From NCBI GenBank assembly GCA_018650645.1, contig JABIFP010000025.1, positions 7,976-71,975 on the forward strand: a DNA stretch of 64,000 nucleotides, in the 5' to 3' direction. Positions 1 to 64,000 of the stretch are shown one piece after another. Both the position numbers and the translations under genes were made by a program. This DNA is from Candidatus Magasanikiibacteriota bacterium (GTDB lineage: Bacteria > Patescibacteriota > Patescibacteriia > Magasanikbacterales > UBA922). Below the pieces are notes generated by a model that was given only the letters and a program-made list of their open reading frames with translations, made no database searches and was not told the origin of the DNA. Each line of letters begins with the position of its first letter. Positions within the stretch are counted from its first letter, which is position 1.

Positions 1-1518
1 TCTATAAAAGGTCTGCGCTTCATGAATTTCTTGATCTAGGATGGCGTCAACTTGCGCCAACTGCTCATCTACCGTAGGACCAATATCTTCTACTACCGGT
101 TCAGGAGCGACTTCTTCCGTTGTTGTTGCTGTTTCTTCGTCTTCATTTTCTTCAACCTGCGCTACTTCTGCAGTTGACGTAACAATACCACGCTCTTGTA
201 TTAATGCAGCTCTTCGCTGTTTTCTATACTCTTCAGCAGACAGTCTATCATATTTTTCGTCTAATAGCTCATTTGCTTTTACAATAGAATATGGTGTTGT
301 TGTAACCGATTCGGTATACCCAGGGAAGCCTGCCAAAATTGGCCCTTCAATAATTTCGCCTTCGCCTTGCAAACTTTCTCGTAAAATTCTGCGTTTATCA
401 ATGGCTAGCGCAAGTGCTTCTCTTAAATCGTCTTCTTCAAGAATCGATTGATGTGATGGGTTGAAAAAAAGTGCTGTATATTGTGGTAATTGCAACGTAT
501 GCACGGTAATATGTTTGCGTTCAACTTTTGAAGCAAGATGCGCTGGGACAAAATGAATCCCATCAACTTTTTGACTTCGGAGTGCCTGAATGGCCCCAAC
601 ATCTGGATCATCATACACGCCAAAAAACTGGAATATGACCTCGTCAATATATGGAGTACCCAAATGATACTGTTCGTTTTTTTCTAATTCATACCGAGAA
701 ATAAATCCTGTCTGATCTTTGATCAATTTTTTAAAGACGTATGGTCCAGAACCAACCGGTTGCAAATTACTTTGTGCTAATCGAATTCGTTCAGCTGGAA
801 TATTTTCCCAAATATGTGCAGGTAAAATACCCACAGTTAAAGAACTCAAAAATGGTTGGAACGGTTCCTGAAGAGTAAACGAAATGGTCTGCTCATCAAT
901 CACTTCTACCAGAACACCTTGGAAACTCACATACAAAGGACTTCCCACATCCTGATTTTGGATCAAATCAATGGTAAATGCAATATCGCTAGCAGTGATT
1001 GGAGGACCGACCTCTTTTTTTGTTCCGCTATGCCAAGAAATATCTTGCCGCAGTTTGAATGTGTATACTTTTTTGTCTTCACTCAATTCATACGAGTCGG
1101 CTAAATCCGCTACTAATTCCTGATTCGCATCAAATCGCATAAGCCCACTGTACATAAGACGAGCTAAATCCACATCTACATCATTCAGACTCGCAAAGAG
1201 CGGGTTAATAAGTTGTGGAGCACCCACAACAGCTTCTACATATCGTCCACCTTCTTTTGGCACCTGTACTCGATTCCCATCGATAACATTTACCCCCAGC
1301 CAAAGACATCCGGCCAGAAGCCCCCAAATAGCTAAAGTAAAGATTCGCCTTTCTTTATCACCAAGAACTTTTTTTACATGTCTGAGTTGGTGCCACGTTG
1401 GTCTTTTCTTCCCGTGGATACCACGAAGAACCGTAAGATCATGATTTGAACCAACTAAAGGCTTTGCTTTTTTTGTCGTTTTCGCAAGATGCTGCGAAAA
1501 AAATGATTTGAAGGACAC
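1..1518 (-). CDS. ABC transporter substrate-binding protein, family 5 (peptide/nickel, OppA/DppA-like). It is partial: the C-terminus lies beyond the window start.
   Basis: The minus-strand frame is open from the window edge up to ~1518. It is absent from the ORF track because there is no in-window stop. Hand translation gives an N-terminal cytoplasmic stretch, a TM anchor (IFTLAIWGLLAGCLWLG), then SBP_bac_5-like motifs (LQPVGSGPYVFKKLI...). The putative GTG start at 1518 is uncertain. Confidence 0.65.
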   Translation of the reverse strand, partial: MSFKSFFSQHLAKTTKKAKPLVGSNHDLTVLRGIHGKKRPTWHQLRHVKKVLGDKERRIFTLAIWGLLAGCLWLGVNVIDGNRVQVPKEGGRYVEAVVGAPQLINPLFASLNDVDVDLARLMYSGLMRFDANQELVADLADSYELSEDKKVYTFKLRQDISWHSGTKKEVGPPITASDIAFTIDLIQNQDVGSPLYVSFQGVLVEVIDEQTISFTLQEPFQPFLSSLTVGILPAHIWENIPAERIRLAQSNLQPVGSGPYVFKKLIKDQTGFISRYELEKNEQYHLGTPYIDEVIFQFFGVYDDPDVGAIQALRSQKVDGIHFVPAHLASKVERKHITVHTLQLPQYTALFFNPSHQSILEEDDLREALALAIDKRRILRESLQGEGEIIEGPILAGFPGYTESVTTTPYSIVKANELLDEKYDRLSAEEYRKQRRAALIQERGIVTSTAEVAQVEENEDEETATTTEEVAPEPVVEDIGPTVDEQLAQVDAILDQEIHEAQTFYR

Positions 1519-1558
1519 AAGAATTGCTCAAGAGTTAATCTCCCCTGAGAATAACAGA

Positions 1559-1777
1559 CTAGATGAAGAAACTTGATGCAGCAAGGGCAAAAAAGATAAT
1601 CGCCAATGCAATAGTTACTTTGTGAAGAAAAAGGTCTACCCCTCTTCTTGTTGAAACTACTTGCCCACCAGATCCACCGAATCCAGCACCAAGCCCAGCT
1701 CCTTTTTGTTGAATCAAAATTACCGCAACCAATGCGACAGATACAATCATTTGTACAATATTCAATATAGCTTCCAT
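1559..1777 (-). CDS. secG: preprotein translocase subunit SecG
   Basis: The 72-aa product MEAILNIVQMIVSVALVAVILIQQKGAGLGAGFGG has the typical SecG TM-G-rich-TM layout. Confidence 0.85.
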   Translation of the reverse strand: MEAILNIVQMIVSVALVAVILIQQKGAGLGAGFGGSGGQVVSTRRGVDLFLHKVTIALAIIFFALAASSFFI

Positions 1778-1958
1778 ACTAACATTAAGGAAAATAAATC
1801 TTTCGTGAGGAAAGTATAGGCAATAACCCTAAATTAATCAAGAGAAAACCCTTATACTTGGCTTATTTTAGCAAAATATTAGGGGCATCCGGTTGATTTC
1901 TTTACACTTCAGAATATATGACCTCCATTTTCCACAGTACTCCTGTCCCCTCATTCTA

Positions 1959-1987
1959 TTGACATCCCCACATTCTTTTGGTATATT
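1959..1987 (+). promoter_or_regulatory. sigma70-type promoter (TTGACA-N17-TATATT) upstream of rpmE
   Basis: An exact TTGACA at 1959-1964, a 17-nt spacer, then TATATT at 1982-1987, about 30 nt upstream of the rpmE ATG. Confidence 0.5.
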
Positions 1988-2017
1988 TTGCCCACTTTAG
2001 AAACTGATTTCATTGAT

Positions 2018-2500
2018 ATGAAAAGCGACATCCACCCACAAGTAAATAATGTAGTATTTGTTGACACCTCTTGCGGTGCTGAATTTATTACTACTTCAAC
2101 CCTCAAAAGCGACGAAACTCGCGTTGTTGATGGTGTTGAGCACATGGTTATCAATGTAGAAATTTCATCTGCATCTCACCCGTTCTATACTGGTAAGCAA
2201 GTACTTCTTGATACTGCTCGTCGTGTAGAGAAATTTGAAAAACGTGCAGCAAAGCAAGCAGAAGCAGCAGAAGTAAGAAAAGGAAAGAGAGCAAAGGCTG
2301 CTAAGCGCGCAGAAGACACGGCTGAAGAAACTACTGAAGCGCCAAAGGCTAAAAAGAAAAAAGCTCCAGCTGCAGAAGTTGCAACTGAGGAGGCTCCTGT
2401 AGTGGAAGAAGCAAAAGTAGAAGAAGCGCCAGCTGAAACTACTGAAGCAGAAACTCCAGCAGTAGAAGAACCTAAGGCTGAGGAAGAAAAGCAAGCGTAG
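2018..2500 (+). CDS. rpmE: 50S ribosomal protein L31 with a long A/E/K/P-rich C-terminal extension
   Basis: MKSDIHPQ...C..C...HPFYTGKQ is the L31 core (the first ~70 aa). An ~85-aa low-complexity tail (AAEVRKGKRAKAAK...EEPKAEEEKQA) follows. The ATG at 2018 is preferred over the TTG at 1988. Confidence 0.85.
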   Translation: MKSDIHPQVNNVVFVDTSCGAEFITTSTLKSDETRVVDGVEHMVINVEISSASHPFYTGKQVLLDTARRVEKFEKRAAKQAEAAEVRKGKRAKAAKRAEDTAEETTEAPKAKKKKAPAAEVATEEAPVVEEAKVEEAPAETTEAETPAVEEPKAEEEKQA

Positions 2501-2514
2501 CGACGCACATATAA

Positions 2515-2545
2515 AGGCAGTCCTCATTTGGGCTGTTTTTATTTA
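2515..2545 (+). terminator. rho-independent terminator after rpmE
   Basis: A hairpin ggcagtcc/tcattt/gggctg (one G-U wobble) followed by tttttattt. Confidence 0.45.
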
Positions 2546-2588
2546 CTCTTGCCGATTACCAGAATACTTAGTACACTGACAGCATCAT

Positions 2589-3647
2589 ATGCTTCCAAAA
2601 TATTCAAACATTTTAGAAATATTTCGCCAATTCGAAGCTGATTTACAAAATCCAGCTATTATTAGTGATGTAAAAAAATTGACCAAGATATCTCAAGACT
2701 ATGCAGAGATGAAAGATACCGCGGCACATATCATGCAGCTTGAAAAAGCAGAAAAGAATCTTGCAGAAACAACTGAAATGCTCGCAAGCGATATTGATGA
2801 TGAGATGAAAGCAATGGCAAAAGAAGAATTGCAAACATTGAAAACGCATATTGAGAAACTCGAAGAAGTGCTTCGCCTTCAGACAAGACCTACAGATCCT
2901 CTGGACAAAAAAGATGTCATTATTGAGATTAGAGCAGGTGCCGGTGGAGATGAGGCAGCCCTTTTTGCAGGAGATCTGATGCGCATGTACATGAAGTACG
3001 CGGAATCACAAAAATGGAAGACTGAATTGATGAGTGAAAATCAAATTGGTATTGGTGGCTATAAAGAAGTCATTTTTGCTGTACGCGGACGCAATGTATA
3101 TAAGGATTATAAGTATGAATCTGGAGTACACAGAGTACAACGTGTGCCAGAAACTGAAAAACAAGGACGTATTCATACGTCAACAGCAAGTGTGGCTATC
3201 ATGCCAGAGGTTGAGGAAGAAGAAATAGAGATTAGACAGCAAGACCTGCGCGTTGATACATACTGCGCGAGTGGAAATGGTGGGCAAAGTGTAAACACCA
3301 CATATTCAGCGGTGCGCATTACGCATACCCCAACAGGAGTAGTAGCACAATGCCAAGATGAAAAATCCCAAATCCAAAATCGTATTAAAGCCATGAGTGT
3401 GCTGCGCGCAAGAATTTTTGAAGCGCAAGAAGCAAAAAGAAAAGCTGAAGAATCTGAAATGAGAAACAGCCAAATCGGATCAGGAGACAGAAGTGAAAAA
3501 ATTAGAACTTATAACTATCCGCAAGATCGTATTACGGATCATCGGATTAAACAAAGCTGGAATAATATCCCCGATATCCTGAGTGGAAACTTGGAGCCAC
3601 TTATTACGGCAATTAGAAATGAAGATTACGCAAAGATGGATGCATAA
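2589..3647 (+). CDS. prfA: peptide chain release factor 1
   Basis: The 352-aa product has a GGQ motif (SGNGGQSVN), an RF1-type PxT region ([14 protein letters not shown]) and full-length RF1 similarity. Confidence 0.95.
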
Positions 3648-3649
3648 AA

Positions 3650-3678
3650 AAACGGACCAATTGGTCCGTTTTTTTATT
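3650..3678. terminator. bidirectional rho-independent terminator between prfA (+) and the histidine kinase (-)
   Basis: aaaaacggaccaattggtccgttttttt is a perfect 7-bp stem with an AATT loop, flanked by A-run and T-run. Confidence 0.8.
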
Positions 3679-6151
3679 ACTCGTGTGTATCAGTTTCTGC
3701 ATTCAGTTTTTTACTCCCCTTTCTTTTTTTCATCCCAGCCTTTGGAATCTGCACATGAAACGAAGTACCCTTGTTTATAACGGACTCAAACCAAATTTTT
3801 CCACCAATCTGTTCCACAATTTCTTTAATAATATACAGCCCAAGGCCTGTTCCTTCAGTATCCTTTTCTCGCACATTATCTGCTCGGAATAGTTTTTCAA
3901 ATACCCGTTCATGCTGGCGCTTTGGAATTCCATATCCTGTATCGGTGATATCAAACTGCAACATATCCTTATTCATTTGCAGCAAGATCATAACACTCCC
4001 TTTAGCTGGCGTGTATTTAACTGCGTTATTCACCAAATTATGCAGTATAATTCGTAGTAAGGTTGGATCAGCTTGAATACTTGCCTTATGCTTAAACAAC
4101 GTTTTGACTAATAATTTCTTTGCCTTTATTTGTGGCGCCATTTCTTTTATTACCATCTTTATTTCTTCAACTACATCCATAAGCTTTGGATCGACAGAGA
4201 ATGTTCCCAATTCTAACCTTGATACATTAAGCAGAGAATTTACAAGCGATACCATACGCTGATTTCCTGCATATATTTCTTCAATATATACTTTTTGATC
4301 TTTAGACAACTTTCCAACGTCCCCGGCCAGCAGCATTTCGGTATACCAATTAATGGTAGACAGGGGTGTTCTAAGCTGATGAGAAGCAAGTGAAACAAAT
4401 TCCGTTTTCACCTTATCAACTTCTTTTTCTTTCGTAATATCACGAAGGACAATAATGCCACCAACAACTCCATTCTCTAATACAACAGGCGATGCAGTTA
4501 CGGCACCAGGGAACGTAGACTTGTCTTTACGTACAAATCTACTCACAAGCGAAACTCGTTCTTGCTTTATTAATGCTTGTGCCAATGCAGATTTGTTTTT
4601 TGGTACACGGACTCCCTTTTCGTCTATAGATACAAGTACATTAGACCAAGCCTTCCCTACTAATGAGGCTGTCTTATACCCCAAAATTTGCCTTGCCGCA
4701 TCATTTGCTAGAATAATACCCCCTTTCATATCAATAGCCAGTAACCCATCACCAATACTGCTTAAAATTGCTTCATCTTTTGCTTTCGCAGATGCTAAAC
4801 GATTTTTTTCCTCTTCTAAATCGTCCATAATATTGATGGTAGCAGAACGCGCCTGACGAAGCGATGCCGTTTGTACCTGTGTATCTTCTAAAATATTTAG
4901 CACCGCAAGTTTTGTTTGTTTTGCCAGTTGAAGTTGCTGATCGAGCTCTTTCGTTTTATGTTCTACCTGTTCTTCTAAAGAAGACTGTGCACCAATTATT
5001 GTATCTGCCAAGCTATTAAACGCCTGTGCTAGCGCTCCCACTTCATCTTTTGATGTAATTTTTGCGCGCGCTAGGTAATTTCCATTTTGAAGCGCTAATG
5101 CCATTTGTTTTAATCGAACAATTGGGTGTGCTAAACTTTCTGATATAAATAAGGCAACAATAATTGCGATAATACCAAATATGAGGATGAAAATAATAAG
5201 CTGATTTCTCGTACTGGTCACAACACCCAAGGCCTCATCTTCAGGAACTATTTCAAAAAACACCCATCGACGCTGTTGCTCACCTGCATCAACTTCCACT
5301 GATTGATATGCTATCGCGGCATTAATTTCTGGAACAAACTGTGCCCCTCCATTATTATTCTTAAATAGATCAGTTACGTCCTTTGAAAATTCTTTATGCA
5401 CAGAAAAACCCGTGTTTAAATCTGACTGTCCACCCCACTGTTTTGAGATATCTGGATGCAAAAAATAATATCCATCTTCGCTTATAAAATAATGCTTTCC
5501 TTTTTTGAGATTTGTATCATCAGTCTCCGATATAAACTGCAATAATATATCTGCTCGAATGTTAAGCACAATCAATCCAATTTGTTCACCGCTACCCTCG
5601 TCAAATACTGATGTACCATACCTAATGACGGGCTGCAGCGGAATTTGTAGTGTGGGTGGCACCCCTTCTTTGTTTAGGTCTAACTGTGATATATATAATT
5701 CTCCCTTTGCTTTTAAAAGAGTATCCTCAACATAGTACCTATCCCCCTTATACTGCAACTCTTGTTTATTAACGATATGCACGGACTCCCCATCAGAATC
5801 AACACGCACTACTTCATTTCCCTCTAGATCAATGAACCGAATCTGCGCATAGGCCTCATTAATCTCTGCGAGTGCAACAAACTGCTGTTCGAGAAGCTGC
5901 GTCCAGACGTCTACTTCCTCGGTAGTACTCTCAGCATTGCTATTGGAGCGAGCCTTATACAGTTCTTGCACTGCAGGATTTGAAGCAAGGTACAACGTAT
6001 CATGTTCAAACCCCATAAGAATTTGTTCAACTTCAAATTTATGAGAAGCCGTTTCAACCATCAAGTCTGAAAGTATAGATTCGAGCACAAGACCCTTTGT
6101 TATTCGAAATCCAAAAAAACCCGAGACCATCAAAGGCACAATCGTGATCAA
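3677..6151 (-). CDS. multi-domain sensor histidine kinase (TM, periplasmic dCache-like domain, TM, HAMP, coiled coil, PAS, HisKA, HATPase_c)
   Basis: H-box LASHQLRTPLSTINWYTEML. ATPase motifs NLVNNAVKYT, DTGYGIP and GTGLGLYI. A HAMP-like segment after the second TM. The start is ambiguous: TTG at 6151, or ATG at 6130. Confidence 0.9.
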   Translation of the reverse strand: MITIVPLMVSGFFGFRITKGLVLESILSDLMVETASHKFEVEQILMGFEHDTLYLASNPAVQELYKARSNSNAESTTEEVDVWTQLLEQQFVALAEINEAYAQIRFIDLEGNEVVRVDSDGESVHIVNKQELQYKGDRYYVEDTLLKAKGELYISQLDLNKEGVPPTLQIPLQPVIRYGTSVFDEGSGEQIGLIVLNIRADILLQFISETDDTNLKKGKHYFISEDGYYFLHPDISKQWGGQSDLNTGFSVHKEFSKDVTDLFKNNNGGAQFVPEINAAIAYQSVEVDAGEQQRRWVFFEIVPEDEALGVVTSTRNQLIIFILIFGIIAIIVALFISESLAHPIVRLKQMALALQNGNYLARAKITSKDEVGALAQAFNSLADTIIGAQSSLEEQVEHKTKELDQQLQLAKQTKLAVLNILEDTQVQTASLRQARSATINIMDDLEEEKNRLASAKAKDEAILSSIGDGLLAIDMKGGIILANDAARQILGYKTASLVGKAWSNVLVSIDEKGVRVPKNKSALAQALIKQERVSLVSRFVRKDKSTFPGAVTASPVVLENGVVGGIIVLRDITKEKEVDKVKTEFVSLASHQLRTPLSTINWYTEMLLAGDVGKLSKDQKVYIEEIYAGNQRMVSLVNSLLNVSRLELGTFSVDPKLMDVVEEIKMVIKEMAPQIKAKKLLVKTLFKHKASIQADPTLLRIILHNLVNNAVKYTPAKGSVMILLQMNKDMLQFDITDTGYGIPKRQHERVFEKLFRADNVREKDTEGTGLGLYIIKEIVEQIGGKIWFESVINKGTSFHVQIPKAGMKKRKGSKKLNAETDTHE

Positions 6152-6220
6152 AAAAATGATAACTGAAATTTTCGTTGATATCTTTCGAGAGAAAATCTGA
6201 GTCTCACCTTTTTTTGTGTC

Positions 6221-7543
6221 TTATGTTTTTTTATCATCTTTTTTACGTTTAACTGAAGATTTTTTCTTTATCTTAAGATCCTGGTTCTCCTTCTTCAGCT
6301 GAATCATACGAAGCTCTCTCTCAATCATAGTATCATTTAGCAATTCTGCTTCTTTCAATGCTTTCTGCGTTTTTTTCCTTTCTTCAACAAGTGTTTTTGT
6401 TTGCTGCTCTACCTTTGCGTCAATATTTACTCTTGCCTGGAACAATGCTTCAGTAAAACTATCTAATAAGTTACCTAGCCCTTCAATTTCATGTTCATTA
6501 TCATTATCAGATACCGGATGTGTTCCTCCACTCAAAATGTTTTTTCCTGTATGAATGATTTGTCGCAAATCTTTTCCAAGCAGTGTTCCTACAACATAGG
6601 AAACCCCTCCAAAAAAGAATATGATAAGCAAAGCCACAAGCAGAAGCTGAGAAATAAGAAATTGCGCTTGCTGGCTTATCTCATCCTTATTATATTCTGC
6701 CAAAAGACACCAGTCCATAGACGCAACATATGAATGCACACCGACAACAGGCACACCTCGATAACCTAAAAAGGTTTGTAATTTTGAATGTTGTTGTTCA
6801 AAATTATTTCTTTTAGAAAAGCAATCTTTTGCATTTTTAGTGGCTGATTCTTGAGACAAAATTGTAAGCTGATCGGGTTGAAATCTAGACGGACTAATCA
6901 TTAATAAACTGCTATTCACCAAATATGTTTCCCCTGTCACCCCCCATCCTTTACGCTCTTCAAGAATATCAAATAACTCCTGCTCTTTTAATTTTCCAAC
7001 AAGTACACCGACCACTTCATTATTACTATATATAGGCGTAGAGGCAAAAAGTGCTATATCAGCATCAAATTGCGTTTCTGAAATAGTATGTATATATGTG
7101 TTTTTTATCCCGTTTTCAAAAAGCTTTGTGTCAGCAAAGTCTCCTCCAAGGCTACCTACCACCGTCCCTGCAATCATTTGACCATCAGTGCTTAAAACAT
7201 ATAGTTCCTCGGCCAATGAAAATGTTGCAATTTTTTCTCGCCGTAAATAAGTTGATAATGCCCCTGAAGCACAATCCTCATTTTTGCTCGTTTCATCTAG
7301 TAAACACGATACTATTTTTGCATCTGCCGCTTGATCACCCATGCGCCCACGCACCAATGAAAAAAATGTTTGAATATGTTCATTTTTTACATGTGCCCCA
7401 AATGATAATTGTTCAAACGTTTTTCCTTCTATGTAATCCATCACTAATGTATAAAAAATTCCAGCACCACCAATAGTGAACACAGCCGTAAGTAAAACAA
7501 ACGGAATCATTATTTTTGCGCGAACACTGAACCCTCTTTTCAT
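6221..7543 (-). CDS. membrane sensor-like protein (TM, periplasmic Cache-like domain, TM, HAMP-like, coiled-coil tail). No output domain.
   Basis: N-terminal TM, then a Cache-like segment (GETYLVNSSLLMISP), a second TM and a HAMP-like linker. A C-terminal coiled coil ends in LNDTMIERELRMIQLKKENQ, then a K-rich tail. No kinase, GGDEF or MCP domain is present. Confidence 0.7.
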   Translation of the reverse strand: MKRGFSVRAKIMIPFVLLTAVFTIGGAGIFYTLVMDYIEGKTFEQLSFGAHVKNEHIQTFFSLVRGRMGDQAADAKIVSCLLDETSKNEDCASGALSTYLRREKIATFSLAEELYVLSTDGQMIAGTVVGSLGGDFADTKLFENGIKNTYIHTISETQFDADIALFASTPIYSNNEVVGVLVGKLKEQELFDILEERKGWGVTGETYLVNSSLLMISPSRFQPDQLTILSQESATKNAKDCFSKRNNFEQQHSKLQTFLGYRGVPVVGVHSYVASMDWCLLAEYNKDEISQQAQFLISQLLLVALLIIFFFGGVSYVVGTLLGKDLRQIIHTGKNILSGGTHPVSDNDNEHEIEGLGNLLDSFTEALFQARVNIDAKVEQQTKTLVEERKKTQKALKEAELLNDTMIERELRMIQLKKENQDLKIKKKSSVKRKKDDKKT

Positions 7544-7547
7544 ACAA

Positions 7548-8864
7548 TCACTTCTTTATATTTTTTTTGAAATCGGACAATCGTTTTTTCAACTCAATCA
7601 TTTTCAGCTCACGGCCAACCATAGTTTCATTAAGCCGTTCTGTCTCAAGTGATTTCTCTTCAATAACATGTCGATCCTTATCAGCTCTTTTCAATGCACG
7701 CTCTAATCGTTCTTTGTGCCCTTCCGCTTCCCTACGCAAATGATCCGCCTCTTCTTTGGCATGCTCAAGATCAAGTGTTTTAATTCTAAGTTCTGCAGTA
7801 ATATCACCCGCAAGTAACACAGCATTTGCCTTTGTTCTTGTAAATATATATAGAATACTCCCCACCAAAGATGCTACAAGCATTCCTGCTATAAATAACC
7901 ATATGGGTACCATTAATCCCTGTCTTCCTACCCAAAATTGCGGGGCCTCAAGAAATGTTATCTGCCATTCTCGTCCCCCCACATCGATTGACTGTTCGCT
8001 AACATATTGTGATACATATGCTCCATAATCTACAGAGGAATATACACTGCTATTAACAATAGCATCTAAACCTAAATCATTTACTTGCAACTTCAGCATT
8101 TTAGATACAGTATCTTGCTGCATCACTCCCTGAATAAATTCCTCCAAATGCACTATGAGTAACACATACCCATCTAATGCTTCTTTTCTTTGTTCAAGCG
8201 TATGTATTGACTTTTCTGATTGATAGACAGGAAGCGCAATCATCAGTTGCTGCTCTGAATTACCGTCTACCGAAGAAAGCATGGGCACTGTTGCTCTAGC
8301 GGTATTTGTGTCTCTTGCTTCTATAAGTGCCACTTTGCGCGCTTCATGTGTGGAAAGATCATATCCAAACTCTTCCTCCCGATTGTCTTCAGAAGAAATA
8401 TACGTCACCACATAATGAATATCGCTGCGAGATTCTGGATAAATTGAAAAATCTGGATATCCTTCTTCATGTAAACTGGTATCTTCTCTTACTGAAAGCT
8501 CAAACGCTTCTTTTTGTTCATTAGAAACAACTTGCACATACTCAATAGCCTGTATACCTTGTAGACGTTCATCAATAGCTAACGCTTCCACAAATGCATG
8601 CCACTCATCTCGTTCAACGGCCTCACTTGCGGCAAATAATCCCCGCAAGTTATATAACACATCCACATAATCCCCTGCCACGTTTTCTACGTGAACACGC
8701 GCTTGTGTTGCCTGCTGCTGAAACTCAAGCTGTAATATTTCATCGGCTTGCTGTTGCGCAGCACTATATAACAAAGCACTCGCCAATGCGAGCACTAAAA
8801 ACGCACCAATGGCAAGCACGTTTCCAAGTACCACGGATTGCTTTGAAGCAATACGTTTTTTCAT
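7548..8864 (-). CDS. membrane sensor-like protein (TM, periplasmic CHASE-like domain, TM, coiled-coil tail). No output domain.
   Basis: The periplasmic region resembles CHASE (EWHAFVEAL...IQAIEYVQVV...EFGYDLSTHEARKVALIEARDT). The C-terminal coiled coil ends in LNETMVGRELKMIELKKRL, paralogous to the tail of the 6221-7543 product. Confidence 0.7.
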   Translation of the reverse strand: MKKRIASKQSVVLGNVLAIGAFLVLALASALLYSAAQQQADEILQLEFQQQATQARVHVENVAGDYVDVLYNLRGLFAASEAVERDEWHAFVEALAIDERLQGIQAIEYVQVVSNEQKEAFELSVREDTSLHEEGYPDFSIYPESRSDIHYVVTYISSEDNREEEFGYDLSTHEARKVALIEARDTNTARATVPMLSSVDGNSEQQLMIALPVYQSEKSIHTLEQRKEALDGYVLLIVHLEEFIQGVMQQDTVSKMLKLQVNDLGLDAIVNSSVYSSVDYGAYVSQYVSEQSIDVGGREWQITFLEAPQFWVGRQGLMVPIWLFIAGMLVASLVGSILYIFTRTKANAVLLAGDITAELRIKTLDLEHAKEEADHLRREAEGHKERLERALKRADKDRHVIEEKSLETERLNETMVGRELKMIELKKRLSDFKKNIKK

Positions 8865-8921
8865 AAAAAAATATACTACAGTTGTTAGCAGTATATCATT
8901 TTTTTGTCACCTCTGCATGCC

Positions 8922-9164
8922 TTAATTCTTTTCTTGGTCTGTTAGTTCAACAATATGTGTATCACCAAATGTCACTTTTGTATACCAATCCTTTTGGCAA
9001 TGCGGACACCGCGACTGAAATGCGATACTCCCATTTTTTTTACAATCAATATCCTTCATAATAAAGAGTACCCCTCTGCATGCTTTGCAATGCACAAGTG
9101 GATGCTCCGGATCTATTGTGGTATACGAATGATACATACTTCTTTTTTCTACGAAAAAGCCCAC
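8922..9164 (-). CDS. small zinc-ribbon-like protein (CxxC...CxxC), hypothetical
   Basis: An 80-aa ORF with CKAC...CPHC pairs. It sits between the receiver gene and the sensor genes on the same strand. The start may be the internal M at ~9137. Confidence 0.35.
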   Translation of the reverse strand: MGFFVEKRSMYHSYTTIDPEHPLVHCKACRGVLFIMKDIDCKKNGSIAFQSRCPHCQKDWYTKVTFGDTHIVELTDQEKN

Positions 9165-9216
9165 AAAGGAACCTTTAAAAAAGGGGTTCCTTTGCGGGCC
9201 GTAGAACCGCGGTTAA

Positions 9217-9624
9217 TTATACTTGCTGAATCCCGAGCGTCTGCTTCACATCATCAATAATTTGCTCGAGTTTATTTGTTGCCTTTACATAATACTCTAC
9301 AACTCCAAGTTTTAAGTATTGCTGCACTTTGTCATCACTTGCGGTATTTGATACCACAAATATTGGAATTGCCTGATACTGTGCTCCTGAACCCTTCAGT
9401 TTGACTACCAAATCAAGCCCACTCTCCTGCCCTAATAAATAATGATCCAGCCAAATGGCCTGGATGGTCGTGTCTTCACTCAAAGCAGTCTCAGCTTCTG
9501 CCACAGAGCGTACTCCGACAGCTGTGAGTCCTGATCTTTCAAGCTTTTGTGTAATTGCCTTTTGTAGTGGAATTTCATCTTCCACAACAAGGACCTTTGG
9601 CCCCGAATGTGATTGTGTACTCAT
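9217..9624 (-). CDS. single-domain response regulator (CheY-like receiver)
   Basis: VLVVEDE is the acidic pair. IWLDHYL carries the phospho-acceptor Asp, VVSNTAS the Thr and YYVKAT the Lys. There is no output domain. Confidence 0.85.
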   Translation of the reverse strand: MSTQSHSGPKVLVVEDEIPLQKAITQKLERSGLTAVGVRSVAEAETALSEDTTIQAIWLDHYLLGQESGLDLVVKLKGSGAQYQAIPIFVVSNTASDDKVQQYLKLGVVEYYVKATNKLEQIIDDVKQTLGIQQV

Positions 9625-9713
9625 AAGAGCATTTAGCGTACTAAATTATCAGTTCTCCCCCACATCGCCTAGTGTAACATACCAGTTTAGTGCCCGCAAA
9701 TCATTTTTCAATG

Positions 9714-10019
9714 CTACCGAGGCTGCTTGCGCTCACCAAGTAATTGTAACTTCTCAGTAATTTGTGCCTCAACATCCACTCCACTTAATCGCGCTAAAAT
9801 AAGTATATCAAAGAGCGCATCAATAATTTCTTCATGCAAATTTTGCTCACTATACTTTTCAGATCCGATTGATTCATTAAATAACTGCCGAGCTATTTCC
9901 CCAATTTCCTCTTGCAGATGAATAAAAGCATCTTCCTTACGAGGCCCCTCATTTGGTGAATGTGCCCATCGCTTGTTCACGATGACCATTACTTGATCTG
10001 TAATATTTGATATATCCAT
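9714..10019 (-). CDS. MazG-like nucleotide pyrophosphohydrolase family protein
   Basis: A ~100-aa all-helical product with EExxE-type motifs (LQEEIGEIARQL; LHEEIIDALFDILILA), typical of the MazG/NTP-PPase fold. Confidence 0.6.
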   Translation of the reverse strand: MDISNITDQVMVIVNKRWAHSPNEGPRKEDAFIHLQEEIGEIARQLFNESIGSEKYSEQNLHEEIIDALFDILILARLSGVDVEAQITEKLQLLGERKQPR

Positions 10020-10088
10020 ATGTATCTACCCTATCAAATTAATTATATATTGATAAGCGCTGCCGGTTTATGGTATACATGAGTGACT

Positions 10089-10928
10089 ATGAAACATACA
10101 ACCATTCTTTCCGTCCTAAAACACGCAACAATCCATATTTCACGCACAGATGCAGAAATCCTTCTTGCCACCATTCTCAAAAAGCCCCGAGAATGGATAA
10201 TGAGCCACCCCGATTCCTCCGCTAGCTTTGTAAATAGGCAAGTAATGAAACGAATGGTTAAAAGAAGAAAGAAAGGACTTCCACTTGCGTATCTTACGGG
10301 TAAAAAAGCATTTTATGGACGCGATTTTCTTGTCACAAAAGATACGCTCATTCCGCGCCCAGAAACTGAGCAATATGTACCACTCGTGCAATCGATTTGT
10401 ACGCCAGAAGCGATTATTGTGGATGTTGGAACAGGCACAGGCTGTATTCCTATTACATTAGAGCGCGAACAAATTGGTTCTGCACATATTGGTATCGATA
10501 TTTCTGCAGCAGCACTCACCATAGCTACAAAAAATGCGACGCGATTGTCTGCAAATGTCCTTTTTCTGCAAGGAAATCTATTAGAGCCGCTTGCCATGCA
10601 TGCTGCTTCTACCGATCACCTTATTATTACGGCAAATTTACCCTACTTAACAAAAGAAGAAATCCTTGCAGAGCCTACAATTGCGCATGAACCACGTTTA
10701 GCACTTGATGGCGGAGCAAATGGTGTTGCACTCTACGAGCACCTCCTTATGCAAGTAAAGCAATATAAAGAGCGGTCATCTGTCCGCATTGACGTCATTA
10801 TGGAAATAAATCCGCACCAGGTACAAAACATGCAAGCACTCTGCAAACGCATTATTTCTACTGGCCGCATTTCCATTCATCAAGACCTTCCAAAGAAAGA
10901 TCGATTTGTTATGCTCACGGTTGCATAA
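10089..10928 (+). CDS. prmC: release factor glutamine N5-methyltransferase
   Basis: LIPRPETE is the hallmark. The product also has an SAM-binding VDVGTGTGCI motif and an NPPY-like NLPY motif. ATG at 10089 (the track lists a GTG at 10083). Confidence 0.85.
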   Translation: MKHTTILSVLKHATIHISRTDAEILLATILKKPREWIMSHPDSSASFVNRQVMKRMVKRRKKGLPLAYLTGKKAFYGRDFLVTKDTLIPRPETEQYVPLVQSICTPEAIIVDVGTGTGCIPITLEREQIGSAHIGIDISAAALTIATKNATRLSANVLFLQGNLLEPLAMHAASTDHLIITANLPYLTKEEILAEPTIAHEPRLALDGGANGVALYEHLLMQVKQYKERSSVRIDVIMEINPHQVQNMQALCKRIISTGRISIHQDLPKKDRFVMLTVA

Positions 10929-10992
10929 CTATCCCCACTATTATTGTTAGCCAAAAGACGATACAATCTATAGACTATATTATTGCCTCATT

Positions 10993-12243
10993 ATGAAAAA
11001 GACTCGTATTGTTATTGTAGGTGGAGGGTTTGGCGGTATTAATACGCTTAAAGAACTTCACAAAACGTATCACGGTGATACAAATGTGGAAATTTCTTTG
11101 GTAAATAACACCAACTATTTTTTGTTTACCCCCCTACTGCATGAAGTTGCCACAGGAGGAATCAACCCAGGAAATATTGTAGAGCCAATTAGAAAAGTAC
11201 TCGGGTGCTGCCTAAAACAGTTCGTTGTAGGAGAAGTAACTCGCATTGATACTGAAAAACAAGAAGTACACACGACCCATCGTTCGCTTCCGTATGATAT
11301 TTTGGTACTTGCTCTTGGGTCTAAAACGGTTTTTTATGGCTGCCCCGGAGCAGAGGAACATTGCTATACATTAAAATCTCTTGATGATGCACTTGCACTG
11401 AAAAGACGATTTATTTCTCAGGTAGAATGTGCAATTCATGAAAAAGACGAAGCTAAACGTAAAGCAATGCTCCATTTTTGTATTATTGGAGGCGGACCAA
11501 CAGGCGTAGAACTTGCAGCGGAAGCACAAGAACTTTTCTTCAAGACGCTTACTAGCTATTATCCGTATCACAAGGATATTATTTCTGAAATTCGCATCAG
11601 TTTAATTCAAAAAGGCAGCGCGTTACTCCCGGTGTTGTCTGAAAAAATTCAACAAAAGGCATTTTCCGTACTTACAAAAAAAGGTATTGATGTAAAACTG
11701 AGTACTGGTGTTGTGGGCGTCACAAAAGATTCAGTCGAGTTAGACTCAGGTGAAAAACTCCTCACGCAAACACCCATTTGGGTAGCTGGTGTTGGCCCAC
11801 AAACAGTAGCCTGGGACAAAGAACCCGAACTCTCTACCCGAGGAAAGATACTGGTACACCCAACACTGCAAACCAAATCGCATAAAAATATTTTTGTGAT
11901 TGGAGACATGGCCCATTGCAGTATTACGCAAGATGGCACTCCCCTGCCGGCGCTTGCCCAAGTTGCGCATAAAGAAGGAATAGCCGCAGCAAAAAATATT
12001 CATAGAATCCTGAGCGGCAAAAAAACAGAGCCAATTCGATACGTTCATTCCGGAAATTTGGTCTCCCTTGGGAGCTGGATGGCTGCCGGAGAGATCAAGG
12101 GCAGAAGTTTTTCTGGCCACCTCACTTGGTGGTTCTGGAGAACAGTATATTTGACCAAGTTGATTTCTTGGCAGAAAAAAGTTAAAGTAGCTATTGATTG
12201 GACAGTAAACCTCCTATCCCCTAGAGATATTAGTCATTTTTAA
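10993..12243 (+). CDS. ndh: type II NADH dehydrogenase (NDH-2), FAD-dependent pyridine nucleotide-disulfide oxidoreductase
   Basis: An N-terminal IVIVGGGFGG Rossmann motif, a second GGGPTG motif, and a length and architecture matching NDH-2. Confidence 0.9.
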   Translation: MKKTRIVIVGGGFGGINTLKELHKTYHGDTNVEISLVNNTNYFLFTPLLHEVATGGINPGNIVEPIRKVLGCCLKQFVVGEVTRIDTEKQEVHTTHRSLPYDILVLALGSKTVFYGCPGAEEHCYTLKSLDDALALKRRFISQVECAIHEKDEAKRKAMLHFCIIGGGPTGVELAAEAQELFFKTLTSYYPYHKDIISEIRISLIQKGSALLPVLSEKIQQKAFSVLTKKGIDVKLSTGVVGVTKDSVELDSGEKLLTQTPIWVAGVGPQTVAWDKEPELSTRGKILVHPTLQTKSHKNIFVIGDMAHCSITQDGTPLPALAQVAHKEGIAAAKNIHRILSGKKTEPIRYVHSGNLVSLGSWMAAGEIKGRSFSGHLTWWFWRTVYLTKLISWQKKVKVAIDWTVNLLSPRDISHF

Positions 12244-12253
12244 TTGCCTTTAT

Positions 12254-13039
12254 ATGAAAGCAAGACAAACACTCCTGTCACTAAGCCTCCCCTTCCTCGC
12301 AGCAGCGCTTCTGCTGAGCGGTTGTGGGAATAAAACAGCCGATACACCAGAACCTACCCCAGCAGCAGATGCTGAGCAAGCAATGGAAGCAGCGCCAGAA
12401 GATCAAGCACCACTCACATTTACACACGCAATTGTCCTCAATGAAAGCTCTCTTACATGGGCTGGTGAAAAAATTGTAGGTGGTGCACATAATGGAACAG
12501 TAGAGTTTTTGAGCGGAGGACTGTATCTTGAAGACGGCAACATTGTTGGTGGTGAGTTTGAAGTAGACATGAATACGATTACGGATCTTGACCTTACTAA
12601 AGAAGGATCAAAACTTTCTTTAGAAAATCATCTCAAAGGAACAGATTTCTTTGATGTAGAAAATTTCCCAACAGCAAAAGTTGTGATTACTTCTGCTGAA
12701 CCAACGGGAGAAGCCCCTCCAGCAGCAACTCACAATATTGTTGCAGACCTCACAATTAAGGGTGTTACTAACGAAATTACTTTCCCAGCGAACATTACAT
12801 TTGATGATGAACAAGGAGTCATTGAGTATAGCGCTGAAGCTGATATGGTACTCGACAGAACAAAATGGAACCTTACCTATGGTTCAGGAAGCTTCTTTAA
12901 AGAACTTGGCGATGGCGCGATTAGAGATGAGATGAAACTCGGATTTGATCTGCTTGTAAGACAAGGTGCTTGGCCTGATGCAAAAGCAGGCGAAGAAGCT
13001 AACGCAGATGCTGAAGAAGATGCAGAAATGAAAGGATAA
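12254..13039 (+). CDS. YceI-like family lipoprotein
   Basis: A lipobox LLLSGC, followed by YceI-like signatures (LKGTDFFDVENFPTAKV; DLTIKGVTNEITFP). Confidence 0.7.
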   Translation: MKARQTLLSLSLPFLAAALLLSGCGNKTADTPEPTPAADAEQAMEAAPEDQAPLTFTHAIVLNESSLTWAGEKIVGGAHNGTVEFLSGGLYLEDGNIVGGEFEVDMNTITDLDLTKEGSKLSLENHLKGTDFFDVENFPTAKVVITSAEPTGEAPPAATHNIVADLTIKGVTNEITFPANITFDDEQGVIEYSAEADMVLDRTKWNLTYGSGSFFKELGDGAIRDEMKLGFDLLVRQGAWPDAKAGEEANADAEEDAEMKG

Positions 13040-13054
13040 TACGTTATCCATTAA

Positions 13055-13083
13055 AAAGAACGCCAATACGGCGTTCTTTTTTT
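13055..13083. terminator. rho-independent terminator after the YceI-like gene
   Basis: gaacgcc aatac ggcgttc followed by ttttttt, preceded by an A-run, so it is bidirectional. Confidence 0.75.
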
Positions 13084-13153
13084 CATGATGCAAATGTACA
13101 ATAATACACTTGCATCATGGACCGTTCAACTCCTTTTTCCCCATGATGAACGG

Positions 13154-13549
13154 TCAGGCAACGCGCTTTACTTGCGCGCGGACAATTGTTGTACCTTCTG
13201 ATGCCTGCAGCAGATCCGTTCCGCTCGGCGCAATGAAGTACACTGCACCATTGTCGAATTGAATCTTCACAGCAGCCACCCCCCGATCAAGAAGCACCGG
13301 CCCGTGTGCAGGATTGTCTTCCTTTCTGTGAGCCTCCCAACTCACGGTGAGACAATGTACCCCCGCATCCGCCCTGAAATTAGGCATCGTGCCAAGCAGG
13401 TGATCGGGTCCCGACACGCAGACAGCGTTGAATGCCCTTGGACTGTCAGTCAACATCAGAATCCGCGCACTGACAGCAAGGTAAATTCCAGAGAACCCAC
13501 TTGCCGTAAACATGCGTCCGCTGCTGCGAATGAGCTCTGCATACGTCAT
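13154..13549 (-). CDS. hypothetical protein encoded in a GC-rich island
   Basis: A 131-aa ORF. Local GC is ~55% against ~40% in the flanks. A strong RBS aaaggagaacacaATG precedes the ATG at 13549. No recognisable domain. Confidence 0.5.
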   Translation of the reverse strand: MTYAELIRSSGRMFTASGFSGIYLAVSARILMLTDSPRAFNAVCVSGPDHLLGTMPNFRADAGVHCLTVSWEAHRKEDNPAHGPVLLDRGVAAVKIQFDNGAVYFIAPSGTDLLQASEGTTIVRAQVKRVA

Positions 13550-13677
13550 TGTGTTCTCCTTTCCCATGCATATAAGCATATATATGCCCCTACGTCAATC
13601 TGCTGAACACCAAAACTATTCACAATTGTTCAATAAAATGGTCAAGTGGTATACTCATTCCACTTAATCAATTTCTT

Positions 13678-14538
13678 ATGCCAAGACCCGAAACGCTCCA
13701 GTCGCTTATCTATGTAGATGGCAGCGATCTATCAGAAACAGCACAGATGATGGATGCCCTTGGATTTGTTGATGGTCAAACAACCAACCCAAGTAATTTT
13801 GTAAAAGCGCTGAAAAAAGAGCTTGGAACAGAAGATATTACCTTTTCTAAGGAAGAACTACTGGCTACATACAAAACTCGCGTAGAAGAAATTTCAAAGG
13901 CGCTGCCAAACGGCTCAGTATCTGTTGAAGTGTATGCAGATAAAGATACAACGGCGGCAGACATGATTACCCAAGGAACAGAAATGTATAGTTGGATTCC
14001 AAACGCACATATTAAGCTCCCCATTACCGCAGCAGGATTGGAAGCGGCAGAACATTTTGTGGCAAACGGCATGCGTGTAAATATGACACTTTGCTTTACC
14101 CAAGAACAAGCTGCAGCCGTATTTGCAGCAACAAAAGGCGCAAAACGCGGTGACGTCTATATTTCTCCTTTTATTGGCAGAGTAAATGATAAAGGGCTGA
14201 ATGGTATGGATATTGTAAGTAACATTGTCCGCATGTATAAACAGGCCGATGATCATGTCATGATTTTAGCAGCGAGTATTAGAGACGCTAACCAGCTGGC
14301 AGAGGCAATAGCAGTAGGATCTGACATTACAACAAGCTATCTGAAAGCAATATTAGAATGGAATGAGCAAGGCATGCCCGTAAATGACCCATCTACCTAT
14401 TCACATCCTGATTTAGCGCCTATTGCGTATAAAGAAATCGATCTATCTGAAGACTGGCGAAGTTATGACATCTCTCACCCAATGACGGATGATGGATTAG
14501 TGCGATTTGCGCAGGACTGGAACGCGCTCATAGCATAA
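13678..14538 (+). CDS. tal: transaldolase
   Basis: A DGQTTNPS motif and a Schiff-base Lys in HIKLPIT, on a TIM-barrel transaldolase/Fsa-family layout. Confidence 0.85.
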   Translation: MPRPETLQSLIYVDGSDLSETAQMMDALGFVDGQTTNPSNFVKALKKELGTEDITFSKEELLATYKTRVEEISKALPNGSVSVEVYADKDTTAADMITQGTEMYSWIPNAHIKLPITAAGLEAAEHFVANGMRVNMTLCFTQEQAAAVFAATKGAKRGDVYISPFIGRVNDKGLNGMDIVSNIVRMYKQADDHVMILAASIRDANQLAEAIAVGSDITTSYLKAILEWNEQGMPVNDPSTYSHPDLAPIAYKEIDLSEDWRSYDISHPMTDDGLVRFAQDWNALIA

Positions 14539-14593
14539 AGGGATACTTCTCTGCAGCTGGCACACGCAAGCTGCATAATAATTTTCTCTTTAT

Positions 14594-15286
14594 ATGAAAA
14601 CCTGGATTGTTTATATTTTTGCGTTTATTGGAGCCGCTCTTATTCTTACATCAATTGGAAATGCGATAAGTATTCAGCTGTTTAATCAAGATGCCGTTCC
14701 CGCGACAGGAGAAGTCGTGGAACTTCTTGAAACAGAAGGCGAAGAATACTACCTGTACGCGCCGGTAATTGAATACACGACCGCTGAAGGAGAACTAATC
14801 ACCTATTCACATAGCAGCTACACATATCCATCAAGCTATGCCATTGGAGAAACGGTACCAATGCTCTATAAAGCCAGTAAGCCGAGTAAAGCTCGTATAG
14901 ATAGTCCGACTGAAGAATGGTTTCTGGTTGGATTCATGTTTTTTATGGGCCTCCTCTTTGCCGTATTTGGATTTGCACTTCCAGTGTATAAACGATACAG
15001 AAAACGAGTTGGACAAAAGCTTAAAGAGACAGGAACTTCTGTGCAAGCAAAAATTATTGGCCTAGAAAAAAATCGAGCCATTGTTATTCAAGGCAAAAGT
15101 CCATTCCGTATTTTGGCGCAATACCACAACACACAAACAAATACTGTTTATGATTATACGAGCGACAACATTTGGTGGGACCCTACCGAATTTGTAAAAG
15201 AAGGAGCGCTTGTAACTGTATATGTAGACAGAAATAATCCAAAAAAACATTCTATGGATCTATCATTTTTACCTAAGCATAGCTAA
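14594..15286 (+). CDS. membrane protein, DUF3592-like (hypothetical)
   Basis: An N-terminal TM and a central TM flank a predicted beta-rich segment. No catalytic motifs. Confidence 0.45.
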   Translation: MKTWIVYIFAFIGAALILTSIGNAISIQLFNQDAVPATGEVVELLETEGEEYYLYAPVIEYTTAEGELITYSHSSYTYPSSYAIGETVPMLYKASKPSKARIDSPTEEWFLVGFMFFMGLLFAVFGFALPVYKRYRKRVGQKLKETGTSVQAKIIGLEKNRAIVIQGKSPFRILAQYHNTQTNTVYDYTSDNIWWDPTEFVKEGALVTVYVDRNNPKKHSMDLSFLPKHS

Positions 15287-15303
15287 TAATTAATAGCACT
15301 CGT

Positions 15304-15558
15304 ATGAAAAAAGTTACTATCTACACTAAACAATCATGTCCGTACTGTGTCCATGCTAAAGAATTGCTTCAAAGCATTGGCGCTGAGTATGAAGAAATTG
15401 ATGTGCTGCAGCACCCAGAGAAGCGAGCTGAGGCGGCAGAAAAATATAACTGGATGAGCGTACCCATGATTCTTATTGGTGAAGAATTTATTGGTGGCTA
15501 CGATGACATGGCAGCACTTCACCAAAAAGGCGAACTTATGCCAAAACTTGCTGACTAA
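15304..15558 (+). CDS. grxC: glutaredoxin
   Basis: An 84-aa thioredoxin fold with a CPYC active site (KQSCPYCVHAK) and the GGYDD motif. Confidence 0.85.
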   Translation: MKKVTIYTKQSCPYCVHAKELLQSIGAEYEEIDVLQHPEKRAEAAEKYNWMSVPMILIGEEFIGGYDDMAALHQKGELMPKLAD

Positions 15559-15566
15559 TTTTGTAT

Positions 15567-16868
15567 ATGATTACCCTATTAACCAAACAATTACACAAAG
15601 TGCAAGCAGCTCACGGTCTTTCTAAAAAGGAACTTGCTGTATCAAAAAAAATATTGCAAAAACATATTGCAGGAGCACTTGCGCGTGACCAACACTTTCA
15701 TAACATTGTAGATGATACTGAAACGGTTCGTATTATTGAGCAGTATGCAGCAAGTGTGAAAGGAAGTTATGACCATGTTGTCCTTTGCGGCATTGGTGGA
15801 TCTGCACTTGGTCCGATTTGTCTGAAAGAAGCGCTCACTCACCTGTACGCTGCTGAGCAAAAAGAGAGAAATCACCCAATACTTCATGTTATTGATAATG
15901 TAGACCCTGCAATGATCGCAGAGGTTGAAAGCATTCTGAATTTCAAGCGAACACTGTTCCTCTTTATTTCAAAATCTGGAAATACTGCAGAAGTACTCAG
16001 CATGTATTTATATTTCAAAGCACGCTGTATTAAAGAAGGAGTTCCCTTTTCTGATCATGCACTCATGGTTACGCATGCAGGAAAAGGAAAACTCTATGAA
16101 CTTGGAACAAAAGACGAGCTACCTATTATTGAACATGGGCCAGTTGGAGGTCGATTTGCGGTGCTCAGCTCTGTTGGACTACTACCAGCTGCGCTCCTTG
16201 GCATAAATATCAAAAAACTTCTCAAGGGAGCAAAGCAAATGCGAGACAAATTCCTCTCAATAGATCCAAAACAAAATCTCCCCTTCCAAATGGCCAACAT
16301 GCAGTATTTGCTCACAAAAAAAGGCAAACATATTCATGTCATGATGCCGTATTCTCAAAAACTTTTCCGATTTGCAGACTGGTACAGACAACTTCTTGCT
16401 GAAAGTATTGGAAAAGAAGTAAATGATAAGGGAAAAAAAGTGAATATTGGAATTACCCCCGTCAAAGCGCTTGGAACAACCGATCAACACTCACAATCAC
16501 AACTCTATAATGAAGGACCGAACAATAAATTCATCATGCTTGTGCATGCAAAGTCACTCCATAAGACTATCCGAATTCCTTCATTATATAAAGGTGACAA
16601 ATCGCTTGCCTACTTGCAAGGAGCAACCTTTAATCAGCTTATTGATGCAGAAAGAGAAGGTACAGCTGATTCGTATACGGCTTATAACAAACCAAACATA
16701 ACTATTCAAATAGATAAAGTAGATGAGGTGCATCTTGGTGGACTGTTCATGCTATTTGAAGGAGCTACCGCATTCCTTGGGGAGCTCTTTGGCATCAATG
16801 CCTATAACCAACCAGGGGTTGAACTTGCAAAAAAACGCACAGTAACGTATTTAAAGAAAAAGAGATAA
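15567..16868 (+). CDS. pgi: glucose-6-phosphate isomerase
   Basis: A SIS-domain motif VLCGIGGSALG, ISKSGNTAE, and full-length PGI architecture. ATG at 15567. Confidence 0.85.
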   Translation: MITLLTKQLHKVQAAHGLSKKELAVSKKILQKHIAGALARDQHFHNIVDDTETVRIIEQYAASVKGSYDHVVLCGIGGSALGPICLKEALTHLYAAEQKERNHPILHVIDNVDPAMIAEVESILNFKRTLFLFISKSGNTAEVLSMYLYFKARCIKEGVPFSDHALMVTHAGKGKLYELGTKDELPIIEHGPVGGRFAVLSSVGLLPAALLGINIKKLLKGAKQMRDKFLSIDPKQNLPFQMANMQYLLTKKGKHIHVMMPYSQKLFRFADWYRQLLAESIGKEVNDKGKKVNIGITPVKALGTTDQHSQSQLYNEGPNNKFIMLVHAKSLHKTIRIPSLYKGDKSLAYLQGATFNQLIDAEREGTADSYTAYNKPNITIQIDKVDEVHLGGLFMLFEGATAFLGELFGINAYNQPGVELAKKRTVTYLKKKR

Positions 16869-16872
16869 GCAT

Positions 16873-18285
16873 ATGCAGCAATCACTATCGCAGTTTGGAA
16901 TGATTGGCCTTGGTGTCATGGGAGCAGCGCTCGCAAAAAATGTAGAGAGCCGCGGGTATCAGGTCAGTGTCTATAACAGAAGCAAAGATAAGCGAGATGC
17001 CTTCATGAAAACTTATGGTGATGGTAATTTTGTATGCACAGAATCGATTGAAAAATTTACAGCTTCACTTGAACGACCCAGAAAATTCATGCTGCTAGTG
17101 CAAGCTGGAAAAGCTGTTGATGCCGTCATTGAATCACTTCTCCCCCATCTAGAAGAAGGAGACATTATTATTGATGGAGGAAATTCTTTTTACAAAGATA
17201 CACAGCGAAGAGAACTCGCTTTAAAAGAAAAAGGTATTCATTTTGTAGGCTGCGGTGTAAGTGGCGGAGAAGAAGGAGCGCTAAAAGGGCCAAGTATCAT
17301 GCCTGGCGGATCGGCTGAATCATGGAAACAAATTCAACCAATTTTAGAAGCAATTGCTGCAAAAGATTTTTCTGGAGGCCCCTGTGTTACCCATGTAGGT
17401 GAAAACGGTGCAGGACATTACGTAAAAATGGTGCACAACGGTATTGAATACGGCATCATGCAACTCATTGCTGAATCCTACGACATTTTGCGAACAGGAT
17501 ACGGCATGCAAGCGTCAGAAATTGCCGATGTGTTTGCTGGATTCACCAAAGGAAAACTCAGTTCATACTTATTTGATATCGCAGTACCAGTACTACGAAA
17601 ACAAGATGACCAAGACGGTAAAACCGGAGCACTTATTGATGCAATTTTAGATCAAGCAAGCAATAAAGGAACCGGTAAATGGACATCCGTTGATGCACTG
17701 GACCGCGGGCAAGCAATTCCTACCATTACGGCAGCTGTGTACGCAAGATACACCTCCACAAATAAAGATGTGCGGACAGCCCTCTCTTCAGTATATCCAA
17801 AATCAGAATATTCACCAGCACTTGATCAAAGCGACATGATAGCAGCGCTTGAAGATGCGCTTTATGCTGGAGTACTCAGCTGTTTTGCGCAAGGATATGA
17901 TCTTATTGTGCAAGTAGCAGAAGCAGAAAAGTGGGATATCGATCTTGCTGAGGTTTCTAGAATATGGGAAGGCGGTTGTATCATTAGAGCAACACTGCTT
18001 TCTGAATTCCAAGAAGGATTCAAGGAATCTTCAGCACACCTGCTGAGTCACTCACACATTGTTGAAAAAATCACTACATCTGTACCACACCTGCGAGCGC
18101 TTATTGCACAAACTGTGCAGCTTGGTATTGCCCTTCCAGCATTTTATAGTGCCCTTGGGTATATCGATGCAATGACGACAGCAAACAGTAGTGCAAACAT
18201 GATTCAAGGACTCCGAGATTATTTTGGAGCACATACATACAAACGCAATGATATGGAGGGAACCTTCCATTCTCATTGGGATTAA
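16873..18285 (+). CDS. gnd: 6-phosphogluconate dehydrogenase, decarboxylating
   Basis: An N-terminal GMIGLGVMG NADP-binding motif, a conserved 6PGD core and C-terminal domain, 470 aa. Confidence 0.95.
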   Translation: MQQSLSQFGMIGLGVMGAALAKNVESRGYQVSVYNRSKDKRDAFMKTYGDGNFVCTESIEKFTASLERPRKFMLLVQAGKAVDAVIESLLPHLEEGDIIIDGGNSFYKDTQRRELALKEKGIHFVGCGVSGGEEGALKGPSIMPGGSAESWKQIQPILEAIAAKDFSGGPCVTHVGENGAGHYVKMVHNGIEYGIMQLIAESYDILRTGYGMQASEIADVFAGFTKGKLSSYLFDIAVPVLRKQDDQDGKTGALIDAILDQASNKGTGKWTSVDALDRGQAIPTITAAVYARYTSTNKDVRTALSSVYPKSEYSPALDQSDMIAALEDALYAGVLSCFAQGYDLIVQVAEAEKWDIDLAEVSRIWEGGCIIRATLLSEFQEGFKESSAHLLSHSHIVEKITTSVPHLRALIAQTVQLGIALPAFYSALGYIDAMTTANSSANMIQGLRDYFGAHTYKRNDMEGTFHSHWD

Positions 18286-18295
18286 TCATATACCT

Positions 18296-19747
18296 ATGGT
18301 AGAAACCATTGAGACCTCATTCATCATTTCCATTTTCGGCGCATCTGGAGATTTGGCAAAGATAAAAATCTTTCCGTCACTTTATGCTCTCGCAAAACAA
18401 AACAGACTGCCCAAAGATTACTTAATGGTTGGTTTTGCGCGTACACAGATGTCGCATGATGAATTCAAAAAAACCGTGCGGCAAGCGGTAAAAAAATATT
18501 CTAAATTGTCAGTCGATGAAACCATTCTTAATAAAATGCTAAAGCATGTATTTTATTTTTCAGGACAATATAGTTCTTTAGAAGATTTTGTATCGTATCG
18601 TCAATTCTTAAAAGATACATTTACTTCTCACTGCGGAGCGCCACTGCGATTACAAAAAATACCGCATATCGCTTATTTTTCCATTCCTCCTGTTGTGTTT
18701 AAGGATGTGGTAAAAAATCTTGGTGAATCAAGAACAAATAAGCATGAAGACCTGCGTTTGGTAATAGAAAAACCATTTGGTGATTGTGAAAAAAGTGCAA
18801 AAGCACTCTTTCACTTTATTTCTCAGCATTTTCACGAAGACCAATTCTACCTCCTGGATCATTATCTTGGAAAAGCTTCCGTCCAAAGTATCTTAAACAT
18901 GCGACAGAGTAATCGTGTACTGAATAATATTATTAGAGGCTCTGAAATAGCAAATATTCAGATTACCGCAGCTGAATCGGTTGGTGTTGGTCACCGAATT
19001 GGGTATTTTGAACAAGTTGGTATTGTAAAAGACATTATCCAATCACATTTATTGCAGGTACTAGCACTGGTAACTATGAATATTCCAAATCATAGAAATG
19101 CAGCGAGTTTGCAAAGAGAAAAAGGAAATATTTTGGAGGCTATTGACTGCCCATGTGATGCCCCAAATGTTGTGTTAGGCCAATACGAGTCTTATAAAAA
19201 GGCCAAAGGTGTGGCACCAAAGAGTAGAACAGAAACGTATGCTGCCGTTCGCCTGTTTCTTGACTCACAGCAATGGTATAACGTGCCTATATATTTGCGC
19301 ACAGGAAAACGCCTGAGTAAAAAACATACGTACGCAGTAATTGAACTTAAAAAATTCCCTTTTCAAGGAAAAGATGAAGCGCCAAATAGAATAGTTATTG
19401 AATTTCACCCAGAACCGCGCATTGGGATTTCACTGATTAATTTTCAGGAAGGTGCGCAGCGCTATCAAACGGTAAGCACCTCAGCATCAATCGCCTGTAA
19501 TATTGAAGGATGTCTTCCTGAACACGGAGAACTCCTCCTTGATGTACTCAAAAAGGAACGTATGCACTTCCTTAGCTTTAACGAGATACTCGCGTCATGG
19601 AAAATTGTAGATCGGATTACGCAAAACATGAAGGAAAAGAAAATTAAGCTCAATATCTATAAAGATGGAAGCCGCGGACCTGAATCGCAACATTCTCTAC
19701 CTAAAAAAGATGGATACACCTGGTTTGATCCAAATGAAATTAGATAA
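18296..19747 (+). CDS. zwf: glucose-6-phosphate 1-dehydrogenase
   Basis: IFGASGDLAKIKIFPSLY NADP motif, an EKPFG motif and a DHYLGK motif. ATG at 18296, in the track ORF frame. Confidence 0.9.
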   Translation: MVETIETSFIISIFGASGDLAKIKIFPSLYALAKQNRLPKDYLMVGFARTQMSHDEFKKTVRQAVKKYSKLSVDETILNKMLKHVFYFSGQYSSLEDFVSYRQFLKDTFTSHCGAPLRLQKIPHIAYFSIPPVVFKDVVKNLGESRTNKHEDLRLVIEKPFGDCEKSAKALFHFISQHFHEDQFYLLDHYLGKASVQSILNMRQSNRVLNNIIRGSEIANIQITAAESVGVGHRIGYFEQVGIVKDIIQSHLLQVLALVTMNIPNHRNAASLQREKGNILEAIDCPCDAPNVVLGQYESYKKAKGVAPKSRTETYAAVRLFLDSQQWYNVPIYLRTGKRLSKKHTYAVIELKKFPFQGKDEAPNRIVIEFHPEPRIGISLINFQEGAQRYQTVSTSASIACNIEGCLPEHGELLLDVLKKERMHFLSFNEILASWKIVDRITQNMKEKKIKLNIYKDGSRGPESQHSLPKKDGYTWFDPNEIR

Positions 19748-19748
19748 T

Positions 19749-20423
19749 ATGACACACGTGCAGCAATTTGAATCAATGGATGAGCTAGTTTCTGCCCTCT
19801 TACCCGCGTTTAAAGCTGATAAGGAACTTCATATAGGTCTTTCGGGTGGAAACTCCCCTGTGGCACTCTACAAAGCTATCGCACAATTTCAGACATCACA
19901 TCAATCACAATTTTTTTATCAGGTTGATGAGAGATACGTACCAGCAGAGAGTGATGAATCAAATCAACGAATGATCCGGGAAACACTTATTGACCCAATC
20001 CGCCATAATTTAGGTGGATTCTTCTCTATAGACACATCCCTTCCGATTAATGAAGCAGTATACAAATATTCACAGGCCATTGAAACGATTCCTAATCAAT
20101 CATTTGATATTATTGTGCTAGGGCTTGGAACTGATGGTCACACAGCATCACTTTTTAGAGGCGATACAACACTTGGTGACTCTAATGCGTTGGTTCGCCA
20201 TACCATTAACCCTACGGCGCCAAACCCTCCAGTAAAAGATCGAATCACCTTAAGCTTGCATACTATTATGCGTGCAAAAAAAATAGTGCTACTGGTCACT
20301 AGTGCAGCTAAATGGCAACTAGTTGAATCCATGTTAAACGACCAGCCCAATACCACCACCCTACCAATCCACGCACTCCTTCCTCATCCAAATCTAGAGA
20401 TTATGTATGCCAAAACCGTATAG
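19749..20423 (+). CDS. pgl: 6-phosphogluconolactonase
   Basis: GLSGGNSP, LGLGTDGHTASLF and a 1-nt gap after the zwf stop. ATG at 19749. Confidence 0.8.
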   Translation: MTHVQQFESMDELVSALLPAFKADKELHIGLSGGNSPVALYKAIAQFQTSHQSQFFYQVDERYVPAESDESNQRMIRETLIDPIRHNLGGFFSIDTSLPINEAVYKYSQAIETIPNQSFDIIVLGLGTDGHTASLFRGDTTLGDSNALVRHTINPTAPNPPVKDRITLSLHTIMRAKKIVLLVTSAAKWQLVESMLNDQPNTTTLPIHALLPHPNLEIMYAKTV

Positions 20424-21057
20424 TTCAACAGACACACCCAGCCACAAAAGGCTCATAATTTTAGATTTTGATCATACTGTTTTTAATACCACCGCGTTTG
20501 TTGCCGCACAGCAGCAGCAATTAGAAAAAAAATTTAATATTGATAAAGAAACATTCACATCTGTAAGAAAATCCGTGAAAGACTGCTGCACCGTAATTGA
20601 TATCGATACGTTTGTGGCCTCACTACCACATGAAGATAAATCCGGACTCCATGCCGCAATTCATGAAACTGCTAAGCGTGCAGCCGAGTGGATTTTTTCT
20701 GATGTAGAAGCGTTTTTGTCAGCACACGCATCGCATTTTGACATACTTATTCAGACTCATGGCGATAAAGAACTCCAGACTGAAAAAATAATGCATGCAA
20801 ACCTGCCTGATGATATCCGTTTTCTCATTTCTACTAAACCAAAGGAAAAAGTCATTGCGGATTTTGTTCATCAATATGAACACATCTATATAATAGAGGA
20901 TAAACAAACTAATATTGATGCCATAAAGCAGACATTTCCAGAAGTGACCGCCTATTTCATTGCAAGAAAGGAAGACCATCCATATAAAGATGATTGCCCC
21001 GTCTGCAAAGGAGAAGATCATGCAATTGAATCACTGAACTTCACCATTCCACAATAA
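20407..21057 (+). CDS. HAD-superfamily hydrolase
   Basis: Motif I DFDHT (ILDFDHTVF); overlaps the pgl stop. Confidence 0.6.
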   Translation: MPKPYSSTDTPSHKRLIILDFDHTVFNTTAFVAAQQQQLEKKFNIDKETFTSVRKSVKDCCTVIDIDTFVASLPHEDKSGLHAAIHETAKRAAEWIFSDVEAFLSAHASHFDILIQTHGDKELQTEKIMHANLPDDIRFLISTKPKEKVIADFVHQYEHIYIIEDKQTNIDAIKQTFPEVTAYFIARKEDHPYKDDCPVCKGEDHAIESLNFTIPQ

Positions 21058-21059
21058 AA

Positions 21060-21091
21060 CAAAAAAATCGACTGCATAAGTCGATTTTTTA
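21060..21091. terminator. bidirectional rho-independent terminator
   Basis: aaaaaaatcgact gcata agtcgatttttt lies between the HAD gene (+) and the pilus-gene operon (-). Confidence 0.75.
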
Positions 21092-21490
21092 TAGTGATGA
21101 AACGATTTGCCAGTTTGTAATGCTCACACCACTGCTTACATCCGCAGTAATTTGTAACCGCCTATATGTACTGTTTACATTTCCTTCCACATTAAGCTGC
21201 CTACTATTGCCACCAAGATCCGTCACAACCACTGAGCACGTTCCTCCGTTTAATGAAACATTTTCTGTCCCAGTATAGCCAGTATCGAGTCTGAGTTGCT
21301 CCATTCCCTCTTCCGCACACGCATCAGCAAGAGCAATAAGTGTTCCTTCATCATTCCAAGCCCCCGTCATGCGGGAAGCATCAATACTGAGTAGCGCAAG
21401 CGAAACCGTTACAGCAACACCAACACCCGCAAGAGCAAATACTGCCAGCAGTGTCATGTATCCTTTTTTATTTAACGCTTTAACACGCAT
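21089..21490 (-). CDS. type IV pilus minor pilin / PilX-like protein (putative)
   Basis: The N-terminus MRVKALNKKGYMTLLAVFALAGVGVAV resembles the PilX_N/pseudopilin hydrophobic segment. It is the last gene of the pilus operon. The start ATG at 21490 is 1 nt after the upstream stop. Confidence 0.45.
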   Translation of the reverse strand: MRVKALNKKGYMTLLAVFALAGVGVAVTVSLALLSIDASRMTGAWNDEGTLIALADACAEEGMEQLRLDTGYTGTENVSLNGGTCSVVVTDLGGNSRQLNVEGNVNSTYRRLQITADVSSGVSITNWQIVSSL

Positions 21491-21491
21491 A

Positions 21492-21986
21492 TTATCTGTG
21501 TGTAATGGTTGAAGTAAAATCTTGCGTTGCAAACTGCTGTGGTCCATCTTCTATTGATTCCCTCTCTAACGTAAATGTCATTTCTGTAGAGCTGCTTCCC
21601 CAATCTGAAATGTCTGTGGCAATAAATGAAGTAGCAATGAGTCTTCCTGTTAGTAGCGGTACCGTGTTCCCAGCAACTTCCTTTTGTACAGAATTCCCAA
21701 CAAGCGAAAATGTTGTTGTCACATTGTCATACGAGACAACTTGCAGTACAGATGTTGCCACTCCGCCTGTAGGCACCGTAATTACTGATGCTCCATGAAC
21801 TGCATTACGCATTTCGTTCATTAAATTTCCTCCCTGAAAAGATACATCACTCACCACCTCGTGTTTTCCTCTGGACTGTAAAATCTGGATGAACATACTA
21901 CTAAGCGCAAGCAAAAATACTCCAGAAATTCCAATATAGAGAATGAGTTCTACCAATGTAAATCCTTTTTTTGAAGTAGTATTCAT
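21492..21986 (-). CDS. type IV pilin-like protein (prepilin N-terminal methylation motif)
   Basis: KKGFTLVELILYIGI is a class III signal with Glu at +5. Confidence 0.8.
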   Translation of the reverse strand: MNTTSKKGFTLVELILYIGISGVFLLALSSMFIQILQSRGKHEVVSDVSFQGGNLMNEMRNAVHGASVITVPTGGVATSVLQVVSYDNVTTTFSLVGNSVQKEVAGNTVPLLTGRLIATSFIATDISDWGSSSTEMTFTLERESIEDGPQQFATQDFTSTITHR

Positions 21987-21987
21987 A

Positions 21988-24921
21988 CTATTGGTAATTA
22001 ATCGTCACATCTTGAAGGACCGGTGTGTGATCTCCATCTGAACTTAATGTGGCACGGTATTGCAGCCACTGCGATTGGTTCAAATCGGTATCAAGTAATT
22101 GCAAGGCATTGTCACTAAACGTTGTTGCAGCTCCTCCACTTCCATACCATGCAGACCAAACTCCAGGGCTTCCACCACTATCGTCAGCAGTTCGTAACTC
22201 AATTTCTATGTCACAGGCTGGTGCGCAACTCGGAATCGATTCGTTCCATGAAATCATCTGCACAGCAGCATTTTTTCCCATATCAAATGCAGAACTTGTT
22301 AGTGTTCCAGATACTTCATATCCACCAGCTACCTGCTCTCCATTTCCCCACTCAATAGACACACTATCTAGCTGTACTTGTACCGTTCCATCACTTTCCA
22401 AATTTGCGCGGAACAAAAATTGCCCACTAGAGGTTGGGAATGATGAAAAATTATCGTGAATATCTGTGGCTATTGAATAATCAGACGCCCCAGCTGCGGC
22501 CCAGGCTGCACCAGTCCAGTAATACCACGATGTACCATTATTATCTGATACCTGATAGTAAATTTCACCTGTATTTTTTGTTGCTACTTCTGTAAAGCCA
22601 ACATAGTTTCCTAATCCGCTGACAGCTAAAAATGATGACGGGGTAATTGTTGGTACCGTATCAGGATATGACGCAGCTCCAGCAGAAACGCCAATTGTAG
22701 TCACATACCCATCATTCCCCGTTCCACTATATACAATGGCAATCATACTATTAGAAAGAATATATGCCATTGGATCAATTCCCTGCGTAGCATCAAACTC
22801 CTCTGAATCGATAAATGCCGCAGGTAGTGTTCCGTTATCTTCAATTGTGAGTAGTGCCAAAATACCATTATTAGTAGCATCCTCATACACTAAGGCATAA
22901 GTGGTTCCATCAAACGGGTACAGCTTCATCTCATATGCGCCACTCGTCTCAAACTCCCAAGAATCTACAATCGCATTAGTAATATCTCCCGCGGCATCAA
23001 TTTCAACTGTAGTTATAGTTCCATCATTTCCGGCCCCTTCATATGAAATTGCATAAATATCGCCACTAATTGGAATAAGATTAGGCGTATTAGCTGAGCT
23101 TGTATCAAATTCTAATGAATCGATAATACTATTCGTAATATTTCCACTTGTATCGATATCAACGGTTACTAGCCAGCCATCACTTCCAGCCCCTTGATAC
23201 GCAATTGCATATATGTCTCCTGAAATTGCTGTAATTGATGGATATTTTCCACTTGCGGTATCATATTCATATGAATCTACCTCTGTGATGGCTCCCGCAC
23301 CATTAACCGAAAATGTTTGTATAAATCCATCGCTCTTGTTTCCTTCATAAACGACTGCAAATACTCCATTGGCCAGCTCAATAAGAGAAGAAAATCGTCC
23401 ACTCTTATTATCAAATTCTGTTGAATCAATCACTGCCCCAATATTCCCAGCAGCATCAATATCTACGGTGACTGCATACCCGTCATTTTTATCTCCCGAA
23501 TAGGTGATCAAGTAGTTGTCTCCGGAAACATGTATTATCTCTACCTCTTTTCCCTGCTTTGTATCAAATTCATAAGTATCAATCACAGCACCACCAATAT
23601 CTCCCGCAGCGTCAACTGATACTGTTTTAATAAAACCATCGTTTCCTGATCCTGTGTATGCAATCGCAAAAATGTCATTTCCCAATGACAAAACATATGG
23701 CATGGTGGTGTTACTTGTATCAAATTCAAATGTTTCTGTTACTGCACCATTGATATCTGAGCCGCCACCACCTGCTGATACGAGTTGTGCCTGACCACCA
23801 GTCACTTCAATATCCGCTGCATTAAAGGTGTAACTTGTTGATGCAGAAAATGGCCACTGATACTGATTTCCACATCGAATACTGATCTCATCAAGAAGCA
23901 CATCATGCGTTCCGTCACTGGAAAGGAATGCCTGAAAAGAAATCCGCCCACTTGAAGTTGTAAATGACCCGATATTTGTATTTATATCTGCCGCTGTATT
24001 ATAGTCTGCTCCGCCAGCGGCTCCCCAAGCAGCTCCCGTCCAATATTCCCAGTTGGATCCATTATCACTTGAAATTTGATAATAAATTTCTCCGGCATTT
24101 TTTGTAGCAGTTTCAGAAAACTGCGTCCACTCATCTACATCTCCAGTTACAATAAAATCTACTAATGGTGCAATTGCAGGCTCATCATTTGGATAATTTG
24201 TGTCCCCTGGCCCAGCAGGAATAAGTACAGCTTCCCCTCCAGTTATTTCAATATCATCACTATCAAATGAGTAGCTTGTTGAAGCCGTAAAGCTCCATGA
24301 TTTTGTTCCACACTGTTCATTTAGTCGATTTAATTGCAATTGCCCTCCGGTAGTTACATCTACATCTCCTGAATCGCTATCATACGCTGCCGTGTCAGCC
24401 CAAATTGCTTGCCCGTCGCCGCTAGACCAATCTGTTTGCGTCCAATTGTCTGACTGCCAATTTGTGAGTAGTACTGATCTGTTTACTGCAAGCGATCTTC
24501 CTGCAATTGTCGTTCTTGTCACCGCAATCGTAGCCATGTGTGATGACATATCAACCGTTCCCGCAGGGCAGGTCACAATCACATCGGTTCCATCTCTACA
24601 TACATCAGTAAACGTAATTGTCCTTGTAAATTCTCCGATTGTTTCACTTGTTCCCTCTCCGCTTAGCGTCCACGCTCCTGTTGAAGAAGTGACCGCAGAC
24701 TGAGAATACGTAAATTCATTTACCGCCCTATCACGAATTGCTCTTACAGCCTCAACGCCTTCTTGAGCGAGATGTTCAGCAGTGATTCTATGCTTAGCCA
24801 CAATACTCGATTCATGCGCAAGGCTAATTGTGCTTATAAACATAAGCGCAAAGATAGCAAAAAGAGCCACAGCGAGTATGATCTCCATTATGCTAAATCC
24901 TTCCTTGCGCAACCTTTGCAT
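21988..24921 (-). CDS. giant pilin-like protein (977 aa): prepilin-type N-terminus, ~7-blade beta-propeller repeat region and three Asp-box-containing modules. Putative pilus-tip adhesin.
   Basis: N-terminus KEGFSIMEIILAVALFAIFAL. About seven tandem ~50-aa repeats with the pattern (I/V)DSxEFDT..G.....ISGD.YAI.Y.G.GNDG...TV.ID..G. Three ~80-aa modules with S-x-D-x-G-x-x-W (e.g. ISSDNGSNWEYWTGAAW). Confidence 0.85.
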   Translation of the reverse strand: MQRLRKEGFSIMEIILAVALFAIFALMFISTISLAHESSIVAKHRITAEHLAQEGVEAVRAIRDRAVNEFTYSQSAVTSSTGAWTLSGEGTSETIGEFTRTITFTDVCRDGTDVIVTCPAGTVDMSSHMATIAVTRTTIAGRSLAVNRSVLLTNWQSDNWTQTDWSSGDGQAIWADTAAYDSDSGDVDVTTGGQLQLNRLNEQCGTKSWSFTASTSYSFDSDDIEITGGEAVLIPAGPGDTNYPNDEPAIAPLVDFIVTGDVDEWTQFSETATKNAGEIYYQISSDNGSNWEYWTGAAWGAAGGADYNTAADINTNIGSFTTSSGRISFQAFLSSDGTHDVLLDEISIRCGNQYQWPFSASTSYTFNAADIEVTGGQAQLVSAGGGGSDINGAVTETFEFDTSNTTMPYVLSLGNDIFAIAYTGSGNDGFIKTVSVDAAGDIGGAVIDTYEFDTKQGKEVEIIHVSGDNYLITYSGDKNDGYAVTVDIDAAGNIGAVIDSTEFDNKSGRFSSLIELANGVFAVVYEGNKSDGFIQTFSVNGAGAITEVDSYEYDTASGKYPSITAISGDIYAIAYQGAGSDGWLVTVDIDTSGNITNSIIDSLEFDTSSANTPNLIPISGDIYAISYEGAGNDGTITTVEIDAAGDITNAIVDSWEFETSGAYEMKLYPFDGTTYALVYEDATNNGILALLTIEDNGTLPAAFIDSEEFDATQGIDPMAYILSNSMIAIVYSGTGNDGYVTTIGVSAGAASYPDTVPTITPSSFLAVSGLGNYVGFTEVATKNTGEIYYQVSDNNGTSWYYWTGAAWAAAGASDYSIATDIHDNFSSFPTSSGQFLFRANLESDGTVQVQLDSVSIEWGNGEQVAGGYEVSGTLTSSAFDMGKNAAVQMISWNESIPSCAPACDIEIELRTADDSGGSPGVWSAWYGSGGAATTFSDNALQLLDTDLNQSQWLQYRATLSSDGDHTPVLQDVTINYQ
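22700..23790 (-). repeat. coding tandem repeats (~7 x ~150 nt) encoding propeller-blade-like units inside the giant pilin gene
   Basis: Periodicity seen in the translated protein (aa ~380-740). The repeats have diverged at nucleotide level. Confidence 0.55.
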
Positions 24922-24922
24922 A

Positions 24923-25354
24923 TTACTGGTAGCTTATCGTTGAACTTGATATTAATACGGTTTGCGGATCATGTCCTGCTTTGGTTATACGAATTGTTCC
25001 ACTTACTGAAGACGCTCCTGTACTTTTACTAAAAATCACGTCTGACTCTCCGGTAATAATGAGCTGTTCATCTAATATAATAATTTCATCATATGAAGCA
25101 TCTCGTAATGCGTAATCATTTCCTCTAAAAAGTGTCATATTTGTATCAGCCATATGCACCCCCCAATCGGTATCGTATTTCATGGTGTGTGCGTATACCT
25201 TTGCAAGCCGCAATGTAGAAACAACATGTTGCCGCGCTACAATAGTAGAGCTTTTTTCTTGTATTGATGTAAAAAGAGGTAACGTAAATGCCGAAACAAG
25301 GGCAATGATAGCAATCACCAGAATGAGTTCTACTAATGTAAACCCTTTTTTCAT
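24923..25354 (-). CDS. type IV pilin-like protein (prepilin N-terminal motif)
   Basis: KKGFTLVELILVIAIIALVSA. It ends 1 nt before the start of the giant pilin-like gene. Confidence 0.8.
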   Translation of the reverse strand: MKKGFTLVELILVIAIIALVSAFTLPLFTSIQEKSSTIVARQHVVSTLRLAKVYAHTMKYDTDWGVHMADTNMTLFRGNDYALRDASYDEIIILDEQLIITGESDVIFSKSTGASSVSGTIRITKAGHDPQTVLISSSTISYQ

Positions 25355-25366
25355 ATGTACCCGGTA

Positions 25367-26617
25367 TTACCCAACACTTCCAACCAGTGTATAGATTGGG
25401 AGAATGATTCCAATCGCTAACCCCGCAACAATAAGTGAAACAAAGAGAAGTAATAACGGTTCAAGTACAACCGAAATATTTTTTGCAGAGACTTCTGTTC
25501 TTTCTTCATACCGCTGACCAATTTGTACCAAAATAGAAGATAATTTTCCGGTTCGTTCACCCGTAACAATAAGCTGCTGCACTGCGCCAGGAATAAGAAA
25601 GGATGATTTCTTTTTGTTTTCTGCAAAGGCATCTGAAAATGACTGTCCTCTTCCTATTTGCATCTCTAAATCGGCATATAGCCTTCCGTATTGCCGTACA
25701 AGTGTGGCTTCAGAGAGTGATTTAAGTGCTTGCAAAATTGGTAACCCTGCACCGAGCAGCGTTCCCAAAATAAATCCAAATCGAGCGAGTTCTACTTCTT
25801 GAATCAATTTTTTTAGTAGCGGTGTATGTAAAATGATCCACTGTCCCATGAATTTTGTTTTTCTGCTCAGGAAAAGTACATAAACAGTTGTAATAATCGA
25901 AGCGACAATAGTTGGGATGAGCCAGTGACCGTACGCTTTTACCACCATACCTATCCACATGAGTACGCGAGTAATCCATGGTAAATCAACATCTAAAGAA
26001 ACAAACAAGTTGGTAATTTTAGGAAGAATGAACCATGTTAATCCAAGACCAATGATTGATGCCAGAGACAATACCAATACAGGATACATCATGGCACTAC
26101 GGAGCCTATCTTTAAATGCTCGTTCCTTTTCTTGCTGCTGCAATACAATAATTAAATTCTCTCCGAGGCGTCCTGATTGCTCCCCCACATCAATGAGCGT
26201 AATGACATGATCTTTAAAGAGCTTCGTTTTCCTCAGCGCTTCAGTCAAAGAAGACCCATCCTGAATATCATCTCTCATTTGCATCAGCAAGGCCTTCATA
26301 GAAGCCCCTTTTAGCTCAGAATGGACCGCTTCAAGTGCGGCAACAACATCCATTCCAGAAGAAAGTAGCAGTGCTAGTTGATCAATAACAAAATCTCTTT
26401 CTTTTCCAACAAAAAGGTACCCAAACCGAGAATGAAAAGATTGCTTTTCAGCCTTTGGTGCAGGTTCTTTTTTTGCGCGAGGTGCCGGAGAGGGTGCAGT
26501 CTTTTCTTTTTTTGGTTTAGAAACCTTTTTTGCGGCAGGCTTCTTTTTTTCTTGCGTATGTGCAAGTACCTCTGCTGCCTCATGCGCATTTGTTGTTTTT
26601 TTCTTTGCAGGAGGCAT
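25367..26617 (-). CDS. pilC: type IV pilus assembly platform protein PilC (GspF family) with a K/P/A-rich N-terminal extension
   Basis: Two GspF-like repeats with three TM segments. The N-terminal ~60 aa is low-complexity (PAKKKTTNAHEAAE...KKEPAPKAEK). Confidence 0.9.
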   Translation of the reverse strand: MPPAKKKTTNAHEAAEVLAHTQEKKKPAAKKVSKPKKEKTAPSPAPRAKKEPAPKAEKQSFHSRFGYLFVGKERDFVIDQLALLLSSGMDVVAALEAVHSELKGASMKALLMQMRDDIQDGSSLTEALRKTKLFKDHVITLIDVGEQSGRLGENLIIVLQQQEKERAFKDRLRSAMMYPVLVLSLASIIGLGLTWFILPKITNLFVSLDVDLPWITRVLMWIGMVVKAYGHWLIPTIVASIITTVYVLFLSRKTKFMGQWIILHTPLLKKLIQEVELARFGFILGTLLGAGLPILQALKSLSEATLVRQYGRLYADLEMQIGRGQSFSDAFAENKKKSSFLIPGAVQQLIVTGERTGKLSSILVQIGQRYEERTEVSAKNISVVLEPLLLLFVSLIVAGLAIGIILPIYTLVGSVG

Positions 26618-26620
26618 AGA

Positions 26621-28300
26621 TTATGATTTTTTCTTTTTACTTTTTGTTCGAACTGGCTTCACAGGTGGGGTAGCTATACGCATAAGTTCTTGCAAGGTGG
26701 TGACACCCTGCGTTACTTTTGAAAGACCATCTTCAAACAGTGTATGCGCACCCTCTTTCATTGCAAGTGCCCAAATTTCTTGTGCTGAAGGATTCGTCAT
26801 AACGAGTTCCCTCATCGCAGATGTCATTGAAATGAATTCAAAAATCGCAACTCGCCCTTTATAACCTGTTCCCCCGCAATTACCACAACCAGTTCCATGA
26901 TAAAGTGTTATTTTCTTTTTTCCGAGTAGCGGCTTTACATTAGCTGGAATTTGTTTTACTGCTTGAGCGGCAGGAATCGATGTTCTACAACTTTCGCAAA
27001 TCTTTCTTACCAGTCGCTGCGCCATAATCAATTCAAGAGTGGAAGCAAGTAAAAATGGTTCTGCTCCCATATCAAGAAGACGCGGAATGGCCGTTGCTGC
27101 ATCGTTTGCATGGAATGTAGAGAACAAAAGATGACCCGTAAGTGCCGCATTCACTGCAATTTCTACTGTTTCTGTATCACGAATTTCTCCTACTAAAATC
27201 ACATCCGGATCCTGCCTAACAATTGATCTGAGTCCTTTAGAAAACGTAATCCCCTTTTCTTCATTAACCTGAATCTGATTAAGCCCAGAAATGCGATACT
27301 CAACAGGATCTTCAATAGTTGTGATGTTTACATCTGGGTTATTTAAAATGCGCAACAGTGAATACAGTGTTGTTGATTTTCCAGACCCCGTTGGCCCCAC
27401 AACAAGCACCATTCCAAATGGTTTTTTAGAAGCGGCCATGAGCAGTTCCTGATCATGATCATCTAATCCCAAATCTCCTAACCCGAATCCTTCAATATAA
27501 CTAGAGAGTAAACGAATAACAATCTTTTCTCCTGAAATTACTGGCGCAATAGAGACACGCATATCAATATGCACGCGCTCGTTTTTAAATCTAATTGCTC
27601 CATCTTGCGTAGCAAAGTGTTCATCAATTCTAAGATGCGCCATGACTTTAATCAGGTTCACCATGTGCTGATAATTCACTGTCGGAATTCTTCCTGCTTC
27701 TTGCAACACCCCATCAACCCTGAAACGAACAATCGCTTCGTCTTCATGTGGTTCAAAGTGAATGTCAGATGATTTATGCACTAAAGCATCTTCAAAAATG
27801 GCATCAATAATCGTTGGTGCAACGTGTTTTTCTTTTTCTAAAATTTTCTGAAAGCGCGTATTCAGTGTTTGCCTATACTGATTGAGTACTTTATCAATAT
27901 CTTCAGTAAGACCATATGCCACAATCGCTTTTTTCTTCTTTGCTAAAGATTTTGTAAGCGTTTTCAGTGATGCATTTTTAGGCGTATCAGTTGCAAATAC
28001 AATCTCCTTGTCTGTTTCTTTATACGCAATCAAGCGATGCTTTTTTGCTGAAGCAGCAGGAACAAGTGCCCGTAAATCGGCACCAGGCATGTTTGAATTG
28101 ATGTCTGCATAGGTTAGCTTAAACGATTCAGCAAGTGCCTGACCAATCAAATCAGCTGACACTTCCCCACTTTCTTTCAGCATGGCTAACACGGTCTTTT
28201 TACTTTTCTTTGCTTTCGCTTGTGCCGCCTTAACATCAGAAGCATCAACATACGCTCCATCGATGAGCGCGGTTAATATATTTGCTTCGCTGACAGGCAT
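26621..28300 (-). CDS. pilB: type IV pilus assembly ATPase PilB (GspE family)
   Basis: Walker A GPTGSGKST, Asp/His boxes, and a tetracysteine CESC...CGNCGGTGYKGR. Confidence 0.95.
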   Translation of the reverse strand: MPVSEANILTALIDGAYVDASDVKAAQAKAKKSKKTVLAMLKESGEVSADLIGQALAESFKLTYADINSNMPGADLRALVPAASAKKHRLIAYKETDKEIVFATDTPKNASLKTLTKSLAKKKKAIVAYGLTEDIDKVLNQYRQTLNTRFQKILEKEKHVAPTIIDAIFEDALVHKSSDIHFEPHEDEAIVRFRVDGVLQEAGRIPTVNYQHMVNLIKVMAHLRIDEHFATQDGAIRFKNERVHIDMRVSIAPVISGEKIVIRLLSSYIEGFGLGDLGLDDHDQELLMAASKKPFGMVLVVGPTGSGKSTTLYSLLRILNNPDVNITTIEDPVEYRISGLNQIQVNEEKGITFSKGLRSIVRQDPDVILVGEIRDTETVEIAVNAALTGHLLFSTFHANDAATAIPRLLDMGAEPFLLASTLELIMAQRLVRKICESCRTSIPAAQAVKQIPANVKPLLGKKKITLYHGTGCGNCGGTGYKGRVAIFEFISMTSAMRELVMTNPSAQEIWALAMKEGAHTLFEDGLSKVTQGVTTLQELMRIATPPVKPVRTKSKKKKS

Positions 28301-28314
28301 AGCGGTTGGTTAGA

Positions 28315-28686
28315 CTATTTCTTAAGTGCTTTTTCTACATGTACGATTACTTCCGTAATTGGCGTGTTAGATTTTACAAAATAATCTACAGCTCCCAATT
28401 TTTTACACTTATCTTGATCTTCTGTTTGGCTCAAATTTGTAGACACAATAACGGGTGTTTTGTCACCACGTTTTTGTTTTTCTTCTAGTACGCCAAATCC
28501 ATCTACTTTCGGCATCATTAAATCAAGCAATACTAAATCGAATTTTCCATTTTTTAAATATACCAAAGCTTCTTCTCCGTCGTATGCATTCTCTACTGCA
28601 TACCCAGCTTTTGATAGCTTCAGCGCGAGCGCTTTTGCCATTGGTTTTTCGTCTTCAGCAATAAGGATTTTCTTTTTTGCGGCCAT
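28315..28686 (-). CDS. single-domain response regulator (CheY/PilH-like receiver) leading the pilus operon
   Basis: ILIAEDE, LVLLDLMMPKVDG, VIVSTNLS and DYFVKS receiver signatures in a 123-aa product. Confidence 0.85.
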   Translation of the reverse strand: MAAKKKILIAEDEKPMAKALALKLSKAGYAVENAYDGEEALVYLKNGKFDLVLLDLMMPKVDGFGVLEEKQKRGDKTPVIVSTNLSQTEDQDKCKKLGAVDYFVKSNTPITEVIVHVEKALKK

Positions 28687-28760
28687 AACAAAAAGGTCAA
28701 GAAAAAAATAGTTCTCTTTAGGTGCAGTATAGCATAAGAGTTTCTCTCAACCAAGCATTT

Positions 28761-29825
28761 TTATTCAAAAATCACATCACCATTTTGCGGCACAACTTCT
28801 ATCCAAATAGTTCCGCCTTGAATATGCATCGGTTGCCCATCTTTTGCTGTGAAAACAGTTGGTGTATCCTTTGCCGTTTTACTCCACGTTCCCTCTTGTA
28901 TGTTCCCTGCTGCAAAGATATATGCGTCGCCAGTACCAATGGTTTCCATGCCTAACCTTCCTTTATTATCTAACACTTGTGTTTGTACTTTTTGCACCAC
29001 AATGGTATCTGCTTCATACCGCGGCCCAGACGCATCAATATGTGGCCGCGAGAATTGATCACGCTCATACTTGTTGGTGCTACTCACGTAATACCAATCT
29101 GGTGCGTAAATTCCTTGAGAAAAAATAATTTCAAGATGTGTTATGCACTCTTCTGTACACGGTTCACTTGCCTGCACACTCCACCGTGGTTGCAGCTCTG
29201 ATATTTCTTTTGGTGCGTATTTTTCATGTGCACTCCTAAAAAGTTCTGCAGAAGTATATGCATTGTGCGGGGCAAATCGCCCCTGATCTCTCCAAAAATA
29301 CCATCCTCTAGAAAACTCGTTCATATCAAAGACATCTTCCGCTGCAATTCTCTCTAGCGCATCAGGCGAGCCGCCAACATGCATGTACATTGTCCCCGGG
29401 TATTCAGCAAGCCAGTCTAAATAGTATGGACGAGCAGACCGAATAGGGCCAATCTTTTTTACATCAGTATCAAGCGGAAAAAGTGCCATAAACCGTGGGA
29501 TATTCCCTTCTACCGGCGCTTCATACACCACAGCTGCCTTATTTAATCCAGAAAGTGGATTTGCCTCAATATGATTTTCAATCATGACTGCAACAAGTGG
29601 TTGTTCTTGATGCTCTCCATCATCCAAACACACACCATCAAACGACCTTGTCACCGCGCAATCACCATTATGTGCATATTGATCTTCTACCTGCACTATT
29701 TCTCCCGGCACAGGCGCACTGCCGCGTGGAATAAAAAACCATCCGGCAAGGATAAGTGCTACAGCTATGGTAATTACTGAAATATGCTGCATTGTTTTGG
29801 GTAAATCGATGTTGTATTTTGGCAT
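28761..29825 (-). CDS. DUF3048 (YerB-like) family membrane-anchored/lipoprotein
   Basis: PLVAVMIENH...SGL..A.VVYEAPVEG...RFMALF...IGPIRSARPYY...GGSP...APHNAYTS matches the DUF3048 N- and C-domain pattern. An N-terminal TM follows the probable start MPKYN (29825). Confidence 0.7.
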   Translation of the reverse strand: MPKYNIDLPKTMQHISVITIAVALILAGWFFIPRGSAPVPGEIVQVEDQYAHNGDCAVTRSFDGVCLDDGEHQEQPLVAVMIENHIEANPLSGLNKAAVVYEAPVEGNIPRFMALFPLDTDVKKIGPIRSARPYYLDWLAEYPGTMYMHVGGSPDALERIAAEDVFDMNEFSRGWYFWRDQGRFAPHNAYTSAELFRSAHEKYAPKEISELQPRWSVQASEPCTEECITHLEIIFSQGIYAPDWYYVSSTNKYERDQFSRPHIDASGPRYEADTIVVQKVQTQVLDNKGRLGMETIGTGDAYIFAAGNIQEGTWSKTAKDTPTVFTAKDGQPMHIQGGTIWIEVVPQNGDVIFE

Positions 29826-29973
29826 ACACGAGGTTCTTTTTGAAATATACGATGACTCAAGTATACCTTGGCTGGGCAAAAAAAAGAACTCGCGCATATT
29901 GACAGAGAGCAAAAGCTATGCTACGTTGCGTGAAGAACACTAACTGCCGCAACGCGGCTAAGGGAGGACGGCC

Positions 29974-30579
29974 ATGGGAAGGCCAAAGAAGAAGGATGCG
30001 TGGTGCAAGACCCGGTACGGGCGGATTGGCCGCCTGATGGCCGATCCGGAAACTACTCATGACCAGAGACTGTTCCTGTTGCAGCTCGAAGAGTACCTGT
30101 CGATGAACGTCGATCAGGCACTCGATATCCTCGAGTGGCGCGGTGAAGCGCACGTCATCACCTCGCGACTTCACGGCATGGTCGACGGCATCGACCCGAT
30201 CGCTGCCAGGCATGGGCTGAAGCTGCCGTTCACTGCGGAGGGCGAGGGCGTGAACACCACCTGGACGTGGATCGAGTGGCAGATGATCACGCCGATGGAC
30301 CTGTTCTGGCGGAGAACGGGGAAAGGGAACGCCCCTCTACTCCTTCAGCTACAGGAGGGAGGCAACCCCGAACAAATTGCGTGCGCGCTCTACAAATATC
30401 CCAAAGGTACCAAAATGGTGGGTTGGACACCGACTGATCTGCGCGAAGCTGCCGCAGATGCAATCGAGGCACTTTTGCAGACGGCCGAACGTGCGGGTCT
30501 CGGCAACGTCATTCAGACATCGACTGCCGACGGCGAACCCTACTACCGCTGGGTCGGCCCCCAGATCCCGCCCGCCTAG
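29974..30579 (+). CDS. hypothetical protein encoded in a GC-rich island
   Basis: A 201-aa ORF in a ~60% GC segment. A strong RBS taagggaggacggccATG precedes it. No recognisable domain. Confidence 0.5.
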   Translation: MGRPKKKDAWCKTRYGRIGRLMADPETTHDQRLFLLQLEEYLSMNVDQALDILEWRGEAHVITSRLHGMVDGIDPIAARHGLKLPFTAEGEGVNTTWTWIEWQMITPMDLFWRRTGKGNAPLLLQLQEGGNPEQIACALYKYPKGTKMVGWTPTDLREAAADAIEALLQTAERAGLGNVIQTSTADGEPYYRWVGPQIPPA

Positions 30580-30702
30580 CCCACACTCAAAGGGCGCGAC
30601 AAGAGACTACCGAGTAGCCCGGTTCCTGGCTACAACCGATTGCGGGGCGCACGTCGCCCCCAATCACTTTACTACGGCATATACTGCCTTTTTATTTTAC
30701 AA

Positions 30703-30740
30703 AAAAAGAACCCGCGTTCACGGATTCTTTTTTCTTCTGC
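30703..30740. terminator. rho-independent terminator downstream of rplY (minus strand), usable in both directions
   Basis: Plus strand: aaaaaaagaacccgcg ttcac ggattctttttt. The stem pairs with one G-U wobble. Confidence 0.5.
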
Positions 30741-30744
30741 GCTA

Positions 30745-31383
30745 TTACGCTGCAGCTTCTTCTTCAGTTTTTCCTTTCTTTTCAACTTCAATGTCTTCAA
30801 TACTTGGAGCTGCTGTTTCTTCTTCATCTTCTTCAACAGCAATTCGAGGAGCATTCACTTTTGCGACAAGAATTTCCTTGTCTTCCGTTGTTACCATTCC
30901 TTCTGGAAGTGGAATATCTTTTACATGGATTGAATCTTCAAATGTTGCAAGAACAGAAATGTCTACATCGAGTTGGTCAACCAAATCTTTTGGAAGTGAT
31001 TGTACACCAATCGAATCTAACATGCTCATAAGTGTACCACCGAGTTTCACTGCGTGAGATTCACCAATGAAGTTGAGGTGTACAGTTGAATCAACCATTT
31101 GACCGGCAACAACTTGGTAAAAATCGAGGTGTGAAAATCTGTGTGATGTTGGCACAAGTTGCCAATCTTTGATAAGTACATCATATTTCTCGCCTCCTTC
31201 AATAGAAAGCTCAATAATTGATGATGTTCCCGCTGCTTTATACAACTTTTCAAATTGGTTGTAATCAACTGAAAGTGTTACAGGAGCTAACTCTCTTCCG
31301 TAAATCACTGCTGGGATACGACCGCTCTCTCGGATAGCGTCTGGCTTTCCTTCTCGGGCAGTTGCTGAAATTGAATGCGACAT
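30745..31383 (-). CDS. rplY: 50S ribosomal protein L25 / general stress protein Ctc, with an acidic C-terminal tail
   Basis: The N-terminus AREGKPDAIRESGRIPAVIYG matches the L25 signature. The C-terminal tail is EEDEEETAAPSIEDIEVEKKGKTEEEAAA. Confidence 0.85.
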   Translation of the reverse strand: MSHSISATAREGKPDAIRESGRIPAVIYGRELAPVTLSVDYNQFEKLYKAAGTSSIIELSIEGGEKYDVLIKDWQLVPTSHRFSHLDFYQVVAGQMVDSTVHLNFIGESHAVKLGGTLMSMLDSIGVQSLPKDLVDQLDVDISVLATFEDSIHVKDIPLPEGMVTTEDKEILVAKVNAPRIAVEEDEEETAAPSIEDIEVEKKGKTEEEAAA

Positions 31384-31392
31384 ATTTGGGTA

Positions 31393-31752
31393 TTACTGCA
31401 ATATATGTTGAATAAATTGTGATGATTCTTGACGGAGCATTCTAGAAAACGACAGTAATGTGTCTTCTGTGATTGGTTCAGCTGCCCGCAAACGCTCTGC
31501 GTCTGATAAGTTCAGGTCTGTGACCATCCCTATGGAGCTGATACTCCCTCTTGATTTCACCACTAAGGCAAAAATAGCTTGATGACAACCACCACACGTG
31601 ACGTGCAGAAGCTGTGTCCCTTCTTCTTCCTCTAAAACGGCCACATGTTCTCCCTCATAAGAGGCGTCACATATTGGACATTCTTGAAGAAGCTGTTTTT
31701 GGGTTAACTGCTCATCTGAAGATGGCAATTTTGGACTCTTTTTGCTCTTCAT
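31393..31752 (-). CDS. small zinc-ribbon-containing hypothetical protein
   Basis: CPIC...CGGC motifs; probable start MKSKKSPK. No homology recognised. Confidence 0.4.
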   Translation of the reverse strand: MKSKKSPKLPSSDEQLTQKQLLQECPICDASYEGEHVAVLEEEEGTQLLHVTCGGCHQAIFALVVKSRGSISSIGMVTDLNLSDAERLRAAEPITEDTLLSFSRMLRQESSQFIQHILQ

Positions 31753-31845
31753 ATTAGCGGTGGCTATTGTAGTAAATAAGAGGAGGTTTGTCAAGGGCAG
31801 TTATGCTTCATAAACGAGACCTATCCCTATGGTAAAAGTATACCA

Positions 31846-32949
31846 CTAATACTGGTGATGCGCATGTCTATAGACACTTTGGACCACACCCAAAAGGAAC
31901 ATATTGATGATAAGAGAAGATCCACCATAACTCACAAAGGGTAGGGTTACCCCTGTAACAGGGAGCATTCCCGTGGCCCCTCCTACGTTAATGAGCAAAT
32001 GCACCGCAAACAAGAGGGCTATCCCTAACACCACATAGGCATCAAAATCGTCTTTTGCCAGCTTTGCCGTGGCTATCAGCCGCCAACACATCAGCACATA
32101 CAGTACCAAAAGGAGCGAAGTCCCTATAAACCCTAATTCTTCCCCAATAACCGCAAAAATAAAGTCCGTCTGGGCCTCTGGCAAAAAATGGAGCTGGCTT
32201 TGCGAACCAAACCCAAGTCCCCTACCATAGAACTGCCCGGCTCCAATAGCAATAATCGACTGGCGCACATTATATCCATATTCACTAGTTTCTGGGTCCA
32301 AAAAGGCCATAAACCGACCACGCTGATAATCTTGAAAAAAGAACATCCACCCAAGCACTAAAAGCGTTATAAACACCATCACCAGTCCTAATAAATACCG
32401 TTTTTTGGCACCCGTTAAATACAATAATCCAAACCAAATGGCAAATAAAATTGCAGCCGATCCAAGATCTGGTTGCAGCAAAATAAGCCCACCCAAAAAG
32501 GCCGTGGCAAGACCGCTAGAGACTACAAATTGCCATTCATCAAATCGCCTACCCTGCCGGGCAATAAGCCACCCCATTAAAAAAATCAGTGATACTTTTG
32601 CAAATTCTGCGGGCTGAAAAGAAAACCCGGCAAGCCGGAACCACCCTCTGGTACCGTTCACCGTCACACCAAAGATGAGTACCCCAACAAGCGCCAGTAG
32701 TGATCCTAAATACGCAATACGCGCAAGCGATTCATATCGCGAAACATGAATCGATCCGGCAATAAAAAAAACTGCAAGCGCAATGGCCGCAGACATGAGT
32801 TGTCTTGGTACAAACGTCAGCTCGGTTCCTTTAGACAAATCCACGCTATACACCGCAGAAAGTCCAATCATCATCAAAATTAAAACAACGATTGTAAGAA
32901 ACCAATCGTATGAACGAAGGACAGTAAATATTCTCCGCAAAAAGTTCAT
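31846..32949 (-). CDS. rodA: SEDS-family peptidoglycan glycosyltransferase (RodA/FtsW)
   Basis: A polytopic membrane protein, 367 aa. It carries a conserved SEDS motif (AEFAK) and a second SEDS signature (PFVSYGGSS). Confidence 0.85.
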   Translation of the reverse strand: MNFLRRIFTVLRSYDWFLTIVVLILMMIGLSAVYSVDLSKGTELTFVPRQLMSAAIALAVFFIAGSIHVSRYESLARIAYLGSLLALVGVLIFGVTVNGTRGWFRLAGFSFQPAEFAKVSLIFLMGWLIARQGRRFDEWQFVVSSGLATAFLGGLILLQPDLGSAAILFAIWFGLLYLTGAKKRYLLGLVMVFITLLVLGWMFFFQDYQRGRFMAFLDPETSEYGYNVRQSIIAIGAGQFYGRGLGFGSQSQLHFLPEAQTDFIFAVIGEELGFIGTSLLLVLYVLMCWRLIATAKLAKDDFDAYVVLGIALLFAVHLLINVGGATGMLPVTGVTLPFVSYGGSSLIINMFLLGVVQSVYRHAHHQY

Positions 32950-32958
32950 AGCCAGCTA

Positions 32959-33840
32959 TTACGATCCCACTGGCATGTAGATACTTCTATCAAATACATC
33001 CATTGCAGGAATCAATCGAATATTAGTCACCCTATCAAGGTTCACAAATGGACGCAAGTCAATGGCACGCTCTTCTTGTGCGCGCAGTGTTGGTACAGAC
33101 AATGGAAATACGCCAACAATGGCCTTCCCTCTTCTCATTTCAACAAGAAAATCTGCATGCCAATAATCAAATACAGTTTCATTTGTTAAGGTAAATGTGA
33201 TTTTAGAGGTTCCTTCTTCTGTCTCTGCCCCAATGGCAGTATCGGCTGTCATAAAATCGAGTCGATCAGCTACATATGCAGGCACATCTGATACAAAATG
33301 AGCATTAATACGTTCCCAACGAATTCTATCTATTGCAAGCTTCACTGAAGACGGTCGTTTAGGCGATTCAATACCAAGAATACTCACCGCAGCACGTTGC
33401 CCAGGCAAAACTACCACCTCTTTCATTTCAGTTGGCCCAGTTGAAGCTTCATAATGATATGTCACATACGCCACATACCATGCATTTTCATTGGTAAACG
33501 CAGAATGGATGTCATACTTTCCTGGAGAACTCGCAAATACTTGAATTTTTTCTTCTTGAAGCGGGTCTGCCGCAAAAAGCTGCGTTGCTGTTGGAGAAGA
33601 AAGGTCTGCTACTTGCCGCAGTCGCGTATCTTTATCTTGCCAAAGCCCTCTAAACAGATATTCCCCAATCACAAACGTACTAAACGCGATGGTAATAACA
33701 CCCCACGCAATGAGCAGCCCAAAAGAAAGCCGTCGCAAAAATATTTTGTGCCGTACAAACCAATCTCCAACAGCGAGTTCTTTGTTTGTGAACTCCCCCG
33801 TTGGATCAATGTATTGTTCAAAACCGCTTTTCTTTGTCAT
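32959..33840 (-). CDS. membrane-anchored hypothetical protein (single TM)
   Basis: A TM segment LSFGLLIAWGVITIAFSTFVIG, then a soluble domain with no recognised motifs. Probable start MTKKSG (33840). It lies immediately upstream of rodA on the same strand. Confidence 0.45.
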   Translation of the reverse strand: MTKKSGFEQYIDPTGEFTNKELAVGDWFVRHKIFLRRLSFGLLIAWGVITIAFSTFVIGEYLFRGLWQDKDTRLRQVADLSSPTATQLFAADPLQEEKIQVFASSPGKYDIHSAFTNENAWYVAYVTYHYEASTGPTEMKEVVVLPGQRAAVSILGIESPKRPSSVKLAIDRIRWERINAHFVSDVPAYVADRLDFMTADTAIGAETEEGTSKITFTLTNETVFDYWHADFLVEMRRGKAIVGVFPLSVPTLRAQEERAIDLRPFVNLDRVTNIRLIPAMDVFDRSIYMPVGS

Positions 33841-34018
33841 ACTGATAATAGTGAGAATAGTATACACTATTTTTTAGAAAAATTCTTCTTATCCATGAGC
33901 AAAAAACATAAAAAAAGAATCATAATTGCGCTGATTGTGATTGCCCTACTTCTTTTGTGGGGAGAAATGGGTGTTGGGCTTTTTGGTTCACCTATTGCGG
34001 GGGATTAATAAAAAAACA

Positions 34019-34514
34019 TATGCAAAAGAAAAGTGAAATAACCGATATTAACGGTACAAAAAAAGATATTGCTTGTCTTTCTTGTGCCATCGTTAATAGA
34101 AACGTCACTCCGCCAGGAGCATTACCCGTTTCAGATTTTTTTGATGCGCATCAAGACTATGAGGTTCCAATCCCGGGATTTATTATTCTTGCATCAAAAC
34201 GACACATTCAAAGTGTTGATGAATTCACAAAAGAAGAACAACAAGACTTCATACAATTTCTTTCCCGCCTGCGTAAGGCTATGAGAGAATCATTAGGGAT
34301 AGAAAAAGTAGAACTTATCCAAGATGAAGATACGCGACACCACTTTCATATGTGGCTTTTTCCTCGATACGATTGGATGGAAGAAAAATTTGGAAGAAAA
34401 ATTGAGTCCATCCGCCCTGCCATGAAATATGCCCAAGAAAATATGAAGACTGAAGAAAATCTTGCAACAATTAAAGAATCTGTACAAAAATTAAAGACAT
34501 TTTTAGAACAATAG
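34019..34514 (+). CDS. HIT-family (histidine triad-like) nucleotide hydrolase/transferase
   Basis: An N-terminal CxxC (CLSCAI) and a degenerate His-triad (RHHFHMWLF). ATG at ~34019; the track lists an earlier TTG at 33957. Confidence 0.6.
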
Positions 34515-34524
34515 CCCTCAATCC

Positions 34525-35052
34525 ATGAAAAAAGCTGGAACAATAAAAAAATTGGCTGTATATCGCCTCACTCAAGAACTTGCCAAAGAACATGCTACAG
34601 CTCTAGCGGCAATAGCCAATCAGATTCCTCTGATAGATTATTCTGCAGCTGACATCCTTGCCGAGCATAAGGGTGACCGAATCTTTCATGGAAAATGGGA
34701 GCACAGTTTACTAGTACTGGATGAAAATATCCCTGTCAGCTTTATCATGGCATATGAACGCGAAGCAGAAAGAAATGAGCAATACCTTAAACATTCCTTG
34801 TACATCAGCGAGCTTCTTGTTGCTGAGCAGTACCAGCGTCAGGGTATAGGCAGTGCCTTGATTACAAAATTTCTTGAAATAAACAAGTCATTTCACCACC
34901 TTGAAGGCACGCTTTTATACAGCACACAGACAAATTCAGCCGCCTGGAATCAACATGTCCAAAATCTATATATATCGCATGGTTTTAAGCACACGGGGAA
35001 TAAAATTTACCCCAATAGAAACGATATTATTTTAACCAAAACCTCTGACTGA
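34525..35052 (+). CDS. GNAT-family N-acetyltransferase
   Basis: Motif A QRQGIGSAL; 175 aa. Confidence 0.7.
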   Translation: MKKAGTIKKLAVYRLTQELAKEHATALAAIANQIPLIDYSAADILAEHKGDRIFHGKWEHSLLVLDENIPVSFIMAYEREAERNEQYLKHSLYISELLVAEQYQRQGIGSALITKFLEINKSFHHLEGTLLYSTQTNSAAWNQHVQNLYISHGFKHTGNKIYPNRNDIILTKTSD

Positions 35053-35054
35053 TC

Positions 35055-35100
35055 ATTCGTCTCCCCCTTCCCCTCTCCCTTGCTCCCCCTCTCTCCCCAT
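35055..35100 (+). repeat. polypyrimidine (C/T-only) tract
   Basis: tctcccccttcccctctcccttgctccccctctctcccc is ~45 nt with almost no purines, immediately upstream of a TACAAT box (35104-35109) and gyrB. Confidence 0.6.
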
Positions 35101-35130
35101 GCTACAATGGATCCGTACTTATAGCACTGA

Positions 35131-37194
<2,064 letters not shown>

Positions 37195-37210
37195 AAAGCA
37201 ACAATAAAAA

Positions 37211-37238
37211 AAGACCCTACGCAAGGGTCTTTTTTTAT
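37211..37238. terminator. bidirectional rho-independent terminator
   Basis: aaaaaaagaccct acgca agggtcttttttt lies between gyrB (+) and the TrmB-like gene (-). Confidence 0.8.
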
Positions 37239-37999
37239 TTATCAAGCTGCTGCCACAAGTTCTTCCACAAAATCATTTGCGACTGTGCAAAGTCGAAACT
37301 TTTTATGCGCATGCCGTAAAGCTCTGGTAAAAATGAAATAATGTATACCGTATCCCCAATTATTTCAATTGAAGATTTCATTGCACCAAACTTTGCAACT
37401 GGTGCATACCGCAATTCACGGTTAAGTGCTTTGTGATCAGAAAGCGATGTGTCTTTGGGATCATCTTGCCAAATAGTATATGTTTGAATACCACGTTTTG
37501 CTCGCTCATTCAAATATGTTTCCCCATACCCCGCATCTAAAAATTGCTCCACAACAGCAAATGATGGCGTAATTCCATACAACTTTTTGCTGTTACTCAT
37601 CAATATTTTTTCAGCAACGGTTTTTATTCCGTCCTTTCCTTTAAAGAATTCCACCTGTGGCATTCCTTTATGCACCGAATCTTCTTGAATAGGAAAAAAT
37701 GGAAGTGCTTTATCTAATGTTTTGCTCATGGTACTGAGCTCCCGTTGCTTTCTTTCAATAATATTCTTTAACTGCGCAGGCGGCTCTGCTCTATATCTTG
37801 CCACACGAGTTGATCCGGTGAGATGAACAATTCCCTTTTGCTGAAGCGTTTCGAGTGCATGATATACGGTTGGACGCTTGATCTGCGTTTTTTTAGCAAG
37901 CTCTGAACCGCTAAAATGAGTTCCGCTAAGAAGGGCCAGGTACACCAGCACTTCATTTTCTGTAAAACCAAATTGTTTTAACAATGCCGATATATTCAT
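37235..37999 (-). CDS. TrmB-family transcriptional regulator
   Basis: An N-terminal winged HTH (LKQFGFTENEVLVYLALLSGTHFSGSELAKKTQIKRPTVYHALETLQQKGIV) and a TrmB-like C-terminal domain. Probable start MNISALL. Confidence 0.65.
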   Translation of the reverse strand: MNISALLKQFGFTENEVLVYLALLSGTHFSGSELAKKTQIKRPTVYHALETLQQKGIVHLTGSTRVARYRAEPPAQLKNIIERKQRELSTMSKTLDKALPFFPIQEDSVHKGMPQVEFFKGKDGIKTVAEKILMSNSKKLYGITPSFAVVEQFLDAGYGETYLNERAKRGIQTYTIWQDDPKDTSLSDHKALNRELRYAPVAKFGAMKSSIEIIGDTVYIISFLPELYGMRIKSFDFAQSQMILWKNLWQQLDK

Positions 38000-38108
38000 A
38001 TATATGTATAGTACCCTGTGCATTGACTGTTGTCAACACTGTCTTGACAGACTACTTATTTAACTCTATTTAGCTATTTTACATAAGGAAGATACTGTCT
38101 ACACCATA

Positions 38109-38137
38109 TTGACAAAATGCTTTTTCTATGCTATAGA
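38109..38137 (+). promoter_or_regulatory. putative sigma70-type promoter (TTGACA-N17-TATAGA)
   Basis: catATTGACAaaat, then a 17-nt spacer, then TATAGA. The same catattgacaaaat motif recurs at 46380. Confidence 0.35.
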
Positions 38138-38169
38138 TAGTGTAGTTCTTTCACAAAGAAAGAGGTCCC

Positions 38170-39210
38170 ATGAGCTCTATTTCACTTTCCACAGAATTCC
38201 GTCTGGCGCGCGAGTACCCTGGTAAAACTCTCCGAGACCTTGCCTTGCACGGCTTTCGTTTGGAGCAGCTTGAAAAATTTGAAGCTGGCGAAATGAATGA
38301 GGACGGCAATCCCTTGATCCAAGGTGCTCACCTACTACGCCTTGAAAAGCACCTCGGTAGTGCGCTGTACCACTTTGCTCCAGACAGTACCCGTTCCAGC
38401 CGATTGCTCCATGAAGTGTACCTCGCGCTGGCGCAGTTGAGTACGACGCCTCTTAAGTTGGCAGACATAGCAACCACACTGCAGCTGAAGACTGAAGACC
38501 TCTACGACGTCTGGAGAGGAAAACGAGCACTTGACCTTGAGGCGGGTAAGGCACTGCTCGGTTTGATCTCTCGTCTGCAAAACTGCGAATTTGCACTACC
38601 TGCGGCATACGGAAGGAGGATCTCCGCCGCAAGAAAGCGAGAAGGCCTTTCTCGAGAGGAACTTGCTCAAGCCGTACGAACACACCACTCCGTTGTGGAA
38701 ATGTGGGAGACTGATGAACTCTACCTAGCCGACGACCAGCATGCCGCGCTTGAATCGGTGTTAGGGCCGATGGAGAAAAGCCCAGCACACTGCAACGTGG
38801 ATCTCACGGCGCTCCTCAAGTCGCAGAGACATCTCAAGTCGAGGAGGCTCCAATTTTGGATCAGCGCAGCAAAGACAATCCGCATCGTGCGAGATGAAGG
38901 AGCCCCGCAGAGTGCTGACTGCCTTACGTGCACAACAGGTGACCCCATCAGAAAGTCTCCCCGCATAGGTAGGCCTCCAAAGATAGAACCTCCAAAAGAA
39001 CCCTGCAATTGGCCCCACATGCGTGATTGCACGCACCAACCAGCGGAAAGCCTCGCCATTCTCAGTAGCGACGAATCACAGCGACTGATGGTGGTATCCG
39101 AACCCAGCGGAGAATTGTGGGCACAGTACCTTTTTGAGAATCTGCACGCAACCGATTCCTACACACAATCCCTTCAATCCTTCCTCCGTGATTTCAAACC
39201 GCTCCGTTGA
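38170..39210 (+). CDS. XRE-type helix-turn-helix protein encoded in a GC-rich island (hypothetical regulator)
   Basis: Cro/C1-type HTH (RRISAARKREGLSREELAQAVRTHHSVVEMWE). ~60% GC. RBS aagaggtcccATG. Confidence 0.55.
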   Translation: MSSISLSTEFRLAREYPGKTLRDLALHGFRLEQLEKFEAGEMNEDGNPLIQGAHLLRLEKHLGSALYHFAPDSTRSSRLLHEVYLALAQLSTTPLKLADIATTLQLKTEDLYDVWRGKRALDLEAGKALLGLISRLQNCEFALPAAYGRRISAARKREGLSREELAQAVRTHHSVVEMWETDELYLADDQHAALESVLGPMEKSPAHCNVDLTALLKSQRHLKSRRLQFWISAAKTIRIVRDEGAPQSADCLTCTTGDPIRKSPRIGRPPKIEPPKEPCNWPHMRDCTHQPAESLAILSSDESQRLMVVSEPSGELWAQYLFENLHATDSYTQSLQSFLRDFKPLR

Positions 39211-39349
39211 GCCCAGCTCCGGAGCACCCCCCTTTTTTTAAAGGGATTTTTTTATAGAAAAAACTGCATACCAATTGATATGCAGTTTCCTATGGTGGAG
39301 CCATAACAGCTCCACCGGTCATGCCGCATTACTGCGGCGCTCCTTATGT

Positions 39350-40036
39350 TCAGTCAGGACTCAGGCGCACCAGCCGGAAGCCCACCGTCGGCGTGAGTGT
39401 GTTCGGGTCGAAGCATGAGAAGTCCTTGAACCCATGCCCCGGCATCGTCATGAAGTTCCGTTGCCCGTGCACGTAGTTGCAGCGGCCCTCGCCATCCGCA
39501 CTCCACTCAGAGACGTTCCCCCAGGGGCCGCGAATGCGACCCGCAGCAAGCTGCGGTACCGGCGTTGGCTTGTTCTTCAAGCAACGTGGGACCTCCCTCC
39601 ACGGACATCCCACCGCCCCATCAGGACCGTCCGTCAGGTGGATGGCAGCCGCCGCCCACTGCACGCGTGAAGCCATGGCGTAGGTACCCTTGTGTGTCCG
39701 CGAGTACCACTCTGCGTAGATCTTCGCATCGTACCAGCTGAGCCGCATCGGTGCGTCGAGCACCTGGTTCAGCTGAGTGAGATGACGCGGATACGGCCGG
39801 CTCGAACTGTTCACGAACTGCGCGTACTCACGCACCGTGACTGGATCACGCGCGATGGCGAAGGCCTTCTTGACCTCCACACGCTGATACCCGTCTGGCA
39901 ACCACCTATCGGTGGACGTTCCCATCTGCGCCTTATAGACGCCGGCCGGAACCGTTTCAAACCGCGGGAGTTCTTCAACTCCCGCCAGTGCGCTGCCGCC
40001 AAGCAGCACACTACATATCGTCATCCAAAAGCGCAT
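39350..40036 (-). CDS. secreted FGE-sulfatase (SUMF1/formylglycine-generating-enzyme-like) domain protein, GC-rich island
   Basis: A signal peptide, then WGNVSEWSADGEG, GHGFKDFSCFDP and GFRLVR signatures of PF03781. RBS gggaggaaagccATG. Confidence 0.7.
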   Translation of the reverse strand: MRFWMTICSVLLGGSALAGVEELPRFETVPAGVYKAQMGTSTDRWLPDGYQRVEVKKAFAIARDPVTVREYAQFVNSSSRPYPRHLTQLNQVLDAPMRLSWYDAKIYAEWYSRTHKGTYAMASRVQWAAAAIHLTDGPDGAVGCPWREVPRCLKNKPTPVPQLAAGRIRGPWGNVSEWSADGEGRCNYVHGQRNFMTMPGHGFKDFSCFDPNTLTPTVGFRLVRLSPD

Positions 40037-40158
40037 GGCTTTCCTCCCTGTTGAGTCTCAAGAAAACATGTATTCTGATATGCTATAGATATCAGATTTG
40101 TGCGGTTTCGTCAATGGGAGGGTTGAAAAAAAGCATGTTTTACGCTACACTCATGCAT

Positions 40159-40440
40159 ATGAAAAAAATACTAGATCAAAAACGACAATCACTCGCCAAT
40201 GTAGATGCAGGACTCCTTGCACTCCTTGAACGGCGTGTTGAACTTGCCAGAGAGTTTGCAACTATCAAAAAAGAACTCGACCTCTCTACTTTTTTACCAG
40301 GAGTTGAACAACAAAAGATTGCTTCGCTCAAAGAAAAGACCCATGATCCGTTTGTAAAAAATGCAATCGAAATTTTATGGCCGGTACTTTTTGGTGTCTC
40401 AAAAAAACTACAAGACGAGGTACGCGCAGAACATAAGTAA
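40159..40440 (+). CDS. chorismate mutase (AroQ class, ~93 aa)
   Basis: LDQKRQSLANVDAGLLALLERRVELAREFATIKKE matches the AroQ helix-1 pattern. The start is ambiguous (ATG at 40135, 40153 or 40159). Confidence 0.6.
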   Translation: MKKILDQKRQSLANVDAGLLALLERRVELAREFATIKKELDLSTFLPGVEQQKIASLKEKTHDPFVKNAIEILWPVLFGVSKKLQDEVRAEHK

Positions 40441-40476
40441 AAAAAAGCGGCCAACCCAAGGGTTGGCGCGCAAAGG
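40441..40476 (-). terminator. rho-independent terminator for the minus-strand GC-rich lipoprotein gene
   Basis: On the minus strand: gccaaccc tt gggttggc, then cgcttttttttac. Confidence 0.5.
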
Positions 40477-40493
40477 TCATGAGGCGTCAGCCC

Positions 40494-40928
40494 CTACTGC
40501 GAAGCGCAGTACAAGAGCCGAACGGCGTAGCGCTGAGGTGCGAAGCCGATGTCGACGACCTGACGGTTGTCATAGTCGCCCTCCGGCATCTCTTCCTCAG
40601 TCTTCATGACGTCGTGGTCGTCCATGGCGATGAACTCAGCGTCGTCGCGTTCCCCCAGCAGCAAGTCCACAGAGGACCCGTTCTGAGAGAGCAGGTGAAA
40701 CTGCAGCGGCTGACTGACATGAATCCGGAGATTCGTGCTACCCCCCGCCGGAACGCTGAGCAGATCACCCCCATCGAGGACGATGATCAGCGGCTCACTA
40801 CCGGCCTGCAGCCTGAGATCAGTGCTTTCGCACGCCCCCTCGCCGCCGTTGACTTCTTCTTCAGCGCCAGGATCACACCCGGCAACCCCGCCAGCCAAGA
40901 TAGCCAGCACCAACACATATCGTTTCAT
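40494..40928 (-). CDS. putative lipoprotein, GC-rich island (hypothetical)
   Basis: MKRYVLVLAILAGGVAGC has a lipobox. RBS ttggaggggaccATG. ~62% GC. Confidence 0.5.
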   Translation of the reverse strand: MKRYVLVLAILAGGVAGCDPGAEEEVNGGEGACESTDLRLQAGSEPLIIVLDGGDLLSVPAGGSTNLRIHVSQPLQFHLLSQNGSSVDLLLGERDDAEFIAMDDHDVMKTEEEMPEGDYDNRQVVDIGFAPQRYAVRLLYCASQ

Positions 40929-41307
40929 GGTCCCCTCCAAGGATCATTTTTGTTATGCAGCATTTGGCCGCATCTGAACAGTGTAGGGTCAAATGAGCAA
41001 TTTGTCAATGATGATATAGGCATTTTTCAGGAGGCCACCCTATTGACAAAAGCCCATTTTTATGGTATAGTTCTGCGTCGAATTGGTGACCTGATTTCAG
41101 CCTAGTTGAGATGAGTTCATCAGTGGTATTTGGCTAATTTTAGCGAAATATCCAATTGACTCACCAGTAGAGACGGAGCTGAGAAGCCACTCTTGTTACC
41201 TCTGTGACAACAGCGGTTTCTCAGTTCCATACATCAACCACCTCTCCTTCACACCTACCTTTGGAGAGGTATTGCTTCCCGCCAATGGCGGGTGATCGGA
41301 GAGCCGC

Positions 41308-42123
41308 ATGGCTCGCCTTTTCGTTCTGTTCCTGCTCGCCGCCCTGTCCACCGCCTGCGGCGGGAGCTGGGAGAACAGCTACGCCACCAAGAACTACGCG
41401 TGGGGTGAGAGCGATGTCACCCCGAAGCTGAACCCCAAGCAGCTCCAGACCTGGAGCAGCCTGACGGGGAAGATCTCCCGGTCCTACTACCCGGACGGCG
41501 TGGCGTTCTCGAAGTACCAGAACGTCGACACCTGGGATGCCAACCCGAATAAGGAAGGATATCACCCGCCCAAGCGGATCTCTTCCAGTACGGACATGCA
41601 GACAACGGAGAAGGCGCTTCTGACCAAAAAGATCCTCAGGATCTGTATGCCGAGCGCCCCGAAGAAGTGCAACAGGTCCACGACCATTCGCCTCTTCGTT
41701 CCCTTCGAGCAGCCGGACTGGAAGGTACACCCGGAGGGCCTCGTCGCCCATCATCTGATGGGCGACGTGCTCACGCAGCAGGATACCTACACGCTGCTGC
41801 TCCACATCGCCACTCAAATCCGGCAGATTCGCCAACGTAGGTTCCAGCAGTCCTGCAACGAGCAGGGCACGCCTGAGAACCTGCGACGAGTGTGCACGTC
41901 AAACATGAAAGAACATGGCTTCCTCCGCGACTTGAAGCCGCAGATCAACCGGTTGAAGAAGTCCCTATCCATCGGAAGGACGATCTCTGGCCCCTACCTG
42001 CCAATCCAGGAACTCCGAAAGGCGGACAGCGCTCTTGGCGACTACCTGGCCTACCAAAAGGGCGGCACCAAGCTGCACAACCACAAGGAGATGATGGCCC
42101 TCGCCGAGAGCCTCCTCCGTTAA
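41308..42123 (+). CDS. putative lipoprotein, GC-rich island (hypothetical)
   Basis: MARLFVLFLLAALSTACGG carries a lipobox and an upstream GGAGAG RBS. It is preferred over the antisense ORF 41221..41835. Confidence 0.5.
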   Translation: MARLFVLFLLAALSTACGGSWENSYATKNYAWGESDVTPKLNPKQLQTWSSLTGKISRSYYPDGVAFSKYQNVDTWDANPNKEGYHPPKRISSSTDMQTTEKALLTKKILRICMPSAPKKCNRSTTIRLFVPFEQPDWKVHPEGLVAHHLMGDVLTQQDTYTLLLHIATQIRQIRQRRFQQSCNEQGTPENLRRVCTSNMKEHGFLRDLKPQINRLKKSLSIGRTISGPYLPIQELRKADSALGDYLAYQKGGTKLHNHKEMMALAESLLR

Positions 42124-42142
42124 TCACTCTCTACTGGCATCA

Positions 42143-42168
42143 GGCCCGCTCCGGCGGGCCTTTGTCTT
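42143..42168 (+). terminator. GC-rich rho-independent terminator ending island 4
   Basis: ggcccgc tccg gcgggcc followed by tttgtctt. Confidence 0.6.
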
Positions 42169-42226
42169 ATACGCAATATCCGCCAAAGCCATAGCGTAGG
42201 AGGACCCAAAGATATCCCCAATCCTC

Positions 42227-42255
42227 TTGACAAAACCACCAAAATTCGGTATATT
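42227..42255 (+). promoter_or_regulatory. sigma70-type promoter (TTGACA-N17-TATATT) for secE-nusG
   Basis: An exact -35 TTGACA at 42227-42232, a 17-nt spacer, TATATT at 42250-42255, ~40 nt upstream of secE. Confidence 0.55.
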
Positions 42256-42295
42256 CTGAATACATCGGCCTAGGGCCGTTTTTAAATACATTCGT

Positions 42296-42475
42296 ATGAA
42301 TGCTTTGGCAAATTACTTCAAAGAAGCCATCAGCGAACTCAAGAAAGTCGTGTGGCCAACGAAGACGCAAACCAAGAACTATTCACTGATTGTGATCGCC
42401 ATGAGTATTGGTGTTGCCCTCTTTTTCGGAATTTTAGACTTCATCTTAAAACAAGGAGTGACTGCACTTATCTAA
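42296..42475 (+). CDS. secE: preprotein translocase subunit SecE (59 aa, below the ORF-track length cutoff)
   Basis: Hand translation: MNALANYFKEAISELKKVVWPTKTQTKNYSLIVIAMSIGVALFFGILDFILKQGVTALI. It has the canonical KV.WP motif and a single TM, and lies immediately upstream of nusG. Confidence 0.7.
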   Translation: MNALANYFKEAISELKKVVWPTKTQTKNYSLIVIAMSIGVALFFGILDFILKQGVTALI

Positions 42476-42509
42476 GTGCTCCACTCGCCTGTCTCCTTAT
42501 CTTACTTCT

Positions 42510-43055
42510 ATGGCTAAACAGACCCTCGACCTTGGAAAACGTTGGTACGTCCTCCACACATATAGTGGATATGAAGAAAACGTAAAGCGAAATCTGGAAC
42601 AACGTATTGATACCTTCGACATGCATGACAAGATTTGTGCTGTTATGGTGCCCAAAGAAAAGAAAATTAAAATCAAAGCAGGAAAGCGTGTCACTGTTGA
42701 AGAAAAAGTTTTTCCAGGATATGTACTTGTAGAAATGGTAGTAACAGATGATTCTTGGTACGTAGTACGTAATACACCAAACGTAACAGGATTTGTAGGA
42801 GCAGGAACAACACCAGTACCAATCGATCCAAAAGAAATGCTTTCACTCCAAAAACGTGTAAGCGATGATGAACCACTGCACAAAATCGACCTTGATGTTA
42901 ACGATTCGATTCAAATCATTGATGGACCATTTAAAGGATTTGAAGGAAAAGTTAGCGACGTGGATGATGCACGTGGAAAGATCAAGGTACTTGTGAGCAT
43001 GTTCGGAAGAGAAACTCCGGTAGAACTCGATGCACTCCAAGTAAAAAAAGTATAA
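42510..43055 (+). CDS. nusG: transcription termination/antitermination factor NusG
   Basis: NGN domain WYVLHTYSGYEENV and a KOW domain with FKGFEGKV. Confidence 0.95.
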   Translation: MAKQTLDLGKRWYVLHTYSGYEENVKRNLEQRIDTFDMHDKICAVMVPKEKKIKIKAGKRVTVEEKVFPGYVLVEMVVTDDSWYVVRNTPNVTGFVGAGTTPVPIDPKEMLSLQKRVSDDEPLHKIDLDVNDSIQIIDGPFKGFEGKVSDVDDARGKIKVLVSMFGRETPVELDALQVKKV

Positions 43056-43166
43056 CCCACTCCCCTGTGTGGGGAGCCTAGTACATGCATGTGTGCTGCG
43101 CTCACCACATACGGTGACAACATGCCTATCACTATAGGGCTTCTCATGTTACAAATTTGAATCTAT

Positions 43167-43592
43167 ATGGCAAAAGCAATTAAGGCTCAGATCAAATTGC
43201 AGATCAGAGGTGGCGCTGCTAACCCAGCACCTCCAGTTGGTCCAGCTCTTGGTCAACATGGGCTCAACATTCAAGACTTTTGTACGCAGTTCAACAATGC
43301 AACTGCAGACAAACGTGGAGAAGTAGTACCAGTTGTTATCGACGTGTACGACGACAGAACATTTACCTTCATCATGAAGGTTGCGCCAGCAAGCGCACTC
43401 ATCAAGTCTGCTCTTAACCTAAAGAGTGGATCTGGAAATCCTTTGAAAGAAAAAGTTGCAAAGCTTTCTAAAAAACAATTGCAAGAAATCGCAGAAAAGA
43501 AGATGCCAGACCTCAATGCAAATGACATTGAAGCAGCGATGAAAATTATTGCTGGAACAGCACGACAAATGGGAGTTACTATTGAAGAATAA
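43167..43592 (+). CDS. rplK: 50S ribosomal protein L11
   Basis: The N-terminal [11 protein letters not shown] motif is present, over 141 aa. Confidence 0.95.
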
Positions 43593-43608
43593 ACACTCCG
43601 CACATACA

Positions 43609-43637
43609 AAACTCGCCTCAATAGGCGAGTTTTGTTA
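43609..43637 (+). terminator. rho-independent terminator after rplK
   Basis: aaactcgcct caat aggcgagttttgtt. Confidence 0.75.
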
Positions 43638-43668
43638 TACTTGTGATATATTTTTCTTCGCATAGCAT

Positions 43669-44610
43669 ATGCCATCAGTAGTTTCTCGTATTCACTCGCC
43701 AACAGTCGCTATTATTGGCGCTGGTTTTGTTGGCTCTACCATTGCATATGCGCTCGCTATAAAAAATATCGCTTCAGAATTATTACTGATCGATATAAAT
43801 AAAGACAAACAAGAAGGAGAAGTCATGGACATTTCAGATGCCATGTGTTTTTTAGAAACAGGATGTGTCAGAAGCGCTACATATAAAGAAGCGCGCAAAG
43901 CAGATATCATTATTGTTACCGCTGGGGTCAATCAAAAACCTGGTGATACTCGATTAGATTTATTAGAAAAAAATGCCGGCATCATGCAATCGATTTTTTC
44001 TTCGATTGGAAAGCTGAGTAAAGATACAATTGTTATTGTCGTCTCAAATCCAGTAGATGTTTTAACGCAGCTTATTACCAAACTTACCAAGCTTCCAGCC
44101 GGACAAGTATTTGGTACAGGAACAACGCTTGATAGCGCACGACTCACATCGATTGTAGGACAGGAACTTGGAGTAAGTCCACAAAGTGTTCGTGGATTTG
44201 TATTAGGCGAACACGGCAACTCACAATTTGTTGCATGGAGCACGGTAACTATTGGCGGCGTACCTGCAAAAGATATTAAGGCGCTTAACGCTAAAGTAAA
44301 AAAGCGCATTGAAAAACGCGTGAAGCAAGAAGCCTATACTATTATTGAAAAAAAGGGAGCAACGTATTACGGCATCGGTCTTACTGTGGCAGACATTGTA
44401 GAAGCTGTCCTCTTTGATCAAAAAAAGATTATGCCAATTTCAGCGCCGCTAAAAAAATGGAATGGGGTGTCTGGAACATCGCTTGGATCCCCGCACGTGG
44501 TAGGAAGAAATGGGGCGGAAAGACAATGGCCAATGACACTTCCACCGCAAGAAAAAAAACAATTTGTGGCTTCAGCAAAATTGCTTCAATCAATGTATAA
44601 CTCGCTATGA
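43669..44610 (+). CDS. ldh: L-lactate dehydrogenase (LDH/MDH family)
   Basis: VAIIGAGFVGS NAD motif, a GEHGNS motif and a catalytic His region. Confidence 0.85.
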   Translation: MPSVVSRIHSPTVAIIGAGFVGSTIAYALAIKNIASELLLIDINKDKQEGEVMDISDAMCFLETGCVRSATYKEARKADIIIVTAGVNQKPGDTRLDLLEKNAGIMQSIFSSIGKLSKDTIVIVVSNPVDVLTQLITKLTKLPAGQVFGTGTTLDSARLTSIVGQELGVSPQSVRGFVLGEHGNSQFVAWSTVTIGGVPAKDIKALNAKVKKRIEKRVKQEAYTIIEKKGATYYGIGLTVADIVEAVLFDQKKIMPISAPLKKWNGVSGTSLGSPHVVGRNGAERQWPMTLPPQEKKQFVASAKLLQSMYNSL

Positions 44611-45470
44611 AATACCTGAAATACACCGCACTGTTTGCTAGTCTTTTGCTGGTGTTTGGATTTGGATGCTCATCAAAGACGCCCGCAGAAACACGCGTTG
44701 CGCAAAATGATGACATTGTTTCAAGCACGCCAATGCAAGAAGCATATTTGTTTTGTACAACACAAGGATACTCGGTTCACATTGAACGTTCTGCGGAATC
44801 TTTAAGTGGACATGTGTATTGTCAGTTTGACGAGGCGCGCAGTTGCCCAGCATTTGAATTCCTTTCTGGCGATTGTGATGTAGAAAATGCTGACGGTCAA
44901 TTACCAGCAGAAACAGCCGCAATTATTGATGAATCAGATCTTTCTATTTCTACTGGGCCAAGATTTTGCCCATCCGTTGCGGAACCGGTGTGTGGAGAAG
45001 ACAGCCGCACGTATGTAAATGATTGTGTAGCAGAACTGCAAGGCGTAGAAATTATTCATGAAGGTGCTTGTGAAAATCCGGTGATTTTAGACGACCCGGC
45101 ATCAGAAACTGACGCATCCGGAAGAAAAAGACGAACAGTTCGGAGTACAAATACATCCAGAAAGACTTCTAGCGGCAGTTCTTCATCAGGATCAACCAGC
45201 CAGTCTACTGACCGAGAGGTCACTCCTGAATCCCCAGATTGGATTGATAGCTTAATTGCTTTACTCCGAGCTGATGCGTCACTCAGCACGGCATCTATTG
45301 ATAGCTGCAAAGCTGGAAGCCGTACGTATTACCTGCAACGAGGAAATTTCTCTGCGCTGTACGATACACGAGGGCAAGTAATTTGTTACCCTGGTAGAGA
45401 CGTGCATGACACATGTCCGGAAAGTTACCGAGATGGCGAATTCAGGTGTCAGGAGATTTGGAAAAAATAG
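44607..45470 (+). CDS. lipoprotein with a DUF333 domain and a Kazal-type protease-inhibitor-like domain
   Basis: Lipobox VFGFGCSS. DUF333-like FCTTQGYS...YCQFDEARSC..EF.SGDC. Kazal signature EPVCGEDSRTYVNDC...EGAC. Translationally coupled to ldh (ATGA overlap). Confidence 0.6.
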   Translation: MKYLKYTALFASLLLVFGFGCSSKTPAETRVAQNDDIVSSTPMQEAYLFCTTQGYSVHIERSAESLSGHVYCQFDEARSCPAFEFLSGDCDVENADGQLPAETAAIIDESDLSISTGPRFCPSVAEPVCGEDSRTYVNDCVAELQGVEIIHEGACENPVILDDPASETDASGRKRRTVRSTNTSRKTSSGSSSSGSTSQSTDREVTPESPDWIDSLIALLRADASLSTASIDSCKAGSRTYYLQRGNFSALYDTRGQVICYPGRDVHDTCPESYRDGEFRCQEIWKK

Positions 45471-45482
45471 CATACAAAAGAA

Positions 45483-45512
45483 AAGAATCGCCAATGGCGA
45501 TTCTTTTTATAT
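45483..45512. terminator. bidirectional rho-independent terminator
   Basis: agaatcgcc aat ggcgattct then ttttat, with an A-rich stretch before it. Confidence 0.7.
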
Positions 45513-45601
45513 ACAAAAAAGCCGCACCAAGGTAACGAGCTTTCTCGTCCGCTTGTGTGCGGCGGTGCACGCGGTTGCATGCGTCCCTCCTTGTTGTGTG
45601 G

Positions 45602-45928
45602 TCAGCCCGGGGGGCCGATGATGATGATCTTGGGAGCAAAGCCGAACCTCTGTCCCGGGTGTCCCAGGATGACTCCACGACTGCCTTCCAAGGTGTCTTG
45701 GACAAACCAGCTCTTGGGGTCACGAAGCTCAAGCTCGCTGACACCCCAGTTCAAGATCAGACCGGTAGCCCCCTCTTCGACCCAATCAAGCCGCTGCTGG
45801 TGCCACGTACTCACATCCTCCGGCGGATAGTAGCGATTCGTGACAAGATCAATGCCAACATGTATCCCGCCATGACGGAAACATACCGTGCCCCCTACGA
45901 AGCGCTTCAACATCTCGAGTGTAACCAT
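45602..45928 (-). CDS. hypothetical protein, GC-rich island (strand assignment uncertain)
   Basis: A 108-aa ORF in tandem (12-nt gap) with the 45940-46299 ORF. The overlapping plus-strand ORF 45557..45958 cannot be excluded. Confidence 0.3.
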   Translation of the reverse strand: MVTLEMLKRFVGGTVCFRHGGIHVGIDLVTNRYYPPEDVSTWHQQRLDWVEEGATGLILNWGVSELELRDPKSWFVQDTLEGSRGVILGHPGQRFGFAPKIIIIGPPG

Positions 45929-45939
45929 CTACCCCTCCT

Positions 45940-46299
45940 CTACTGGTATTCGCACTGATCTCGCAGCGCTTGCCACTGAGTAAACGGCGGTTTCCAGATC
46001 TGGATACGCCGTACGACCAACCGTTTGAGATGGTCTGCGTCGTCCAGCTCGATTCTTCCGCCCTGCTCATGCAGCTTGCAAGAATCCATCAGGATATACG
46101 AGCCGTAGCGATCCGTGGCGACCCGCACAACTCGATACACCCGCACCTCAGCACTAAAAGCCTCTGTCCGAACCGAGACAAAATCCCCGATCTGGAGCAG
46201 GCTCAGCGCAGCGCTCAGTGCGGGCACCGAATCCGGCCGCTGCTGCGCAGAGGCGGTAACCGTCAGCAGAAGAGACACCAAAATCCACAGAACCTTCAT
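45940..46299 (-). CDS. secreted hypothetical protein, GC-rich island
   Basis: A signal peptide MKVLWILVSLLLTVTASAQQ. A strong RBS ctgggaggtcaatATG. Confidence 0.45.
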   Translation of the reverse strand: MKVLWILVSLLLTVTASAQQRPDSVPALSAALSLLQIGDFVSVRTEAFSAEVRVYRVVRVATDRYGSYILMDSCKLHEQGGRIELDDADHLKRLVVRRIQIWKPPFTQWQALRDQCEYQ

Positions 46300-46382
46300 A
46301 TTGACCTCCCAGTCAGTTTTTGCGATATCTGCTCTAGTTGTAGCATACATTCCCAAATATTTCAATACCAGCGCCCCTCATA

Positions 46383-46412
46383 TTGACAAAATCGCCATAA
46401 TATAATAGTATA
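46383..46412 (+). promoter_or_regulatory. putative promoter upstream of rplA (TTGACA ... TAGTAT / TATAAT)
   Basis: catATTGACAaaatcgccataaTATAATagtat. The spacing to TATAAT is short (12 nt), and 18 nt to TAGTAT. Confidence 0.3.
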
Positions 46413-46474
46413 CGCCCACTTAATACATGTGGGACTTCCGTCTAGGAAGGCTATCACCACGTAACCCTATTGCT

Positions 46475-47155
46475 ATGAGCAAGAGAATGAACGAAGCAAA
46501 CGCACAAGTTGAAGCAATTCGCGTATACTCACTTACTGAAGCTGTAGAACTTGTAAAGAAAACAAGCACAGTAAAGTTTGATGCTTCTGTAGAAGTACAT
46601 GTACGACTTGGAATCAACACCAAAAAAGGTGACCAACAAGTACGATCAACTGTGGTTCTTCCACACGGAACAGGAAAAACGAAACGCGTTGCAGCATTTG
46701 TTGCACCGAATGATGAAGAAGCTGCAAAAGCAGCAGGAGCGGACTTGGTACTTGGAGAAGAAGAAATCAAGACATTAAAAACAACAGGAAAAATCGATTT
46801 TGATGTAGCCGTTGCTACACCAGAAATGATGCCAAAGATTGCAGTAGCAGCAAGAGTGCTTGGACCCCGTGGTCTTATGCCAAATCCAAAAACTGATACT
46901 GTAGGAAAAGATTTTGCAAAAATGATTGGTGACCTGAAAAAAGGAAAAGCTGCATTTAAAAATGATGACACAGCAAATGTGCATCAGCTCGTTGGAAAAG
47001 TAAGTTTTTCTGAAGAGCAACTTGTAGAAAACATCACCGCATTCATGGATGCACTGAAAAAAGTAAAACCAGCAACAATGAAAGGAGTTTACTTCAAGTC
47101 ACTCACACTTACGAGTGCTATGGGACCTGGAGTAAAATTCTCTGTAGACGCGTAA
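46475..47155 (+). CDS. rplA: 50S ribosomal protein L1
   Basis: N-terminal MSKRMNEANAQVEAIRVYSLTEAVELVK..., a central DFDVAVATPEMMPKI segment and C-terminal GVYFKSLTLTSAMGPGVKF match L1 over 226 aa. ATG at 46475 in the track ORF frame. Confidence 0.95.
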   Translation: MSKRMNEANAQVEAIRVYSLTEAVELVKKTSTVKFDASVEVHVRLGINTKKGDQQVRSTVVLPHGTGKTKRVAAFVAPNDEEAAKAAGADLVLGEEEIKTLKTTGKIDFDVAVATPEMMPKIAVAARVLGPRGLMPNPKTDTVGKDFAKMIGDLKKGKAAFKNDDTANVHQLVGKVSFSEEQLVENITAFMDALKKVKPATMKGVYFKSLTLTSAMGPGVKFSVDA

Positions 47156-47170
47156 TACCGTTTACAAACA

Positions 47171-47200
47171 AAAACAGCGCATACATGCGCTGTTTTTGTT
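47171..47200. terminator. rho-independent terminator after rplA (copy 1 of a duplicated hairpin)
   Basis: aaaaacagcgcat acat gcgctgtttttgttttt. Confidence 0.8.
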
Positions 47201-47263
47201 TTTCTCCAACGCAGCTAAGAAGCGTTGTTGGGGTTTGTGGTGCCTCTACCCGATCTGACTCCT

Positions 47264-47554
47264 TCAGGTCTCTGCGTCTTGAGGCGAGATAGAATACACG
47301 GAAACACCAATTCCCTCTTTCTGAATCTTCTGCGCGTCCACCAACTCCTCAAGCGCAAACCTGACAGCTGCCAAATTACATGCTGGCAGCGCAGCAAGAA
47401 TTGCTGCGGAAGCAAGAGGCCTCTCACTGCGCTCGAGAACCCTGAGTACGCGTTGACGCACCCTATGCCCAGCCCAGCTTGTCATGGCACCAAACAGCAA
47501 GAACAGCAGCATGACCCCAGCCATCACATACATGATCATGAATATCCCACCCAT
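47264..47554 (-). CDS. small hypothetical membrane / winged-helix-like protein, GC-rich island
   Basis: An N-terminal TM (MGGIFMIMYVMAGVMLLFLLFGAM) followed by a helical segment. The start is ambiguous (ATG at 47554 or TTG at 47596) and there is no clear RBS. Confidence 0.3.
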   Translation of the reverse strand: MGGIFMIMYVMAGVMLLFLLFGAMTSWAGHRVRQRVLRVLERSERPLASAAILAALPACNLAAVRFALEELVDAQKIQKEGIGVSVYSISPQDAET

Positions 47555-47632
47555 TTTGTACTGGCTGAAATTACCAAATGCAGAAGGTATTGTCAATGCT
47601 ACCCACTATCCCGAGTGAATCTAACGAAAACA

Positions 47633-47664
47633 AAAACAGCGCATGTATGCGCTGTTTTTGTTTT
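47633..47664. terminator. rho-independent terminator after rpsA (minus strand; copy 2, inverted, of the same hairpin)
   Basis: aaaaacagcgcat gtat gcgctgtttttgtttt is the exact reverse complement of the 47171-47200 element. Confidence 0.75.
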
Positions 47665-47672
47665 CTGCATGA

Positions 47673-48950
47673 TTACTCAGCAGCTTCTTCTTTTGCCTCT
47701 TCTTCCTTAGGAGCCTCCTCTACCTTTGGCGCTTCTTCCGCCTTAGGTGATTCTTCTTCCTTAGGTTCTTCTTCAACTTTTGGCTCCTCTTCTTTTGGTG
47801 CCTCTTCTACCTTAGGTTCTTCTGCTTTTGGCGCTTCTTCAGTAGACTTTTCAGCCTTCTTCTTAAGTCCACCAAGGCGAAGTCCCAATCGGTGCTCTGC
47901 AGCATCAATGTTGAGAATTTCAAATGTTGTTTTTTGTCCAAGAGTGAACATATCTTCAAGTTCTTTCACGTCGCGAATTGCTCGGTTTGAAACTTCAGAA
48001 ATGTGCGCAAGCCCATGAATATCTTCATCAAGCTTTACCATCAAACCAAATGGTTCGATTTTGTGGATTTCTCCTTCCACTTCTTGTCCAATTTTGTATG
48101 TTTCTTTCACACTCTTCCATGGATCGTCTACAAGACGCTTCATTGAAAGATAGATTTTTGATTTGTTGAGATCAATAATTTGCGCTTTTACGTTGTCACC
48201 AACCTTGAGCACATCTTTTGGATGATCAATTCGTTGCCAAACAATCTCTGAGATATGGATAAGTCCTTCAAGACCTTGTCCAAATTTCATGAACGCACCA
48301 AAACTGGTAAGCGCACTGATTTGTCCTTCAACAATATCTCCAATAGAGTATGAGTCAAGTACCGCTTTTTGATCGTCTTCCCAAACAGCCTTTTCTGACA
48401 CAATCAATTTTTCATCTTGTTCGTTGAGGTCAAGAACTTTTACATCCATTCCCATTCCAACAAAACTGCGGAGGTGTTCTAAAATACGATTTTTGTCACC
48501 ACCTTGTACACGAGGGTAATGTTCTGGAGCAAGTTGACTTACTGGCATAAATCCTACCAATGCGTCTACCTTGATCATCAAACCACCCTTGTTGGCAGCA
48601 ATAACTTTTCCTTTCACAACAAGTTCATCATCACAATACTTTTGCATTGTTTTCCAAACGCGTTGTTGTCCAGCAATACGGAATGATAATTCCATTTCAC
48701 CAGTTTCGTTTTCTTGTTCAACTACTGTTGCTTCAACAGCGTCTCCAACGTTAATGTCAGAATATTCACTTGATTCTGAAAACAGTTCATATCCACGGAC
48801 AAGTCCAGTGATAAGTCCATTTACATCAAGTCGAACGGCTCCGTTATCAATAGAGATAACTGTTCCGCTTACCAACTCTCCAACCTTTGGAAGTTGTGCA
48901 AAATAATCTTCTAACAGCGTTGCAAAGTCGCTTTGTGTTGTATTTGCCAT
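47673..48950 (-). CDS. rpsA: 30S ribosomal protein S1 (four S1 domains) with a C-terminal (E/A/P/K) repeat tail
   Basis: Four S1 repeats (e.g. GQEVEGEIHKIEPFGLMVKL). The tail is EEAPKAEEPKVEEAPKEEEPKVEEEPKEEESPKAEEAPKVEEAPKEEEAKEEAAE. Confidence 0.9.
   Translation of the reverse strand: MANTTQSDFATLLEDYFAQLPKVGELVSGTVISIDNGAVRLDVNGLITGLVRGYELFSESSEYSDINVGDAVEATVVEQENETGEMELSFRIAGQQRVWKTMQKYCDDELVVKGKVIAANKGGLMIKVDALVGFMPVSQLAPEHYPRVQGGDKNRILEHLRSFVGMGMDVKVLDLNEQDEKLIVSEKAVWEDDQKAVLDSYSIGDIVEGQISALTSFGAFMKFGQGLEGLIHISEIVWQRIDHPKDVLKVGDNVKAQIIDLNKSKIYLSMKRLVDDPWKSVKETYKIGQEVEGEIHKIEPFGLMVKLDEDIHGLAHISEVSNRAIRDVKELEDMFTLGQKTTFEILNIDAAEHRLGLRLGGLKKKAEKSTEEAPKAEEPKVEEAPKEEEPKVEEEPKEEESPKAEEAPKVEEAPKEEEAKEEAAE
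47690..47860 (-). repeat. in-frame nucleotide tandem repeats (~15-27 nt units) encoding the EAPK/EEPKV tail of S1
   Basis: Recurring cttcttc..ttagg..cttcttc..cctttgg units on the plus strand. Confidence 0.5.
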
Positions 48951-49215
48951 AAGCAATTACGATTTAACCCAGTTTTTTAGCTGAGCCTGGCCAAAAAGCC
49001 AGTTATTTAACGTGGGCGCATTATATCAGCAGCTTCTGAAAAAAGCAAGCCCCCCGCTGGGGATTGCCGGACCCTCCATTTTTAGCTTGAAATAGCACTA
49101 AATGAGGGTGATTTGCCCTCTATAAATCCCTTGCGCACCCCATCGTAATACGCTATAATAGCTTGGCAACGAATGCATTTCAGATGCACCGTATTAATCT
49201 TGTTATAACGCGAAT

Positions 49216-49830
49216 ATGCATATCTCATGGCTCGGAAACACGGCTGTAAAGATTCAAGAAAAGATTGGAGGAAAGGACGTCACCCTAGTCATCGATCCGT
49301 ATAAACCAGAGGTTGGGACCTTTCCACGGAGTTTAACAGCAGATATTGCTCTCTATACCCGCGGATCTAAAGGATCTGTCACTATCTCAGGGAACCCATT
49401 TACCCTAGACCACGCCGGAGAATGTGAGACACACGGCATCCTTATCACCGCTCCTCCTGCAGAAGCAAAGGGAGAGGCGCTTCTACGTATAGATGTAGAC
49501 CGTCTTTCGGTTGGGCATCTTGGAATGAGTAACACGCCGCTTACAGACCAGCAAATCGATATGCTTGGTAATATTGATATTCTGCTAGTACCAACGGGAG
49601 GCACCGATTGCTACGCGCCTGATCAGGCAAAGAAAGCAATACAACTCATTGAGCCTTCGATTGTTATCCCAATGGCCTATAAATGCGACACAGATCCAAA
49701 AGCAATGCCGGTTGAAGACTTCCTAAAAGTCATTGGTACGGTCCCAGAACAACACGAAAAGAAAGTTATCATCAAGAAAAAGGATATAAATGCTGAAGAA
49801 ATGAAAGTGTTTGTCCTCTCAAAAGAGTAA
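49216..49830 (+). CDS. MBL-fold metal-dependent hydrolase (UPF0173-like)
   Basis: MHISWLGNTAVKIQ...VIDPY with downstream His/Asp clusters, typical of the small beta-lactamase-fold hydrolases. Confidence 0.65.
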   Translation: MHISWLGNTAVKIQEKIGGKDVTLVIDPYKPEVGTFPRSLTADIALYTRGSKGSVTISGNPFTLDHAGECETHGILITAPPAEAKGEALLRIDVDRLSVGHLGMSNTPLTDQQIDMLGNIDILLVPTGGTDCYAPDQAKKAIQLIEPSIVIPMAYKCDTDPKAMPVEDFLKVIGTVPEQHEKKVIIKKKDINAEEMKVFVLSKE

Positions 49831-49839
49831 TCACCCCCT

Positions 49840-50331
49840 ATGGCAAAAAAGCGCCTTTCAAAACAAGACAAAGAGCATATTCGAGCTGCGGCTGCGAATA
49901 TTCCTGACCTTCTTGCAAAAGAAACGCGCGCACACACGCACAAAAAAGTGCCATATCACTCTGCACACTACCAAAAAAGAAAAAAACTTATGCTGTTTGC
50001 TGTACTTATTCTCAGTATTGGCCTTCTCGGTATTTGGGGATTAAGCATGCAATCAAAGTTTTACGATTATAAAACGGCAGACAAAACAGAAAAGGCAATG
50101 TTTGATGAAGCACGCAAAGATATTGGAGAAATTTTTGCAACGCTCCAAGAACAAGATGCTGCAAAAGAGGCAGCCGCAGCGGCGGCGAGTAGTTCTGTGC
50201 AAGCAGTCGTTACATCAACACCAGCAACCTCCACTAAAAATATTTCATCGTTTTTTTCTGATGTTGCAGCGGCTATTACATCAACAACCGCAACAAGCAC
50301 AAAAAAAACAAGTACAACCACCGTTGAGTAA
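49840..50331 (+). CDS. hypothetical membrane protein with a Thr/Ser/Ala-rich tail
   Basis: A single TM (LMLFAVLILSIGLLGIWGL) and an internal repeat VVTSTPATSTK / ITSTTATSTKK. It lies immediately upstream of gyrA. Confidence 0.45.
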   Translation: MAKKRLSKQDKEHIRAAAANIPDLLAKETRAHTHKKVPYHSAHYQKRKKLMLFAVLILSIGLLGIWGLSMQSKFYDYKTADKTEKAMFDEARKDIGEIFATLQEQDAAKEAAAAAASSSVQAVVTSTPATSTKNISSFFSDVAAAITSTTATSTKKTSTTTVE

Positions 50332-50411
50332 TAATGTAGCGGCCATTCGCGTGGCTGTCCATTACTTCTGAACAAGAAGCATAGAATTATTTGTCAGTAT
50401 TTATTGAACGT

Positions 50412-52889
50412 ATGCCAACAAGCACCAAGCAAGGAAAGCTGATTGAAAATCCAGGAGATAAAAATCTTATACCAATTCAGTTGGTTGATGAAATGAAAGC
50501 GTCGTATCTTGATTATGCCATGAGTGTTATCGTTGCTCGTGCTCTTCCCGATGTTCGCGACGGACTCAAGCCCGTACATAGAAGAATTTTGTACGCGATG
50601 TGGAAAATTGGACTAAAGCACAACGCAAAGTTTAGAAAATCAGCCCACGTGGTTGGTGAAGTGATGGCAAAATACCATCCGCACGGAGACAGCGCAATTT
50701 ACGACTCTATGGTACGTATGGCGCAAGACTTCGCCATGAGAAATCCACTTGTAAAAGGACAAGGAAACTTCGGTTCCATGGATGGAGACAATGCCGCTGC
50801 GATGCGTTATACGGAAGCGAAACTGCAAGCGATTACAGAAGAATTACTCTCTGATATTGAAAAAAATACCGTTGATTTTGTAGCCAACTACGACGGGTCT
50901 TCTCATGAGCCGCGTGTACTACCAAGTAAACTCCCTAACCTTCTCTTAAACGGAAGTATGGGTATTGCGGTTGGTATGGCAACAAACATTCCACCACATA
51001 ATCTTGGAGAACTGTGTGATGGGATTATTCATCTTATTGAAAATCCAAAAGCAGAGACTGAGGACTTAATGGAATTCATTAAAGGACCTGACTTCCCTAC
51101 CGGAGGGCTTGTTTACAACAAACAAGACATTGCTACAGCATTTGCAACAGGACGCGGTGGAATGGTGATGCGTGGAAAAGCAACTATTGAAGAAGTGAAC
51201 AATAAATATCGTATTGTTATTACGGAAGTTCCGTATCAAGTAAACAAAGCAACGTTTATTGAAAAAATTGCTCGACTTGTACAAGAAAAAAAGATTGTTG
51301 GTATCCGCGATTTACGTGATGAGTCTAATAAAGATGGTGTACGCGTAGTTGCAGAACTAAAAAAAGATGCGTACCCACAAAAGGTACTCAACAAATTGTA
51401 CAAACTTACGGATTTACAAAAAACGTTCCATGTAAATTTGATTGCGCTTATTGATGGTATTCAACCACGACTTCTAAATCTAAAAATTGTTTTAGAAGAG
51501 CACGTCAAACACAGAAAAGAAGTTATTCGCAGAAGAACACAATTCGATTTAGATAAAGCTGCAGAGCGCGCGCACATTTTGGAAGGATTAAAGATGGCGC
51601 TTGATAAAATCGATTTAGTTATTGCAACAATTAGAAAATCAAAAGATAAAGAAGAAGCAAAAGCGAACTTGATGAAACAATTCAAGTTCACAGAAAGACA
51701 AACCGTGGCAATTTTAGAAATGAAGTTGCAACAACTTGCGAATTTGGAAAGAAAGAAAATTGAAAACGAACTTGCAGCACTGGTTACGCTCATTAAAGAG
51801 TTAAAAGCGATTCTTGCAAGTGACAAAAAGATTCTAGAAATTATTAAAACAGAAATTGCAGAAACAAAAGCAAAGTATGCTGAACCGCGAAGAACAAAAG
51901 TGATTGCCCGCGGTGTAAAAGATTTCTCTTTGGAAGATTTGATTCCAAACGAGCCAACAATTATCATGGCAACAAAGGGTGGATATATTAAACGACTCCC
52001 AATCGATACATTCAAAGCCCAAGCACGCGGAGGAAAGGGTGTTATTGGACTCACCACCAAACAAGAAGATGTGGTAGAGCATTTGCGTTCTACAAATACA
52101 CATGACAACATGCTCTTCTTCACAAATCGTGGACGAGTATTCCAATTACGCGCGTATGACATTCCAGAAGCAAGTCGCACCAGTAAAGGACAGGCGCTTG
52201 TGAACTTCTTGCAACTCGCGCCAAATGAACAAGTAAATGCCATTCTTTCTATGGCTGATATGGGCAAATATGAATACTTGGTCATGGTTACCAATAAAGG
52301 AACCATTAAAAAGACCAAGATTGAAGACTTTAAGAACGTTCGTCGTTCAGGACTCATTGCCCTTAAACTGAAGAGTGATGACAACTTGCAATGGGTGCGC
52401 CCATCAACAGGAAAGGACCACATTATGTTGGTTACTTCCCTTGGGCAAGCTATCCGCTTTAAAGAAGAAGGTGTGCGAGCAATGGGTAGAACAGCAGCAG
52501 GTGTTCGTGGAATAAAACTCAAGAGTAGCGACGAAATTGTTGGTATGGGTATTGTTCAACCAAAACTGCTTAAGCAAAAAGTATTAGAACTCCTCGTCAT
52601 TTCTGAAAAAGGACTTGGAAAACGAACTGATGTAATTGAATACAAAGTGCAAGGAAGAGGTGGAAGTGGTATTAAAACCATGAACATCACTGATAAAACT
52701 GGAAAAATTATCAATGCACGAATTGTGAACAATTCAGAAGAGCGTGATGTACTACTGATCTCAAAAAATGGGCAGGTAGTGCGCACATCTATCAAGTCTG
52801 TTTCAAGACTTGGCCGAGCAACGCAAGGTGTTCGCGTTATGCGGTTCAAAAAAGATAATGATTCTGTTGTAAGTATTGCAATCATGTAA
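50412..52889 (+). CDS. gyrA: DNA gyrase subunit A
   Basis: An active-site Tyr region, a QRRGGKG-like GyrA box ([10 protein letters not shown]) and C-terminal beta-pinwheel repeats. ATG at 50412 (the track lists a TTG at 50391). Confidence 0.95.
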
Positions 52890-52911
52890 TGCGAGCAACA
52901 ATAGACAAACA

Positions 52912-52938
52912 AAAAAAGCGCGTTATGCGCTTTTTTTG
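52912..52938. terminator. bidirectional rho-independent terminator
   Basis: aaaaaaagcgcg ttat gcgctttttttg. Confidence 0.75.
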
Positions 52939-52950
52939 TTTGGTATGGGT

Positions 52951-54198
52951 TTATGCTCCTTTTTCAATTATATCTGCAACTTTATGCACATGCGGAATCA
53001 CATCATCCTTTGCATACTTACTTCCTCCGGCTAAATTATCTGCATACGCGCGAAGCCCCGTAACAACCTCTTCCTTTTGCACTGCTGGCAGTGTCCAAAG
53101 TGTCTCATAATCTGCCGTAAGCTCTCCCATCTGGCGATAGAGTTCCGCGTCATCAGAGTCTACGTTCCGAGTAAACGCACCTCGCTCTACCCACCTATCC
53201 ATTGCCTGTTCTTGCTGTTCTGAAAGTTCTTGAGGTGCTTCACGTGCAGATTCTTTATCAGCAACACGTTCTGTTATTTTTGCAGGTTTTGTTTCTCTTG
53301 GTATTTCAGATACTTTTTTTGATTGCTCTACAAGAGCCGGTGATTCGCTGCGAATATCTTCTGTCAAACGATTTGCTTTGTCCACTAAGTCTAGCGGATC
53401 ATAGGAACCAGAATCCACATAATTATTAATTCCCTGAGCTCTTCTCACAACATCTTCCGAATACCCCTTTGCTTGCAGTTGTTCCGCAAGCTCTTGCCAA
53501 TATGTAGCATCTTCTAGCCTACCACTCTCTGCAGGTAATACCACCTCTATAGATGCGTGCACTAATTTCAACTCCAGTTTTGCCCCTTTTTCCGCCCCAA
53601 TGGCAGGATTTACCTCCTGCGCCGCAGCATGACGCTCACGTGATTCACGCTTTTTCTCTGCTCGCTCCATTGCTGCAGCATCACCAATTGCCTCAACATC
53701 CCTATCAAGCGCCAATTCTCTTGCATCCATCGTTGTTTCATACCGACTCTTTCCAATTCCTTCTACCCCTCTGTCCGCTTGCAGCCGGGCAACTTCCGTT
53801 TTGAACTGTGCAAGTGCGTCAGTATACGCTTCAATATGCTGATGACTATCATTTTCAGCAGGACGATCAACTCCCCTCGCTAACAACTCCTGCCGAACAC
53901 CTTTTGCTACGTCAGCCGCAGTCATTTTTCCTTTCAGCGCTGCTGCGACGGCTTCCGCATGTTCTTTGGCTGCGCTCATTTCCGGAAAATCCAAAGTCTG
54001 AGCAATTTCTTCCCACCCTTGAAGCAATTGTGCATCAGAGCCTCCTTCACTCGTTGGCAATTTTGCCTCCATCACACGTCCAATAAGCATTTTTCCATCT
54101 AAAAACTGTTCTTTTGCAGCACTCGCAATATCTTGCTCTGAACGTTCCGGAACACTCTGCAATTCAAATGATTCTGATTGTGTAGGTTCCATAACCAT
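52951..54198 (-). CDS. hypothetical acidic soluble protein (415 aa), co-directional with and abutting ruvA
   Basis: No recognisable domain. Native-like composition with no SD. Its start lies 1 nt after the ruvA stop. Confidence 0.5.
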   Translation of the reverse strand: MVMEPTQSESFELQSVPERSEQDIASAAKEQFLDGKMLIGRVMEAKLPTSEGGSDAQLLQGWEEIAQTLDFPEMSAAKEHAEAVAAALKGKMTAADVAKGVRQELLARGVDRPAENDSHQHIEAYTDALAQFKTEVARLQADRGVEGIGKSRYETTMDARELALDRDVEAIGDAAAMERAEKKRESRERHAAAQEVNPAIGAEKGAKLELKLVHASIEVVLPAESGRLEDATYWQELAEQLQAKGYSEDVVRRAQGINNYVDSGSYDPLDLVDKANRLTEDIRSESPALVEQSKKVSEIPRETKPAKITERVADKESAREAPQELSEQQEQAMDRWVERGAFTRNVDSDDAELYRQMGELTADYETLWTLPAVQKEEVVTGLRAYADNLAGGSKYAKDDVIPHVHKVADIIEKGA

Positions 54199-54199
54199 A

Positions 54200-54778
54200 T
54201 TATTTGGAAGATAAAAATTGAAGTGATTGTTTTAATACATCTTCTACTGAGGCTCCTTCAACATATGCGTGCTGCACTGCGGCAAATGCATCCTGCTCAG
54301 AATATCCCATACTCACAAGTGCACCAACAACATCGCCAGAAACACCTGTTTGCTGCATTTGCGCTGACGCTTGCACACTTCCAACCTTACTTTTTAATTC
54401 TACCACCAATCGATCTGCAGTTTTTTTTCCTAAACCTGGCACGCTTCGCAAATATGCAGCATCTCCGCGCCCAATGGCTTCTTGAATCTGATCTAAACTT
54501 CCAAGCCCTAAAATATTTAAAGCTCCTTTGGGTCCAACTCCTTTTACCGTAAGCAGTAGCTCAAAAAAAGCTCTGTCGCTACTTTCAGTAAACCCATACA
54601 AATCTAACGCTGAATCGCTTACCTTTAAATACGTCATCAGTGTAACCGTAGTCCCTTCTGGCAATGCCGTAAGATCTTTTACGCTTACTCGCACATCATA
54701 CCCAACACCACCGCTTGTCATTAACACAATCGATCCGGCAGTTCTATGTGCAACGGTTCCTTTTAATAATGCAATCAT
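54200..54778 (-). CDS. ruvA: Holliday junction DNA helicase subunit RuvA
   Basis: MIALLKGTV...GVGYDV, then HhH motifs (LLTVKGVGPKGAL; LRSVPGLGKKTADR) and a C-terminal domain III. Confidence 0.9.
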   Translation of the reverse strand: MIALLKGTVAHRTAGSIVLMTSGGVGYDVRVSVKDLTALPEGTTVTLMTYLKVSDSALDLYGFTESSDRAFFELLLTVKGVGPKGALNILGLGSLDQIQEAIGRGDAAYLRSVPGLGKKTADRLVVELKSKVGSVQASAQMQQTGVSGDVVGALVSMGYSEQDAFAAVQHAYVEGASVEDVLKQSLQFLSSK

Positions 54779-54781
54779 AAC

Positions 54782-56269
54782 CTATCGGAGTAAATCAACA
54801 AATGTTTGAATACCAAATCCGTTGGCTCCACTTTTAATGTAGCTTTTTGCCTTGCCATAATACGAGCAAGACAAATCAATATGTGCCCATGGGTACGCCG
54901 GTTCATCTTCTTTATCTTTTGTAAAAAATTCTAAAAATGCAGCAGCCGTACTTGCGCCACCATATCTTGATCCATTTACTCCACCAATATTTTTTATATC
55001 AGCGATATCACTTTTCATAGCTTCACTATACTCTTCTCCCACGGGTAGTCGCCATAAACGCTCTCCACTTTTTTCAGTGGCCGATACAATCGTGTTTACA
55101 AGTGAATCTACCGGAGAAAAGAGTCCGGATCGTTCTTCCCCAAGAGCAACAAGACAAGCACCTGTCAGTGTGGCAAAGTCAATTACCTGTTTTGGAGATA
55201 ATGATTGTGCATACACAAGTGCATCAGCCAAAATGAGTCGTCCTTCCGCATCAGTATTCTTAATAAGTACTGTTTTTCCATTGCTTGCCGTTAAAATATC
55301 ATCGGGTCTATATGATTGACCACTTGGCATGTTTTCACACGTCGGGATAAGTCCCACAACATGCACAGGTGCATCAAGCGCTGCAAGCGCCTGAACAATA
55401 CCAATGACCGTTGCGCCACCCAGCATGTCGAATTTCATGTCACACATGTAATCCCCTGTTTTAATAGAAAGACCACCTGAGTCAAACGTAATACCTTTTC
55501 CAACAAGTACTGTTGGCGCACCTTCAGCCCCTTTATACTCCATAACAATAAAGCGCGGATCCTGCTCAGATCCTTGTGCCACTCCCAAAAAGCATCCCAT
55601 TTTTTCTGACTCGATTTTTTCTCTCTCCCACACAGCCACTGTCAGCTTATCACTTACTGAAGCCACAGCCTGTGCCTCTTCTGCGAGTAATTTGGGTGTC
55701 ATAATGCTCGGTGGCGTATTACCTAAACGTCGAGCGTTGTTTATTGCCTGCGCAATCAGACTTCCCGCTTGTGCACCCTGCTGCACCTCTTCATTTTTGT
55801 TTGTCACGAGCGTGATCATGTGCATAGGCGTAACTTTTGCTTTTTCTTCTTTATGCTCCTCAAAAGTATATACCGCCATTTCTGCCGCAATCACTGTCTC
55901 CTGTGCGATTCTATCAGCTCCCCACTTTGTAATAAGCGGCTCTAACATATGCACGCTGGGTGAATTGACTTTTTTCTTTTGCGCAACCATAACTCCCGCA
56001 CCAATTGCATGCTTGTACTGCCGAATAGTTACGGTTTTTTCTTTTCCAAGCCCAACTAATACCACACGCTGTAGACGTTCACTCCCAGTTACAAGCATAA
56101 GCACCTCCCCGGCTTTTCCTTCAAAATCTTTTAGCTCTTTTGCCTTTGTAATAAGGCCTTGCACCTCTTCATCAATTTTTTTCACTGAGTCAGATAGTTC
56201 TCCATCTTTAAATAACGGAATAATGTGACAAGCGGAAACGTCAATCTGCTGCTTTATTGTGATCTTCAT
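54782..56269 (-). CDS. pepA: leucyl aminopeptidase (M17 family)
   Basis: NTDAEGRL signature and the metal-binding residues. Probable start MMKITIK (56269-56272), inside a longer track ORF. Confidence 0.9.
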   Translation of the reverse strand: MKITIKQQIDVSACHIIPLFKDGELSDSVKKIDEEVQGLITKAKELKDFEGKAGEVLMLVTGSERLQRVVLVGLGKEKTVTIRQYKHAIGAGVMVAQKKKVNSPSVHMLEPLITKWGADRIAQETVIAAEMAVYTFEEHKEEKAKVTPMHMITLVTNKNEEVQQGAQAGSLIAQAINNARRLGNTPPSIMTPKLLAEEAQAVASVSDKLTVAVWEREKIESEKMGCFLGVAQGSEQDPRFIVMEYKGAEGAPTVLVGKGITFDSGGLSIKTGDYMCDMKFDMLGGATVIGIVQALAALDAPVHVVGLIPTCENMPSGQSYRPDDILTASNGKTVLIKNTDAEGRLILADALVYAQSLSPKQVIDFATLTGACLVALGEERSGLFSPVDSLVNTIVSATEKSGERLWRLPVGEEYSEAMKSDIADIKNIGGVNGSRYGGASTAAAFLEFFTKDKEDEPAYPWAHIDLSCSYYGKAKSYIKSGANGFGIQTFVDLLR

Positions 56270-56366
56270 CATATACATATCATTACAAACAATATATCCA
56301 TTGTACTCAATCGCTGCGGCCTGGTCAATTTGCTGCTTTTTTATAGCTTTGATACAATGCGGACGT

Positions 56367-56909
56367 ATGAAAATTGCAATCATAGGAACACATTCTACAG
56401 GAAAAACCACGCTGTGTAAGCTGCTCCATGCAAAACTCACACTGCAACAAAAGGAAGCCTATTTAATGCCCGAATATGTCCGCATGTGCCCGTTTCCTAT
56501 TAACGAAGGAACCACGTTAGAGGCGCAGCAGTGGATTTTAAATCAGCAAATGATGCAAGAAGGCATGTATCATACGAATGATGATAAGATTATCATCTGC
56601 GACAGGGCGACTATAGATAATTTTGCCTACATGCATACGGCCTTTGCGGATTCAGAGCACGACATTGCTCCGCATGAAGCTGACGCCGTACGATTTATGC
56701 AGACGTACGACTACGTTTTTAAAACACATCGATTACCTATTGCGGCAAAGGCGGACGGCATACGCACAACAAATGAAGCGTTCCGCGAAACAATCGATAC
56801 TAATTTACAGAAGCTTTTACAAAAACATTCTATTGCTACTGTCCCCCTGCAAAAGACCATTGACTACGATATACACCTCAAAGACATCCTCGCTCTCATA
56901 AGCGCTTAA
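56367..56909 (+). CDS. P-loop NTPase, AAA_28-like (putative nucleoside/nucleotide kinase)
   Basis: MKIAIIGTHSTGKTTLCKLL Walker A; ~180 aa. Confidence 0.55.
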   Translation: MKIAIIGTHSTGKTTLCKLLHAKLTLQQKEAYLMPEYVRMCPFPINEGTTLEAQQWILNQQMMQEGMYHTNDDKIIICDRATIDNFAYMHTAFADSEHDIAPHEADAVRFMQTYDYVFKTHRLPIAAKADGIRTTNEAFRETIDTNLQKLLQKHSIATVPLQKTIDYDIHLKDILALISA

Positions 56910-56912
56910 AAA

Positions 56913-56937
56913 TACGGAAACGTATTTTTTTGTTTGG
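56913..56937 (+). terminator. rho-independent terminator
   Basis: aaaatacg gaaa cgtattttttt. Confidence 0.55.
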
Positions 56938-56996
56938 CGTATTGACGAGAGGCCCTATGTGTGGTTGTATGACCAGGAATCAAAAGGGGTACATTC

Positions 56997-57839
56997 ATGA
57001 AAATACGATTTGATGCAGGAGTCAGCCGAATTGTTGGCTGGAAGGTTGATCCGAGAGGGGAGAAAATTCCCCAATCTCAGCAAGACAGCTTCATTGTCAG
57101 CGAGAAGCTCGGTCTGTTCGTTGTCTTTGACGGCGTGGGTGGGCATGCAGGCGGAGAAGTTGCCAGCGCCATGGCGGCGACGCTTTTGGAAGAGAGCTTC
57201 ACGCTGCTGATACAAGTACTTGAGGTGGAAGCAGCACAGCGCGAACCCTACCGAATCCAATCGGAGATAGAAGCTGCGCTCAGGCGGGCCAGTAGAGCAA
57301 TCTACCACGCCGGCCGCAGAGATCCTGCGCTTGATTACATGGCCACCACAGTCAGCGGCGTCTTCTTCTACGAAGGAACCGCCTACTACTTCAACGTCGG
57401 CGACAGCCGCTGCTACAGGGAGCAAAACGGCGAGTTTGAGCAGATGACGCGGGATCACTCCTATGTGGCTGACCAGCTCTATGAGGGACTCATCACCGCA
57501 GAAGAGGCGCGAAACCACCCAGATCGAGGTGGGATGCACGCGGCACTTGGATTCCGCGACATTTCCGATTATGTCGATGTCCGCTACACACCCTCGCAGC
57601 CCGGCGACGGCTGGATCATCTGCACGGACGGCCTGGTGGACTACGCCGACCCGGACCGATGGGAAGTTGTAGCGTCTTCCCAACTACGCCGTGGCATCTG
57701 CACCGACGAGATCGCTACGACGCTGACCAACCTGACCACCGCAGAAGCCGGTATTCCACTGGGGTCTTTCCCCGGCGAGTACTACGACTACAACAGGTGC
57801 GACAACACCACGGTGATTGCACTGCGCATTTGCCGATGA
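56997..57839 (+). CDS. PP2C-family (PPM) serine/threonine protein phosphatase, GC-rich island
   Basis: VVFDGVGGHAGGEVAS, NVGDSR, TDGL and DNTTV motifs. ~62% GC. RBS aaaaggggtacattcATG. Confidence 0.8.
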   Translation: MKIRFDAGVSRIVGWKVDPRGEKIPQSQQDSFIVSEKLGLFVVFDGVGGHAGGEVASAMAATLLEESFTLLIQVLEVEAAQREPYRIQSEIEAALRRASRAIYHAGRRDPALDYMATTVSGVFFYEGTAYYFNVGDSRCYREQNGEFEQMTRDHSYVADQLYEGLITAEEARNHPDRGGMHAALGFRDISDYVDVRYTPSQPGDGWIICTDGLVDYADPDRWEVVASSQLRRGICTDEIATTLTNLTTAEAGIPLGSFPGEYYDYNRCDNTTVIALRICR

Positions 57840-57865
57840 ACAACCGAGGAGACGACAAAAAAACG

Positions 57866-57897
57866 ACCGGGGCTAGGGGCCCGGTCGTATTTTTTTT
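57866..57897. terminator. GC-rich rho-independent terminator after the PP2C gene; also downstream of valS
   Basis: acgaccgggg ctagggg cccggtcgt then attttttttg. Confidence 0.7.
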
Positions 57898-57899
57898 GC

Positions 57900-60794
57900 T
57901 TACTTTGTGACACTAATGTGCAATCTTTCTCCATTCAATACTTCTTCTTCAGCATCTGCGTCACCAAGCGTAATACTGTCTGCTAATACCGCAGAGGCAA
58001 AAGCATCTTTATATGTATCTACAACCTCTTGCACCATTGCGCTTTCCGTTTGCACCGTCACGTGCACACGCGCGTCTCTTGTTAATCCCTGCGCTTTTCT
58101 TTTTCCATTCACACTTCTAATTAACTCCCGGAGTAGTCCCTCTTTTTTCAATTCTTCAGTCATAGTAAGGTCGAGAGCAACATGCATATCAACTTCTTCG
58201 CGGATTTCCCAACCTGATTGCAATTCAGTAGCATGCGCTACTTTTTTTACATTTAACTCCTCAGCAATAATCGATTCGTAGGCAGTATCAAGCGCTTCCC
58301 CTGTGTATACAAATTGCCCAAGCGGCTGACGCACTTTTACTTTTGCATCTTTTCTTAATGACAATCCATACTCAACCATTTTTCTAACACGAGTCATCTG
58401 CAGTAATGCCGCAGAATCGACTTTTGGCATTTCGTTAGGCCAACGTTCCAAATGGACGCTTTCCGCTTCATCTTCGGCATGCACTTTCTGCCATACTTGC
58501 TCAGCAATAAAGGGTGTGAATGGCGCCATGAGTACGGCAAGTCGTTTCAATACTGTTTCAAGTGTCCCTAAACATGCTGCAGCATCTGCTTTATCACTTC
58601 CCTTCATGCGGTCTCTACTTCTTCGCACATACCACTGAGAAAGATCTAAAATGAAATCCATAATTGGCCGACTCGCTTCCGCCAAGCGGTACGCATCCAT
58701 CTCTGTTGTTACAGTAACCGTAAGCTCATCAAGTCGCGTAATAATCCATGCATCTAACACATGCGTAGAATCTGCTGCCGGAGTAATCTCTCCTGCAAAC
58801 AGTTCATAAAACACAACAACATTGGAAAGTGTATTCACTACTTTGTTAAATACTTCTCGTACTCCAACCTCAGAAAAACTCAAGTTTTCTGCAGAAACAA
58901 TCGGAGAAGACATCAAATAATAACGCAGTGCATCTGCTCCATATTTTTCTAGTACTCCCATTGGGTCTGGATAGTTTCGCAATTTTTTACTCATCTTTTT
59001 TCCATCTTCCGCCAAAGCAATACCGTTAACAATCACGTTTTCATATGCCGGCGTTCCTTTGATGGCCGTAGAAAGGACATGCAAGTAGTAAAACCACGCA
59101 CGTGTTTGATCATCTCCCTCTGCAATAAACTTAGCCGGAAATCCAGCTTCAAATTTTTCTTCATTTTCAAATGGATAATGCACCTGTGCATATGGCATGG
59201 ATCCAGAATCGAACCAAGTATCCAATACATCTGGAATACGTTTCATTTCTCCACCACAATCACATGCAAATACTACCTCATCTACAATATGTTTATGCAA
59301 GTCATCCACTTTTACTCCAGAAGCTGCTTCAAGCTCTGCAATAGATCCCATGACTTTACGTTCACACTTTTCAGGATTCTCTGTGCACTCCCAAACAGGC
59401 ATCACAGATGCCCAAAATCGCTGTCTTGAAATTGACCAGTCGCGTGCACCTGCTAACCAATTACCAAACCGTCCTTCTTTCATGTGTGAAGGAGACCAAT
59501 TGATTTTTTTTGCTTGTTCTAACGCATCTGCTTTTACTTTCGTCACCGCAACAAACCAACTACTCGTTGCGTAGTTTATAAGTGGCGTATCACAACGCCA
59601 ACAATGCGGATAACTATGTTCGTATTTCTTTTTGCTAAATAATTTTCCGTTATGTGCTAGCCATTTAATGATTTCAATATCCGTTTTCATGTGATCATCT
59701 TGCGGCTTCACATGCATGCCAGCAAAATCCGTTACATCATCTGTAAATCTTCCATTCATTTTTACATGCTGAATAAATGGCACGTTTTCTTGTTTGAAAA
59801 CTTCGTAATCATCCGTTCCAAATGCCGGTGCAAGATGTACCAGTCCAGTTCCGTCTTCTGTAGTGACAAAATCAGCTGTCACCACGCGAAATGAATTTTC
59901 TGAGTCTGCAAAATATGGGAACAGTGGTTCATACACCATACCAACCAAATCTGATCCGCTCGCATGCCCCATAACTTCAAATTCTTTTCCTTCAAAATTT
60001 TTCATTACCAAATCTTTGGCAACAATATAATGTGCATCTTCTAATTTCACCACCGCATATTCAACATCTGCCCCAACGGCTATGAGCACATTCCCCGGAA
60101 GCGTCCACGGTGTCGTTGTCCACGCTAAAAAGTAAATATCACCCTCAATATCTTGCAGTGCTTCTTTTTTATCAACCACTTTAAACTGCGCCGTTACAGA
60201 TAAATCTTTTACATCTTTATATCCTTCAGAAACTTCCTGCTGAGAAAGCGTGGTCTCACACCGCGGACAGATATGCATTGGCTTATAGCCTTTGTAAATC
60301 AAATCTTTTTCCCAAAGCTGCTTAAACACCCACCAAATCGATTCCATATATGGTGTATCCATGGTTCGGTAAGCGTTTTTCATATCCACCCAACGCCCAA
60401 GTCGAGTTACGACTTTTTCCCAATCATCAACATAACTCAAAATTTTTGTTCGGCACTTTTCATTAAAAACATCCACACCAAGTTCTTCAATTTCTTGTTT
60501 ACTTTTTGTGCCGAGTTCTTTTTCTACAATATTTTCAATTGGTAATCCGTGACAATCCCAACCCCAAACACGTTCAACTCTGTGTCCTTTCATTGTTTGG
60601 TATCTTGGCACCACATCTTTCATCACAGACCCAACAATGTGGCCATAATGTGGCAATCCTGTCGCAAACGGTGGCCCATCATAAAAAACATACGGTTTAT
60701 CTGCTGGCCGCTCACTTACTGATCTATTAAATACATCTTTGTCCTTCCAATATTTTAGGACATCGAGTTCATGTTCTTGAGGATTGTATGGCAT
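57900..60794 (-). CDS. valS: valine--tRNA ligase
   Basis: HIGH-region PFATGLPHYGH, KMSKKLRN, an editing domain and a C-terminal coiled coil. Probable start MPYNPQEHE at 60794; the track ORF extends to 60899 through the leader. Confidence 0.95.
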   Translation of the reverse strand: MPYNPQEHELDVLKYWKDKDVFNRSVSERPADKPYVFYDGPPFATGLPHYGHIVGSVMKDVVPRYQTMKGHRVERVWGWDCHGLPIENIVEKELGTKSKQEIEELGVDVFNEKCRTKILSYVDDWEKVVTRLGRWVDMKNAYRTMDTPYMESIWWVFKQLWEKDLIYKGYKPMHICPRCETTLSQQEVSEGYKDVKDLSVTAQFKVVDKKEALQDIEGDIYFLAWTTTPWTLPGNVLIAVGADVEYAVVKLEDAHYIVAKDLVMKNFEGKEFEVMGHASGSDLVGMVYEPLFPYFADSENSFRVVTADFVTTEDGTGLVHLAPAFGTDDYEVFKQENVPFIQHVKMNGRFTDDVTDFAGMHVKPQDDHMKTDIEIIKWLAHNGKLFSKKKYEHSYPHCWRCDTPLINYATSSWFVAVTKVKADALEQAKKINWSPSHMKEGRFGNWLAGARDWSISRQRFWASVMPVWECTENPEKCERKVMGSIAELEAASGVKVDDLHKHIVDEVVFACDCGGEMKRIPDVLDTWFDSGSMPYAQVHYPFENEEKFEAGFPAKFIAEGDDQTRAWFYYLHVLSTAIKGTPAYENVIVNGIALAEDGKKMSKKLRNYPDPMGVLEKYGADALRYYLMSSPIVSAENLSFSEVGVREVFNKVVNTLSNVVVFYELFAGEITPAADSTHVLDAWIITRLDELTVTVTTEMDAYRLAEASRPIMDFILDLSQWYVRRSRDRMKGSDKADAAACLGTLETVLKRLAVLMAPFTPFIAEQVWQKVHAEDEAESVHLERWPNEMPKVDSAALLQMTRVRKMVEYGLSLRKDAKVKVRQPLGQFVYTGEALDTAYESIIAEELNVKKVAHATELQSGWEIREEVDMHVALDLTMTEELKKEGLLRELIRSVNGKRKAQGLTRDARVHVTVQTESAMVQEVVDTYKDAFASAVLADSITLGDADAEEEVLNGERLHISVTK

Positions 60795-61000
60795 AGGAAA
60801 AATAAAAAAAACACCTGTAAAATGAGGACTCCATTGGAGCGGTACCACCTCAATTCCACACGTGTGGCGCTTGATTACAGCTGTACTGGGCTTACCCATG
60901 GGATTCTACTTGGCTGTTTGCCGTTCTTTCCCTTGCGCATCGATTCGATTCCCGGTTGATTGCCGGTATGGCGCTTGTTTTTATTGTGGATTTACTATAG
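60795..61000 (-). promoter_or_regulatory. putative T-box riboswitch leader of valS
   Basis: The minus strand reads AATTGAGGTGGTACCGCT, ~45 nt upstream of the start (T-box consensus AATTAGGGTGGNACCGCG). Downstream is ...ACAGGTGTTTTTTTT. Upstream is a TTGACT-N16-TATAGT promoter. Confidence 0.5.
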
Positions 61001-61054
61001 CAGATGCAAGTTATTAGTCAAGAACAAACACCTCTATATATAGTATGTATTAAA

Positions 61055-61098
61055 AAAGGCGCCGCCGGGTGATCCCCGGTCGACGCCATGTTCTTGGT
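61055..61098 (-). terminator. GC-rich rho-independent terminator for the minus-strand island gene
   Basis: Minus strand: ggcgtcgaccgggg atcac cccggcggcgcc then ttttttaat. Confidence 0.5.
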
Positions 61099-61111
61099 TC
61101 CCCCCGAATGG

Positions 61112-61888
61112 TCAGCTCAGATGACCTGCTTGCTGAAGCAGCGTCACTAGAGCCTTGGGATCCACGGCAAGCTTGGCAAGCTCGCTCTCTGCGCGAAGCC
61201 GCTGCACTTGTAGCTCACCAGCCTCAATAGCGGTGGCGAGCGCCTCTTTCCTGGCATGCGAGAGGGCCTTCTCCGCCTGACGCTCCCCTTCCGTCCGCTT
61301 CATGGACTGCAGTTCATCATAGGCGCGACCACACTCAGCCTGAGCAGCCTCATACGCGGTGACAGCGCTCTGAAGAGTACGCTGGAGCTGACGCACCTCA
61401 CCAGCGTGAATCTCCACACCCGCCTGATGAGCCAATAGAAGTTGTTCAGCCTCAGCCATCGGTGTCATGCCGCCGACGAGTAGTCCGCTGACCATGCCGA
61501 TCTCACTCTCGACCTGCGCTCGCTCTGTTTGGTGCCCGCGTAGGTTCTTCTTCGCCACCGCCAGCTCGTACCCGTCCCCCACAACGGCGGCCAGCCTGTC
61601 GCGAAGCGCTGATGGCTTCATCCCTTTCAGCGATAGCTTGAGCTCCGTTCGCGTGGAGTTGTTGCCCGGCTGCACCGTGACCGTCACGCCGCTCGAGTCG
61701 ATATCCCCGATCTTGGCGTTCTGGAGACCCTTGGTGTGTCCCGTACCTCTCGGCATCCCGCTCGTAAGCTTCACCGATAGCTCCCCTGCGAGCTGAGCAA
61801 GCTCGGCCCACTCGCGAAGAATCCTCTCCAAGAGCCTCTTGAGCTTTGAGTCGGGATCATGCCCCTTAAACTCAATTTGCAAACTCAT
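61112..61888 (-). CDS. hypothetical coiled-coil protein, GC-rich island
   Basis: A 258-aa ORF, ~62% GC, whose C-terminal half is Ala/Glu/Gln-rich heptad-like sequence. No recognisable domain. Confidence 0.5.
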   Translation of the reverse strand: MSLQIEFKGHDPDSKLKRLLERILREWAELAQLAGELSVKLTSGMPRGTGHTKGLQNAKIGDIDSSGVTVTVQPGNNSTRTELKLSLKGMKPSALRDRLAAVVGDGYELAVAKKNLRGHQTERAQVESEIGMVSGLLVGGMTPMAEAEQLLLAHQAGVEIHAGEVRQLQRTLQSAVTAYEAAQAECGRAYDELQSMKRTEGERQAEKALSHARKEALATAIEAGELQVQRLRAESELAKLAVDPKALVTLLQQAGHLS

Positions 61889-62021
61889 CCTTTACTCTAC
61901 TTTCAACCACGGTAGTAAAGATGTGGTCCCTCACTAATACCACTTTTATTACCAAATAGTCAAGCCTCCTTGCCCCTCCGCGCCTACCTGCTATAATGGC
62001 TACACATATATAAAAGACTCT

Positions 62022-62492
62022 ATGACAACACAGCAACTGTTTATCGCGTCAGATCACGGCGGGTATCAACTTAAAAAGCGCCTCATTCGCTATATTGAAA
62101 ATGAACTCAAACTCAGCATTACAGACATGGGGCCAAAAGAATATGATGAAACGGATGATTACCCTGACTACGTCATTCCGCTAACAAAAAAAGTGTTAGA
62201 AACAAAAGGGCGCGGTATTGTTATTTGTAAAAATGGGATTGGCGTCTGTATTGATGCCAATAAAGTTGCTGGTATTCGTTGTGGTATCGGCTACAACTTA
62301 ATGGCTGCAGAAACTATGATGAAGGATGACAACACCAATGTCCTTGCTCTTGCGGCAAAAACACTCAGTGACGATCACGCAATGGCCGTAACCGAAAAAT
62401 GGCTAGAGACAAAATTTTCTGAAGCAAAGCGGCATGAACGCAGACTTAAAAAAATCGCGGCAATTGAATGTGATAACACTGATAAGCTATGA
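62022..62492 (+). CDS. rpiB: ribose-5-phosphate isomerase B
   Basis: LFIASDHGGYQLK, GIVICKNGIGVCI and RpiB/LacAB family length. Confidence 0.9.
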   Translation: MTTQQLFIASDHGGYQLKKRLIRYIENELKLSITDMGPKEYDETDDYPDYVIPLTKKVLETKGRGIVICKNGIGVCIDANKVAGIRCGIGYNLMAAETMMKDDNTNVLALAAKTLSDDHAMAVTEKWLETKFSEAKRHERRLKKIAAIECDNTDKL

Positions 62493-63133
62493 TTCGTATT
62501 ATTCCATCAGTACTCGTACATTCTGCTGAAGAATTTGATGCGCAAGTACAAACAATGAAAGAAGTGACAAATTTTGTCCAAATCGATATTGCTGACGGCG
62601 AATTTGTAGAAGGTAAAACGTGGATTGATGCTGCGTATGTTGCTGCAAATATGCCAATCGATTTTGAACTGCACATGATGGTGGCAAACCCACTAGAAGT
62701 AGCAGAGCAATGGAAAAACCAAGCACACCTCAAGCGATTTATTGTGCATTACGAATCACTCAAGAACCCAACCGAAGAATTAACAGCGCTCAAAGCACAT
62801 GGCAAAGAAGTGGCGCTCTGCATTAACCCAGAAACGCCCATTGCCGTAGTCAGCGATGTGGTTACTCTTATAGATGGGCTGCAGCTGATGAGTGTGCACC
62901 CAGGAAAACAAGGGCAAGCCTTTATTACGGATACAATTGATCGCGCGCACGCCCTGCATCAGCAATTTCCAGAACTTGAACTTGCTGCAGACGGGCATAT
63001 TAATGCAGAAACTATTCCCCCACTCGCAGCAGCTGGGGTAACTCGATTTGGCCCAGGTAGCGCTATTTGGAAAGGTGCGCCAAAAGATAATTATGAAGCG
63101 CTTGTGGCACTTACCCACACGTTGCCGCAATAG
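62489..63133 (+). CDS. rpe: ribulose-phosphate 3-epimerase
   Basis: Full-length Rpe-like TIM-barrel profile; it overlaps the rpiB stop (ATGA). Confidence 0.85.
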   Translation: MIRIIPSVLVHSAEEFDAQVQTMKEVTNFVQIDIADGEFVEGKTWIDAAYVAANMPIDFELHMMVANPLEVAEQWKNQAHLKRFIVHYESLKNPTEELTALKAHGKEVALCINPETPIAVVSDVVTLIDGLQLMSVHPGKQGQAFITDTIDRAHALHQQFPELELAADGHINAETIPPLAAAGVTRFGPGSAIWKGAPKDNYEALVALTHTLPQ

Positions 63134-63174
63134 TGCATCACTGTTATAGTGCAATCACATTAACCAATATTTAT

Positions 63175-64000
63175 ATGGATGAACAATGTTACGACGTAGT
63201 CATCATTGGAGCAGCTGCGGCTGGTTCTGCAGCAGGCGTATACTGTGCAAGAAGAAATCTGAACACGATTATTGTCAGCATGGACATTGGAGGAGAGGTT
63301 GCCCTCTCTGGTGAAGTAGAAAACTGGCCAGGAATTATCAACATTACTGGATTTGAGTTGGCGCAAAATTTCAATAAACATGTACTCAGTTACAATGTGC
63401 CAATTGATCAAGGATTTAAAGTAGAAGCAATCAAGCAAGAAAAAAATTACCATATTGTTGAAGCAAAAAATCTTTCAGGAGAAGAAAGATCGTATAAAAC
63501 AAAAGCAGTTATTATTGCGAGCGGTATCCACCCAAGAGAACTCGGATTACCTGGAGAAAAAGAACTCAAAGGACGCGGTGTCACCTATTGTACCGTTTGT
63601 GACGGACCCCTTTTTAAAGGAAAAACAACCATTACCATTGGAGCGGGTAGTGCAGCGCTAGAATCAGCACTCATGATGGGAGAGATTGCAGAAAAAGTGT
63701 ACTTAGTCACTAAATATGGACCAGAAGATGGCAAAGACGGCTTTCCAAAAGGTGAAGATGTCCTTATTGAGAAAGTAAAAGCAAATGCCAAAATTGAAAT
63801 CATCCATAATGCTATCACCACAAAGATTAATGGTGAACAAAAGGTTGCTGGTATTACGTATAAAGATAAAAAAACAGATGCAGAAAGCACTATTGAAGCC
63901 GATGGAGTGATGGTACACATTGGTGCCATTCCAAATTCTGACTATATTGAGTGCGCAAGCAAAAATGCAGCAGGAGAAGTTGAGGTTGATATGCTCTGCA
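63175..64000 (+). CDS. trxB: thioredoxin-disulfide reductase, partial (3' end beyond the window)
   Basis: Hand translation: MDEQCYDVVIIGAAAAGSAAGVYCARRNL...CTVCDGP...GAGSAALE. FAD and NADPH Rossmann motifs and a CxxC redox centre. Not in the ORF track because there is no in-window stop. Confidence 0.85.
   Translation, partial: MDEQCYDVVIIGAAAAGSAAGVYCARRNLNTIIVSMDIGGEVALSGEVENWPGIINITGFELAQNFNKHVLSYNVPIDQGFKVEAIKQEKNYHIVEAKNLSGEERSYKTKAVIIASGIHPRELGLPGEKELKGRGVTYCTVCDGPLFKGKTTITIGAGSAALESALMMGEIAEKVYLVTKYGPEDGKDGFPKGEDVLIEKVKANAKIEIIHNAITTKINGEQKVAGITYKDKKTDAESTIEADGVMVHIGAIPNSDYIECASKNAAGEVEVDMLC

Follow-up and report, generated by a model that had tools for sequence, protein, structure and literature searches.

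The two adjacent sensor genes studied here, which lie in a 64,000-nucleotide stretch of DNA (the window), probably encode stand-alone input modules of a multi-protein two-component system, whose C-terminal tails would dock onto a coiled-coil box in the kinase encoded downstream. Both proteins are built of input domains, lack an output domain and end in a conserved terminal tail. Across related loci, genes for the tail and the box are tightly linked in both directions, and both motifs are modular.

Sensor 1 (438 aa; 7548..8864, minus strand) comprises a transmembrane helix (TM1), a CHASE domain, TM2 and one long cytoplasmic helix bearing the tail at its end. Its CHASE match in Pfam is well above the gathering score (PF03924, residues 82-264; 128.3 bits, cutoff 25, E = 4e-37). 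The AF2 model (pLDDT 82.5, with a single helix over residues 315-437) also matches solved CHASE domains in Foldseek, namely PcrK (6k62; E = 5.6e-17, TM 0.84 on target) and AHK4 (3t4j). Sensor 2 (440 aa; 6221..7543, minus strand) follows after 4 nt and consists of TM1, a dCache domain, TM2, a HAMP-like helix-loop-helix, a coiled coil and the tail. Its match to Pfam dCache_1 (PF02743) is partial and below the gathering score (residues 112-219; 30.2 bits, cutoff 45, E = 4.3e-7). However, its AF2 model (pLDDT 78) has the fold of solved dCache ligand-binding domains (a periplasmic pair of PAS-like units carried on a long N-terminal helix), and Foldseek matched it to DctB (3e4p), PctA (5t65), Tlp3 and Mlp24 (E = 1e-10 to 1e-12), as well as McpB. 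The HAMP-like region (in the model, helix 286-337, a 14-residue loop and helix 352-424) has no Pfam HAMP match at E <= 1 and a weak NCBIfam match to SiaA over residues 238-398; homologues of sensor 2 are annotated with PF02743 and PF00672, those with the HAMP annotation (PF00672) being only 22-26% identical. These results agree with the preliminary description of this DNA, which gave both proteins a TM-sensor-TM layout with a CHASE-like sensor in one and a Cache-like sensor in the other, and which placed their genes 4 nt apart.

The same description reported no output domain in either protein, and Pfam and NCBIfam likewise found no kinase, cyclase or MCP domain in either sensor. In Pfam, neither matched HisKA, another DHp domain or HATPase_c at E <= 1, nor MCPsignal (PF00015). 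The sensors are also unlikely to be MCPs because their cytoplasmic part, as modelled, is a single helix of about 100 residues, into which a hairpin bundle would not fit.

Input-only proteins of this kind might be mere remnants: truncated or decaying kinases, products of an assembly error or frameshift, or the front part of a read-through product with the kinase. Sensor 2 and the kinase are indeed encoded in the same frame, with one TAA between them and 23 codons devoid of ATG, GTG and TTG. However, four independent assemblies agree on the stop codon and the gene junction, and the CHASE protein is present on 23 contigs, which rules out a frameshift or sequencing error, the flaw that the preliminary description had singled out as a possible sign of a lost kinase fusion. 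The tail and its stop codon are kept in hundreds of loci, in which the frames vary and the genes often overlap, and thousands of family members terminate at the tail. Moreover, the kinase bears its own N-terminal TM helix and has a Shine-Dalgarno sequence with a likely ATT start. We consider the remnant explanation very improbable, and reject a fusion between sensor 2 and the kinase, whether by read-through or by frameshift, on the basis of the conserved junction and the variable frames elsewhere.

The tail is a conserved C-terminal helix of about 33 residues with the consensus ELERLNxxMVGRELKMIELKKEI. In sensor 1 it covers residues 401-433 (7566..7664, minus strand; LETERLNETMVGRELKMIELKKRLSDFK), as seen in the BLASTP match, the family logo and a score of 65.8 bits against the tail profile. 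In sensor 2 it covers residues 392-424 (6272..6370, minus strand; LKEAELLNDTMIERELRMIQLKKENQDLK), according to the BLASTP match, a motif scan and the logo; this copy is divergent, with G to E and E to Q changes at two positions that are near-invariant across the family. The preliminary description had called the sensors paralogous and pointed to a shared C-terminal coiled-coil motif. Both quoted motifs are present, but since the tail is the sole region of similarity between the two proteins in BLASTP (22/53 identical, E = 2e-6), "paralogous" holds for the tail alone and not for the whole proteins.

To judge by its conservation and profile matches, the tail is more than a chance coiled coil. 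The motif is kept in three CHASE homologues (P0002, P0004 and P0005); its loss in orthologues is what the preliminary description had named as refuting its reading. A tail profile built from 5 sequences matched 6,588 cluster representatives at E <= 0.001; the names of these protein clusters are generic. A word-indexed search using just the two window tails returned no matches, so an exhaustive profile search is required to detect the family. Among 99 diverse proteins, the tail has R, E and K without exception and N, M, L, M, E and L in more than 90% each. The family logo (249 sequences) also has conserved hydrophobics outside the a/d core (V1, L5 and I8), along with basic residues, and histidine is absent from the tail.

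The tail is also consistently terminal: in 92 of 94 ORFs just 9-38 aa separate its end from the stop codon, and in the cluster representatives its median distance to the C-terminus is 13 aa. The domains that precede it are varied (PAS in 47 of 99, HAMP in 26 and dCache in 11, besides CHASE4, CHASE, GAF, MASE1/6, CBS and VUPS), and 47 of 109 are soluble PAS-tail proteins with no membrane part. A kinase core was found in none of 147 representatives and none of 111 locus ORFs, and a cyclase domain likewise never precedes the tail. The tail stands where an output domain would otherwise be.

The partner histidine kinase (3677..6196, minus strand) has a TM helix, an HK_sensor_dom_bact/dCache-like sensor, a second TM helix, HAMP, a coil with two boxes, PAS, HisKA and HATPase_c, as determined with Pfam and an alignment of 55 kinases encoded downstream of tail genes; it had been correctly described as a full sensor kinase on the same strand. 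The ORF as listed begins at TTG 6151 (3677-6151), although its true start is likely the ATT at 6196. The two tandem boxes, KLAVLNILEDTQ (N419) and SATINIMDDLEEEK (N440), were found by motif scan between HAMP and PAS (4796..4924, minus strand), 21 residues apart, and we propose them as a candidate docking site for the tails. The box consensus, from a logo of 47 partner kinases, is KAxLN[ILV]LED followed by acidic residues. It combines a dense hydrophobic patch (A-x-L-N-I-L) with an acidic run, which, together with the non-core hydrophobics and basic residues of the tail, is compatible with a charge-complementary bundle of three or more helices. Neither motif is described in Pfam, NCBIfam, the PDB or the literature searched, and sequence searches of the PDB with both profiles found no solved structure containing either. 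Homology of tail and box to one another seems unlikely, as the heptad registers around the conserved Asn differ.

The linkage between the two motifs is comparative evidence for docking. A same-strand histidine kinase lies downstream of the tail gene in 61 of 83 related loci, at a distance of 50 nt or less in 41 and overlapping in 21; the 80 genome loci are the best matches to a CPR-derived query, so these proportions may differ in other lineages. The genes between tail gene and kinase are often more tail sensors, and another locus (L008) likewise has two tail sensors ahead of a kinase, while in an archaeal locus (L089) an NMT1-family gene sits between the two tail sensors. The box occurs in 47 of 58 downstream kinases (the other 11 lack it under the regular expression used) vs 3 of 14 other kinases in the same loci (Fisher p = 4.9e-5). 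In the loci examined the motifs are mutually exclusive, with no tail protein containing a box and no kinase containing a tail. In the reverse direction, of 22 metagenomic box kinases preceded by 1.5 kb or more of sequence, 18 have a tail gene upstream; the pattern used (K.A[ILMV]LNILED, about a quarter of whose matches are out-of-frame chance matches) is narrow, so this test samples the NILED subtype only. On the other side, kinases are absent within roughly 6 kb of about 10-20% of tail genes, and the tail of sensor 2 deviates from the consensus at its two near-invariant positions. Together with the terminal position of the tail and the synteny, the two-way co-occurrence supports the earlier suggestion that the tail is a docking or signalling helix through which several inputs feed the downstream kinase, although the physical docking itself is something we infer.

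Synteny of this kind is silent on which surfaces touch, so the sensors could partner the neighbouring kinase in another way: the tail might be a homodimerisation zipper or terminal cap, the signal might pass via TM helices, HAMP, or the kinase PAS or DHp, and the box might be an internal signalling element of this kinase family. Tail and box both lie in coiled coils that need dimerisation anyway, and their numbers are not one to one. We compared box and tail counts because the window has two of each, and rejected a numerical match, as 11 two-tail clusters have one box. However, the commonness of soluble PAS-tail proteins means that TM contacts are not a general route, and the tail is conserved far beyond the needs of a zipper, including its invariant R, E and K and its non-core hydrophobics. 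The box is also found, always beside tail genes, at the N-terminus of effectors that otherwise lack a sensor: some soluble, "headless" partner kinases carry it 25-90 residues from the N-terminus, with no sensor except PAS. It is portable, too: a PAS-GAF-HD-GYP protein (L062) and an HWE-type hybrid kinase (L061) also bear it, and both are encoded directly after or near a tail gene. We regard the zipper or cap explanation as unlikely, if the most serious competitor to docking. Where both partners are membrane-anchored, tail and box are similarly far beyond the last TM helix (about 70-85 and 82-94 residues, respectively; 51 and 50 in L006), although this could instead stem from shared TM-HAMP-coil ancestry.

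The tail might also address a different partner, such as a stand-alone receiver (REC) protein, type IV pilus components or a CheR-like methyltransferase, with the sensors acting beside the kinase. Most related loci have REC-only genes beside the kinases, 11-13 of 83 contain PilB/PilC-like genes, and some Bacteroidota loci have a CheR methyltransferase gene between the tail genes and the kinase. The tail proteins of the Bacteroidota loci carry a C-terminal KY[IV]IHE peptide. In the window, a stand-alone REC gene (9217..9624, minus strand; Pfam Response_reg, 1.2e-10) heads the same-strand gene string. However, REC, pilus and CheR genes are all less constant than the box-bearing effector, a REC gene adjoining a kinase is ordinary two-component organisation, and the co-occurrence of tail and box in both directions would be left unexplained. 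Such a partner therefore seems improbable, more so than a zipper or cap. Between the REC gene and sensor 1 lies a small ORF (8922..9164, minus strand), which may or may not belong to the system. Its two Cys pairs (CxxC ... CxxC) are reminiscent of a zinc ribbon, but it matches no significant family in Pfam or NCBIfam, and gene callers disagree on it.

Each sensor has the layout of a sensor kinase's front half (periplasmic ligand-binding domain, membrane anchor and signalling coiled coil), with the tail in place of the kinase. Under the docking model that we favour, ligand binding would drive a helix movement in the sensor dimer, passing down the coiled coil to the tail, which would pack onto the box helices of the kinase in a multi-helix bundle and so modulate autophosphorylation. 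The phosphoryl group would then pass from the kinase to the stand-alone REC protein, which is probably the phospho-acceptor. The window kinase would thereby integrate three inputs: CHASE, dCache and a dCache-like sensor of its own. The contact between tail and box, its geometry, the sign of regulation and the choice of acceptor are all parts of the model that we infer.

We suggest that the sensors belong to a large tail-sensor family, without a match in the libraries searched, in which the tail may mark a protein as a detachable input for the adjoining kinase. We propose to recognise its members by the sequence [M][VI]xRE[LV][KR]M[IV][EQ]LK after E-L-E-x-L-N, within about 40 residues of the C-terminus, and by a context in which only input domains precede the tail and the gene lies upstream of an effector with an A-x-L-N-[ILV]-[LM]-E-D box. 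Both window sensors carry this sequence, and the window has this context, with CHASE and dCache as the only inputs and a kinase with two boxes. The tail/box system is distributed across CPR bacteria, Bacteroidota, Proteobacteria, Nitrospirota and DPANN archaea. On a wider reading, about which we are evenly divided, tail and box make up a portable plug-and-socket connector that has so far escaped recognition. Through it, free-standing sensors, whether in the membrane or soluble and with nearly any kind of input, would be coupled in trans to a class I histidine kinase, or occasionally to other effectors such as HD-GYP phosphodiesterases. The outcome would be a chemoreceptor-like "many receptors, one kinase" arrangement outside chemotaxis, especially common in reduced CPR/DPANN genomes and accompanied by CheR in some Bacteroidota.

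Input-only sensor proteins are common in genome annotations, where they are usually labelled "PAS domain S-box protein" or "hypothetical". If the tail docks on the box, thousands of these orphan sensors gain a predicted partner and role, and a single kinase would integrate several chemically different signals via exchangeable modules. The minimal signalling repertoire of host-dependent CPR/DPANN organisms, whose tail loci are often linked to type IV pilus genes, would also become interpretable, and the short two-helix connector would lend itself to the rewiring of synthetic two-component systems.

Several known systems resemble this one. As in the MCP-CheW-CheA system, separate sensors with highly variable inputs share one conserved helical cytoplasmic module and several of them would serve one separately encoded kinase; the CheR genes of some Bacteroidota loci add to the likeness. 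However, the signalling domain of MCPs (PF00015) folds into a four-helix hairpin bundle some 300 residues long, whereas the tail is a single terminal helix of about 33 residues without a PF00015 match. MCPs also need CheW and the class II kinase CheA, while the kinase of the tail system is a class I HisKA/HATPase_c protein, usually with its own sensor, and no CheW was noted among the annotated genes of tail loci.

The S-helix also invites comparison, being a parallel coiled coil that follows TM/HAMP segments and has conserved polar core residues. Anantharaman, Balaji and Aravind are said to have defined it in 2006 as a parallel coiled-coil segment of roughly 40 residues that joins two domains of one polypeptide and has E-R-T as its central signature. 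The tail departs from this definition: it is terminal rather than a linker, has the signature N..MVGRELKMIELKK/GRELKM instead of E-R-T, and has its partner motif on a different protein. An S-helix-like stretch (KVEQQTKTL, QVEHKTKEL) does occur just before the tail or box in both window sensors and the kinase, as an element separate from the tail.

We know of no histidine kinase auxiliary described as a kinase-like sensor-TM-HAMP-coil scaffold with a terminal docking helix common to dozens of input types across phyla. Auxiliaries are familiar from three-component systems such as UhpC-UhpB, LuxP-LuxQ, TorT-TorS, YycHI-WalK, BceAB-BceS and QseG-QseE (PMC12691602; PMC8534201). Like the tail sensors, they are separately encoded proteins that perceive a signal and control a kinase, by direct contact in the known cases and by a presumed one for the tails. 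Unlike the tail sensors, the known auxiliaries are transporters, periplasmic binding proteins, lipoproteins or small membrane proteins, and every one of them is tied to one kinase family.

In the RetS/LadS-GacS network, a separate sensor modulates a kinase through direct helix-helix heteromerisation and several inputs meet on one kinase (PMC5992135). The tail system shares the separate sensors, with convergence on one kinase and helix contact as presumed counterparts. However, RetS and LadS retain full DHp/CA and receiver domains and contact GacS via them (PMC5992135), whereas tail sensors have neither DHp nor CA. Split histidine kinases, finally, distribute the functions of a single sensor kinase over separate polypeptides, split between DHp and CA (PMC3591291; Hik36-Hik43, PMC7656254), and the tail system similarly spreads sensor-kinase functions over separately encoded proteins. 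The cut falls in a different place: split kinases are divided within the kinase core, whereas the window kinase has HisKA and HATPase_c in one chain (Pfam), its core intact, and it is the input modules that are separate instead.

The relevant genes of the window form one tightly spaced string, all on the minus strand. A stand-alone receiver (REC) protein (9217-9624) is followed by an 80-aa zinc-ribbon-like ORF with a CxxC...CxxC pattern (8922-9164), which matched no family and where some gene callers place an opposite-strand ORF instead. Next come sensor 1 (438 aa; 7548-8864), sensor 2 (440 aa; 6221-7543, 4 nt after sensor 1) and a complete sensor histidine kinase (3677-6151 as listed) with an HK_sensor_dom_bact/dCache-like sensor, HAMP, PAS, HisKA and HATPase_c. 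Directly upstream of the REC gene lies a small ORF (9714-10019, minus) with a weak Pfam match to MazG-like pyrophosphohydrolases (2.5e-4, just under the cutoff). In NCBI, an identical protein is attributed to a 'Candidatus Magasanikbacteria' genome, which belongs to a CPR lineage, and many marine samples have yielded assemblies of this locus.

Sensor 1 has a clear CHASE domain (4e-37). In its AlphaFold2 model (pLDDT 82.5), a membrane helix at the N-terminus is followed by an alpha/beta domain, which matches the solved CHASE sensors PcrK and AHK4, and then by an unbroken helix (residues 315-437). The dCache_1 score of sensor 2 is sub-threshold; its model (pLDDT 78) matches the solved dCache ligand-binding domains of DctB, PctA, Tlp3 and Mlp24, as well as full-length Bacillus chemoreceptor models, and in it the second membrane helix is followed by a HAMP-like helix-loop-helix and then by a long helix at the end of the protein. 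The helix of sensor 1, which has no HAMP, exceeds in length the one that follows the HAMP-like element in sensor 2. Neither sensor matched a kinase, cyclase, phosphodiesterase or MCP domain. ORFs, domain searches and BLASTP thus bear out two adjacent output-less sensors with a common C-terminal tail. The preliminary description had called them paralogous, which holds for the tail module but not for the whole proteins: because BLASTP aligns only the final ~53 residues (22/53 identical, E = 2e-6), they share a common module only. Both C-terminal ends are Lys-rich (KKKSSVKRKKDDKKT).

Sensor 2 and the kinase ORF lie in one frame with a single TAA between them (6223-6221). That the tail sensors are pseudogenes, artefacts or read-through products is nevertheless excluded in practice, as four assemblies show this same junction, family members are very numerous and the frames differ between loci. 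The window kinase probably starts at a rare ATT. Its ORF has no ATG, GTG or TTG before the TTG at 6151, a start that would cost half of the first membrane helix, while a Shine-Dalgarno-like AAGGTGA (6210-6204) lies 7 nt ahead of the ATT at 6196, which gives a normal N-terminus (MFSRKISTKISVIIFLITIVPLMVSGFFGF...). Gene callers choose later ATG starts, giving 817 or 803 aa.

The tail is kept in relatives of both sensors. The terminal motif ...MVGRELKM[IV]ELK... is shared by the closest CHASE proteins of similar length (P0002 and P0004), by a CHASE-GAF protein (P0005) and by the closest dCache-HAMP protein of similar length, P0161, which comes from a DPANN archaeal genome. A profile of five tails, run exhaustively over 1.84 billion cluster representatives, picked up 6,588 proteins (E <= 0.001); when one genome per species was scanned with a back-translated tail pattern, there were >599 matches, of which 455 were confirmed. 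The consensus of 249 sequences, L..+..ELE+LN..MVGRELKMIELKKEI..LK, has hydrophobic residues at seven-residue spacing, an invariant Arg in a core position and more conserved hydrophobics (V, L, I) outside the a/d core. Pfam and NCBIfam have no model for the tail, and it was found in no PDB chain.

The motif ends 9-38 residues from the stop in 92/94 ORFs of these loci (median distance to the C-terminus among top representatives, 13 residues). In the exceptions, the tail runs on into a helical extension of ~80 residues, or the protein has a further sensor-plus-tail unit. The extension is conserved (...DGI.LEED[IV]...LLSDS.RHEQAL.DL) and occurs in P0120, P0126, P0131, L019 (4440-4973) and L034 (5182-6348); sensor-tail-sensor-tail repeats occur in P0021, P0082 and P0030. 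In many CPR proteins, what comes after the tail is a low-complexity end rich in Lys, Asn and Gly (KNGNGKNGNHKNG...; L011, L022, L026, L028, L047, L058 and L063).

Only input modules precede the tail in 99 representatives of at least 150 aa: PAS (47), HAMP (26), dCache_1 (11), CHASE4 (6), CHASE (5) and GAF (4), besides MASE1, MASE6, CBS, VUPS, REC and others. A kinase core was absent from all 147 representatives and from all 111 tail ORFs of the loci. In architectural terms, the tail holds the position of an output domain. Three tail proteins in a row in L016 (3122-9397) have very different inputs, in order REC-PAS-GAF, 5TMR_LYT-PAS and beta-propeller (Reg_prop/Y_Y_Y)-PAS-PAS; the last of these inputs is typical of Bacteroidetes hybrid two-component sensors.

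Each of the three CHASE relatives has a PAS-containing sensor gene directly downstream. In two loci (L006 and L007), this is a complete kinase (PAS, HisKA, HATPase_c), whereas in L008 CHASE-tail is followed by a soluble PAS-PAS-tail protein and this by a membrane sensor of the window-kinase type, broken off by the contig end. The archaeal L089 runs PAS-tail, binding-protein gene, dCache-HAMP-tail, dCache-HAMP kinase. Overall, a same-strand kinase lies downstream of the last tail gene in 61/83 loci, within 50 nt in 41 and overlapping in 21; many of the intervening genes are further sensors with variant tails (e.g. LTGRELKM or MIGREIRM). Tail genes number one per cluster in 62 loci, two in 17 and three to four in 4. 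The 80 examined loci are the best matches to a CPR query. The system was seen in many CPR lineages, Gammaproteobacteria, Bacteroidota, Nitrospirota, Omnitrophota and Deltaproteobacteria, plus one Methanobacteriota and one DPANN genome.

A second conserved motif, the box, is common to the kinases encoded downstream of tail genes and lies in the coiled coil ahead of PAS: L-E-x-x-K-x-A-x-L-N-[ILV]-[LM]-E-D, then acidic residues. Its Ala is invariant in 47 collected regions, the N and final D being fixed by the regex itself. The box occurs in 47/58 downstream kinases vs 3/14 other kinases of the same loci (Fisher p = 4.9e-5). For the reverse test, metagenome contigs were scanned for K.A[ILMV]LNILED, keeping matches in kinase ORFs preceded by 1.5 kb or more of sequence; 18/22 had a same-strand tail gene upstream, several only tens of nt away. 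Tail and box are therefore linked both ways, at ~80%. No box was seen on tail proteins and no tail on kinases in the loci examined, and the box was found in no PDB chain.

All 55 partner kinases examined have HisKA/HATPase_c, most have PAS, and they share a distinctive EFVSxASHQLRTPL phospho-acceptor region. Some are soluble kinases in which just 25-90 residues separate the box from the N-terminus and only PAS lies behind it. In a deltaproteobacterial locus (L062, 5140-8221), the tail gene overlaps the gene for a soluble protein with an N-terminal box helix, then PAS, GAF and an HD-GYP-type domain, and L061 (3716-5890) has the box ahead of a HisKA_2/HWE hybrid kinase. The connector therefore extends beyond HisKA kinases, and the box behaves less like a peculiarity of a single kinase family than like a putative input socket that can be transferred. 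In the window kinase, the box is present twice (LAVLNILED and ATINIMDDLEEEK; 4796-4924, minus), the copies lying 21 residues or exactly three heptads apart. Two boxes thus stand alongside two tail sensors; this may be coincidence, the numbers being uncorrelated across other loci, or each sensor might have its own box site.

The best-supported reading of these sequences is that tail proteins are stand-alone input modules, which would use the tail to dock on the neighbouring effector's box coil and would modulate this effector. This is close to the earlier suggestion of a docking or signalling helix feeding the downstream kinase, which the comparative genomics of tail-box gene linkage supports; the contact, its geometry, the sign of regulation and the phospho-acceptor are what we infer. 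Both helices are conserved on more than one face and have opposite charge character (tail basic; box followed by an acidic run). Tail and box lie at similar distances from the membrane in pairs where both proteins are anchored, and their genes are frequently translationally coupled. In the proteins examined, they are neighbours in gene order and never fused, which, speculatively, would fit a parallel intermolecular bundle. Alternatively, the tail may be a dimerisation cap only, with other surfaces carrying the signal. The extreme conservation of its motif weakens this explanation, as do the many soluble tail proteins (47 of 109 tail genes in 83 loci, against 62 encoding membrane proteins).

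The tail may also address REC, pilus or CheR proteins, although these are far less constant partners than the box. Genes for type IV pili/type II secretion, coding for an MshEN-containing PilB-like ATPase, a PilC-like platform protein and an N_methyl-motif pilin, follow the kinase and REC genes in 11-13/83 loci, mostly CPR (L006, 12390-17092; L007, L013, L030, L040, L044, L045, L051, L053, L057, L065, L072 and L082). This suggests pilus control as one output of tail/kinase systems. None of these genes lie beside the window operon. A CheR methyltransferase gene (PF01739, 1e-44) separates tail genes from kinase in loci of the Bacteroidota type (L016, 9407-10228; L020, 9411-10235; L038, 1241-2092; also L043 and L061). 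Tails there carry an extra conserved C-terminal peptide, ...G..(E/K)KY[IV]IHE, which recalls the C-terminal CheR-tethering peptide of chemoreceptors.

Source annotations of family members are generic, and no description of the tail or box appeared in the literature searched, whose limits leave novelty unproven. These are probably auxiliary sensors of two-component systems, built on an apparently undescribed tail/box connector. Its parts match none of the features that define MCPs, split kinases, RetS-type pseudokinases or the S-helix; its logic is like that of chemoreceptors feeding CheA and of the auxiliary sensors of three-component systems.

Follow-up and report, generated by a model that had tools for sequence, protein, structure and literature searches.

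Why does a reduced, AT-rich genome carry gene-sized stretches of GC-rich DNA whose genes begin with Shine-Dalgarno (SD) motifs that its other genes lack, and is this contrast the passing trace of recent gene transfer? The question is raised by a stretch of 64,000 nucleotides (henceforth the window) from a public metagenome-assembled genome of Candidatus Magasanikbacteria (CPR/Patescibacteria), whose core genes are AT-rich (GC3 ~0.32), mostly end in TAA and start without an SD. An earlier note on this DNA had described eight GC-rich islands with SD-led genes in a background of about 40% GC, and had read them either as repeated recent acquisitions, conceivably from a high-GC host (their gene content was called typical of high-GC bacteria such as Actinobacteria), or as an assembly or construct chimera.

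Composition and expression signals of the GC-rich segments

Measured against native 400-bp windows (mean GC 0.412, sd 0.030, maximum 0.51; n=132), all eight segments stood out as described (51-61% GC against 41.2 ± 3.0%; z = 3.4-6.6), and together they cover 12% of the window, with a summed length of 7.8 kb (Table 1). Two of them proved to be pairs of GC-rich ORF blocks parted by AT-rich spacers (~39210-39350 and 40941-41220), meaning that the true unit is one gene with its SD and terminator; the window holds ~11 island ORFs in total. Their cargo comprises secreted proteins, lipoproteins, a PP2C phosphatase, a helix-turn-helix (HTH) protein and a coiled-coil protein.

Table 1. Coordinates, coding content and signals of the GC-rich islands in the window (GC and z relate to whole segments; SD grades in brackets)
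Feature	Coordinates	Strand	ORF and product	GC (z)	GC3	SD	Flanking signals, matches and remarks
Island 1	13140..13560	-	13154-13549, 131 aa from SD-led ATG	0.549 (4.5)	0.56	AAGGAG (strong)	neighbours YceI and transaldolase; no match in Pfam, PHROG, NCBIfam or PADLOC
Island 2	29930..30660	+	29974-30579, 201 aa; AlphaFold2 pLDDT 38.6	0.610 (6.6)	0.73	GGGAGG (strong)	TTGACA-17-TACGTT upstream (by eye); 16-nt direct repeat AAAAAAAGAAC[T/C]CGCG at 29879 and 30701 (score 13, shuffle maximum 10); no family match
Island 3a	38150..39260	+	38170-39210, 346 aa; weak XRE-type HTH at residues 147-199 (Pfam HTH_31/HTH_3, E ~1e-3; NCBIfam aMBF1, 5e-7)	0.562 (3a and 3b)	0.55	AGAGGT (moderate)	TTGACA promoter-like site 38108-38136 in upstream AT-rich DNA; promoter block 80% identical to that ahead of 41308
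Island 3b	39300..40050	-	39350-40036, 228 aa, secreted; FGE-sulfatase/SUMF1-like domain (Pfam PF03781, 2.6e-11)		0.74	GGGAGG (strong)	3a and 3b jointly bracketed by 13-nt perfect repeat TATGCTATAGATA at 38127 and 40079
Island 4a	40445..40940	-	40494-40928, 144 aa, lipoprotein (LAGGVAGC)	0.570 (4a and 4b)	0.73	GGAGGGG (strong)	terminator 40450-40467 shared with native CM_2 gene; public gene calls use the opposite strand
Spacer between 4a and 4b	40941..41221	.	AT-rich; divergent native-type promoters				plus strand, toward 4b: 41043-41071, TTGACA-17-TATAGT, 11/12 matches; minus strand, toward 4a: 41008-40980, TTGACA-17-TACACT
Island 4b	41222..42197	+	41308-42123, 271 aa, lipoprotein; AlphaFold2 pLDDT 38		0.83	GGAG (moderate)	GC-rich terminator 42142-42161
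Island 5	45510..46340	-	tandem: 45940-46299, 119 aa, signal peptide; 45602-45928, 108 aa	0.566	0.63; 0.66	GGGAGGT; GAGGAGGGG (both strong)	site is the Kazal-L1 gap
Island 6	47205-47620 within 47166..47664	-	47264-47596 or 47264-47554, small membrane protein	0.514		(weak or missing for 47264-47596)	37-nt palindromic terminator copies at 47166-47202 and 47628-47664, 95% identical as direct repeat, 100% complementary as inverted repeat (repeat score 31-37, null maximum 10)
Island 7	56950..57900	+	56997-57839, 280 aa, PP2C-type Ser/Thr phosphatase (Pfam PP2C_2, 1e-14)	0.568		AAGGGG (weak or missing)	bidirectional GC-rich terminator 57863-57888
Island 8	61055..61900	-	61112-61888, 258 aa, coiled coil	0.604 (6.4)	0.68	TAAAGG (weak or missing)	upstream of IleRS promoter and leader

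The difference between island and native genes extends to codon usage. GC3 is 0.55-0.83 in island ORFs against ~0.32 in native ones; lysine is encoded by AAG in 76% of cases in islands and by AAA in 73% in native genes, isoleucine by ATC (58%) and ATT (71%), respectively, and leucine and glycine preferences differ likewise. TGA stops close 7/11 island ORFs (64%) but only 6/49 native ones (12%; p = 0.001), and the residues Gly, Ala, Arg and Pro (GARP) make up 0.24-0.34 of island proteins compared with 0.23 of native proteins. Pooled island GC1/2/3 values of 0.618/0.446/0.674 fit a genome at equilibrium whose GC content is roughly 57-66%, an estimate made with regression coefficients attributed to Lawrence & Ochman 1997, as is the amelioration model. 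The three values are mutually consistent, and the signature of amelioration (GC3 decaying ahead of GC1 and GC2) was not seen.

SD motifs were found at 8/11 island ORFs and at 1/51 native ones (Fisher p = 4e-7). Native genes are thus indeed SD-less, the first ATG lacking the motif in 50/51 of them, while the statement that every island ORF bears a strong SD applies to part of the set, being too broad for those at 56997, 61888 and 47264-47596. The same division recurs in 80 relatives: native-type ORFs had an SD in 11% of cases against 11.6% in an internal control (1124 ORFs), whereas GC-rich outlier ORFs had one in 62% against 30% in the control (p = 8e-13). As to the GC-rich hairpin terminators reported at five islands, a scan recovered three (40450-40467, 42142-42161 and 57863-57888), and a further three (61062-61090, 39290-39330 and 30642-30661) were recognised by eye only. 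Promoter-like sites of the form TTGACA-N17-TAnnnT lie in the AT-rich spacers ahead of island genes.

The density of islands, which had been called extraordinary, is unusual: GC-rich outliers account for ~15-18% of window ORFs, while two sets of 80 related loci gave shares of 2.8% and 0.8%. In more distant relatives only 5/640 ORFs in the surroundings of IleRS are such outliers, a rarity which indicates that the pattern is not uniform.

Insertion into shared intergenic gaps

Relatives carry empty sites at positions that are occupied in the window. The gap between GyrB and SecE, 5.1 kb long in the window, ranges from 94 to 5449 bp in 66 relatives (94-185 bp in some); it is shorter than 400 bp in 23 of them, and in 15 a GC-rich stretch lies within it. 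In L098, IleRS lies ~100 bp from AAA_28 and the PP2C gene is absent. The L11-L1 interval contains a GC-rich 300-bp stretch in 5/52 relatives, and both L017 and L029 have a GC-rich stretch in its Kazal-L1 part. The same gaps carry different GC-rich genes among relatives; at the position of island 8, for example, L091 has an unrelated GC-rich ORF (4434-4673, GC 0.53). Most islands are absent from all relatives examined, and 80 relatives scanned up to 10 kb from NusG yielded no homologue of islands 3-6. Flanking direct repeats are clear at island 6 (37 nt), exceed the shuffle maximum at islands 2 (16 nt) and 3 (13 nt) and are marginal at island 7 (11 nt); none were found at the remaining islands. 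Together, the empty sites, the variable cargo of each gap and the repeats at three islands bear out the earlier proposal of insertion: a reduced CPR genome has truly taken up these segments, whose genes are foreign to it in composition.

Large sequence collections were searched with three of the 11 island proteins. Among 5.8e9 clusters the FGE-like protein (39350-40036) matched only itself below E 1e-5, and an exhaustive HMMER search of 1.84e9 representatives with the 41308 lipoprotein returned only a 72-aa fragment of itself. The taxonomic best match of the PP2C protein is its syntenic CPR orthologue in L091, while hits outside the lineage are generic (<=41% identity); the one non-lineage PP2C locus inspected had a Firmicutes-type operon order. 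A gene content typical of Actinobacteria or another high-GC host therefore found no backing, as no donor lineage emerged for these three proteins, and foreign origin consequently rests on composition and on presence or absence rather than on phylogeny. For the other eight proteins, family models gave no match (except the weak HTH in 38170), and their 90% clusters had no members beyond this species.

Scans of the island proteins against Pfam, PHROG, NCBIfam and PADLOC detected no integrase, transposase, phage or defence-family matches other than weak PHROG hits (HTH for 38170; one kinase-family match, E 5e-4, for the FGE-like protein), and viral-contig scans with two island proteins were negative. 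Three candidate identities were rejected. A prophage or mobile-element remnant would be one without hallmark proteins, with weak PHROG matches only. For an integron gene cassette, none of the islands had a pair of attC-like end motifs within 150 bp (10 such pairs in the window compared with 12.4 expected), and no integron integrase among the scanned ORFs. As for a diversity-generating retroelement with 39350-40036 as its target, no repeat of at least 30 nt involves this gene, and no reverse-transcriptase domain was found among the scanned ORFs or the public Pfam marks for the region.

Age and persistence of the GC-rich style

The PP2C gene allows the age of one insertion to be assessed. Its orthologue in L091 (P0003; 55% identity) occupies the same AAA_28-PP2C-IleRS locus, has a GC of 0.618, a GC3 of 0.785 and the SD GGAGGGAGG, and the two loci are collinear with conserved promoter and terminator. 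The neighbouring IleRS proteins are 67-69% identical. Four-fold sites are 45% identical in IleRS (30% expected by composition) and 41% identical in PP2C (31% expected), while four-fold GC is 0.65 and 0.83 for PP2C and 0.36 for IleRS. Two other orthologue pairs, L073/L079 and L016/L039, are also GC-rich near four-fold saturation, and the SD is retained in 6/6 genes of the three pairs. Given that synonymous sites have been almost fully replaced and both copies nevertheless remain GC-rich and SD-led, these genes appear to be at a compositional equilibrium distinct from that of their neighbours. Judging by these comparisons, island 7 is old and vertically inherited, and its acquisition was not recent as had been supposed; for the three orthologue pairs (heuristic ORF calls; 45-84 four-fold sites in each island gene), four-fold divergence shows that the GC-rich codon style is not the fading relic of a recent transfer.

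We consider it probable that the islands are inserted accessory genes, read from native-type promoters, in which a foreign style of codon usage and of initiation signals is under active maintenance. Some 11 gene-sized cassettes, each a single ORF equipped with an SD and in most cases with a GC-rich terminator of its own, are scattered at operon boundaries. They were inserted, probably from one or more GC-rich sources of roughly 57-66% GC, and native-type promoters, as the TTGACA-N17-TAnnnT sites suggest, would transcribe them. Island mRNAs are predicted to be far more structured than native ones (free energy per 60 nt of -19.1 kcal/mol in island interiors and -10.3 at island starts, against -6.9 at native starts), so that initiation may require pairing of the SD with a putative anti-SD; such dependence would in turn expose the SD to purifying selection. 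The most likely cause of the GC-rich equilibrium would be selection that acts gene by gene, on translation or on properties of the mRNA. Simple recent gene transfer leaves the persistence of this style through long vertical descent, as in at least one island, unexplained.

Recent, unameliorated transfers from a high-GC host, for example an actinobacterium, with GC and SD as transient donor relics, seem an unlikely source of the islands as a group. In favour of such transfers are the codon-position GC, which resembles that of genes newly arrived from a genome of roughly 57-66% GC, the absence of most islands from the relatives examined, and the type IV pilus genes that this organism bears (in CPR, such pili are often tied to DNA uptake). 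For island 7, however, they are contradicted by the orthologous and still GC-rich PP2C gene, and the two further pairs in relatives behave alike, with conserved SDs. Furthermore, the 41308 gene (the least ameliorated) and the FGE-like gene are without homologue in 15 billion proteins, the same metagenomes included, and the nearest non-CPR hits of PP2C are generic, with at most 41% identity.

By repeated re-acquisition or by gene conversion, a GC-rich gene pool outside the genome, such as a co-evolving host or a mobile element, would refresh copies at fixed hotspots, so that old and fresh features appear together. Different cargo in the same gaps, the position of island 6 between duplicated palindromic terminators and the faster divergence of island genes than of their flanks in L073/L079 (46-49% vs 76-97% amino-acid identity) all agree with this reading. 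We nonetheless hold it to be quite improbable: databases contain no external homologues of the proteins searched, viral contigs gave none for the two scanned, PHROG matches are absent apart from the HTH (and the weak kinase-family hit), PP2C has kept its promoter and terminator by descent in either lineage, and the population is clonal across samples, with almost no diversity.

It is very doubtful that endogenous or de novo genes turned GC-rich locally, e.g., by GC-biased gene conversion at recombination hotspots. Island edges are abrupt and match the unit of ORF, SD and terminator, promoters only 50-250 bp away remain AT-rich, the amino-acid (GARP) content is shifted too, the empty sites in relatives denote insertion, and a population with almost no diversity offers little for recombination to act on; these observations outweigh a composition apparently at equilibrium rather than decaying and the lack of donors found, both of which such an origin would explain. 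Finally, an assembly, binning or construct chimera, for which the compositional contrast alone counts, can be dismissed: the junctions of islands 3-8 (islands 1 and 2 lie outside the aligned contigs) recur at 99.99-100% identity to the window in 15 independent contigs from 13 other samples (ENA, Logan, JGI), which excludes it there, contigs of 407-614 kb also bear island genes, island 1 was called as a gene on an additional long contig (L178) beyond those aligned to the window, and the orthologous PP2C junction is present in a different species.

Likeness to known systems

The islands resemble genomic islands and islets in their atypical composition and codon usage, presence or absence among relatives, intergenic hotspots and accessory cargo without database matches, but differ in being single-gene units without mobility genes and in having no donor among the three proteins searched. 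Unlike ameliorating transfers, they keep their composition unchanged at near-saturated synonymous divergence (in three orthologue pairs). Acquired DNA is usually AT-richer than its host, whereas the islands of the window are GC-richer. Hypervariable regions of Prochlorococcus or SAR11 are integration hotspots, or flexible islets, in streamlined genomes; GyrB|SecE, L11|L1 and AAA_28|IleRS similarly bracket variable, lineage-specific cargo across species, with the difference that the cargo in the window has a uniform foreign translational signature and is in part stably inherited. Integron cassettes and CALINs likewise consist of small ORFs with their own ribosome-binding site and 3' hairpin, mostly of unknown function and with a composition unlike that of the host; the islands differ from these in having a promoter-like site per cassette, in being dispersed rather than arrayed and in lacking RYYYAAC...GTTRRRY pairs nearby.

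With regard to initiation, the closest likeness is to Bacteroidia, in which translation is SD-blind and rpsU is the lone gene with a strong SD (PMC7797042, PMC13000453). Here too ordinary genes are SD-less and a small special set has strong, conserved SDs, which implies that two modes of initiation coexist within a single cell. In Flavobacterium, however, the SD gene is a single core gene involved in bS21 autoregulation, while the SD genes of the window are many, accessory and GC-rich. Passages of a study of Patescibacteria (PMC12455944) report horizontal transfer and genomic islands, with up to 13% of genome length assigned to transfer and mostly from Patescibacteria to Patescibacteria; a GC-rich, SD-bearing gene class is not described in those passages.

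No tRNA genes were found within the window; rRNA and rpsU are absent both from it and from the other loci retrieved. To the right of the window, the next 9 kb contain no further islands, but ~7 kb past its end lies a tyrosine recombinase whose composition is native, and an additional GC-rich island is situated 3.2-3.9 kb to the left of the window.

Composition and expression signals of the GC-rich genes

A sliding GC profile combined with threshold segmentation recovered all eight GC-rich segments described in an earlier note on this DNA (islands 1–8, from left to right). Specifically, while native GC per 400-bp window (i.e., that of the remaining AT-rich genes) has a mean of 0.412 (sd 0.030, maximum 0.51), the eight segments reach 0.51–0.61 (z = 3.4–6.6) and occupy 12% of the window. 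On reading the sequence, the actual unit turned out to be smaller than an island: a single ORF with its ribosome-binding site, usually together with a GC-rich hairpin, and AT-rich spacers part these units from one another and from native genes. With ORF calls and start sites assigned heuristically, the window holds approximately 11 GC-rich island ORFs. The coding sequences also differ in codon usage, with pooled GC at codon positions 1/2/3 of 0.618/0.446/0.674 in island ORFs vs. 0.542/0.376/0.324 in native ones. Lysine is mostly encoded by AAG in islands (76%) and by AAA in native genes (73%), isoleucine by ATC (58%) and ATT (71%), respectively, and TGA stops terminate 7/11 island ORFs vs. 6/49 native ORFs. 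An Rfam scan of the window returned no match, so the GC peaks are not due to RNA genes.

In islands 4a and 4b, the public calls on same-species contigs and our own calls lie on opposite strands (see the table), and it is the strand opposite the public calls that carries the Shine-Dalgarno motif (SD), the lipoprotein signal and the higher GC3. At least two islands are thus miscalled with respect to strand, and the 4a and 4b proteins are largely missing from protein databases as a result.

The earlier note had every island ORF preceded by a strong SD and none of ~50 inspected native genes with a recognisable one. The first statement was too strong, as we found an SD in 8 of 11 island genes (six of them strong); the second holds for 50 of the 51 native genes, only one showing an SD core of 4 nt or more upstream of the first ATG, and the contrast between the two groups stands (Fisher p = 4e-7). 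Strong TTGACA-N17-TAnnnT sites were found in the AT-rich spacers ahead of island genes, in the same style as those before secE, rplA, trmB and ileS, and the promoter-like blocks ahead of the genes starting at 38170 (island 3a) and 41308 (the lipoprotein gene of island 4b) share 80% identity over 35 nt. The islands thus appear to be domesticated for transcription and not for translation. Mean predicted folding in 60-nt windows was -6.9 kcal/mol at native starts, -10.3 at island starts and -19.1 in island ORF interiors. Given that SD-independent initiation requires an unstructured start region, GC-rich island messages would need an SD to initiate.

Coordinates of features in the window and in related or same-species sequences
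Sequence	Coordinates	Strand	Feature
window	1988–2500		ORF, public call L31
window	2311–2484		repeat within that ORF
window	21988–24921	-	977-aa ORF
window	37235–38023		TrmB
window	40114–40440		CM_2
window	40479–41105	+	island 4a, public call
window	40494–40928	-	island 4a, our call
window	41221–41754	-	island 4b, public call
window	41308–42123	+	island 4b, our call
window	43167–47155		split rplK and rplA
window	47686–47840		tandem units, 3' end of S1 gene
window	60800–61005		conserved region upstream of IleRS
L091 (relative)	4131–4336		conserved region upstream of IleRS
L017 (relative)	5018–9385		GC-rich island at GyrB–SecE
L178 (same species)	3541–4254		GC-rich block, ~3.2–3.9 kb left of window position 1
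L179 (same species)	18635–19648		tyrosine recombinase, ~7.1 kb right of window end

Insertion sites, authenticity and distribution of the islands

The gene order conserved around NusG in the clade is FtsW, a hypothetical protein, GyrB, a gap, SecE, NusG, L11, (Mdh and a Kazal-like protein), a second gap and L1. Across 66 relatives the GyrB–SecE gap spans 94–5449 bp; it is shorter than 400 bp in 23 of them (e.g., 156 bp in L015 and 185 bp in L018) and contains a GC-rich stretch in 15. Here it measures 5.1 kb and houses islands 3 and 4 as well as TrmB and CM_2, a pair of accessory genes with native composition. When 40 relatives were inspected out to 10 kb from NusG, no match to either gene was seen. 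The L11–L1 interval carries a GC-rich stretch in 5/52 relatives; in L017 and L029 the stretch lies in the Kazal–L1 part, i.e., the site of island 5 here. What relatives carry at these hotspots bears no relation to the cargo of the window, and for the most part differs from one of them to another as well. In L098, a more distant relative whose IleRS is 60% identical, IleRS and AAA_28 are separated by ~100 bp containing a terminator only, which represents an empty site of island 7. A 37-nt palindromic terminator occurs on both sides of island 6, a 16-nt repeat on both sides of island 2, and a 13-nt repeat on both sides of islands 3a and 3b taken together. The 13-nt repeat duplicates the -10 region before CM_2 and suggests that 3a and 3b separated CM_2 from its promoter on insertion. 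These sequence comparisons show the islands to be insertions at recurring sites.

None of the islands comes with a tRNA, an integrase, a transposase, a phage protein or an attC-like site, and readings as integron cassettes or prophage remnants were rejected on the last two counts. A reading of the FGE-sulfatase-like gene (island 3b) as a DGR target was also rejected, given that it has no repeat of ≥30 nt and that no reverse-transcriptase domain was found in the ORFs scanned.

Comparison of the window with relatives L011–L090 shows the usually adjacent genes rplK (L11) and rplA (L1) to be split in Magasanikbacteria by a malate/lactate dehydrogenase, a Kazal-like secreted protein and variable cargo; the gap is 1–4 kb in this clade vs. 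7–200 bp in many more distant relatives. At the GyrB–SecE hotspot, a relative labelled Nomurabacteria (L017) carries a 4.4-kb GC-rich island (0.61 vs. 0.45) encoding a 1008-aa protein (GC3 0.76; class A penicillin-binding protein-like by eye only), so that cargo at a hotspot can reach a considerable size. Beyond the right end of the window, a tyrosine recombinase gene of native composition (Phage_integrase domains) neighbours a methyltransferase gene and could be Xer or part of a mobile element.

The earlier note had allowed for an assembly or construct chimera. Fifteen contigs from 13 other samples (ENA, Logan, JGI) reproduce the junctions of islands 3–8 at 99.99–100% identity, which excludes chimerism for these islands. 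The alignment covers islands 3–8, with island 2 outside the fetched contigs and island 1 present as a gene call on an additional, unaligned contig of 603 kb; for islands 1 and 2 chimerism is very unlikely. The window's NusG is closest (up to 84% identity) to proteins from MAGs of Candidatus Magasanikbacteria; Uhrbacteria, Buchananbacteria and other Patescibacteria (CPR) come next. Exact copies of window proteins are deposited as MBT4153755-786 (locus tags HOE53_03840-03995, "Candidatus Magasanikbacteria bacterium") and sit on contigs of up to 614 kb. Native gene content is CPR-typical (RF1, PrmC, sensor kinases, oxidative pentose-phosphate genes, FtsW, GyrB/GyrA, type IV pilus PilB/PilC and pilins, SecE-NusG-L11, IleRS). 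Same-species contigs showed three SNPs in 127 kb aligned, from which mutation direction could not be polarised.

The GC-rich, SD-bearing pattern is clade-wide but uneven. Near NusG (1.4 Mb, 80 species), SD-like motifs precede 11% of native ORFs vs. 11.6% in an internal control, and 62% of the 37 GC-rich outlier ORFs vs. 30% in their control (p = 8e-13). Around IleRS (0.87 Mb), in 80 more distant metagenomic relatives among the matches listed (all ≤60% identity), native genes are SD-poor and 5/640 ORFs are GC-rich outliers. The corresponding figure for the window is 9–11 of ~61 ORFs; it is therefore exceptionally loaded, bearing out the earlier impression of an extraordinary density. Beyond it, a further GC-rich block lies to the left (GC 0.60–0.62, with a 237-aa ORF), and the 9 kb to the right contain no GC-rich island.

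Homologues, age and maintenance

Searches of large protein collections covered three of the 11 island proteins. The FGE-sulfatase-like protein had no homologue below E = 1e-5 but itself (5.8 billion clusters). The 41308 lipoprotein, which has the highest GC3 (0.83) and so would be expected to be the freshest of the island genes, matched only its own fragment when 1.84 billion representatives were searched exhaustively with HMMER. The PP2C of island 7 had one homologue above 41% identity (P0003, 55%). P0008 (39%), the only distant PP2C match whose locus was examined, lies in a priA-def-fmt-rsmB-rlmN-stp-prkC operon, an order we take to be Firmicutes-type. With two proteins devoid of homologues and the best match of the third being the syntenic P0003, the proposed actinobacterial or other high-GC host donor was not borne out. 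As for the remaining eight proteins, those tested had no family-model match and their 90% clusters contain same-species members only. PADLOC gave no defence-system match beyond a weak HTH, AlphaFold2 without alignments reached a pLDDT of 38–39 for the 29974 (island 2) and 41308 proteins, and signal peptides, assessed with a crude heuristic, were not clearly enriched among GC-rich ORFs of relatives.

P0003, on contig L091, has an AAA_28-PP2C-IleRS arrangement identical to that of the window, and conservation between the two extends recognisably to the PP2C promoter block (ATTGAC[A/G]...TGTRTGGTTGTAT) and to the terminator, which reads ACGACCGGGG...CCCGGTCGT; the PP2C genes are therefore orthologous by descent. 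In L091, IleRS has a GC content of 41.7% (GC3 0.34) and PP2C one of 61.8% (GC3 0.785), with the SD GGAGGGAGG. At four-fold sites of conserved residues, window and L091 are 45% identical for IleRS (30% expected from composition) and 41% identical for PP2C (31% expected). This near-expected identity means that synonymous sites have turned over almost completely, and both PP2C copies are still GC-rich (four-fold GC 0.65 and 0.83 vs. 0.36 in both IleRS genes). Two further syntenic pairs, both among the relatives, combine NusG identities of 97% (L073/L079) and 88% (L016/L039) with island protein identities of 49% and 43%, respectively, and across the three pairs each of the six genes retains an SD. 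Taken as a class, the islands lack the signature of amelioration (i.e., GC3 lagging behind GC1 and GC2). Recent transfer, as first proposed, is unlikely and, for island 7, contradicted by a PP2C that is shared vertically with L091, near-saturated at four-fold sites, and still GC-rich and SD-bearing. In the testable cases (three orthologue pairs with modest site counts), island genes would seem to have long been held GC-rich and SD-dependent, behaving as a separate compositional equilibrium and not as a decaying relic.

In the same locus, ~200 nt upstream of IleRS are conserved despite near-saturated synonymous sites. This suggests a structured leader, perhaps T-box-like; no Rfam family matched it, even at E = 1.

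Origin and possible role of a second gene class

The best-supported reading is that the islands are inserted accessory gene cassettes from GC-rich sources, accumulated at operon-boundary hotspots; the cassettes would have been fitted with native-type promoters. Their equilibrium would most likely be maintained by selection that acts on the translation or mRNA properties of individual genes. The main rival, in which islands are refreshed from an external gene pool, is weakened by the lack of external homologues of the three proteins searched. GC-biased conversion is unlikely to have made the islands GC-rich, given their ORF-sharp boundaries and a clonal population.

Horizontal transfer and genomic islands are documented in Patescibacteria, and one study describes mostly Patescibacteria-to-Patescibacteria exchange with divergences suggesting old events (PMC12455944). 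The inserted cassettes are of the same kind as horizontally acquired islets; they are unusual in their GC-rich direction and single-gene grain, and in lacking database matches, conserving an SD within an SD-less genome and not ameliorating. Our literature search found no account of GC-rich genes with SDs as a class of their own in CPR lineages that otherwise lack SDs. Functionally, the closest parallel is in Bacteroidia, whose ribosomes ignore SDs while rpsU retains one for autoregulation (PMC7797042, PMC13000453).

As a clean natural case of acquired genes not drifting to host-genome composition, the islands challenge the use of GC or codon deviation as a clock of transfer age. With SDs conserved on one gene class in an SD-less lineage, the ribosome would still have to read them, which invites the question whether CPR bacteria translate some genes conditionally, with the SD as gate. 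We regard it as an unlikely but possible extension that Magasanikbacteria and their relatives have two expression dialects per genome, the second being a selection-kept, separately gated translational regulon. In this reading, core genes are AT-rich with SD-less translation starts, and a set of accessory genes (including several secreted proteins and lipoproteins) would be kept GC-rich, SD-dependent and TGA-terminated. The second dialect could be read, for instance, only by a ribosome state with exposed anti-SD, or alternatively under particular tRNA/RNase conditions (e.g., host attachment or starvation); an extreme version, in which island signals are tuned to a GC-rich host cell, is far less likely. 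Lacking family-level matches and in several cases secreted, the island genes are plausible players in epibiont–host interaction in this uncultured group.

A 977-aa ORF with an internal ~156-nt repeat and no Pfam match lies amid pilin-like genes and PilB/PilC and may encode a pilus-associated adhesin. Tandem 15- and 18-nt units at the 3' end of the gene for ribosomal protein S1 encode a low-complexity acidic, lysine-rich tail, and the ORF publicly called L31 contains a repeat resembling these units.

Follow-up and report, generated by a model that had tools for sequence, protein, structure and literature searches.

What does a receiver-only protein do when its gene stands directly in front of a pilus motor gene? 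The question is raised by a 64-kb stretch of DNA from a Candidatus Magasanikbacteria-like organism (hereafter the window), in which the gene for one such protein, REC123, precedes pilB on the minus strand. We found that the locus is the standard operon for type IV pilus assembly in the ultra-small Patescibacteria (CPR), with pilus machinery of a kind usual in that group.

Gene content of the operon

The operon and its surroundings comprise the following features.

28761-29825, minus strand: DUF3048 protein of 354 aa, read from an ATG at 29825 (Pfam)
28687-28760, minus strand: 74-nt spacer between DUF3048 and the receiver, with TTGGTT (28754-28749) set 17 nt apart from TGcTATACT (-10 at 28731-28726)
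28315-28686, minus strand: REC123, a 123-aa single-domain receiver whose gene opens the conserved module (Pfam Response_reg only, 8e-24)
26621-28300, minus strand: PilB-type extension ATPase, 559 aa (T2SSE 4e-121 and MshEN 1.8e-8)
25367-26617, minus strand: PilC platform protein, 416 aa (T2SSF in two stretches, 9e-47)
24923-25354, minus strand: slot-1 minor pilin, 143 aa, GspH/ComGD/FimU-like (N_methyl motif; leader MKKG|FTLVE)
21988-24921, minus strand: slot-2 giant modular pilin, 977 aa (prepilin leader KEG|FSIMEI)
22681-23760, minus strand: seven-bladed beta-propeller within it, residues 388-747 (7 x ~52-aa repeats, FxFDT...GD.YAI.Y.G.GNDG)
21492-21986, minus strand: slot-3 minor pilin, 164 aa (N_methyl motif; leader KKG|FTLVE)
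21089-21490, minus strand: slot-4 E5-less pilin-like protein, ~133 aa from Met20, in the ComGG/PilX/GspK-type position
21062-21090, minus strand: intrinsic-terminator-like hairpin with a 12-bp stem and a T-run (sequence scan)

The earlier note had listed eight minus-strand genes, running from the DUF3048 protein through the receiver, PilB, PilC, a minor pilin, the 977-aa modular pilin and another minor pilin to an E5-less ComGG/PilX-type pilin; all eight open reading frames (8/8) are present, order and coordinates included. Its assignment to a type IV pilus is upheld, as an assembly operon, by Pfam and NCBIfam identities and by synteny. The window holds a PilB/GspE-type ATPase, a PilC/GspF platform protein and pilins with class III signal peptides, three open reading frames carrying G|F(T/S)xxE and a fourth having the hydrophobic segment without E5. 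From the receiver to the last pilin, the intergenic gaps are 14, 3, 12, 1, 1 and 1 nt when the last gene is read from Met20 at 21490; its longest-ORF start leads to a 56-nt overlap between the last two genes. Spacings of 1-15 nt, claimed for the whole set, are thus found from the receiver to the last pilin (1-14 nt) and not between DUF3048 and the receiver (74 nt). A strong terminator hairpin forms the 3' end of the operon and is common to the convergent gene at 20407-21057.

PilB begins with an MshEN/GSPII-like domain and carries a Walker A motif (GPTGSGKST) and a tetracysteine CxxC...CxxC zinc motif, which is typical of extension ATPases. Its top NCBIfam match is TIGR02538 PilB at 490 bits, below the equivalog cut-off of 675. 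The scores for GspE (465 vs 630), ComGA (245 vs 300) and ComGB (127 vs 240) also fall short, as do all matches of the ATPase, the platform protein (GspF/PilC/ComGB included) and the pilins. By these scores the pilus system is a divergent lineage rather than an equivalog of a named one. PilC has an N-terminal extension of ~60 aa, rich in Lys, Pro and Ala.

The protein encoded upstream of the receiver possesses DUF3048 N- and C-terminal domains (Pfam, E 2e-40 and 4e-24 in the open reading frame 28761-29912). The TTG at 29912 likely over-extends this frame, with the ATG at 29825 as the likely start, and the 354-aa version is the one called in four public assemblies. Its N-terminus (MPKYNIDLPKTMQHISVITIAVALILAGWFFIPRG) forms a hydrophobic membrane anchor. 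Described earlier as a lipoprotein, it contains no lipobox cysteine when the pattern [LVI][ASTVI][GAS]C is sought at the signal-peptide end: the hydrophobic segment ends ...LILAGWFFIPRG, and the sole earlier cysteine precedes that segment. Compared with YerB-like DUF3048 lipoproteins, both domains are present and the lipobox is absent.

Nor does the place given to DUF3048 at the operon head stand. DUF3048 is present in the same-species contigs L081-L084 and in 0 of 83 related loci (80 plus 3 reverse look-ups), and is therefore a lineage-specific neighbour rather than an operon head. In relatives the receiver is the first gene, with a divergent upstream neighbour in 16 of 45 loci and a median same-strand gap of 62 nt. 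The 74-nt spacer contains a promoter-like element, left unlisted by a consensus scan because its -35 box matches only 3/6, and a hairpin followed by UUUUUGUU (a U-tract; fold -18.4 kcal/mol, z = -2.4). This spacer is probably the operon promoter, the terminator of the upstream gene, or both, and DUF3048 is a neighbour outside the conserved module.

Together the four pilins resemble a set of minor pilins for priming or for the tip, in which H/I/J/K assignments are based on gene order and weak matches. The slot-1 pilin weakly matches ComGD (1.3e-7) and GspH (1.8e-7) in NCBIfam, and its position is kept in 80 loci; the N_methyl motif is found in all slot-3 orthologues (22/22), and the slot-3 pilin of the window could be placed in no narrower family. 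At slot 4, the longest open reading frame spans 21089-21547 and encodes a hydrophobic N-terminus, KKG|YMTLL, without Glu5. An alignment of 22 orthologues reveals a G-Y/F-hydrophobic N-terminus, Leu, Met, Ile or Val at +5, and invariant C58 and C85. Weak Pfam matches to ComGG were obtained for 8 of these 22 (best E 0.0012) and to PilX_N for 1 (0.033), with none for the window protein, for which a profile search of PDB sequences also gave no match.

An AF2 model of the giant slot-2 pilin (mean pLDDT 90.5) consists of an alpha1 helix (11-65), a pilin head (77-162), beta domains (195-356), the propeller (388-747) and beta-sandwiches (758-860 and 871-976). The propeller, already named in the earlier note, is borne out by this prediction, with 28 strands in seven groups of four and blades above pLDDT 90, and by its best PDB fold matches (Foldseek), the propeller lectins PLL/PHL of Photorhabdus (E 5e-13, TM 0.74-0.79 on target). 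These also build seven blades from short sequence repeats; unlike the window propeller they are soluble and not fused to a pilin. A lectin function is suggested by fold resemblance only, at ~10% identity. Among 95 homologues of the giant pilin, all sources whose names give a taxon belong to Patescibacteria or to a CPR phylum, and LamG-type modules are carried by many of these homologues. At 61 loci the length of the slot-2 protein varies between 129 and 1378 aa. The giant pilin is a probable tip adhesin.

The reported lack of pilM/N/O/Q and pilT in the window holds in Pfam and NCBIfam scans, which covered those open reading frames of at least 110 aa that were judged likely genes; no PilM/N/O/P alignment complex, PilQ secretin or PilT was found in the window. 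For a prepilin peptidase (PilD), there was no Peptidase_A24 match in the 64-kb window. Stop-to-stop open reading frames of at least 40 aa in the window included no second PilB-like ATPase or further prepilin, and a major-pilin HMM built from relatives matched just the three minor pilins in the window. At none of the 80 related loci is PilT, or another PilB-like ATPase, encoded within 10 kb. The genes for the major pilin and the prepilin peptidase, and those for PilT and PilM/N/O if there are any, must lie outside the window; PilD and the major pilin are presumably encoded elsewhere in the genome.

Conservation of the receiver and its kinase linkage

The same gene order occurs in 80 related loci, a recurrence that is not chance. 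The series of receiver, PilB, PilC, pilin, variable pilin, pilin and PilX-like protein was seen in MAGs labelled Doudna-, Uhr-, Falkow-, Dojka-, Berkel-, Gottesman-, Morani-, Gracili- and Saccharibacteria, with flanks that are otherwise unconserved. An orthologous receiver is immediately 5' of pilB in 49 of 75 CPR loci, 11 of these 49 showing a 4-nt overlap with pilB; 26/75 are without an adjacent receiver. All three reverse look-ups from receiver homologues (3/3) led to the order REC-T2SSE-T2SSF-pilins-HK-REC. The receiver-only protein that had been placed directly upstream of pilB is thus real and a conserved pilB partner. These pilB-adjacent receivers match that of the window at 1e-25 to 1e-46 (L034 and L052 being weak outliers), and other receivers at the same loci are mostly far weaker (~1e-5 to 1e-23). 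Over its first 45 residues, PilB shows relatively higher conservation at loci with an adjoining receiver, a weak pointer in a comparison that ignores phylogeny. No conserved DNA-binding partner was found at the related loci.

REC123 possesses intact phosphorylation residues: an acidic pocket (E11-D12-E13), the phospho-acceptor D55, T83 and K105, of which D12, D55 and K105 are invariant among 50 orthologues. A family signature, V(S/T)NLxQxED, marks the start of helix 4. The entry P0096, 100% identical to REC123, bears the annotation of a response regulator from Candidatus Magasanikbacteria, and the best 120 database homologues are all receiver-only (118-154 aa). The nearest NCBIfam and PDB matches are OmpR/PhoB-family receivers (RpaB, VanR, YycF, DrrD), with CheY entries ranking lower. 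No CheA, CheW or MCP was found in the window, and the linked kinases are classical HisKA proteins with no Chp/CheA system; the term PilH-like, used in the earlier note, is an analogy only.

A second group of minus-strand genes may bear on the source of phosphate.

3677-6151, minus strand: HK824 sensor histidine kinase (Pfam: extracytoplasmic Cache-like sensor, HAMP, PAS, HisKA, HATPase)
6221-8864, minus strand: two sensor proteins without kinase domains (Pfam: dCache-like, 6221-7543, 440 aa; CHASE, 7548-8864, 438 aa), between REC135 and HK824
9217-9624, minus strand: REC135, a second single-domain receiver (Pfam)

The earlier note had passed over this kinase cluster (3677-9624), as well as the minor-pilin priming or tip set and the absence of the major pilin from the window. 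In relatives, the module runs on through a major pilin and a sensor histidine kinase to a second receiver. Orthologues of HK824, with E values as low as 1e-124, are found there directly 5' of the receiver or 3' of the pilins, and they adjoin the operon at 25 loci or more. The orthologue of REC135 in relatives comes after the kinase, distally in the pilus cluster (E 1e-29 to 4e-38 for L006, L020, L023, L034, L043, L046 and L056), and relatives of the sensor proteins adjoin the pilus operon in L004, L016, L039 and others. With kinship ignored, an HK824-type kinase is present at 25 of 45 receiver-positive loci vs 3 of 20 receiver-less ones, and it is absent within ~10 kb at the other 20 of the 45. 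In L027 the REC123 orthologue has been relocated behind the kinase, and the Saccharibacteria-type loci L061-L077 are without both receiver and kinase. In the window, the cluster is 11.5 kb from the operon with plus-strand housekeeping genes between, so that the kinase-receiver pairing is drawn here from orthology; on that footing HK824 is the probable cognate kinase of REC123. The claim of phosphorylation-level control is made plausible by the invariant Asp and Lys and by orthologous sensor kinases operon-linked in relatives. We found no description of this conserved receiver/kinase wiring in the searchable literature.

Likeness to known pilus systems

EmvR of Xanthomonas oryzae is a single-domain response regulator that binds PilB, whose ATPase it represses (PMC11973254). 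As proposed for REC123, EmvR-ColS combines a receiver-only protein having canonical Asp/Asp/Thr with input from a classical sensor kinase and modulation of PilB. Unlike the REC123 gene, emvR is an orphan, not beside pilB, in a branched system with the DNA-binding ColR (PMC11973254); contact with PilB is experimental for EmvR and predicted for REC123.

PilG and PilH of Pseudomonas aeruginosa, two CheY-like single-domain receivers of which one is possibly a phosphate sink, act in pilus extension and polarity and may be compared with REC123 and REC135. A phosphate-sink role has been proposed for PilH or CheY-type sinks. PATAN-type response regulators reportedly, from the title of a bioRxiv preprint (10.1101/2021.06.11.447907), interact with the type IV pilus motor and are, like EmvR, a precedent for the proposed contact of REC123. 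Pil-Chp employs the CheA-type ChpA, the MCP PilJ and CheW-like adaptors, whereas the window and its relatives have HisKA/HATPase kinases with Cache/CHASE/PAS inputs. Unlike the REC123 gene, pilG and pilH are not beside pilB, and the pilGHIJK-chpA cluster that characterises PilH is absent here.

Within the same superphylum, the T4P-1 and T4P-2 loci of Nanosynbacter lyticus TM7x (Grossman et al. 2024, PMC11623550) likewise contain PilB and PilC, sets of about five pilins and T2SS-pseudopilin-like minor pilins, and there too the major pilin may occupy a separate locus. Normal host binding by TM7x depends on PilX2, a minor pilin that bears a beta-propeller (PMC11623550). The giant pilin, as modelled, resembles PilX2 in being a large minor pilin that joins a prepilin N-terminus to a beta-propeller module, which is C-terminal in PilX2 and internal, flanked by beta-sandwiches, in the window. 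Unlike the window operon and its 80 relatives, the TM7x loci include pilM/N/O, and locus 1 also pilT and pilD beside pilB/pilC. The terms response regulator, receiver and CheY have no occurrence in that paper (PMC11623550).

The FimU-PilVWX-PilY1 (T4aP), GspH-I-J-K (T2SS) and ComGD-GG sets share with the window four consecutive minor pilins, the last without Glu5; a beta-propeller adhesin accompanying the pilin set and the slot-1 match to GspH/ComGD extend this likeness to priming complexes. However, the window propeller is fused to a pilin whereas PilY1 is a separate protein, similarity to the T4aP/T2SS/Com sets is negligible beyond the N-terminal helix, and the window operon is without outer-membrane components. 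The modular pilins of Streptococcus sanguinis (PilB vWA, PilC lectin; PMC8179133, PMC9934059) likewise join a pilin module to bulky adhesive or lectin modules in a monoderm-type pilus; unlike them, the window protein has a propeller and beta-sandwiches, is far larger (977 aa) and comes from an unrelated lineage.

A candidate route from sensor to pilus motor

At about even odds (0.5), we read the locus as a CPR pilus operon in which REC123 is a pilus-dedicated two-component output acting on the motor, most likely PilB. External ligands, possibly host-derived, would be sensed by an HK824-type membrane kinase (here 3677-6151), accompanied by two extra Cache/CHASE sensor proteins and REC135, and the kinase would phosphorylate D55 of REC123. 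Being without an output domain, REC123 would therefore act by protein-protein contact; it may touch the motor, most likely PilB, and switch pilus extension on or off, with REC135 as a second output or a phosphate sink. The order of receiver, PilB, PilC and four minor pilins matches the fimU-pilV-pilW-pilX / comGD-GG slots, and the four most likely make up an initiation complex that comes to lie at the tip of the pilus. There the slot-2 modular adhesin of 977 aa would carry its seven-bladed lectin-like propeller, and the E5-less slot-4 protein would cap the minor-pilin complex. Of this scheme, we infer the kinase-receiver pairing, the contact with PilB and hence its direct control by REC123, the sign of the regulation and the ligand of the adhesin. 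The adjacency of receiver and pilB could reflect co-expression only.

Alternatively, REC123 might serve a pilus-linked pathway without acting on PilB, either by draining or shuttling phosphate from the kinase or through another target, which could be PilC, a PilM-like protein, a PilT from elsewhere in the genome or a transcription factor over the major pilin. Two receiver-only proteins, REC123 and REC135, beside kinases in relatives make up the classic output-plus-sink layout; REC123 resembles OmpR-family receivers, which normally dimerise; and a 2024 review of PilB cofactors gives no reported PilG/PilH-PilB interaction in P. aeruginosa (PMC11656802). However, it is REC123 and not REC135 that is tied to pilB, often with the 4-nt overlap, which suggests translational coupling and stoichiometric co-production. 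A conserved DNA-binding partner is absent from the locus, EmvR offers a precedent for direct regulation of PilB by a receiver-only protein, and we regard this alternative as possible and rather doubtful. We give very little credence to a functionless adjacency, a frozen accident from a CPR ancestor, even though 26 of 75 loci are without an adjacent receiver and the co-occurrence and N-terminus statistics ignore phylogeny: the receiver stays attached over many phylum-level lineages despite unconserved flanks, relocates with the kinase (L027, L005) and is lost together with it (L061-L077).

The filament might also be a pseudopilus, either a comG-like one serving competence and DNA uptake or a short one serving secretion, instead of a long pilus for adhesion or motility; the receiver would in that event gate competence. 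Consistent with this, the order ATPase-platform-pilins is that of comGA-GG, slot 1 matches ComGD and slot-4 orthologues weakly match ComGG, PilT is missing within 10 kb at all 80 loci, and comEC and dprA are common in CPR genomes (PMC9938205). It is nevertheless unlikely: PilB retains its MshEN/GSPII domain and scores 490 bits as PilB and 465 as GspE vs 245 as ComGA, under that cut-off of 300, and the 977-aa propeller pilin fits adhesion better, its TM7x analogue PilX2 being required for host binding (PMC11623550); competence and adhesion are, besides, not mutually exclusive. A single eight-gene transcript headed by a DUF3048 lipoprotein that works with the pilus, for example in its passage through the cell envelope, would agree with the shared strand, with a 74-nt gap in which no canonical short-loop terminator was found, and with a DUF3048-receiver arrangement kept in four same-species assemblies. 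It is made quite improbable by the missing lipobox, the 0/83 related pilus loci with DUF3048, a gap of 74 nt vs 1-14 nt within the operon, the TTGGTT-17-TGcTATACT element and the -18.4 kcal/mol hairpin with its U-tract in that gap, and the leading position of the receiver in relatives.

We therefore keep to a pilus-dedicated receiver as the preferred reading. The receiver is conserved beside the pilus motor and linked to a kinase in many CPR lineages, and phosphorylation therefore probably controls pilus extension.

Operon layout and the upstream neighbour

We assigned the eight minus-strand open reading frames (ORFs) between 21089 and 29912 to families with Pfam and NCBIfam. ORF reading and these assignments bore out the order and strand described in an earlier note on this DNA, and the gene identities are directly observed.

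Minus-strand genes of the pilus region
28761-29912, minus: DUF3048 N- and C-domains (2e-40, 4e-24)
28315-28686, minus: REC123, 123-aa protein with a receiver domain only (8e-24)
26621-28300, minus: PilB/GspE-type ATPase with MshEN-like N-domain (T2SSE, 4e-121)
25367-26617, minus: PilC/GspF platform (T2SSF, two copies)
24923-25354, minus: slot 1, prepilin with weak GspH/ComGD similarity (N_methyl motif)
21988-24921, minus: slot 2, 977-aa protein without family match, clear prepilin leader MQRLRKEG|FSIMEI
21492-21986, minus: slot 3, prepilin (N_methyl motif)
21089-21547, minus: slot 4, small pilin-like protein, hydrophobic N-terminus without Glu5 (KKG|YMTLL)

The earlier note had joined these genes into one operon with spacings of 1-15 nt and a DUF3048 lipoprotein at its head. 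Such spacing is found inside the run from REC123 to slot 4 (14, 3, 12, 1, 1 and 1 nt, with slot 4 starting at Met20, position 21490), but not between DUF3048 and REC123, where the gap is 74 nt. The only strong terminator in a consensus promoter/terminator scan lay at the operon end (21062-21090), a 12-bp hairpin plus T-run that faces a convergent gene. The same scan gave no convincing internal terminator, and promoter-like sites were rarer than in shuffles.

The TTG start at 29912 over-extends DUF3048; an ATG at 29825 gives a protein of 354 aa, as in public gene calls. Its hydrophobic N-terminus is without a lipobox cysteine, and the lipoprotein designation was dropped. DUF3048 was found in 0 of 83 related loci; the local layout, DUF3048 included, recurs in four public assemblies of this species. 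The 74-nt spacer carries TTGGTT (28754-28749) followed, at 17-nt spacing, by the extended -10 element TGcTATACT. It also holds a predicted RNA stem (-18.4 kcal/mol, z = -2.4) that ends in UUUUUGUU directly 5' of the receiver AUG, and the 5' half of this stem would be missing from a transcript begun at the internal promoter. No RNA family was returned by an Rfam scan of the whole window, and therefore we assign no riboswitch or sRNA to the spacer; a tRNA scan gave none. As far as sequence can tell, the promoter-like element, the stem and the consequence of an internal start argue against DUF3048 and the operon being a single unit. Taken with the gap and the comparative data from related loci, they led us to treat DUF3048 as a neighbour rather than the operon head. 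Divergent from it on the plus strand is a 201-aa ORF (29974-30579) with no Pfam or NCBIfam match, within a GC-richer patch (~0.48 vs 0.41); public gene calls make it 158 or 201 aa, but these variants proved identical in sequence and differ only in start-codon choice.

PilC begins with an extra stretch of ~60 aa enriched in Lys, Pro and Ala (PAKKKTT...KKEPAPKAEKQ), and PilB has a Lys-rich C-terminal tail (TKSKKKKS); both basic tails are probably disordered. By eye, the c-di-GMP motif RLGxx(L/V/I)(L/V/I)xxG(L/V/I)(L/V/I) was not evident in the MshEN domain of PilB. Type IV pili in CPR are already known, as are propeller-bearing modular pilins, and this operon is an ordinary member of the CPR type IV pili, with machinery ordinary for the group.

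ORFs of at least 110 aa judged likely genes were scanned against Pfam and/or NCBIfam, and none in the window encoded PilT, PilD, PilM/N/O or a secretin. Within the same window, phmmer with PilB found no second PilB-type ATPase, a motif scan no fourth canonical prepilin and an HMM search no major pilin. The reported lack of pilM/N/O/Q and pilT in the window was thus confirmed by the family scans and the PilB search. A second pilus cluster suspected at 52951-60899 from ORF sizes (415, 192, 552 and 999 aa) was rejected, as these ORFs are an unknown protein, RuvA, leucyl aminopeptidase (M17) and a class I tRNA synthetase. Elsewhere, GC content rises to 0.53-0.55 at 38001-42000, against ~0.41 in the remainder; this segment encodes a 346-aa HTH (aMBF1/DicA-like) protein, an FGE-sulfatase-like fragment, chorismate mutase and two family-less ORFs, and may be a horizontally acquired island. 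A Kazal-type serine-protease-inhibitor domain (E 1e-5), unusual for a bacterium, is present in a 287-aa plus-strand protein (44607-45470).

The pilB-linked receiver and its probable kinase cluster

The best relatives of PilB among GTDB species representatives are ~56% identical and, by title, mostly Patescibacteria/CPR MAGs, a minority being labelled automatically as 'uncultured Gammaproteobacteria', 'Ignavibacteriaceae' or 'bacterium'. Gene order is essentially the same in 80 related loci: PilB, PilC, pilin, variable pilin, pilin, PilX-like. When all flanking ORFs were clustered, the conserved flanks were the receiver upstream of pilB, small pilins after the PilX-like gene and sensor histidine kinases, and nothing else. 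One or two such small pilins (~150 aa) directly follow the PilX-like gene in 56 loci and are obvious candidates for the major pilin.

This synteny is directly observed: of the 75 loci having upstream sequence, 49 have a same-strand receiver immediately upstream of pilB, and in 11 of these 49 the two genes overlap by 4 nt. The pilB-adjacent receivers match REC123 at 1e-25 to 1e-46, with weak outliers in L034 and L052; the remaining receivers in these same loci are mostly far weaker matches (about 1e-5 to 1e-23). Judged by sequence, the pilB-adjacent receivers form one orthologous group. D12, D55, K105, G63, N84 and G98 are invariant among the pilB-linked receivers, the phosphorylation residues being intact, and helix 4 starts with the signature V(S/T)NLxQxED. 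All of the best 120 database homologues of REC123 are receiver-only proteins (118-154 aa), and every taxon-bearing source name among them is Patescibacteria or a CPR phylum; a 100% identical protein, P0096, is annotated in a Candidatus Magasanikbacteria MAG. Reverse look-ups of three REC homologues each returned REC, T2SSE, T2SSF, four or five pilins, a CHASE4/PAS/dCache kinase and REC. Because the neighbour upstream of the receiver is divergent in 16/45 cases and the median same-strand gap is 62 nt, we take the receiver as the first gene of the ancestral unit. The label PilH-like, applied to it previously, serves as an analogy only, the nearest sequences being OmpR/PhoB-type receivers and no Chp-type kinase being present. 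Among the related loci, L085 (1-8999) has a protein of >3295 aa with no family match that ends 1 nt before the pilB-linked receiver, and L086 and L087 have a PilC with a C-terminal SH3_3 domain.

A signalling cluster lies on the strand of the operon, 11.5 kb downstream of its end.

Minus-strand genes of the signalling cluster
9217-9624, minus: REC135, 135-aa receiver
7548-8864, minus: CHASE protein
6221-7543, minus: dCache-like protein
3677-6151, minus: HK824, 824-aa kinase (Cache-like sensor, HAMP, PAS, HisKA, HATPase)

Between the operon and this cluster, the plus strand carries housekeeping genes, namely those for PrmC, NDH-2, YceI, transaldolase, PGI, 6PGDH, G6PD and 6PGL. The last five (13678-20423), a block standing between the pilus operon and the probable kinase cluster, make with RpiB and Rpe (62022-63133) a near-complete pentose-phosphate set. 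The dCache-like and CHASE proteins (6221-8864), positioned between the receiver and the full kinase, are ~440 aa each without a kinase domain and have similar charged coiled-coil C-termini (...ERELRMIQLKKENQDLK and ...GRELKMIELKKRLSDFKK); they might serve as co-sensors or be left over from duplicated kinases.

Orthologues of HK824 (E down to 1e-124) occupy two positions in relatives, either immediately upstream of the receiver (L011, L024, L045, L048, L052, L060) or just after the pilins (L002, L006, L020, L021, L023, L035, L036, L043, L046, L056, L059 and more). The receiver following the HK824-type kinase in relatives is an orthologue of REC135 (1e-29 to 4e-38), and in L027 the pilB-type receiver is itself relocated behind the kinase. 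This kinase linkage is a direct observation: an HK824-type kinase occurs in 25/45 receiver-positive loci vs 3/20 receiver-negative ones (Fisher p = 0.003, not corrected for phylogeny). Receiver and kinase are both absent from the Saccharibacteria-type loci L061-L077. An ancestral super-cluster appears to have been split in this genome, with the kinase block 11.5 kb off and no major pilin in the window.

The pilin set and its propeller

Gene order and weak matches are in line with a priming or tip role for the four pilins. Slot 1 is GspH/ComGD-like, and slot-3 orthologues gave only the N-methyl motif in a Pfam scan. Slot 4, the PilX-like protein, is without Glu5 and carries two cysteines that are invariant; weak matches to Pfam ComGG came from 8 of 22 orthologues and a match to PilX_N from 1 of 22, the window protein itself matching neither. 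A homologue search with the PilX-like protein (21089-21490) returned only a strain variant, P0216, identical except for the loss of 13 residues (107-119, STYRRLQITADVS), a sign of micro-variation in a putative component of the tip. A PDB profile search with the PilX-like alignment gave nothing meaningful.

The size of slot 2 is hypervariable, from 129 to 1378 aa in 61 loci, and here this slot is filled by the giant pilin. Its sequence found nothing meaningful in the PDB. A structure predicted from an alignment of 39 homologues (mean pLDDT 90.5) contains a long helix (11-65), a pilin head (77-162), beta domains (195-356), seven four-stranded blades (388-747) and beta-sandwiches (758-860 and 871-976), in agreement with its initial description as a giant pilin-propeller. 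The propeller fold was observed directly in this model, and Foldseek against the PDB ranked the Photorhabdus PLL/PHL seven-bladed lectins first (E 5e-13, target TM 0.74-0.79, ~10% identity). The giant pilin is a reasonable candidate for a lectin-like adhesin. Its nearest described counterpart is TM7x PilX2, a minor pilin bearing a beta-propeller and required for normal host binding (PMC11623550).

A proposed phosphorelay on the pilus motor

The earlier note suggested phosphorylation-level control of pilus assembly. What stands of that interpretation is a receiver directly upstream of pilB, with D55 and K105 intact and a kinase linkage; the DUF3048 head and the lipoprotein do not. We infer the pairing of kinase and receiver, the contact with PilB, the direction of control and the adhesin target. 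Most likely, the Cache/CHASE/PAS sensor kinase would phosphorylate D55 of the pilB-linked receiver in response to external ligands, possibly derived from host surfaces. Because it is without an output domain, the receiver would act on the motor by protein contact, PilB being the most plausible target, and the second receiver would be an additional output or a sink. Our tentative general reading, to which we give a probability of about 0.3, is that in much of CPR pilus extension is tied to a dedicated phosphorelay, in which such kinases signal to a receiver-only protein co-translated with PilB, which gates PilB directly, the second receiver acting as a sink.

PATAN-type response regulators of Synechocystis reportedly interact with the type IV pilus motor. 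EmvR, a receiver-only protein downstream of the kinase ColS, binds PilB and represses its ATPase (PMC11973254). Pseudomonas PilG and PilH influence PilB localisation, a direct PilB interaction being unreported according to a 2024 review (PMC11656802). In our loci, PilB is relatively better conserved over its first 45 residues when a receiver is adjacent (ratio to core identity 0.41 vs 0.26; p = 2e-4, uncorrected), a weak pointer.

Type IV pili are the best-supported tool of ultra-small CPR bacteria for finding and holding host cells. In the open-access literature on CPR, Patescibacteria and Saccharibacteria, we found no account of a conserved receiver-pilB coupling in many CPR lineages, of the kinase linkage or of the second receiver. 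One paper reports an enrichment of CheY-like genes in ultra-small MAGs attached to sediment (PMC9938205), and the authors of the TM7x pilus study list how extension and retraction are regulated among the questions still open (PMC11623550). The loci provide three widely conserved control candidates, namely a 123-aa receiver tied by synteny to the motor gene, a family of sensor kinases whose ligand-binding domains are extracellular, and a second receiver. The proposed circuit, if true, would be a post-translational one, distinct from Pil-Chp, FimX/PilZ/c-di-GMP and PilS-PilR. The slot-2 pilin, variable in size and here with a lectin-like propeller, is a candidate host-range determinant. Should the receiver gate PilB, the signals that an episymbiont detects ahead of attachment become open to experiment. 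The phosphorelay, if true, would serve CPR episymbionts as their main switch for host sensing and attachment.
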